Part shown: one piece after another, positions 1 through 24,150 of the stretch
How positions within the stretch are numbered: position 1 is the stretch's first letter
How the letters are laid out: the number at the start of each line of letters is the position of its first letter
Origin: a virus
Taxonomy: Duplodnaviria > Caudoviricetes
DNA: 24,150 bases
Reading direction: 5' to 3' (one strand)
IMG/VR virus record: IMGVR_UViG_3300020003_000011
Span: 1 to 24,150 of that record
Notes under the pieces: model-generated
The model's database searches: none
Told to the model about the DNA's origin: nothing
The model's input: only the letters and a program-made list of their open reading frames with translations
Position numbers and translations under genes: made by a program

Positions 1-866
1 GTGGCGCCTATCATTACTTGTCCATCCGTTAAGGATGCGCTCCATGATGGTACGCCAGTAGAACTTGTGCGAATCATAGCGCCGTTAGATGTAGGCAGCC
101 CCGTTACTGTATTTGCAGCCGATGAATAAAGAATCTGATTAATGGTTGTAGTTACAGGCCATGTTGCTGTAGACCACGTGGGGGTAGCTAAACTTCCTGA
201 TTGGAGCATTTGCAACGCTGTGGATGTGCCGGCTAATATTTCCATTGAATTGGCATCAGTCCAAACAATTCCGCCTGCATTTGCAGTTAAGGCTTTGCTT
301 GATCCACCATTAGCAAGTGTTAATGGATTTGTTAAGGTTAATGATGAAAATGTTGGTGTACTTGTCGGTGCAATATCTTGAGGTGTCGTTAATGTAACAG
401 CTCCACTTTGCGGAATACCAAATGTTCCATTGGCAAGTACTTGATTTGCTGTACCTATAATATCATCAACTGTTGCGCCAGAAGTAAAGCTTAAATTTCC
501 AAATCCATCAGTTTTTATAACACTATCTGCAATACCATCAGAAGCTGGCCATATCAATTCATCTAATATTAACTGACCATTATTTTTTGGTTGAACAGAA
601 ACATCGATATCACCATCAATTCCCTCTGCTGTATATAAAACTGCTGTATTAGTAAGAGAATTAACCAAACGAGGATAATTTACCGCAGAGACACCAACCG
701 TTCCATAGCGAAAAAAATAATTTCCGCTTGCATCTTTAATTCCAGTGCCAGGAAAATCAAAGATATAATTTTTTGTTAAATCACTTGAGCGCAATCCAAC
801 TGGTTTATCACCAAATTGCATTTCACCACCAGGTTGGAATTGGTCAAACTTTAAATCGGTAGCCAT
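1..866 (-). CDS. Tail fibre-like protein (partial, runs off the left edge; absent from the ORF track)
   Basis: Translated by hand from ATG at 866: MATDLKFDQFQPGGEMQFGDKPVGLRSS...LTLTNPLTLANGGSSKALTANAGGIVW...TGVPSWS..., open to base 1. T/S/G/A-rich fibre-like motifs; AAGGAG RBS at about 873-878. Confidence 0.75.
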   Translation of the reverse strand, partial: MATDLKFDQFQPGGEMQFGDKPVGLRSSDLTKNYIFDFPGTGIKDASGNYFFRYGTVGVSAVNYPRLVNSLTNTAVLYTAEGIDGDIDVSVQPKNNGQLILDELIWPASDGIADSVIKTDGFGNLSFTSGATVDDIIGTANQVLANGTFGIPQSGAVTLTTPQDIAPTSTPTFSSLTLTNPLTLANGGSSKALTANAGGIVWTDANSMEILAGTSTALQMLQSGSLATPTWSTATWPVTTTINQILYSSAANTVTGLPTSNGAMIRTSSTGVPSWSASLTDGQVMIGA

Positions 867-881
867 CCTTGGCTCCTTAGT

Positions 882-1238
882 TTAGTTATTTGTTCCTAAA
901 GCATAAAGAACAACACTGACATCCGTGCCAGCCGTTGCTGTAATAAAATGCAGTACGTCACCTGCCTTTACTTCCCGACATAAACTTTTTGCATCTGTAA
1001 TTAACTCTGAAGTAGTTGCAGCAAATCCGGCACCCGCTGGAACTGCGGCAGTAGCATTTAATGCAACCCAAACTAATCCATTATTTTCAACTTTAATAAT
1101 AGCTTTATATCGGCCTGCATTGCCGGGTATAGTAAGTGCTGTGTCTGTAGTAGCTGCTAAACTAGCACTATATTTTAATTCAGAAAATCTTAGCCCGAAA
1201 TCATCTACGGGTTGTTGAGATATATAGGGCGCAACCAT
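882..1238 (-). CDS. Small virion-associated protein (118 aa), function unknown
   Basis: ORF with AAGGA RBS, A/T/V-rich beta-strand composition, between two tail genes. Confidence 0.6.
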   Translation of the reverse strand: MVAPYISQQPVDDFGLRFSELKYSASLAATTDTALTIPGNAGRYKAIIKVENNGLVWVALNATAAVPAGAGFAATTSELITDAKSLCREVKAGDVLHFITATAGTDVSVVLYALGTNN

Positions 1239-1258
1239 TATAAAATTCCTTTTAGTAA

Positions 1259-3430
1259 TTAAACAATTCCAAGCCTTGCATCGGCCACATAGTGAAATTC
1301 ATAATAACCTTGATTTGCTGGATCATAAGCAATACTTGTTATAGGCGTATTATTAATAGCACGTACTACAACTGAATAGACATTTTGATCGGTATCAACC
1401 CACCAAGTATTAAAATTAGCTAAAACAGGATTAGATGCGCCAATAGGGAGGCCAACAAATACACGAAATAAATTGGGCGTGCCTGATGTCGGCGCATAAA
1501 AAACCATTGTAGGAGCAACCCTTTTTACTGTCTTATAAGATATAGAAAATGTTTTTGCATATACACCATCAAAGCCAGTATCAAACAGCAGTGGCACATT
1601 TTGTATTAAATTTCCAGCAGGGGTAATTGTTCCAGGAGGAATTCCGTTCGCGTAAGTTTTTTCATAATAATATTGGCATTCACGCAATACTTGATCTAGT
1701 GTTTGTAACGCAGGACGCGTTGGAATATCGCCCGGTGTAACTGAAATGGAATTAATAATGATACTAGTACCAGCATCTGGATAATGAAAAGTTACTACTA
1801 CTGCTAATTTTTCAGTATCACTTAATTGTGCCGCATCTGTTATTTCCCATCCAGTAAATCCATAATCATTTTTTCCATCGTCTACACCTGCACTATCAAC
1901 AATGCTGCTCAAATTAACTTGTGGAGTATCTAATCCACTCCTTGGAATCAAGGTCCAATTAGCCGCCGTCAATGTAAATGTACCATCAGCAGATAAAGTA
2001 CCAATAGTTGTAGGAAGGGTGGGAACTAATGCAGCTAATGTTCCTCTGTAGAGATAAATTCTCATTGAGACATTATCGCCTGGTATTAATTTATATCCAT
2101 AGACATTTACTGATAAACGACTTCCTACTATTTCTTTTACTTGTTCGCCTGTTAGATAAGTGAGTATATAAAAAGCATCATTTGTTCCTGCTGTTCCGAA
2201 ACTTAATCCATGAGTTGAAACGTTTTCAGACCAAGCAACATTCCCTGTCGATCCTCTCGCAGCAATCGTTTGATCAACAACATAAGCAGCACTTGTTGAA
2301 AGATTACCTCCTAATCCAAACTGAAATGGATTAACTGTGAAATCCCATCCTGTCAATAAACTTGATATGCGTTTTGCATTATTTCGAGGAATATAATAAT
2401 CCCCCTGAAATGCTTCATTTCTATTCGATGAATCCATATCAAAATGAACTAAATCAATTGATTCACCTTGAGTAGGAACAACCTGAATAGAGCTAACACG
2501 GACATGACTGCTTGGAGTAAATGACAAGTAAATATCTATGTATCCATCGATACCACTATTAACATCATTAGATGCTGGAATCGGATCTTCAGTAGAGCCT
2601 GATAATACCTGATAATTTGATTGGAACGTACCATCAACAACGACTATTGGTGTGCCCCCGCTGGAAGGACTATAAAGCATTTGAATGCCCGTTGTTCCAA
2701 GCACTTCATTACGAACCAATAAACTTCCTGCAAGAAATATATTGTCATTTGCAGTGCTTGACCATAATCCTGAATTGAATAGAAAACGCTGTCTTAAATA
2801 GCAGGTAGTAATTCCCACAGACGTTAGAACATCTAAAACATATGGCGGGCTTGTAGGAACTTTATCATTTCCTGTAATGGCAATTCTTTGCACTGTAACT
2901 GTACCGGTTCCGCTTATGACAAAATCCCAGTTTGGCGCTAATTCAAATACCTGATTTGTAGCGGATGCTACAGTGAAAACTGTGGTTTTACCTTCATTAA
3001 TAAAAATGTTGGTAAATGTCGGATTAGAGATTTGATTATTCAATCCCATTTGATTTTTTGTCGGATCATTGGCATTCGTTACATTAGGCCAAGCTTCTCG
3101 AGTAAATTGCTCAATTCCACCTTGGTCAAAAACACGAACAAAATATAAATCAAGGTTTCCCTCTAAATCATAAGGATACCAGTAGATAACCTCATTATCT
3201 CCACCTGAATTTTGCACAGTTCCGACAGCACTTAATGTTATTTCAGCACCCATTGATGTATAGGTGTAGTTCGGCGGGGAACCTGATAATTGAAAAACTT
3301 CTTTGGGTGTTGTTCTTGCATTATCTTTAAAAAATTGAAGTTTTCCATTTGCCAATGGAAGGCCATCGTCTTTATCTCTAAATAAAGATTCTAGGTCGCT
3401 TGCGACTATATATCGTTCATCGAGTGCCAT
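1259..3430 (-). CDS. Tailspike/tail fibre protein with a P22-type N-terminal head-binding domain (723 aa)
   Basis: N-terminus FRDKDDGLPLANGKLQFF..TTPKEVF..ITLSAVG resembles podovirus tailspike particle-binding domains. C-terminal LRECQYYYEK and HYVADARL motifs are typical of fibres. Lies after the ejection genes, as in P22. Confidence 0.7.
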   Translation of the reverse strand: MALDERYIVASDLESLFRDKDDGLPLANGKLQFFKDNARTTPKEVFQLSGSPPNYTYTSMGAEITLSAVGTVQNSGGDNEVIYWYPYDLEGNLDLYFVRVFDQGGIEQFTREAWPNVTNANDPTKNQMGLNNQISNPTFTNIFINEGKTTVFTVASATNQVFELAPNWDFVISGTGTVTVQRIAITGNDKVPTSPPYVLDVLTSVGITTCYLRQRFLFNSGLWSSTANDNIFLAGSLLVRNEVLGTTGIQMLYSPSSGGTPIVVVDGTFQSNYQVLSGSTEDPIPASNDVNSGIDGYIDIYLSFTPSSHVRVSSIQVVPTQGESIDLVHFDMDSSNRNEAFQGDYYIPRNNAKRISSLLTGWDFTVNPFQFGLGGNLSTSAAYVVDQTIAARGSTGNVAWSENVSTHGLSFGTAGTNDAFYILTYLTGEQVKEIVGSRLSVNVYGYKLIPGDNVSMRIYLYRGTLAALVPTLPTTIGTLSADGTFTLTAANWTLIPRSGLDTPQVNLSSIVDSAGVDDGKNDYGFTGWEITDAAQLSDTEKLAVVVTFHYPDAGTSIIINSISVTPGDIPTRPALQTLDQVLRECQYYYEKTYANGIPPGTITPAGNLIQNVPLLFDTGFDGVYAKTFSISYKTVKRVAPTMVFYAPTSGTPNLFRVFVGLPIGASNPVLANFNTWWVDTDQNVYSVVVRAINNTPITSIAYDPANQGYYEFHYVADARLGIV

Positions 3431-5457
3431 TATTTTATTCCTTGACCTTGTTTTTCAATCATTCTATTAACAAGCCATTCACGAGCTTTAGGATTTGTCA
3501 TTAGCTTATTGAATCCTGCTGATCCTAAATAAGCTCCAGCAGCGGTATGTGGTGCCATTCCTGCTGCAACACCACCTAATAATAATTTGACATTTTTTGC
3601 ACCAGTTTGTGGGTTATACATTAAACTTAATGCTTTTTCGTTCATATTTCGTAAAGTTGAATAATTCTTTAATTTTTCTTGAAGTCCTTTATCTGGAAAT
3701 AATGCTTGAAATTGTCTATCACCTAGATTTTCTATTAATGATGCTAATTTCTTAGGTTTGACTCGTCCAAATTTATCAAGAGAACCCTTTAAATAATGAT
3801 GACCTAATAATTTAGATTCTTCTGGAGAAACTAAACTATTAATTTTTTCGATTGTCTTATATTCATCAAACTTTTTACTTGGTTTAACAATTTTAGCGAC
3901 CAAAATTTGAGCATCTTTTTTCTTTAAAATTTTGTCAATATCTTCATCTAAAAAAGGTACATAATTTTCTATGAAGTTTTTATTAGCTTTTTCATGAGCA
4001 TTTTTTAATTCTGGAGAACCTTTGTTCTCTATTGAACTTTCAATATCATTACGTAATGTTTTTGAAAGTTGTTTATACAATCCGCCTGCCGCTTTATCAC
4101 TTGAATTAGTTGATTTTAATAATTGACCACCTTTTTCATCTAAATCACGAGCCAGCATAGTTGATTCTGTTATTGTGGGCGAAACAATAATTCCTTTTCT
4201 CATTAATTCGTCATTGGCTAATTGTTTAGGCTTCCCCTGAGAAACCATATCAGAACCTTTTTCTATTCCGCTAACTTTATTGAATAAGCTTTTAAATACA
4301 GGATTGATTTTATAAAAAGCTGATCCTTTAATACCTATTTTTAACTCTGATGCTAATTTATTAAAATTTGTTAAATCAGGCATAAACAATTCTTTATCAG
4401 CAATTTGATTTCTTTCAGTATAAATATCATTTTTAATCTGTCTATTTTTATAAAACGCATCTGTTAATGCTTTCTTTAGAGCATAATTGTTATCACCTTG
4501 TATTCCTTCAGGTTCAGTTTTATCAATTATATTTGATCCTTCTTCTTTAATTTGATTTTTAATTTTACCTAGTGTTGTATCAGCACCGCTAAAAGGTACT
4601 TCACTTGTGACATTTTCAAATAATGTATTAAGTGTGGGTGACTCTATAATACGACCCAAAGGCGTATTTGTTCCTTGTGCTGCTTTTAAATTAGCCTTTA
4701 ATTCTTCTGGAGAAAGATGTCCTTTGAATAAATTAGCAGGATCTAATGACTTTATTCCTTTTGCGCCTCCTCGAACTGTGCCTTCTCCAATTAATGTCAT
4801 TAAGGCTGCTTTCAATGGATCTTGATTTTGTCCTGTAGCATATACAGACGTGGCTCCAGAACGCTTAGCAAGTCCTTCTAGTCCTTTTGCAGCGCCTCCA
4901 ATCTTTGCATAAGGCAAAAGACTACCAAGTGCTCTTAGTTCTTCATCACCCGGCTTAGGCGCACCTAATAATGATTCTTCTAAACCAGATTCAGGAATTC
5001 TTAATTTTTTAATTAAATCTAATGGATTTTCTTTTAGTATAGAGGCTAATGATCCCTGTGGAAGTTTATTACCAATGCCTTTAGAGGATAAATAACCTGA
5101 AATATTTGCTGGTATATTAGCAAAACCTTCTAATCCCTTTCTGACGCCACCTCCTACATTAATAATAGGTCTAAGCATGTCGGATGGATCAGTTATTTGT
5201 TTGGCTACATTTAAAGCATGAGATGGTAAGTTAATCAATGAACTGACTAAATCAGAAGGTAAAGAACTTAATGTCGATTCAACGTCCTCTCCTATACCGC
5301 CCCATCCCTGTTTTGTTTTAGACACATCAGTATCTGATTTATTAACATTAGGAAAATTTTTATAAATAGCAGTTTTTACTTGATCATCAGACCAATTATC
5401 AGGATGTGACATAGCTTGTAACGAACCATCAGGCATACGAACTTGAATGGTAGCCAT
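3430..5457 (-). CDS. Putative DNA ejection (internal virion) protein, P22 gp16 position (675 aa)
   Basis: Large helical K/G/A-rich ORF, N-terminal VRMPDG..HPDNWSDDQV motif, Gly/Ala hydrophobic segments, third of three genes after the tail hub. TAATG coupling at both ends. Confidence 0.6.
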   Translation of the reverse strand: MATIQVRMPDGSLQAMSHPDNWSDDQVKTAIYKNFPNVNKSDTDVSKTKQGWGGIGEDVESTLSSLPSDLVSSLINLPSHALNVAKQITDPSDMLRPIINVGGGVRKGLEGFANIPANISGYLSSKGIGNKLPQGSLASILKENPLDLIKKLRIPESGLEESLLGAPKPGDEELRALGSLLPYAKIGGAAKGLEGLAKRSGATSVYATGQNQDPLKAALMTLIGEGTVRGGAKGIKSLDPANLFKGHLSPEELKANLKAAQGTNTPLGRIIESPTLNTLFENVTSEVPFSGADTTLGKIKNQIKEEGSNIIDKTEPEGIQGDNNYALKKALTDAFYKNRQIKNDIYTERNQIADKELFMPDLTNFNKLASELKIGIKGSAFYKINPVFKSLFNKVSGIEKGSDMVSQGKPKQLANDELMRKGIIVSPTITESTMLARDLDEKGGQLLKSTNSSDKAAGGLYKQLSKTLRNDIESSIENKGSPELKNAHEKANKNFIENYVPFLDEDIDKILKKKDAQILVAKIVKPSKKFDEYKTIEKINSLVSPEESKLLGHHYLKGSLDKFGRVKPKKLASLIENLGDRQFQALFPDKGLQEKLKNYSTLRNMNEKALSLMYNPQTGAKNVKLLLGGVAAGMAPHTAAGAYLGSAGFNKLMTNPKAREWLVNRMIEKQGQGIK

Positions 5458-6533
5458 TATTCAAATTCTCCTGTGCCTAAATTAAAGACCCTTCCTGATT
5501 TCTGAGATACATCAGAATCAGATTTTTGTTGATATTCTTCTGGTGATCTTAATGCTGATTTATATGTACCTGTTTCATTCTTCAATGTTTTAATGAATGA
5601 TTTATAATTTTCTAATGCAACTTTAGGGTTATTCTGCCAAGTTGCTGGGTTTGTTAGTTCTGCTAGTTTTTCTTGAACAGAAGGTTGAATTGAATCGCCA
5701 TAAAATTGACGAACTTGTTTTGCTAAAATAATAGAATTTGTTAATGCTTTTTGATAATTAACATATCTATCAGGTGCTTTACCTAATGCACTAGAGAATT
5801 GATCGGCTTTTAATTTTGTCTGTCCAGATAAACCACCATATTGAACCAAATGATCTGGATTAATTAAATTAATTGTTTTATCTATATTTGACGCAAATAA
5901 GCTTCTGTTTCTCGTTTGAGCATCAGAAATTGCTTTTTGTTTATTTAAATAAAGCTCATTTAACCTCTGCTCCTGATCTTTCGGATCAAGAGTTTGCTTT
6001 CTTCCAGTTCCCGGAACAAAACCTGCTTTTACATCTTCCATTTCTTGATCAATTTTTGCAACGGGTGTTGAAACTCTTTTATCTGCGGTACTTGTTAATT
6101 CAGTTCTATAAGCATTTAAGGCTTGTGTTTTACTGATATCTGAATCATACGCTTGTTTTGCATAACTATATTGAGGGCTCTTTTCACCATATTGTTGTCT
6201 TATTCGATCTAACCACATCGCTTGCCCTATAGAACCTGGCGCTATTTGACCGCCAAATGGCATTGATGCTTCACGTTGTAATTTTCCAATATTAGCTTGA
6301 TCGAGAGCACGTGCTACTTCAGCAGTTTTCATTTCCGAGCCAAACTTTTGTGGCTCTTGTTGGACTAAAAGAGATTGCATAGCATTTGCTAATTGTTCCT
6401 TTTGTTTTTGCCTTTCAAGCTCGGCTGGTAATTGACCTGCTTTATATCCAGTCGCTAAATTATCGACAATATCACGTACCCAAGGAATACCTTGCGGTTC
6501 AATAGTTGCATAATTAACTGGTTGAAATGGCAT
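5457..6533 (-). CDS. Putative DNA ejection protein, P22 gp20 position (358 aa)
   Basis: Q/A/K-rich helical ORF between the gp7-like and gp16-like genes; called by synteny. Confidence 0.55.
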   Translation of the reverse strand: MPFQPVNYATIEPQGIPWVRDIVDNLATGYKAGQLPAELERQKQKEQLANAMQSLLVQQEPQKFGSEMKTAEVARALDQANIGKLQREASMPFGGQIAPGSIGQAMWLDRIRQQYGEKSPQYSYAKQAYDSDISKTQALNAYRTELTSTADKRVSTPVAKIDQEMEDVKAGFVPGTGRKQTLDPKDQEQRLNELYLNKQKAISDAQTRNRSLFASNIDKTINLINPDHLVQYGGLSGQTKLKADQFSSALGKAPDRYVNYQKALTNSIILAKQVRQFYGDSIQPSVQEKLAELTNPATWQNNPKVALENYKSFIKTLKNETGTYKSALRSPEEYQQKSDSDVSQKSGRVFNLGTGEFE

Positions 6534-6543
6534 GTTCTATTCC

Positions 6544-7170
6544 TTAGAAAAACTTACTTGCAGCAGTAGCGCCAGCAGGGCCCCCAAAATAGAAACCTGC
6601 TCCACCTGCGCCCATCTTCATTAATGAAGATAGCATATCGCTTCTGGATTTGTTTTGATTTGCCTGCCCCTGAAATGCAAGGCTTCCCTGCGTTCCATAA
6701 ACATTAGACAAATCACTGGTTAAACTTTTAGATGCATCATAACCTGTATCGTATAGGTGTCTTTCGCCTTCCAAACCGGTATCTTGAATGCCTAAAACAT
6801 TCTTTAACCATTGCTGCATATCGTCACCCATTAATGAATCACTAATATGTGCCTCATTAGATATATCATCCATACTGCCACGCATACCACCTGCTGCTGC
6901 TGTATTTCCCGCGGCTTTATTCATTTCATCACGCTTTAATTGAAAACTTTTTGAGGGCGCATACTTTGACATGATTTGCTCAAGAAAGCCGGCTGGATCA
7001 GAAGACATGGAGTTATAGATAGGATTAAATCGGTCATATGCCGAATTACCACGTTGGATATATGGATTATAATTTTCTTTTTCCATCCCGGGTATTTTAT
7101 TATAATAAGGCATCGCAGCATCTGCTGGATTAGTATCATTGCCTCCAAAAAAATCATCAAAAATGCCCAT
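6544..7170 (-). CDS. DNA ejection/pilot protein, P22 gp7-like (208 aa)
   Basis: MGIFDDFFGG start, NPYIQRG, AAGNTAAAGGMRGS and Gly/Ala-rich C-terminus are characteristic of gp7-type pilot proteins. Confidence 0.65.
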   Translation of the reverse strand: MGIFDDFFGGNDTNPADAAMPYYNKIPGMEKENYNPYIQRGNSAYDRFNPIYNSMSSDPAGFLEQIMSKYAPSKSFQLKRDEMNKAAGNTAAAGGMRGSMDDISNEAHISDSLMGDDMQQWLKNVLGIQDTGLEGERHLYDTGYDASKSLTSDLSNVYGTQGSLAFQGQANQNKSRSDMLSSLMKMGAGGAGFYFGGPAGATAASKFF

Positions 7171-7182
7171 GCTCTTATTCCT

Positions 7183-7533
7183 TTAAGTGCTGGTAATTGT
7201 TTCAATTACACCTGAATCTGTCTTGAATTGTAATTTTTTTAAATTATTGTTAAACCACATTGTACCATTATTTACATTAGGTTCTATGGCTATAATTTGT
7301 GCCGTAGTGTAAGAAGGTGGATTGATTCCTAATAAAGCAGGAGAATTAATTCCAACCGCCTGTAAAGCTGTTATATCGGCTAACAATGTATTAACAAAGT
7401 CATTAAAAAATGTGACTAAATTGTTCAATACCTGAAAGGTTTGATCATTGTATAAATGACTATCAGGCGTTAATTTTCCTTCCTTATCCGTATAAGGCAT
7501 ATCAAAAAATGCAGGCAATGAGGGAAGGGTCAT
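7183..7533 (-). CDS. Small tail-associated protein (116 aa)
   Basis: Coupled (TAATG) to the gp10-like gene; C-terminal NGTMWFNNNLKKLQ resembles short fibre/needle motifs. Confidence 0.5.
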   Translation of the reverse strand: MTLPSLPAFFDMPYTDKEGKLTPDSHLYNDQTFQVLNNLVTFFNDFVNTLLADITALQAVGINSPALLGINPPSYTTAQIIAIEPNVNNGTMWFNNNLKKLQFKTDSGVIETITST

Positions 7534-9095
7534 TAATAAACCTCCAGAATGCCATTGCTACATACAAAACGCTGGAATCCCCAAAACCTTAATTGGACTG
7601 TAAATTCATTAGCACGCCCTAATTTTCGCCATCTTATTTGATTTCTAAAATTTCCGGCAGGATTTAAATCTCTCCCTACTACATTGCTAAATGATTGGTT
7701 TCCATTCTTTGAAAATGACATATCAACGCGAGGAATATTGTTATTAACTGTAAAATCGCCCTGTTGGGTTAACATATGTCCACCTTGTTGCGTTAAAACG
7801 AATCCACCATCTTGCGTTAAGATAAATCCATTTTCAGGACTTGATAGAAAGAATTTATTGACACCTTGCTCTATCCAAAAAGTAAACATTCGGGCTCTAA
7901 AGATAGAAGAATCTTCTTTTCTGATAGATTTACAAATTCTTATACGTGGTATTTCTTGACCTAAAGAAGTTATATCTGTGCTGTAATCATACGAGATGAA
8001 TGTCGAATTCATTTCATATATACTTGCATCATTGATAGAAATGAAATAAGTTTTTTCATTAAAATAAACAACATCTCGTGCAGGATGATAATTCATCTTA
8101 TCATCACGAATATCAAAAAAAAGTTCTGTATTAAAGTCATAAACCAACGTTAAATTATCTGATGCATGATAAAAAGTTAATTGACCGTCTTGTCGATAAA
8201 AGAAGGCAGTAGATTGCTCAGGGTGCTTAATCGTTGACAGGAGAAAATCGATACCGTCTGTAGATATTCTTTTAGTTGAACTTCCATCAGTTATCATAAT
8301 AGACGGTGAGTTATTTTCATTTTGTGATAACCAACAAATAAGTTCTTCACTTGCCGCAATGGTTGATACCGATACCGTACCACTATCAATATTAAATGAT
8401 TGAACACGTCTATAATTTTCAGCACCGCCTACTTGTGTCCACACTTCTCCGACTGTTGATCCTAATACAAGAACATTATTTCCTTTGCCCGGCAAACGAT
8501 TAATAGCCAATGCAAAATCTGACTTTGTTTGAATGCTTAATTGTTTATTTAATTTAATAGTAGAATCGGTATCTCTTTCAAAGACATACCAATTCTGAGA
8601 ATTTTGACTTAACTTCGATGAACCTATTAAAAAGAATGAATTATGATAACATACGCAGCTAGGAATAATTGGCTGCGCTAAAAAAGTTAATGTCTGCTTA
8701 GTAAATGTGCCAGTCAAATAATTATAAATATAAGCACTTTCCCCATCAACAATACAAATTTGATTTGCAAGATTTTCGGCAATAAATACATCGCCTGTCG
8801 TTGTATTTATTTGTCCTATAAAGATAGGTGCCAAATTAGCGTTTAACTTATAAACTGTTGATGACTCAATCGCTAGAATGAAATTTCCACGAACGGATTT
8901 GAAAAGAGCGCGTCCTTGACCCATAGGTAGAAGATTAAGGCGTTTTTTAAAACCTGCATAATTAACAAGCCAACCATCTGAAATGAACATATTATAGGTT
9001 CTTTCAGCACTTATTTTAGGATAACGGCCAAATACACTAGAGCCAACGACATTGACTGGTGCGGGTTCTACATTTTGTCGTGCACTCATAGCCAT
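7533..9095 (-). CDS. Tail hub / DNA stabilisation protein, P22 gp10-like (520 aa)
   Basis: Beta-propeller-like sequence with LVLGSTVGEVW, KRISTDGID, LTLVYDFNTE and SKNGNQSFS..WRKLG motifs; follows the gp4-like gene. Confidence 0.8.
   Translation of the reverse strand: MAMSARQNVEPAPVNVVGSSVFGRYPKISAERTYNMFISDGWLVNYAGFKKRLNLLPMGQGRALFKSVRGNFILAIESSTVYKLNANLAPIFIGQINTTTGDVFIAENLANQICIVDGESAYIYNYLTGTFTKQTLTFLAQPIIPSCVCYHNSFFLIGSSKLSQNSQNWYVFERDTDSTIKLNKQLSIQTKSDFALAINRLPGKGNNVLVLGSTVGEVWTQVGGAENYRRVQSFNIDSGTVSVSTIAASEELICWLSQNENNSPSIMITDGSSTKRISTDGIDFLLSTIKHPEQSTAFFYRQDGQLTFYHASDNLTLVYDFNTELFFDIRDDKMNYHPARDVVYFNEKTYFISINDASIYEMNSTFISYDYSTDITSLGQEIPRIRICKSIRKEDSSIFRARMFTFWIEQGVNKFFLSSPENGFILTQDGGFVLTQQGGHMLTQQGDFTVNNNIPRVDMSFSKNGNQSFSNVVGRDLNPAGNFRNQIRWRKLGRANEFTVQLRFWGFQRFVCSNGILEVY
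7757..7828 (-). repeat. Three degenerate 24-bp (8-aa) tandem repeats inside the gp10-like gene
   Basis: Encodes GFILTQDG / GFVLTQQG / GHMLTQQG. Confidence 0.85.
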
Positions 9096-9121
9096 CTATA
9101 AAATCCATTTTAAAGATACTT

Positions 9122-9832
9122 TTATCCGGGTTTTTTCCATCCTTTTGCAAGGTTAATGAACCCGTAATTCAATCCTCCACGTTTTTGCAAGGTAGAGGTT
9201 TTATTTATCATTAAATCAAGAGTCCTTGATTTTTTGTTAATCCATGATTCATATTTACTAAGCTGTCTCATTACATTTAATGGTGTTTCCAGTTCATATT
9301 CAGAACAAATTCGATCAGATAAAGCATAGCGCAAATAAGTCAAATAAAATTGATCAATAGTAAGACTTAAATCTTGACCCAAGATGACCGTATCTAATCT
9401 AAAAACTCCATGAATTTCCATTGGATAAGTTCTATCCGGTTTAAAATAAATATGAAGATTTCCGCCGCCAAATTGTCTTTCCCAATACCATTCAAAAGGA
9501 AGTGTTCTTATATTTTCAACACGGCTTGATCCAAAAAATTGATTTCGCTTAGTGTATTTCATGGCATAACGCACTTGATCCAGGAAGAATACTAACGTAT
9601 CGATCTGGGTCAAGTTTTGAATAGGGTAGACTTCCTGTCCTGTTACGAAATTAGCCGTATAGGTACTCTCGTAAGGTATCATTCCTTGATCAACATCTTT
9701 TTCAGTCAAAATATCATTTAACCACAAAAGACCATCTGATATTTGACCTCCGCTGACTGTTTCAAATTCACGTGATACGACGCCAGAGGAATAATACGAT
9801 CCTGTAATAAGCTCTGTCGTCATATACGTCAT
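9122..9832 (-). CDS. Head-to-tail adaptor, P22 gp4-like (236 aa)
   Basis: MTTELITGSY..GVV...ISDGLLWLNDIL N-terminus and YLRYALSDRICSEY C-terminus; upstream of the gp10-like gene. Confidence 0.75.
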   Translation of the reverse strand: MTYMTTELITGSYYSSGVVSREFETVSGGQISDGLLWLNDILTEKDVDQGMIPYESTYTANFVTGQEVYPIQNLTQIDTLVFFLDQVRYAMKYTKRNQFFGSSRVENIRTLPFEWYWERQFGGGNLHIYFKPDRTYPMEIHGVFRLDTVILGQDLSLTIDQFYLTYLRYALSDRICSEYELETPLNVMRQLSKYESWINKKSRTLDLMINKTSTLQKRGGLNYGFINLAKGWKKPG

Positions 9833-9862
9833 TATCTTTACCTTTAAGGAAAGATTTATAAA

Positions 9863-10642
9863 TTAAAGAAGATCGGTAAAGCCGCAAATTGTCAATGTTA
9901 AAGCATCACCTGCTACTACTCGATATCTAAAATTCATACCAGTTGTAAAAGAAATTGTTGGTATTTCCATAGTGCCAATTTGCACGGCTGCAACACCAGT
10001 CCCAAATCTAACCATAGGTGTTGCAGTACCGTTTAATAATGCAAAGTCAGCCGTATTTGTAGCTGCTGCGGCTGTATAAACAATTCCAACTGTTGCTAGT
10101 GATTCTTTTTTACCAATAGGAGCTTCTAGTGTTAAAGGTGGAACATAGCTAGCTGTAAATAGATCAACAGTTCCGGCAGAAAACGTAGTAGCTGTACCAC
10201 CTGTGAGAATAGTTAATGGAACCTCATAATAATATTTACGATTTACGCCATCCCCATATTGAAACAGCCTTGTATTGATCGCAGAACCGTCTGTTCTTGC
10301 CCAGCCTATTCTACGAAACATATCGTAACCTTTAGGTAAAGAAGGACTAGTTGAGCTTAGTGATATTAAAAATCCAGTGGGCATAAATTTTGTTGAATCG
10401 CCAATGACAAAAACTGCATAAAACTTATTCGCAACTAGAACGCCGGTATCTATTCCGTTTAAACCAACTCTGCTCATTAATAATGATGTAGAGCCGCTCG
10501 ACACAGATAAATCATTACTATTAGTGCTATCACGTGCCATTCCACTTTCAATAGCTAATGTATTGGCGGCACTTGTATCAAGTGAAAATCCGTTTACATA
10601 AAGTTCGCCAGCATTAACGATAGGGGTATTAGGTGTTGTCAT
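9863..10642 (-). CDS. Virion structural (decoration/fibre-like) protein, about 259 aa
   Basis: Start moved to ATG 10642 (GGAG RBS at about 10649-10652). GLNGIDTG..YAVFVI..PSLPKGY..FRRIGW motif seen in phage structural proteins; directly after the coat gene. Confidence 0.6.
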   Translation of the reverse strand: MTTPNTPIVNAGELYVNGFSLDTSAANTLAIESGMARDSTNSNDLSVSSGSTSLLMSRVGLNGIDTGVLVANKFYAVFVIGDSTKFMPTGFLISLSSTSPSLPKGYDMFRRIGWARTDGSAINTRLFQYGDGVNRKYYYEVPLTILTGGTATTFSAGTVDLFTASYVPPLTLEAPIGKKESLATVGIVYTAAAATNTADFALLNGTATPMVRFGTGVAAVQIGTMEIPTISFTTGMNFRYRVVAGDALTLTICGFTDLL

Positions 10643-10690
10643 TTTATTCTCCAAATTATTCCATTAATTTTTAACTGTGAGAAAGAGACC

Positions 10691-10715
10691 AACCGGCGAA
10701 ATAATTTCACCGGTT
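10691..10715 (-). terminator. Hairpin downstream of the coat gene (attenuating terminator or mRNA stabiliser)
   Basis: AACCGGTGAAAT-T-ATTTCGCCGGTT on the minus strand; weak U-tail (GGTCTCTTTCTC). Confidence 0.55.
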
Positions 10716-10726
10716 TATAGTATTAA

Positions 10727-11971
10727 TTAAACAGGCAATGCGATCATCATTGCATATTCATCAACCAATGTTTTTCCCCAGATAATATCATGTACCATCC
10801 CGCGCTGATTTTGACCAAACAAAGAACCATAGTATTGGCGTATAGATGCACCACTATTAGGATCAGTCATAGCAGACGTTGGATAAGGAACTTCTTCAGG
10901 TAATTTAGGCATCGCAAGGAACAAAGGATCACCTGCCATTAATAATCCGCATCGATGGTCTGGTAAAACACTAACCTGCATACCCGCTACAATCGCAGTA
11001 TTAATATTTTGAGTATTTCCAGCCGTGGCTTGCAAAGGAGGAAAAATATTAACAGTTACTTGTGAACCAGCAGTGGAAGCTGCTGCCGCTGTTGCTCTAA
11101 ACTGTACTGGAGATTGAGAAACCTCATGGCCAATAAATGTGAGGAATCGCAGATTAGTAAAACCAGAAACACCATCACTAAATTGGAATTTATCGTACAG
11201 TTTAATAGAATTAGCATCACTTGCTGCTGTTGTACCGCTAAAAGTAATTTGAATGACACCGCCAGCCGCATTGGTTACAACACTTACTACTGTTAAAATC
11301 GTGCCAGCATTGCCTTCAGTGCCTGCTAAATGGGTTTTAAGCAAGTTAGATTGATACCATTCGCAATTTGAAAAACGACCAATTTCCCAGCTATTTGCTT
11401 CACGATTACCACGATCAAGTGTAAATTGATTTAAACCGCTGTTAACAATAGGAGGAAATGTCAAGTCTGATAAATAACCACAGGTTTTATCTTTAGCGGC
11501 GCCAAAGTTTCTAAAAAAGGCTAATGAATTCGCGAGCTGAAGATATGTGCTAATTGGAGTAATCCCGTCGCCATAGAATCTAAATGTATTACTCTCAGCC
11601 AATGCAGCTACGTTTGCTTCAACCTTTGAACCAATTTCAGCAATTGCTGAACGTCCAAATTTATCCATATAATCACGAACGTTAAAAATGAACTGTTGCG
11701 CTGTAAATTCATAAGCAGTTGATGCTTGTTCATTTACTGTTAATTGTTGAACGCGCTGTTCGGCTGCTTGAAAAGTAATTACTAAACTATTAGTCGTAGT
11801 AAAACGTGGGGGCAAATCAAATGATACTGTATCGCCCAAGTTTTTCGGAACATCATCATTGAAGCGTTGGAATTTTTTGTTTGATGTAGAAATAAACGCA
11901 AAACTATTTAAAAGTAATGCTAAATTTGATTCGTTGTAAGTAATAACTTGTTGCAAAATATTAGTAGGCAT
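10727..11971 (-). CDS. Major capsid protein, P22 gp5-like (414 aa)
   Basis: MPTNILQQV start, NLGDTVSFDLPPRF, C-terminal DIIWGKTLV; size and position after scaffold and portal. Confidence 0.9.
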   Translation of the reverse strand: MPTNILQQVITYNESNLALLLNSFAFISTSNKKFQRFNDDVPKNLGDTVSFDLPPRFTTTNSLVITFQAAEQRVQQLTVNEQASTAYEFTAQQFIFNVRDYMDKFGRSAIAEIGSKVEANVAALAESNTFRFYGDGITPISTYLQLANSLAFFRNFGAAKDKTCGYLSDLTFPPIVNSGLNQFTLDRGNREANSWEIGRFSNCEWYQSNLLKTHLAGTEGNAGTILTVVSVVTNAAGGVIQITFSGTTAASDANSIKLYDKFQFSDGVSGFTNLRFLTFIGHEVSQSPVQFRATAAAASTAGSQVTVNIFPPLQATAGNTQNINTAIVAGMQVSVLPDHRCGLLMAGDPLFLAMPKLPEEVPYPTSAMTDPNSGASIRQYYGSLFGQNQRGMVHDIIWGKTLVDEYAMMIALPV

Positions 11972-12029
11972 CGCAAAGACTCCCTGTCAGAGAACAATTT
12001 GCAACGACTTATGAGTTGTATGGTTAGAG

Positions 12030-12764
12030 TTAACCTCTAAGCCAAGGTTGGTTTTGCAGGTCTTTAATACTCATTTTGCCGTTGCTACCGGAAACTCTGG
12101 AAGGTTGCAAACGGTCGAGGGGTTCGGATGTGCTTTGCGATCCAGCATCAGACTGCGCTTGTTTATTGGTACTAATAGATTGTGCCAAACTTGTCAATGC
12201 GCCTTGTGCTTGTCGCGGATTTCTTTCAGCAAGCCGATCAAGTCCAGCAAGCTTTAATGGATTCTTAGAAAGTTCATAGACAATATCAGCAGCGTTTTCC
12301 ATTCCTGACAATAAATAAAGTAATTGTGGGAATGCTGCGGGGTCAAAATCCTTCGTGATCTCATCAAAGTCTTGATATGCGGTTTTGCCTTGCGCAATTT
12401 TTGAAAGATATGAATCAGCAGCGCGGTTCATTTCAGCTCTATGAGCTTCCATCTGTTGTTTCTCTTGGTGCTCGCGCATATCTTGATTAAATCTTTCTTG
12501 TACTCGCTGGTAAATAGCATCTGTATCAACATCTCTAGGAATTTCAGCATTTCGTTGCTGTTGTTTGGCTTGAATTGCTGACTCTAAGTCACGTTGGTAT
12601 TTTGCCTCAGCTTCACGCTTGGCGTTATCTGCCGCTTGAGAGGATTGATGCGCAACAATCTTTGCTAGTTCATCCCGAGTAAAGAGTTTTTCAGGTTCTT
12701 TTTTAGGAGACGTAACAATATTATCCGCATTACCACTCATATCTGAAACTTGTTTTTCGTCCAT
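12030..12764 (-). CDS. Capsid scaffolding protein (244 aa)
   Basis: Charged coiled coil, KLFTRDEL..IV, YQDFDE, ADIVYELSKNP motifs; between portal and coat. Confidence 0.85.
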   Translation of the reverse strand: MDEKQVSDMSGNADNIVTSPKKEPEKLFTRDELAKIVAHQSSQAADNAKREAEAKYQRDLESAIQAKQQQRNAEIPRDVDTDAIYQRVQERFNQDMREHQEKQQMEAHRAEMNRAADSYLSKIAQGKTAYQDFDEITKDFDPAAFPQLLYLLSGMENAADIVYELSKNPLKLAGLDRLAERNPRQAQGALTSLAQSISTNKQAQSDAGSQSTSEPLDRLQPSRVSGSNGKMSIKDLQNQPWLRG

Positions 12765-12899
12765 TTATCATCTTCCATAATGATTTTTTGACCCGCTTCA
12801 TTGCGGTAAGTTTCCTCGGTAACGATGGAGTCTCGCCCATTTTTCCGCATGAGTGCGTATGCCACGGTGATGCGCCGTGTCGCTAGATTTTTGATCTAT
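12765..12899 (-). ncRNA. Structured 5' leader of the scaffold-coat transcript (candidate cis-regulatory RNA)
   Basis: GC-rich non-coding stretch folding into consecutive hairpins: CACGG-7-CCGUG, CGCA-4-UGCG, CCGC-6-GCGG, AUCAU-8-AUGAU. Confidence 0.55.
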
Positions 12900-12904
12900 T
12901 ATAG

Positions 12905-12933
12905 ATTATTTTCCTATTACACCACATTGTCAA
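12905..12933 (-). promoter_or_regulatory. Sigma70-type promoter for scaffold/coat
   Basis: TTGACA (12933-12928), 17-bp spacer, AATAAT (12910-12905). Confidence 0.6.
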
Positions 12934-13061
12934 TACTTATTTAAAGATTTTTTATTGACCATTTTTTTGATTAACTTTTTATCTTGCATTTTGTCTTCAT
13001 GTTTTGATTTGTCTTTCATGTTTCTTTTCATCTTAGAAACCTGTTTTCTTTGCATTTTCAT
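12930..13061 (-). CDS. Small Lys/Met-rich basic protein (43 aa), below the ORF-track cut-off
   Basis: MKMQRKQVSKMKRNMKDKSKHEDKMQDKKLIKKMVNKKSLNKY; AAGGA RBS 5 nt upstream. Confidence 0.6.
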   Translation of the reverse strand: MKMQRKQVSKMKRNMKDKSKHEDKMQDKKLIKKMVNKKSLNKY

Positions 13062-13071
13062 AAAAATCCTT

Positions 13072-13131
13072 CTATTTTTTCATTTTCTTTGATGATGGCT
13101 TAATTGCTTTTTGTATCCATTTTTCAGCCAT
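13072..13131 (-). pseudogene. 19-codon mini-ORF MAEKWIQKAIKPSSKKMKK, probable internally deleted remnant of a small basic phage protein
   Basis: Strong AGGAG RBS overlapping the portal stop. Both ends resemble the roughly 60-aa 'KWIQKAIK...TLKKM' phage proteins as I recall them. Confidence 0.5.
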
Positions 13132-13140
13132 CTCTTTCTC

Positions 13141-15270
13141 CTATTCACTGCGACTTTCTTGACCTTTAAATGTTTCTCTCATATGAGAACTTATATTAAT
13201 TGCAGCTTCCACGGCGCTGCGTGTGTTTTCAGCATCTAGTTCAGCAGACTTTAATTCATTTTGAACGTTTGCATTACGAATTTTACTAATGGTTTCAATA
13301 AATTTAGTCTCAGAATCTCTTTCTTTAATCTCAAGATTAGCCGCATCAACTTTAGATTTTTCTTGAATAGCCATAATAGCTACTTCTCCATCAGAAGGTG
13401 ATTGAACTTCTTTTTGAAGCTTCGCCATTTCCATAGCTTGCTTTTTAGCATCAGATTGCATTTGCATCTGTTGCATTTGTGATGCTTGTTGCTTCATTGC
13501 TTTTTGCTGTGCCATCCATTCATTAGCTTTTTCTTTCAATTCATCTATACCGCGCATTTCTATATTATCGAGAAGTGTGGGCAATCCTTCTTCATTAAAA
13601 AAGTCTGCAAAGCCTTTATTTGCCTGCGACATAGCAATAACTGTTTGGAGCGCCATTTCTTTTTGCATAGCGAAATTCACCCCTGTTTCAACTTTAACCT
13701 GTAAAGTATTAGGGTCGTAATTCATATAAAGAGAACCTTTTTTATTTATCTCTTTAAATGAACGTTTACCGTTTGGTAAAAGAATAGGCAAGCTTCTAGG
13801 TGTGCGATAGTACTTAGGAATCAAATCAATGATGATCTGAGCGACTCTATTTAACCCTTTAATATAACCTACGATATAAGGAACAGACGTAGCATCGCCT
13901 TGTATTGCGCTCCTAGCAAATGCAATACCAGACATAGCTCCTTGATTAACTCCTTGAGCCATGTCATATGATCCCAAAATAGTTTGGGTCATTTCGTCTG
14001 ACATCCTAAACGTATCTGAAATCTGAGGAGGAATAGGCGTGCGCATGACTTCACGAGGAGGAGGTAAAGTTACATTTGGATTATTAGAATCTAAAAAATG
14101 ATTGTACATTAATGTATCAGCTTTTTGCACATTCTGATACGCTTCTTGGTAATCCTCTGGAATAGACTCAACAGCTACAATAAATTTATGTTGGACTGTA
14201 TTTTCTAACTCGTTACCAAGCGATTGACCAGCAAAATTCTTTAAACGTTGTATACCTTCAGCATGATAAACATAAGGTCGAGTCATCTGCGTATAAGTAC
14301 CAGATTCTTTGATGATAATACTATTACCATCAACAAAAACTAAGGGTAAAAATTTGAAATCTGTTTCTTTAAAATCTAATAAACGACTTTCACAAAAACG
14401 ATAGCGGCATATATATTCAATAAGTGTTTTTCTTTCGCTAATAGGAATAGGTGGCTGTTCAATCAATCCTCTTTTTTCCCATTCCTCAATAAATCTTTTA
14501 TATTCGTCTTTCGTTACGCTATGACCATTTGATAATTTATAAATAGTCGCACGTTTGGTCTTTTTCTCATAAAAATCACATACTAAAACAATTTCTTCTT
14601 TTTCGTTTTGAAAAGACCAGTCAAAGCCTGACAATGCACGGGTATAAGTCATTTCTTTGGCTATTTCTTCTCCAAACTCGTCTTCAAATTGCTTTCGAGT
14701 CATAGGATAAAGTTCAGCGCAAAATCGACCATCCCCTTTATGTGATTTACGCGCTAATGGATCAAAGACAGTAAGTGTAGGATCGAATACACGTTCAACA
14801 CAGATATTTTGCTCAAAGCTCATTTCATTAACGTATTCAGTAAATACGCGCAAAACAGAAAAGCCGCCAGCTAATAAATCACTGTATACATTATAGTCAA
14901 GCATATCATTGGCGCCGTCAAAAAATATAGCGCGCAAATGGGCTTCTATGACTTTTAATGTCTCAGTAAATTCACGAGTTAACATCGGCAATGGAATACC
15001 ATCAGCCGCACGAACAGTTAAACTGGGTTGTTGTTTAGCAAATTCCCCGCGTTTACGAGAAACAAACGATTCTAATATGTTGAATTCAAGGGTAGGGTAA
15101 CCATTATCAGCAAGTGTCGCTGCTTCTTCATCTGAAAGAGAAGTTTTAAATACGAACTTAACAAATTTTTCAAACCGTTCAACATTTTCGTTATTGTATT
15201 GCTGGGCTTCTTCAACATACTTTTTAAGATCGGGTAAACGGTCTGTATGTAACTTTGCGAGTTCCGGCAT
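13141..15270 (-). CDS. Portal protein, P22 gp1-like (709 aa)
   Basis: PTLEFNIL, LLAGGFSVLRVFTEY, FDPLARKSHKGDGRFC, SGIA, IPKYY motifs, Gln-rich C-terminal barrel; follows terL. Confidence 0.92.
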   Translation of the reverse strand: MPELAKLHTDRLPDLKKYVEEAQQYNNENVERFEKFVKFVFKTSLSDEEAATLADNGYPTLEFNILESFVSRKRGEFAKQQPSLTVRAADGIPLPMLTREFTETLKVIEAHLRAIFFDGANDMLDYNVYSDLLAGGFSVLRVFTEYVNEMSFEQNICVERVFDPTLTVFDPLARKSHKGDGRFCAELYPMTRKQFEDEFGEEIAKEMTYTRALSGFDWSFQNEKEEIVLVCDFYEKKTKRATIYKLSNGHSVTKDEYKRFIEEWEKRGLIEQPPIPISERKTLIEYICRYRFCESRLLDFKETDFKFLPLVFVDGNSIIIKESGTYTQMTRPYVYHAEGIQRLKNFAGQSLGNELENTVQHKFIVAVESIPEDYQEAYQNVQKADTLMYNHFLDSNNPNVTLPPPREVMRTPIPPQISDTFRMSDEMTQTILGSYDMAQGVNQGAMSGIAFARSAIQGDATSVPYIVGYIKGLNRVAQIIIDLIPKYYRTPRSLPILLPNGKRSFKEINKKGSLYMNYDPNTLQVKVETGVNFAMQKEMALQTVIAMSQANKGFADFFNEEGLPTLLDNIEMRGIDELKEKANEWMAQQKAMKQQASQMQQMQMQSDAKKQAMEMAKLQKEVQSPSDGEVAIMAIQEKSKVDAANLEIKERDSETKFIETISKIRNANVQNELKSAELDAENTRSAVEAAINISSHMRETFKGQESRSE

Positions 15271-16798
15271 TCCTTGCCTCTCCTGCTCTGATTTTTCGAT
15301 GCAGTGATTGATTCATATTTTGAACCATTCGCTTTTGAGACTCCTGTCTCTTGTCAATATTGTATATTGTTTTTTCAATTAATGCGATACGTATACCATC
15401 TGATAATGTATCAGCTATATCATCAAATGAATGGGATTCATTTGCCGTAATTTTTGACATATGAGTAGTGCACATTCCTATATGTCTAGCTCCAGTGGTA
15501 AAAGAAATACGTCTTGATGAAATAAAAGGCTGCATTTCAAGAAATCTTTTAGTTTTGCTCCCTGATTCACGGGTGCGTTCAATTTCCCTTATGTGAAGAC
15601 CTCTAATATTCTTAAGTGTACTAATAAGGGTCACACCAGTTGATTTTTTTTCTATTCCAGCAATCATCGGAGGTTTAGGATGCAAAGTACAATTTGCATA
15701 GAAATCGATAAATGCCTGTTCTAAGTCTTTAGGTTCTATACGCAATTCAATACAATTTAGCCAGTGCAATCCCAATTCTCCAATTTTCTTACCAAAGTTT
15801 TCTATTTCATAGACGCCAAAAAAGCTAAAAACAGTAGCATCATTCCAGGATTTTTCTGTTTCTGCTGTATCCGCAATTACAAATGTACAAAATATATCTG
15901 GCTCTTGATCTAACTCAACAAACCATTCAGGTTTAAATAATGCGCCGCCTGAAGGTAAGGGATTTTGTTGATATTGGGATGCAAAAACATAAGGAGACTT
16001 CTCTTGCAATACTAATAGTTTTTCTTTGGGCATCATTTCAGGATAAAGAGCATTTCCAGCTATATCTAATCCTTGGAGTATAGTTGTATGCCATTCATCT
16101 ACATCTTTACCGCTCGTTAAATAATCGGTTAAATCTGATTCATGTACGCGTTGACCAACATAAATAATAGGAACATTAATACCACGAACACGCTGTCTTA
16201 TTGTTTCATCATAATTATCAATAACACCTTGTCTAATAGTATCGGAATGCGCTTCATCAGGTTTATGCGCATCGTCAATGATTACAGCGCCACTGAATCT
16301 ATCTAATCCCGGGCATCCTCCATCATGGCCAGTCACCGATCCTGAGCTCCCATAAGCTCTCATTTGACCGCCATGAGTCGTTTTAAATCGATCTTTAGCC
16401 CTGCTATCTGGATCAATACCAACATCGAATAAATAAGAATACATTTGTGATGAAACAATTGAACGAATAAAAGTAGTATGCTTTGTTGCAAGATCATGTC
16501 CATATGAAATATATAGAAAATTTGAATCTGGAAATTCAGCCCAACACCATGCTACAAACATGCTAACAAAAGTTGATTTTCCACACCCGGGAGGTAAATT
16601 AATTATTTCTCTTAAGAGTTCAAGCCTTTTAATTTGTGTAAGTGATCTGCACACAGTAATATGATGGCTTTCTCGTCCAATTGGCTGGGAGACAATGAAA
16701 TCACGGCCAGTGATATGACGAAAAAAGTAACGGGTAAACTCAAGGAGAGAACCACGTAGGCGAGAAGCTTCTTGTTCTTTTTCATAATCAATTTTCAT
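15224..16798 (-). CDS. terL: Terminase large subunit (524 aa)
   Basis: Walker A INLPPGCGKST, Walker B AVIIDDAHK, QRVHESDL, ASQYQQNP, nuclease motifs ADTA..ND and HSFDDIAD. Confidence 0.95.
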   Translation of the reverse strand: MKIDYEKEQEASRLRGSLLEFTRYFFRHITGRDFIVSQPIGRESHHITVCRSLTQIKRLELLREIINLPPGCGKSTFVSMFVAWCWAEFPDSNFLYISYGHDLATKHTTFIRSIVSSQMYSYLFDVGIDPDSRAKDRFKTTHGGQMRAYGSSGSVTGHDGGCPGLDRFSGAVIIDDAHKPDEAHSDTIRQGVIDNYDETIRQRVRGINVPIIYVGQRVHESDLTDYLTSGKDVDEWHTTILQGLDIAGNALYPEMMPKEKLLVLQEKSPYVFASQYQQNPLPSGGALFKPEWFVELDQEPDIFCTFVIADTAETEKSWNDATVFSFFGVYEIENFGKKIGELGLHWLNCIELRIEPKDLEQAFIDFYANCTLHPKPPMIAGIEKKSTGVTLISTLKNIRGLHIREIERTRESGSKTKRFLEMQPFISSRRISFTTGARHIGMCTTHMSKITANESHSFDDIADTLSDGIRIALIEKTIYNIDKRQESQKRMVQNMNQSLHRKIRAGEARNAGTRKVTYRPFTRS

Positions 16799-16851
16799 CC
16801 TTAACTAAATTCCTTAATTAACTTTCCTTGTTAATTAAAATTAACTTAAAT

Positions 16852-17055
16852 TCATTCAATAAGATCTTTCCACTTACATTCACTAACTGTCTCGCCTTTA
16901 GAATTAATATTTTTAATTATAATTTCACCAGATAGACAATCCTCTCTAAATTCTTCCCCAATTTTTTCAATCTCTTTCTGAAGTTCAATAGAATAATCAG
17001 GACAAATATAAAGTATTCCATGTTCTCCGTGGATATGGCATTTTTGTGAGTTCAT
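16852..17055 (-). CDS. Hypothetical protein (about 67 aa) with CxxHGxH..C motif
   Basis: Start moved to MNSQKCHIHGEHG at 17055, because the longer track start overlaps the upstream small gene. Confidence 0.5.
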   Translation of the reverse strand: MNSQKCHIHGEHGILYICPDYSIELQKEIEKIGEEFREDCLSGEIIIKNINSKGETVSECKWKDLIE

Positions 17056-17068
17056 ATAAAGATAATTC

Positions 17069-17218
17069 CTATTTCTTTTTCTTACCCTTAGATCGTCTTG
17101 CTTCGCTAAATGCAATGGCTATCGCCTGCTTCTGTGGCTTTCCGGCCTTTACCTCACGAGACACGTTATCCGAGAATCCCTTCTTACTTTTCGCTGCTTT
17201 TCCTTTTAAAAGGGGCAT
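17069..17218 (-). CDS. Small basic phage protein (49 aa), 'MPLKKG..GKPQKQAVAIA' type
   Basis: MPLLKGKAAKSKKGFSDNVSREVKAGKPQKQAIAIAFSEARRSKGKKKK; GGAGG RBS. The track's + ORF 17046-17264 is its antisense shadow. Confidence 0.8.
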   Translation of the reverse strand: MPLLKGKAAKSKKGFSDNVSREVKAGKPQKQAIAIAFSEARRSKGKKKK

Positions 17219-17789
17219 CTTCAATCCTCCATTCTGGATTTTTATTGATAAAATTCCTTATTGAATCAATTTTACGTCTTCTTGTTAATCCACGTCCATA
17301 ATGATGCTTGTGATGACAATTGGCACAAACAACTTCTAAATTATCAATATGATTGTTTCTCCTATCATGATCTATATGATGAACACACAAAACCATATCA
17401 TCATTTATTCCACACCGATTACAAATATTTGGATAATGAATTAAAGCCTTTGTAACATAATTCATTTTTCCAGTAGCTATCATATACATACCAGAGCATT
17501 GTCTTGTGCAAAATTGAGCTTTTAATCGTCTCGCCTTATCTAAAAATAATTCTCCACAAAATTTGCAAGCTATCTCTTTTTGATAACACCCTTTAGGCTG
17601 CCTATCTGGTCTATACTTATCCCTGCATTTTGCAGAACAGTATTTTGAATGCTCCACAGTTGTTGTGTATTCAATTTCACAATGATCACAATTTCTTTTT
17701 CTTCTCTTAAAATGATAGCCACTCTTTCCTTTCTCAAACTTCTTTAAGTTTTTGATACCCGAATTACTTTTACCTTTTGGTAAAGACAT
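17184..17789 (-). CDS. HNH endonuclease with N-terminal zinc-finger repeats (201 aa), homing-endonuclease-like
   Basis: CDHC..YCSAKC and CKFCG..FCTRQC fingers, then CNRCG..VHHIDHDRRNNHIDNLEVVCANCHHKHH. Confidence 0.9.
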   Translation of the reverse strand: MSLPKGKSNSGIKNLKKFEKGKSGYHFKRRKRNCDHCEIEYTTTVEHSKYCSAKCRDKYRPDRQPKGCYQKEIACKFCGELFLDKARRLKAQFCTRQCSGMYMIATGKMNYVTKALIHYPNICNRCGINDDMVLCVHHIDHDRRNNHIDNLEVVCANCHHKHHYGRGLTRRRKIDSIRNFINKNPEWRIEDAPFKRKSSEK

Positions 17790-17793
17790 ACAA

Positions 17794-17821
17794 TAACCCT
17801 AATTAAAGGTTAATTATATCA
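17794..17821 (-). promoter_or_regulatory. Extended -10 promoter plus RBS-occluding hairpin of the HNH gene
   Basis: TGaTATAAT at 17821-17813, followed by TAACCTT-TAATT-AGGGTTA (17812-17794), 4 nt before the ATG at 17789. Confidence 0.6.
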
Positions 17822-17863
17822 TAAATTATGCCATTTCGCCTTTGCACCTTTTATCAGTGGCAT
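17819..17863 (-). pseudogene. Orphaned 5' end of the small basic gene (MPLIKGAKAK + WHNL*)
   Basis: Own AAGGA RBS; first 10 codons match 17218-17189 at 21/30 nt and 7/10 aa. Confidence 0.65.
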
Positions 17864-17993
17864 GATCTTGTTCCTTTCTACAAAAACATGTTGGATTAAA
17901 TGGTGAATTTATTCTACCGCATCTGGAGCATTCCCATGGATTATTTGACATGTATGGATCAAATCTGTAATGCCCCATTTGATAGTTACTCAT
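17826..17993 (-). CDS. Small zinc-ribbon protein (55 aa)
   Basis: MSNYQMGHYRFDPYMSNNPWECSRCGRINSPFNPTCFCRK...; W-x-CxxCGRxNxP..CxC motif. Confidence 0.65.
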   Translation of the reverse strand: MSNYQMGHYRFDPYMSNNPWECSRCGRINSPFNPTCFCRKEQDHATDKRCKGEMA

Positions 17994-18126
17994 CTGATTT
18001 ATCTCTAATTGATCTTCTTATTAAAATACCTCTAATAACAGTTCGCAGAGACCCATACAATGATTTGATACGACCCTTTGCGTTAGCCCTGTGTAGTCTA
18101 TAAAAGAACATTATTCTATCTTTCAT
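17986..18126 (-). CDS. Small Arg-rich hypothetical protein (46 aa)
   Basis: ATGA overlap with the upstream stop; exactly fills the gap; MKDRIMFFYRLHRANAKGRIKS... Confidence 0.45.
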   Translation of the reverse strand: MKDRIMFFYRLHRANAKGRIKSLYGSLRTVIRGILIRRSIRDKSDE

Positions 18127-18596
18127 CCCCAAATAACCCCTTTACCTTCGCATGAATGACACACAATTTTCACAAAAAAACCTTTATGATCCGCTGTCAT
18201 TTCATCAGGAACTTTGTGCGGAATAGATCCGTCACTACAACACACAGGACACTTATACGGTTCCTTTCTTAATGAAGGTGCACATAAATTGTTATATGAA
18301 TTCTTTATCGCATTAGCTAATAGCTCAACTTCATCAATCCTTTTATGCAAGTTATTAATATTTTCTTCAAATACCATGGGAAGTATTAAATTTTCTTTAA
18401 TCGTTCCCATCCATTGTTCGATCTCTAAAAACCGTGTTTGAATATTTCGTAATATTTCACGTATTTCTTTTCTGTCATGAAAAGAATGCTCTCGATTAAG
18501 CTCTAATTTTAACAACCTGTTTTCTAAATCCTGACAGAATTTCATTAGATCAGATTTAATACTCGTTATTTCTGCATTTTTTAAATAATCACTCAT
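18123..18596 (-). CDS. Coiled-coil protein with C-terminal DnaJ-type zinc finger (157 aa)
   Basis: PYKCPVCCSDG...CHSCEGKGVIWG; TAATG-coupled to the lysozyme gene. Confidence 0.65.
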   Translation of the reverse strand: MSDYLKNAEITSIKSDLMKFCQDLENRLLKLELNREHSFHDRKEIREILRNIQTRFLEIEQWMGTIKENLILPMVFEENINNLHKRIDEVELLANAIKNSYNNLCAPSLRKEPYKCPVCCSDGSIPHKVPDEMTADHKGFFVKIVCHSCEGKGVIWG

Positions 18597-19054
18597 TACT
18601 TTAAAACTCCCGAAATCATAATTTTAGCTAGTCGATCATAGCGATTAGATAACTTACGAGCTGCATTGCTATCCAGCAATTCCTTAGCTGCCTCTTGCCA
18701 GTCACGGTTATGCATTGCTTTTAACATCTTTTTGAATTTCATAATTCCATTGATTCCAACATTAAAACAAACATTAATGAGAACATACTTGCGAGGAAAA
18801 TCTAAGGAATTAAAGAATAAAAGATCTCCTAAAATGTTTTCACAGCTTCTAATATTATTGAGGCAAAGATAAATAGCTTCCTCATGCGTTATTTTATAAC
18901 CCTGAAGGTTTCTCCCTATGCCAATGGTTAAATTACCTTGAGGCGCTTTTACTGGCTCTCCTGTGGCATCATCATAAGCTATCGAACGAAATCCTTCGTC
19001 ATTCTCAAGTAAGCCAACAATAATCAATCGTTGTTTTTCGGTTAAATTGGGCAT
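18596..19054 (-). CDS. Endolysin, T4-type (GH24) lysozyme (152 aa)
   Basis: DEGFRSIAYDD..G.LTIGIGRNL catalytic E/D/T region; FNVGING..KFKKML; WQEAAKELLDS. Confidence 0.9.
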   Translation of the reverse strand: MPNLTEKQRLIIVGLLENDEGFRSIAYDDATGEPVKAPQGNLTIGIGRNLQGYKITHEEAIYLCLNNIRSCENILGDLLFFNSLDFPRKYVLINVCFNVGINGIMKFKKMLKAMHNRDWQEAAKELLDSNAARKLSNRYDRLAKIMISGVLK

Positions 19055-19055
19055 T

Positions 19056-19196
19056 TTAATCGTATGTTCCAGTGCGTTCTTGCAGTTTAATTACGACCTT
19101 TTCAAGTTCATAAACTCTTTTATCTGTATAATGTAAGCTAATAGTTAAAACTGCTACTGCTACTATTAATAATCCTGTAATAAATCCTTTATCCAT
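19056..19196 (-). CDS. Small single-TM membrane protein (46 aa), holin/lysis-accessory candidate
   Basis: MDKGFITGLLIVAVAVLTISLHYTDKRVYELEKVVIKLQERTGTYD; AAGGA RBS; ends 1 nt before the lysozyme start. Confidence 0.55.
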   Translation of the reverse strand: MDKGFITGLLIVAVAVLTISLHYTDKRVYELEKVVIKLQERTGTYD

Positions 19197-19218
19197 TAAT
19201 CATTCCTTCTAAATAAAT

Positions 19219-19488
19219 CTATTTTAAAGACATAAACTCTATCATTTTTTCCAATTTCCAAATTTCATCTTTTAATTCTTCAATCTTTTGTTTTGTCATG
19301 TCAACCATGTTAGAAAGTTCTGGATATAAAATGTGCAATAAAGAATCAATCATTATATTAAGCGTTTTTTTAATTTTGAAAGGGTTTGACATACAATCAG
19401 AAGTTACGGCCGTATTGATCTCTTTTCCATCTCTGCTCATATAAATAACAAAACCATTTTCTATAATTTCTGATTTAATGCTTAACAT
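19219..19488 (-). CDS. Hypothetical protein (89 aa)
   Basis: ORF with AGGA RBS in operon orientation. Confidence 0.55.
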   Translation of the reverse strand: MLSIKSEIIENGFVIYMSRDGKEINTAVTSDCMSNPFKIKKTLNIMIDSLLHILYPELSNMVDMTKQKIEELKDEIWKLEKMIEFMSLK

Positions 19489-19504
19489 ATTTCTTCCTAT
19501 TTAG

Positions 19505-19672
19505 TTAACAGCAACTTAGTTTTCTATCATAATATTCTTCAATACTTTTCAACATATTTTTTACAGTGTATTCAATACTTTTTATTCTATCAGTAGTAAT
19601 GTCATCTAAATCAGATTCAATATGCTGTAGTGAATGATAAATGTGAGATATCATTACTTCTTCTGTCAACAT
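19505..19672 (-). CDS. Hypothetical protein (55 aa)
   Basis: TAATG-coupled to terS, AGGAAGGA RBS; MLTEEVMISHIYHSLQHIESDLDD...KLSCC. Confidence 0.55.
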   Translation of the reverse strand: MLTEEVMISHIYHSLQHIESDLDDITTDRIKSIEYTVKNMLKSIEEYYDRKLSCC

Positions 19673-20190
19673 TAATAATCCTTCCTATTATTTTCATCAA
19701 GCTTAGCACGCAACTGTCTGACTTCTTCACGCAAGGTTTCATTCTTTTCTTTTTCTTCTTCGAGTTCTTTAGTATTTCCATAAATTTTAGGAAGAAGCTT
19801 TGAAGCAAGCCATTTACGAGTATCGATACGTAATCGAGAGCGCGCTGCAAACTCGCTATTAAAGACTTCACGTCCGTCTTGTGTCGTTATAGTATCGTTG
19901 CTGGAATCATCTGCGATATCAACGCATTCTTCCGCTAAAATATCGGCTTGAGCTAATTTAGCCTTAGCGTATTGTGCAGAAAATGATTCATTATATAGCC
20001 TCCAAACACGAATTGTCTCAGGTGTTGGAAAATCAGGATTATTGAAACATATTTTTCTAATTCCACAAGAAGAAATTGAAACAACCTCACAAATTTTTGT
20101 GGCCAATTCCTCGTTATAAATCGTCGGACGGCCTAATGTCTTTTTCTGTTCTGTGACTATGCTTTTTTGTTTTTCTTTCTTCTTTGGCAT
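19672..20190 (-). CDS. terS: Terminase small subunit, Sf6 gp1-like (172 aa)
   Basis: GRPTIYNEELATKICE, PDFP..TIRVW, QYAKAK..QAD, DIADD, RLRIDTRKWLASKLLPKIYG. Confidence 0.92.
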   Translation of the reverse strand: MPKKKEKQKSIVTEQKKTLGRPTIYNEELATKICEVVSISSCGIRKICFNNPDFPTPETIRVWRLYNESFSAQYAKAKLAQADILAEECVDIADDSSNDTITTQDGREVFNSEFAARSRLRIDTRKWLASKLLPKIYGNTKELEEEKEKNETLREEVRQLRAKLDENNRKDY

Positions 20191-20359
20191 CTTGAATATC
20201 CTTTACGGCTGATTCCAGCGTTTTAGTTCTTCCTTCACCATTACACATAGGACAATCAACGAGAACACCACCTGTATCAGTATGAGAATAGATATTACGA
20301 ACTTTATACATTTTTTTACGGCCTTTGCAGCGCATACAACGAATCATCTTATCTTCCAT
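20114..20359 (-). CDS. Small DnaJ-type zinc-finger protein (about 81 aa)
   Basis: CMRCKGR...DCPMCNGEG; start moved to ATG 20359 (GGAG RBS). Confidence 0.6.
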   Translation of the reverse strand: MEDKMIRCMRCKGRKKMYKVRNIYSHTDTGGVLVDCPMCNGEGRTKTLESAVKDIQDAKEERKTKKHSHRTEKDIRPSDDL

Positions 20360-20385
20360 AAAACTTAACTCCATTTCTACGATAG

Positions 20386-20420
20386 TTATCCACAAAAATA
20401 GTGGATAAGTATGTGAATAA
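20386..20420. promoter_or_regulatory. Cluster of three DnaA boxes
   Basis: TTATCCACA 20386-20394 (+), TTATCCACT 20408-20400 (-), TTATTCACA 20420-20412 (-). Confidence 0.7.
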
Positions 20421-20514
20421 CTAAAATAAATGAACTAATAGCAAGCATTTTAAACGTATTTAAGTTATTAGTCAAAAAATATGCAACATAAGATTAAATA
20501 GACTAAAATATTAT

Positions 20515-20543
20515 GTTGACATGGTCAACTTACATGGTAATAT
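20515..20543 (+). promoter_or_regulatory. Sigma70 promoter with a palindromic operator over the -35
   Basis: TTGACA 20516-20521, 16-bp spacer, TGgTAATAT ending at 20543; inverted repeat GTTGAC-ATG-GTCAAC at 20515-20529. Confidence 0.65.
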
Positions 20544-20578
20544 ATGATTATCAAGTAGACATGAAGAAGGTATACCAA

Positions 20579-20755
20579 ATGCAAAATACGCTATGGCAAA
20601 TAGGTAAAATAGTTAAGTTTGGCTCATTAATCCTTCGTGTTACTTCATTAACTACCGAAAATAAATATATTCCTGTGATTTATTGGCTTGAATCAATAGA
20701 TAAAAAATATCAATACGAATATATCCCACGCAAAGGACTTTTTCGAATTAACTAA
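20579..20755 (+). CDS. Hypothetical protein (58 aa)
   Basis: Start moved to MQNTLWQ (AAGG RBS) downstream of the promoter. Confidence 0.55.
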   Translation: MQNTLWQIGKIVKFGSLILRVTSLTTENKYIPVIYWLESIDKKYQYEYIPRKGLFRIN

Positions 20756-20768
20756 AATGGAGGTTTTT

Positions 20769-20948
20769 ATGAAACAAAAATTAGATAACAAAAAAACAAT
20801 ATGCTTTTTAAACTCAGTGAGAGGAGAAGAATTATATCAAGCTTTCTATCAGATAGGGCTTACCGACATAGATAGATTGATTGGTATAAAATTAATACTA
20901 CAAGCAGTTTTTTTAAAATTAACCAAAGGAGACAATAATGCAAATTAG
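20769..20948 (+). CDS. Hypothetical protein (59 aa)
   Basis: GGAGG RBS before MKQKLDN. Confidence 0.6.
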   Translation: MKQKLDNKKTICFLNSVRGEELYQAFYQIGLTDIDRLIGIKLILQAVFLKLTKGDNNAN

Positions 20949-21084
20949 GGGCATGATGGATGGTTGGACACCTGACGATATGGATTGTCGTGGTAATTGT
21001 AAGATATGTGATGATTGTGAAAAAAGCAAAGAATACAAAGATAACGAAGATTATGAAAGGTGGCGTTATGAACAATCAAACTAA
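20938..21084 (+). CDS. Small acidic Cys-cluster protein (48 aa), missed by the ORF track
   Basis: AAGGAG RBS; MQIRGMMDGWTPDDMDCRGNCKICDDCEKSKEYKDNEDYERWRYEQSN. Confidence 0.6.
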   Translation: MQIRGMMDGWTPDDMDCRGNCKICDDCEKSKEYKDNEDYERWRYEQSN

Positions 21085-21100
21085 TTCAAAAGGACTTATT

Positions 21101-21289
21101 ATGGATTCAATACAAACATTAATCCCATATTTACAAAATTTAGTTGAAAAGAATAATTGTGCTATCAGCGTCTCAAAAATTAACAATGAATTTGTGGTCA
21201 GTGTTATTGGACGTTTTAGAACAAGAACTTTTAAAGCCGCCAATAGCGGAGTTCTTATAACAAATATTAAGCGCTACATACAAGCTTAA
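21101..21289 (+). CDS. Hypothetical protein (62 aa)
   Basis: AAGGA RBS before MDSIQTL; the longer track start overlaps the 48-aa ORF. Confidence 0.55.
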   Translation: MDSIQTLIPYLQNLVEKNNCAISVSKINNEFVVSVIGRFRTRTFKAANSGVLITNIKRYIQA

Positions 21290-21295
21290 TTTTAT

Positions 21296-21329
21296 GGGCA
21301 TTAATTATACTAAATAATGCCCTTTATTT
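21296..21329 (+). terminator. Intrinsic terminator between convergent genes
   Basis: GGGCATTA-11 nt-TAATGCCC followed by TTTATTT. Confidence 0.6.
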
Positions 21330-21650
21330 CAAATTTTCTATTGCTTCATGATATTTTTCTGTTACCACTTTACTAGCCTCTTTAGCCATATTTAAATTTC
21401 CAGCTTCACTTGCATATCGAAGCATCCATAAATTTGCCCTCTTACGCCCAAATCCTTGCGCTGTAGAGAATATTTTGGCTTCACCCATTCCATAGCCCCA
21501 TTCTTCCAGATAACGATCTAGGATGGGCTTAAAATCGCTTGCCTTAAATTTGTTTAAAATTTTATCAATAAAAAGGTAATCATCACGAAGTAATTCGAAA
21601 CCCCGTCTAGCACAATGTGCTTTAAAACTTTTCAAACGTGATTGGCTCAC
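21324..21650 (-). CDS. Hypothetical protein downstream of the replication initiator (108 aa)
   Basis: GTG start with GGAGG RBS; function not recognised. Confidence 0.6.
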   Translation of the reverse strand: MSQSRLKSFKAHCARRGFELLRDDYLFIDKILNKFKASDFKPILDRYLEEWGYGMGEAKIFSTAQGFGRKRANLWMLRYASEAGNLNMAKEASKVVTEKYHEAIENLK

Positions 21651-21659
21651 TTAATCCTC

Positions 21660-22427
21660 CTAGTACAATGGCTTATTGTCATAACGCCGTTTTTTACCAG
21701 TTGAATCTTCATACGTTTTTTTAGGTTTTTCATCAGCTAAAAATCCAATAAACTTTTCTTGCCAGTTTGAAGATCTTGTTTTGTATTTTTTATGAACACT
21801 AACAAACTTATCAAATAGTTCCACTGTTTGCATTTTTACAGATTGAGCGACACGATAAAGTTCCTTCATTCCGTTTCCGTCCGGTTCAAAGTCTTCAGGT
21901 AGAATTTTTAGATTAACAGAGCTCCGCGTAGCGGGCTTTTTATAGTTATCCACAGGGATTTGCTTAGCTCTGTTTTTATTTACTTTTATTTCTTTTATTT
22001 TAGGAACCCCACGCATGGGGCGGGGTAGTGCCATATGTGGGGTGGGGGTAGTGTCACTTGTGGGGTGGGGTGTCGATGAAGAATATTCCAAATTTTTATT
22101 GATTGGATCATCCATCCAAGGATGTTCTAAGAAACAATAATGATTAACTCCACCCGATTCAGCCTGATAAGTGTCTATTAATTCAACATCTCTTAATTCT
22201 TTAAGAGTTCTATTAACAGCACTTTTTGACATACCAACCTCTTCAACTAATTGTGGTATTGATCTGTGTACAGTTCCCTTAGCACTGCTCCACTGGGCTA
22301 ACCGACCATATAAAATCTTAGCTTGGTGAGATAATTTTGAAGAAGAAACTTGAAGAAGCCAGCAAGGGATATAAACAGAAGGAGCATGAGCTTTCGGATT
22401 AAAACTTTTTTTAATAGATTTTTTCAC
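21660..22427 (-). CDS. Phage replication initiator (N-terminal winged HTH, lambda O-like organisation; 255 aa)
   Basis: LSHQAKILYGRL..SIPQLVEEVGMSKSAVNRTLKELRDVELI HTH; Pro/Thr linker carrying DNA repeats; C-terminal LPEDFEPD..F..NWQ domain. Confidence 0.8.
   Translation of the reverse strand: MKKSIKKSFNPKAHAPSVYIPCWLLQVSSSKLSHQAKILYGRLAQWSSAKGTVHRSIPQLVEEVGMSKSAVNRTLKELRDVELIDTYQAESGGVNHYCFLEHPWMDDPINKNLEYSSSTPHPTSDTTPTPHMALPRPMRGVPKIKEIKVNKNRAKQIPVDNYKKPATRSSVNLKILPEDFEPDGNGMKELYRVAQSVKMQTVELFDKFVSVHKKYKTRSSNWQEKFIGFLADEKPKKTYEDSTGKKRRYDNKPLY
21946..22070. repeat. Probable replication origin inside the initiator gene (iterons, AT-rich tract, DnaA box)
   Basis: 23-bp direct repeats GGGGTAGTGCCATATGTGGGGTG (22022-22044) and GGGGTAGTGTCACTTGTGGGGTG (22045-22067); T-rich tract about 21971-22001; TTATCCACA at 21946-21954. 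Confidence 0.7.
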
Positions 22428-22452
22428 AATTATATTCCCTGTAATAAAAAAT

Positions 22453-22480
22453 TTGACCTTTCCGTAGTCAATGATACAAT
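22453..22480 (+). promoter_or_regulatory. Antisense sigma70 promoter upstream of the initiator gene
   Basis: TTGACC 22453-22458, 16-bp spacer, TGaTACAAT ending at 22480. Confidence 0.65.
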
Positions 22481-22491
22481 CAAAAACTACA

Positions 22492-22530
22492 GTTAGACGT
22501 TCAACGGTTAGACGTTCAACGGTTAGACGT
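22492..22530 (+). repeat. Perfect 15-bp tandem repeat GTTAGACGTTCAACG x2.6
   Basis: Copies at 22492-22506 and 22507-22521, partial copy at 22522-22530. Confidence 0.95.
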
Positions 22531-22612
22531 ATTTCGTTTATGCGTTTGTTCGTACTTACTAAAACAGTGGAAAAGACTAGAGGGTTCGTTCTTCTGTTAA
22601 ATGCAAAATGCT

Positions 22613-22655
22613 ATTGCTGTAAGCTAATAGAAATAGCTTACAGCAATCTTTTTTT
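22613..22655 (+). terminator. Strong intrinsic terminator, + strand
   Basis: Perfect 14-bp stem ATTGCTGTAAGCTA / TAGCTTACAGCAAT, 7-nt loop, then C and 7 T. Confidence 0.8.
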
Positions 22656-22938
22656 AACTTTGATTCATTTCAGTCTCTGCCTGAAGAATTAAATGCCTAT
22701 AGGCTTCTTTTTTCGTTTTAAATAAAAATTCTTCTTTAATCCAAGCTGATTTATCATCAGAATAAAGTACTGAATCATTTTCTTGGTCATTCACAATTCC
22801 ATTGACCGTCAACTCATGTACCAATGGTTTCTGCATCCCAATATTAAAACAATAAATTTTATCACCCAGTTGAAATTTACTTCCTGAAGGTGATTTTAAA
22901 ATTTTACATGGTTCAATGGCTTGATTGAGAGTCGTCAT
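22654..22938 (-). CDS. Hypothetical protein (94 aa)
   Basis: KFQLGDKIY..LFKTKKEA small beta-barrel-type phage motif; AAGGA RBS. Confidence 0.6.
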   Translation of the reverse strand: MTTLNQAIEPCKILKSPSGSKFQLGDKIYCFNIGMQKPLVHELTVNGIVNDQENDSVLYSDDKSAWIKEEFLFKTKKEAYRHLILQAETEMNQS

Positions 22939-23197
22939 TTACTATATCCTTAAGTTCAGTCTTTATATCATTAAGAAATTTTTGAGTTTTATCAAGATTC
23001 TTTATTTGAATCATGAAGTCAGAAAACCAAGTGCAGAGATTACCTCCTATCCAGACGGCGCTGGCTTGTATCATCAAATCATCACTTTCCATATCAGAAG
23101 ATAAAGTTTTTAATAAAACCCTTATATCGTCAAATGTCATATTAACTTTTTTAATATATTCTTTTTTTTCTTCTTTACTTACTTCCCTTATGTCCAT
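22913..23197 (-). CDS. Hypothetical protein (94 aa)
   Basis: AAGGA RBS; overlaps its neighbours in operon fashion. Confidence 0.6.
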   Translation of the reverse strand: MDIREVSKEEKKEYIKKVNMTFDDIRVLLKTLSSDMESDDLMIQASAVWIGGNLCTWFSDFMIQIKNLDKTQKFLNDIKTELKDIVNDDSQSSH

Positions 23198-23720
23198 TTT
23201 TTATCCTTTCAAAAATATTACCTATGATTGTAAATTCATTTTCACGCAAATCATATTTACAGAATTCTAACAATTTTATTGTATATTCAGTAGGAGACCC
23301 TAACTTAATTACAATATCATTTTCAAATAGTTGCTTTCCTAAGCTATCAAATATGGGAAATCCTTGCATCAAATTTTCATTATTAAATGAAGTAAAGCTA
23401 GTAGATTCATTATCTGAATGAAAATAAGTAATAGTAGGTCTACTATCGGATTTAAATGTTAATGATCTAATTTTGCACATACCACGTTTATCGCAATAAA
23501 ATCTATAAATAGGGTAATTTATGTTTTCTATTACAGCTCCATCAAAATGATCTTTTGATGCTTTAAGAATTCCATTAGTCAATTCTTCATATTTTTTTTG
23601 TCTGTCATAAGGAACTTTTCCTTGTGACATCCAATGATAAAAAGAGGTTCTAGTAAGACCTATAGCTTTTATTGCTTTTCTGATACTTCCAAAATATGCA
23701 TGAATTTCATCTGTTGTCAT
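23175..23720 (-). CDS. Cro-like HTH fused to a YopX-like domain (181 aa)
   Basis: N-terminal YFGSIRKAIKAIGLTRTSFYHW..GKVP..RQ..YEELTNG.LKA (Cro/YdaS type); C-terminal DSLGKQLFENDIV...IIGNIFE (YopX type). Confidence 0.75.
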   Translation of the reverse strand: MTTDEIHAYFGSIRKAIKAIGLTRTSFYHWMSQGKVPYDRQKKYEELTNGILKASKDHFDGAVIENINYPIYRFYCDKRGMCKIRSLTFKSDSRPTITYFHSDNESTSFTSFNNENLMQGFPIFDSLGKQLFENDIVIKLGSPTEYTIKLLEFCKYDLRENEFTIIGNIFERIKNGHKGSK

Positions 23721-23728
23721 TATTATTT

Positions 23729-24130
23729 TTATAACTCCATTTTTTTAATTTTTTGAACCATATGTAAAATCAATGTTAAATAATCTTTAATTTGTGTTTC
23801 ATTGGGTATTTCATCTTCATACCCACGAATTCCTTCCAAGGTATCGCACCCAGAACAGCTACCATAATAAACAGAAGTATAGTAATAATAATCTGGTTGA
23901 TATCCAGCACAGCCAATTATGAATAATAACATCCCTTGATAATCACCTTGGTCTATTTCTACGATTCTAGAGGGGTCAAGTCTATATTCATCATTTAAAT
24001 TATAATCCTCATATATAATATTAATTATTATTTTAAGCAGTTCTAAATAATTTTCAGGATGTTTTTGAGATAAAATATGTTTTAATTTATCTTCATTTTT
24101 AATAAAAATTTCTACAAATTCATCAATCAT
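23729..24130 (-). CDS. Conserved phage hypothetical protein (133 aa)
   Basis: GDYQG.LLFII..GYQP..YYGSCSGCDTL motif; AAGGAG RBS. Confidence 0.65.
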   Translation of the reverse strand: MIDEFVEIFIKNEDKLKHILSQKHPENYLELLKIIINIIYEDYNLNDEYRLDPSRIVEIDQGDYQGMLLFIIGCAGYQPDYYYYTSVYYGSCSGCDTLEGIRGYEDEIPNETQIKDYLTLILHMVQKIKKMEL

Positions 24131-24150
24131 TAAACACTCCTTTAAATAAA

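Follow-up and report, generated by a model that had tools for sequence, protein, structure and literature searches.

Predicted CsrA docking hairpins at late gene starts suggest that the host probably gates virion protein synthesis in a P22-like phage

Could a host translational regulator act directly on the mRNA from which a phage makes its virion proteins? An ANGGAN loop on a stem of no more than four pairs is the described site of CsrA/RsmE (PMC7652899). Phages can carry csrA themselves, as in Bcep22-like JC1 (PMC9144972), in 30 of 2517 phages (PMC7366521) and as gp28 of PTXU04 (PMC11879866). The passages on these genes name no phage mRNA target, and by the account in PMC11879866 the role of phage csrA was untested before the knockdown made there. 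Host CsrA is described as restraining prophage release in Salmonella PSAP2-2 (PMC12371270), an effect ascribed there to cI level, and in Serratia (cited in PMC7366521). We found no published demonstration of CsrA sites on phage late mRNA. A sequence-only reading of the DNA studied here had proposed hairpins with a looped GGA at the translation start of almost every virion gene.

The window, a stretch of 24,150 nucleotides, was read against the complete genome G001, to which it is 99.9% identical. Matches to PF16510, phrog_283, phrog_578 and PF20901 (Sf6-type terS), together with the gene order, identify an uncultured P22-like podophage. Late gene order is common to most of the 24 family records, with one block inverted in three. 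The family has no close isolated relative: the best portal identity is 21–24% and the coat has no match. The late genes are arranged as follows.

3..16798, minus strand: P22-like late operon, terL through fibre
15224-16798, minus strand: terL
13141-15270, minus strand: portal (PF16510)
Between portal and coat, minus strand: scaffold candidate of 244 aa, so assigned because of its position; no family hit
10727-11971, minus strand: coat (phrog_283)
After the coat, minus strand: genes of 259 aa, gp4-like, gp10-like, 116, 208, 358, 675, 723 and 118 aa, then the fibre
Within this last group, minus strand: the gp10-like gene, head closure (phrog_578)
Within this last group, minus strand: the 208-aa gene, gp7-like by position

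All ten hairpin strings that had been proposed were found at their minus-strand coordinates. Nine are given here, and the tenth, at the coat gene, is taken up below.

16814..16838, minus strand: terL leader hairpin, AU-rich 10-bp stem, loop AAGGAAA, GGA 29 nt 5' of the AUG
15266..15278, minus strand: portal hairpin, spanning the AUG (15270)
12767..12784, minus strand: scaffold-candidate Shine-Dalgarno (SD) hairpin, hexaloop AUGGAA
10653..10670, minus strand: hairpin upstream of the 259-aa gene, weak
9094..9117, minus strand: gp10-like SD hairpin, hexaloop AUGGAU
7171..7190, minus strand: SD hairpin of the 208-aa gp7-like gene, hexaloop AAGGAA
6535..6549, minus strand: proposed hairpin of the 358-aa gene, unsupported
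1237..1259, minus strand: SD hairpin of the 118-aa gene, weak, AU-only
861..874, minus strand: fibre-gene hairpin GCC-AAGGAU-GGC, spanning the AUG (866), with the SD AAGGAG just 5'

For each start in G001 we made 200 shuffles in which every GGA 6-mer and the coding part were held fixed. The set as a whole exceeded these SD-preserving shuffles, with six sites at p≤0.05 (terL 0.015, portal 0.015, scaffold 0.020, gp10-like 0.010, gp7-like 0.020 and fibre 0.050); the coat (0.22), 259-aa (0.63), 358-aa (0.44) and 118-aa (0.71) sites did not. We also calculated P(loop), the ensemble probability of finding the GGA, in a 90-nt context, within a loop no longer than 8 nt. It was 1.00 for the scaffold, 0.99 for the fibre, 0.98 for the gp7-like gene and 0.87 for the portal, 0.35 for terL (0.99 in 50 nt) and 0.33 for gp10, and low for the 118-aa (0.22), 259-aa (0.14), 358-aa (0.02) and coat (0.00) sites. 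In this phage four sites are thus robust, two partial and four unsupported, and the earlier count of hairpins at 10 of 11 non-coupled major genes was therefore overstated. About half of the virion genes bear one, the coat using another structure, and the four weak sites of the window (coat, 259-aa, 358-aa and 118-aa) fail as predicted hairpins. The proposed contrast with early genes did hold in the complete genome: 7 of 16 late starts with GGA against 1 of 31 others (Fisher p=0.001). Many of the stems have only AU pairs and fall below 4 kcal/mol, and a second GGA site is present in the window at terL, portal, fibre and the 259-aa gene.

The individual sites differ in form. At terL the leader hairpin is predicted to be locally strong, and two further ANGGA sites lie downstream, one at the SD near 16812 and one, AAGG-AUG, over the start at 16798. 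The terL stem has a counterpart in G009 with the loop AUGGAU, while many relatives instead place GCC-ANGGAU-GGC over the AUG (ANGG-AUG in 11 of 55 starts). The portal has a separate SD (AGGAG) upstream of its hairpin, and the GGA in the loop is therefore distinct from it; across the family, the GGA at the SD position of this gene gave z=9.3 (n=62). The fibre hairpin is the best match to a SELEX-type site (family z=8.6, n=17). In relatives any of the four bases can stand at the N of its ANGGA, and in one of them the arms read GUC/GAC. The scaffold hairpin (z=5.3, n=36) and the gp7-like hairpin (z=8.5, n=38; z=7.1 on 26 low-redundancy representatives) also recur in the family. The predicted gp10-like hairpin is marginal, with p=0.010 but P(loop) of 0.33, and is not conserved (z=1.0, n=44). 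The 118-aa hairpin fell from z=4.8 to 1.0 on 13 low-redundancy representatives and the 358-aa hairpin from 1.8 to 0.3. At −0.6 kcal/mol the 259-aa hairpin is unsupported on energy, yet it fits the strict hexaloop pattern.

To follow that pattern through 23 related genomes, with families unselected, we defined a strict site as an ANGGAN hexaloop closed by at least four pairs. Such sites made up 50 of 204 at late starts, against 20 of 381 at other starts and 80 of 5193 elsewhere; without G001, G009 and G010 the counts were 38 of 176 late against 19 of 328 other (p=2e-7). All four bases occur at the N of ANGGAN in the family. In seven families picked after a per-family z scan, pairing peaked at the pair closing the hexaloop (0.21 against a null of 0.03, n=303). 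The same register held for sites over the AUG (0.43 against 0.01, n=35), while non-late starts were flat (n=598). Pairing was lost when arms were exchanged among the late genes within a genome (z=10.7, n=276; non-late z=1.7, n=562). Row shuffles gave z of 4.6–8.4, with several pair types per stem position. Stems turn over in relatives while the loop is kept. Kinship inflates z, and low-redundancy sets lower the 118-aa, gp10, 358-aa and 259-aa families to 0.3–1.5; the conservation through stem turnover persists on such sets for five to six families. Operon-wide density is specific to the lineage of G001, G009 and G010, with six sites each at p≤0.05 against 0–3 in the other 21 genomes, and a strict late site is missing from 9 of 24 records. 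Most starts are single-site, with two or more ANGGA at 53 of 373 late and 77 of 817 other starts. Hairpins are enriched in A at −2 (0.79 against 0.56), which is weak evidence because non-late starts show the enrichment too (0.69 against 0.53).

Translational coupling provides an internal comparison. The TAATG-coupled starts at 7533, 5457 and 3430 lack a hairpin and the gp4-like gene buries its ribosome-binding site in a stem, both as had been claimed. Across the family, with coupling called by a reading-frame test, coupled starts gave z=−0.4 (n=74) against 15.2 for free starts (n=488). A single gene behaves likewise: where the 723-aa orthologue is free it bears the hairpin (z=8.7, n=37), and where it is coupled the hairpin is missing (z=0.7, n=10).

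All the computational tests suggested beforehand (shuffles, late against early starts, stem turnover, absence at coupled genes and csrA in relatives) favour late operators of CsrA shape. We consider the terL, portal, scaffold, gp7-like and fibre hairpins likely candidate operators at which host CsrA/RsmA would block translation. The hairpins would present ANGGA in a loop that covers the start codon or the ribosome site; CsrA/RsmA, presumably the host copy, would bind these loops and repress. Release might come through host Csr/Rsm sRNAs or through late mRNA out-titrating CsrA. Coupled genes would track their upstream partner, and the coat would be kept off by a separate occluding hairpin. Virion synthesis would in this way be tied to host physiology. 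Similar to described CsrA/RsmA/RsmE repression (RsmE-hcnA, PDB 2JPP; glgC, pgaA; SELEX consensus; PMC7652899), the sites combine an ANGGAN hexaloop, a short stem and overlap with the SD or start, and coupled genes fall under an upstream gene. Unlike the systems described there, the predicted targets belong to the virion genes of a phage and are strung along a single late operon, mostly with one site each.

An unlikely alternative, though the best of those we weighed, is tuning without any protein. Short hairpins would loop out the SD, insulating it from long-range pairing or damping initiation for virion stoichiometry, and the GGA loop would be a by-product of the SD. In its favour, the majority of sites coincide with the SD and the stems are weak. 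Hairpins go with the genes of low-copy proteins (terminase, portal, ejection, fibre) while the coat has its own structure, and no link with phage csrA was seen. However, hairpins are absent from late starts of the same genes where the SD contains no GGA (z=−0.5, n=87). Moreover, at fibre, portal and terL the GGA displayed in the loop is in many cases separate from the SD; neither the sites over the AUG nor those 20–30 nt upstream are SDs. A single loop register dominates. The pattern is absent from five P22-like phages unrelated to this one (late 2 of 47, other 5 of 105), and no generic late-gene effect was seen in these outgroups.

If CsrA is the reader, whose CsrA is it? The suggestion that the phage might encode its own found no support, as neither a Pfam search nor a profile of eight phage proteins detected csrA in complete G001. 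In the family, csrA is present in 8 of 24 records, among early genes; the G002 protein passes NCBIfam cut-offs and all eight phage proteins align with L4 and R44. In carrying csrA with its RNA-binding residues kept, these records resemble the known phage carriers. They differ in that candidate targets are defined here and csrA occurs at three times a hit-or-miss frequency, among early genes and absent from the present phage. Hairpin density was unlinked to phage csrA (38% against 37%), and four csrA-positive phages have no hairpins, on two or three candidate sites each. Because this phage lacks csrA and density is unlinked to the family's csrA, host CsrA is the likely reader.

A phage-encoded multi-GGA sRNA, also raised earlier, was not found in G001 by Rfam or a cluster scan, in which three ANGGA hairpins never fell within one 110-nt stretch. 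Seven other genomes yielded nine such clusters, none of them resembling an sRNA; Rfam on seven stretches returned only a group I intron. An RsmY model gave only sub-threshold matches, in one of three host genomes, and controls gave signal too.

A reader other than CsrA is a less probable possibility still: a phage translational repressor (a small unknown protein or the scaffold) or a GGA-loop endonuclease. Many small ORFs are without family and this phage is without csrA; P22 scaffold is described as autoregulating its translation (10.1101/2022.12.13.520362), and the scaffold leader here has a conserved structure of its own. Against such a reader, no family apart from the virion genes occurs in 24 of 24 records (the largest non-late families reach 18, 16 and 16), the geometry matches CsrA, and relatives carry real csrA genes.

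Bacteria of the Legionella order carry some family members as prophages. The genomes of two related prophages gave 7 and 4 CsrA matches, and two prophages within bacterial genomes have only few sites each. Relatives in this order have coats 50–60% identical to that of the present phage. A search for spacer-like DNA in 203 genomes of the order, with three left out of scoring, returned prophage matches and short imperfect ones, with no usable spacer. Identity with phage LME-1 was rejected. That phage is T7-like and the present family has a P22-like portal; the paper on LME-1 (PMC12407071) does not mention CsrA.

Returning to repression by host CsrA, Legionella CsrA is described as freed by RsmX/Y/Z at the replicative-to-transmissive switch (PMC5338858), and relatives of the present phage are prophages of the same order. 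A broader and more tentative proposal, possible but less likely than not, concerns a widespread family of temperate P22-like phages of Legionella-order bacteria, whose packaging, scaffold, ejection and fibre genes would all be linked to the Csr circuit of the host. Virions would be made only when RsmX/Y/Z-type RNAs free CsrA at that switch, with bacteria about to exit the protist host. A third of the family would carry csrA to retune the gate, and coat and scaffold would stand under two further new RNA structures. Virion building would then be timed to exit from the protist host. As in the host-CsrA prophage cases, host Csr state would sway phage output; unlike those, where cI level is invoked, direct sites on late mRNA are proposed here. 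Should CsrA bind these sites, virion assembly would be gated directly by one of the host's global translational regulators, which would add a layer of late-gene control to antitermination and late sigma factors. The family offers defined candidate targets for phage csrA, a gene whose role is open in the passages cited (PMC11879866, PMC7366521, PMC9144972). It comes with internal controls: sites at which the GGA in the loop lies outside the SD, a gene found both coupled and free, and members that carry csrA beside others that lack it. It also reaches prophages of the Legionella order, a bacterial group with few described phages.

The coat start appears to be a different element from the GGA-loop set, a predicted conserved occluding hairpin.

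11967..12009, minus strand: long coat-start hairpin, pairing the SD and burying the AUG (11971)

The GAC-AGGGA-GUC loop put forward for this gene proved to be merely an alternative fold within the long hairpin. Family minimum free energy was −16.6 against −9.5 shuffled, with P(AUG paired) of 0.85 against 0.50 (n=40). Seven consensus pairs were found in 26 sequences, two with changes on both sides.

That alternative fold invites a reading we regard as improbable, in which CsrA binds yet partly activates or switches: its binding to the AGGGA loop would unfold the inner stem that pairs the SD, or host CsrA would give way to CsrA variants of phage origin. For a looped GGA at the SD of the coat gene the family z is 3.9–4.4, activation by unfolding is described for ymdA (PMC7652899), and knockdown of a phage csrA is reported to give smaller plaques (PMC11879866). 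However, the outer stem would keep the AUG buried, the coat signal may stem from A/U runs in that stem, and loops on the SD or AUG fit ribosome exclusion. Chance and AU-rich composition around ordinary SDs could account for the four weak window sites and is very improbable otherwise, being refuted for the set as a whole by shuffles, family z, outgroups, coupling, register, arm swaps and strict-site controls.

Upstream of the scaffold candidate lie two further elements.

12793..12857, minus strand: scaffold-leader structured RNA, candidate tandem pseudoknot plus hairpin, ending 9 nt 5' of the GGA hairpin
12905..12933, minus strand: sigma70-like promoter candidate, 11/12 match, upstream of the scaffold-coat operon

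In 22 leader sequences, 93.6% of cells were paired against 24–47% in slid controls, and nine pairs showed double-sided change against 3.0 in shuffles. Rfam gave no gathering-level match to the leader, with three chance-level hits at E≤5. A conserved structured leader before the scaffold gene recalls P22 scaffolding-protein autoregulation, which unlike the GGA-loop set concerns one gene. The promoter match is weak alone, because the search overall gave 74 sites against 79 expected; an 11/12 match lies at a similar place in L240 and L143.

The window is a 24-kb part of a P22-like podophage whose late genes lie on the minus strand, and it is 99.9% identical to G001, a complete record of 37,933 bp. 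Searches with the coat, portal, 118-aa and 208-aa (gp7-like) proteins recovered a large uncultured family, of which 24 whole records formed the comparison set. The family is new, with a portal only 21–24% identical to that of the nearest isolated phages and a coat protein that matched nothing among isolated phages. Of the 203 Legionella-order genomes scored, three contained coat. Two of these three, with 7 and 4 CsrA-family matches, carry apparently whole prophages, one of them within a 3.3-Mb chromosome:

G213:C1, about 1,738,500–1,774,000: apparently whole family prophage with host genes, Ku among them, on its flanks
G211:C27, about 46,000–85,000: apparently whole family prophage in a Legionella-order genome

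The late genes of this phage carry a set of CsrA-shaped hairpins that is real, conserved and late-gene-specific, with a predicted function. A sequence-only reading had claimed such GGA-loop hairpins at almost every virion gene, and all ten of its motif strings exist in the window. The score of a start was that of the best hairpin placing GGA in a loop no longer than 8 nt; it was compared with shuffles of the untranslated bases only, in which the coding part and all GGA 6-mers stayed unchanged. Six of the ten sites exceeded these SD-preserving shuffles and those of the coat, 259-aa, 358-aa and 118-aa genes did not; overall, the set is about half the size first claimed. The proposed late-versus-early contrast was borne out in G001, where 7/16 late starts with GGA reached p≤0.05 compared with 1/31 others (Fisher p=0.001). 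Ensemble folding identified four robust sites (portal, scaffold, gp7-like and fibre), a terL hairpin strong only locally and a partial gp10 hairpin. The two fibre-type genes that follow in G001, outside the window, likewise carry hairpins with a GGA loop (18231, p=0.045; 19344, p=0.095). A GGA site over the terS AUG occurs in 6/24 relatives and is absent from terS of the window phage.

The hairpin signal is more than SD alone, and several controls agree. In 23 genomes with families unselected (G010 was excluded because it is 83% identical to G001), 50 of the 204 ANGGA sites at late starts have a strict ANGGAN loop closed by at least 4 pairs, compared with 20 of 381 at other starts and 80 of 5193 elsewhere; minus the G001/G009/G010 lineage, the counts are 38/176 late versus 19/328 other. 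Pairing is maximal at the closing pair of the ANGGAN hexaloop and flat at non-late starts, in a register test on seven families picked after the family z-scores were known. Swapping arms among late genes within one genome abolishes pairing (z 10.7), and the hairpin is absent from late starts with a GGA-less SD (z −0.5, n=87). Free starts reach z 15.2 (n=488) whereas truly coupled starts give −0.4 (n=74), extending to the whole family the earlier remark that coupled genes lack the hairpin; the 723-aa orthologue has it only in its free form. Five unrelated P22-like phages gave 2/47 late and 5/105 other starts. At fibre, terL and terS, and at portal in the window phage, the loop lies over the AUG with the SD upstream. 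Conservation in related phages, which the sequence-only reading had suggested checking, was also found: at these sites stem arms change jointly and the loop is kept, the N of ANGGA being any of the four bases. G009, a relative with about 68–76% late-gene identity to G001, is informative because its stems nevertheless differ at gp7-like, 723-aa and terS. Protein-free tuning by such hairpins is unlikely.

A csrA gene occurs in 8/24 family records, including a phage contig binned in genome G024, and all eight proteins retain L4 and R44, residues singled out in the excerpted text of PMC7652899. The protein of family record G002 is above both CsrA cut-offs and alignable to solved CsrA/RsmE structures; its closest homologues are frequently on 30–40 kb contigs. 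In G002, G004, G013 and G022, csrA is located in a counter-oriented operon like that of the window, with two families in common:

Window 20513–21289, plus strand: small operon of opposite orientation, lying between rep and terS

Searches of the window phage for its own csrA, one reader offered earlier, and for a phage multi-GGA sponge RNA were both negative. Genomes with and without phage csrA do not differ in hairpin density (38% versus 37%; strict sites 15/59 versus 35/145), and therefore the simplest reader is the host protein, the phage copy being accessory. A reader other than CsrA is distinctly unlikely.

Host CsrA probably binds the hairpin loops, as predicted from their form, and excludes the ribosome. 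Such exclusion at late starts would be modelled on glgC, hcnA and pgaA, where CsrA acts in this way (PMC7652899, in the part available). Leaky or early late-operon mRNA would be silent until host sRNAs, or the bulk of late mRNA itself, titrated CsrA. A sigma70-like promoter match ahead of scaffold, which is weak evidence, would make this lock useful. In Legionella, starvation leads to CsrA release by RsmX/Y/Z (PMC5338858, in part). If the host is Legionella-like, as relatives 50–60% identical in coat suggest, virion assembly would coincide with the transmissive switch. Phage-encoded csrA genes are on record (PMC7366521 and PMC9144972, partial texts); knockdown of one gave smaller plaques, its role being termed untested (PMC11879866, excerpt), and host csrA overexpression reduced prophage release via cI (PMC12371270, excerpt). 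Our mainly open-access literature search found no paper on CsrA sites in phage late mRNA; supplements could still list phage mRNAs as CsrA targets.

Two further structures involve the head genes:

Window 12009–11967, minus strand: long hairpin at the coat start, AUG buried and SD paired (alignment A1; most relatives)
Window 12857–12793, minus strand: covarying scaffold-leader RNA, with a model of one hairpin and a linked pair of pseudoknots (alignment A2)

Among the first 40 of 79 coat starts, MFE is −16.6 versus −9.5 in shuffles and AUG pairing 0.85 versus 0.50. Because the AUG is buried in most relatives, some opener would be required for synthesis of the most abundant protein; CsrA as an activator at this start is quite improbable. 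The scaffold-leader structure, drawn by hand from the same 22 hand-picked sequences used for counting, matched no Rfam family and is a candidate operator for scaffold autoregulation. Together the two structures suggest that translation of the head genes may be controlled in layers. In G009, a group I intron (RF00028, 72 bits; L108:4333–4547) lies in the coat gene region, and at four other loci, L012, L013, L014 and L052, the coat match is about 247 nt overlong.

Gene calls came from a simple purpose-built caller, with late starts checked by N-terminal alignment and some wrong starts left. Redundancy among orthologous starts was reduced at 90% identity across 42 nt, and starts close to contig ends were removed. 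Kinship among genomes still inflates the z-scores; on representatives below 60% N-terminal identity they are 4.7 for portal, 3.3 for scaffold, 5.1 for fibre, 7.1 for gp7-like and 2.5 for both terL and 723-aa, and drop to 0.3–1.5 for 118-aa, gp10, 358-aa and 259-aa. Dense operon-wide hairpins occur only in G001, G009 and G010, which have 6 sites each against 0–3 elsewhere in the family, and 9/24 records have no strict late site. Chance as the source of the hairpins is scarcely credible.

Three DnaA-box-like 9-mers lie within 35 nt (window 20386–20420), with a promoter match (10/12) just upstream at 20475–20447; short stretches like this one recur across several Legionella-order genomes. Beyond the window, G001 has genes that by eye we presume to be ParA-like, accompanied by a small partner, and RtcB-like (L092:3343–4213 and 6801–8060). 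No integrase was noticed in G001, and therefore this phage is possibly a plasmid-type prophage. In G015, G020 and G021, the block from gp10 to the 675-aa gene is inverted relative to the remaining late operon. Small lysine-rich proteins (45–70 aa) are encoded near portal and scaffold, at window 17069–17224 and in relatives' families f16 and f21 (13/24 and 10/24 records).
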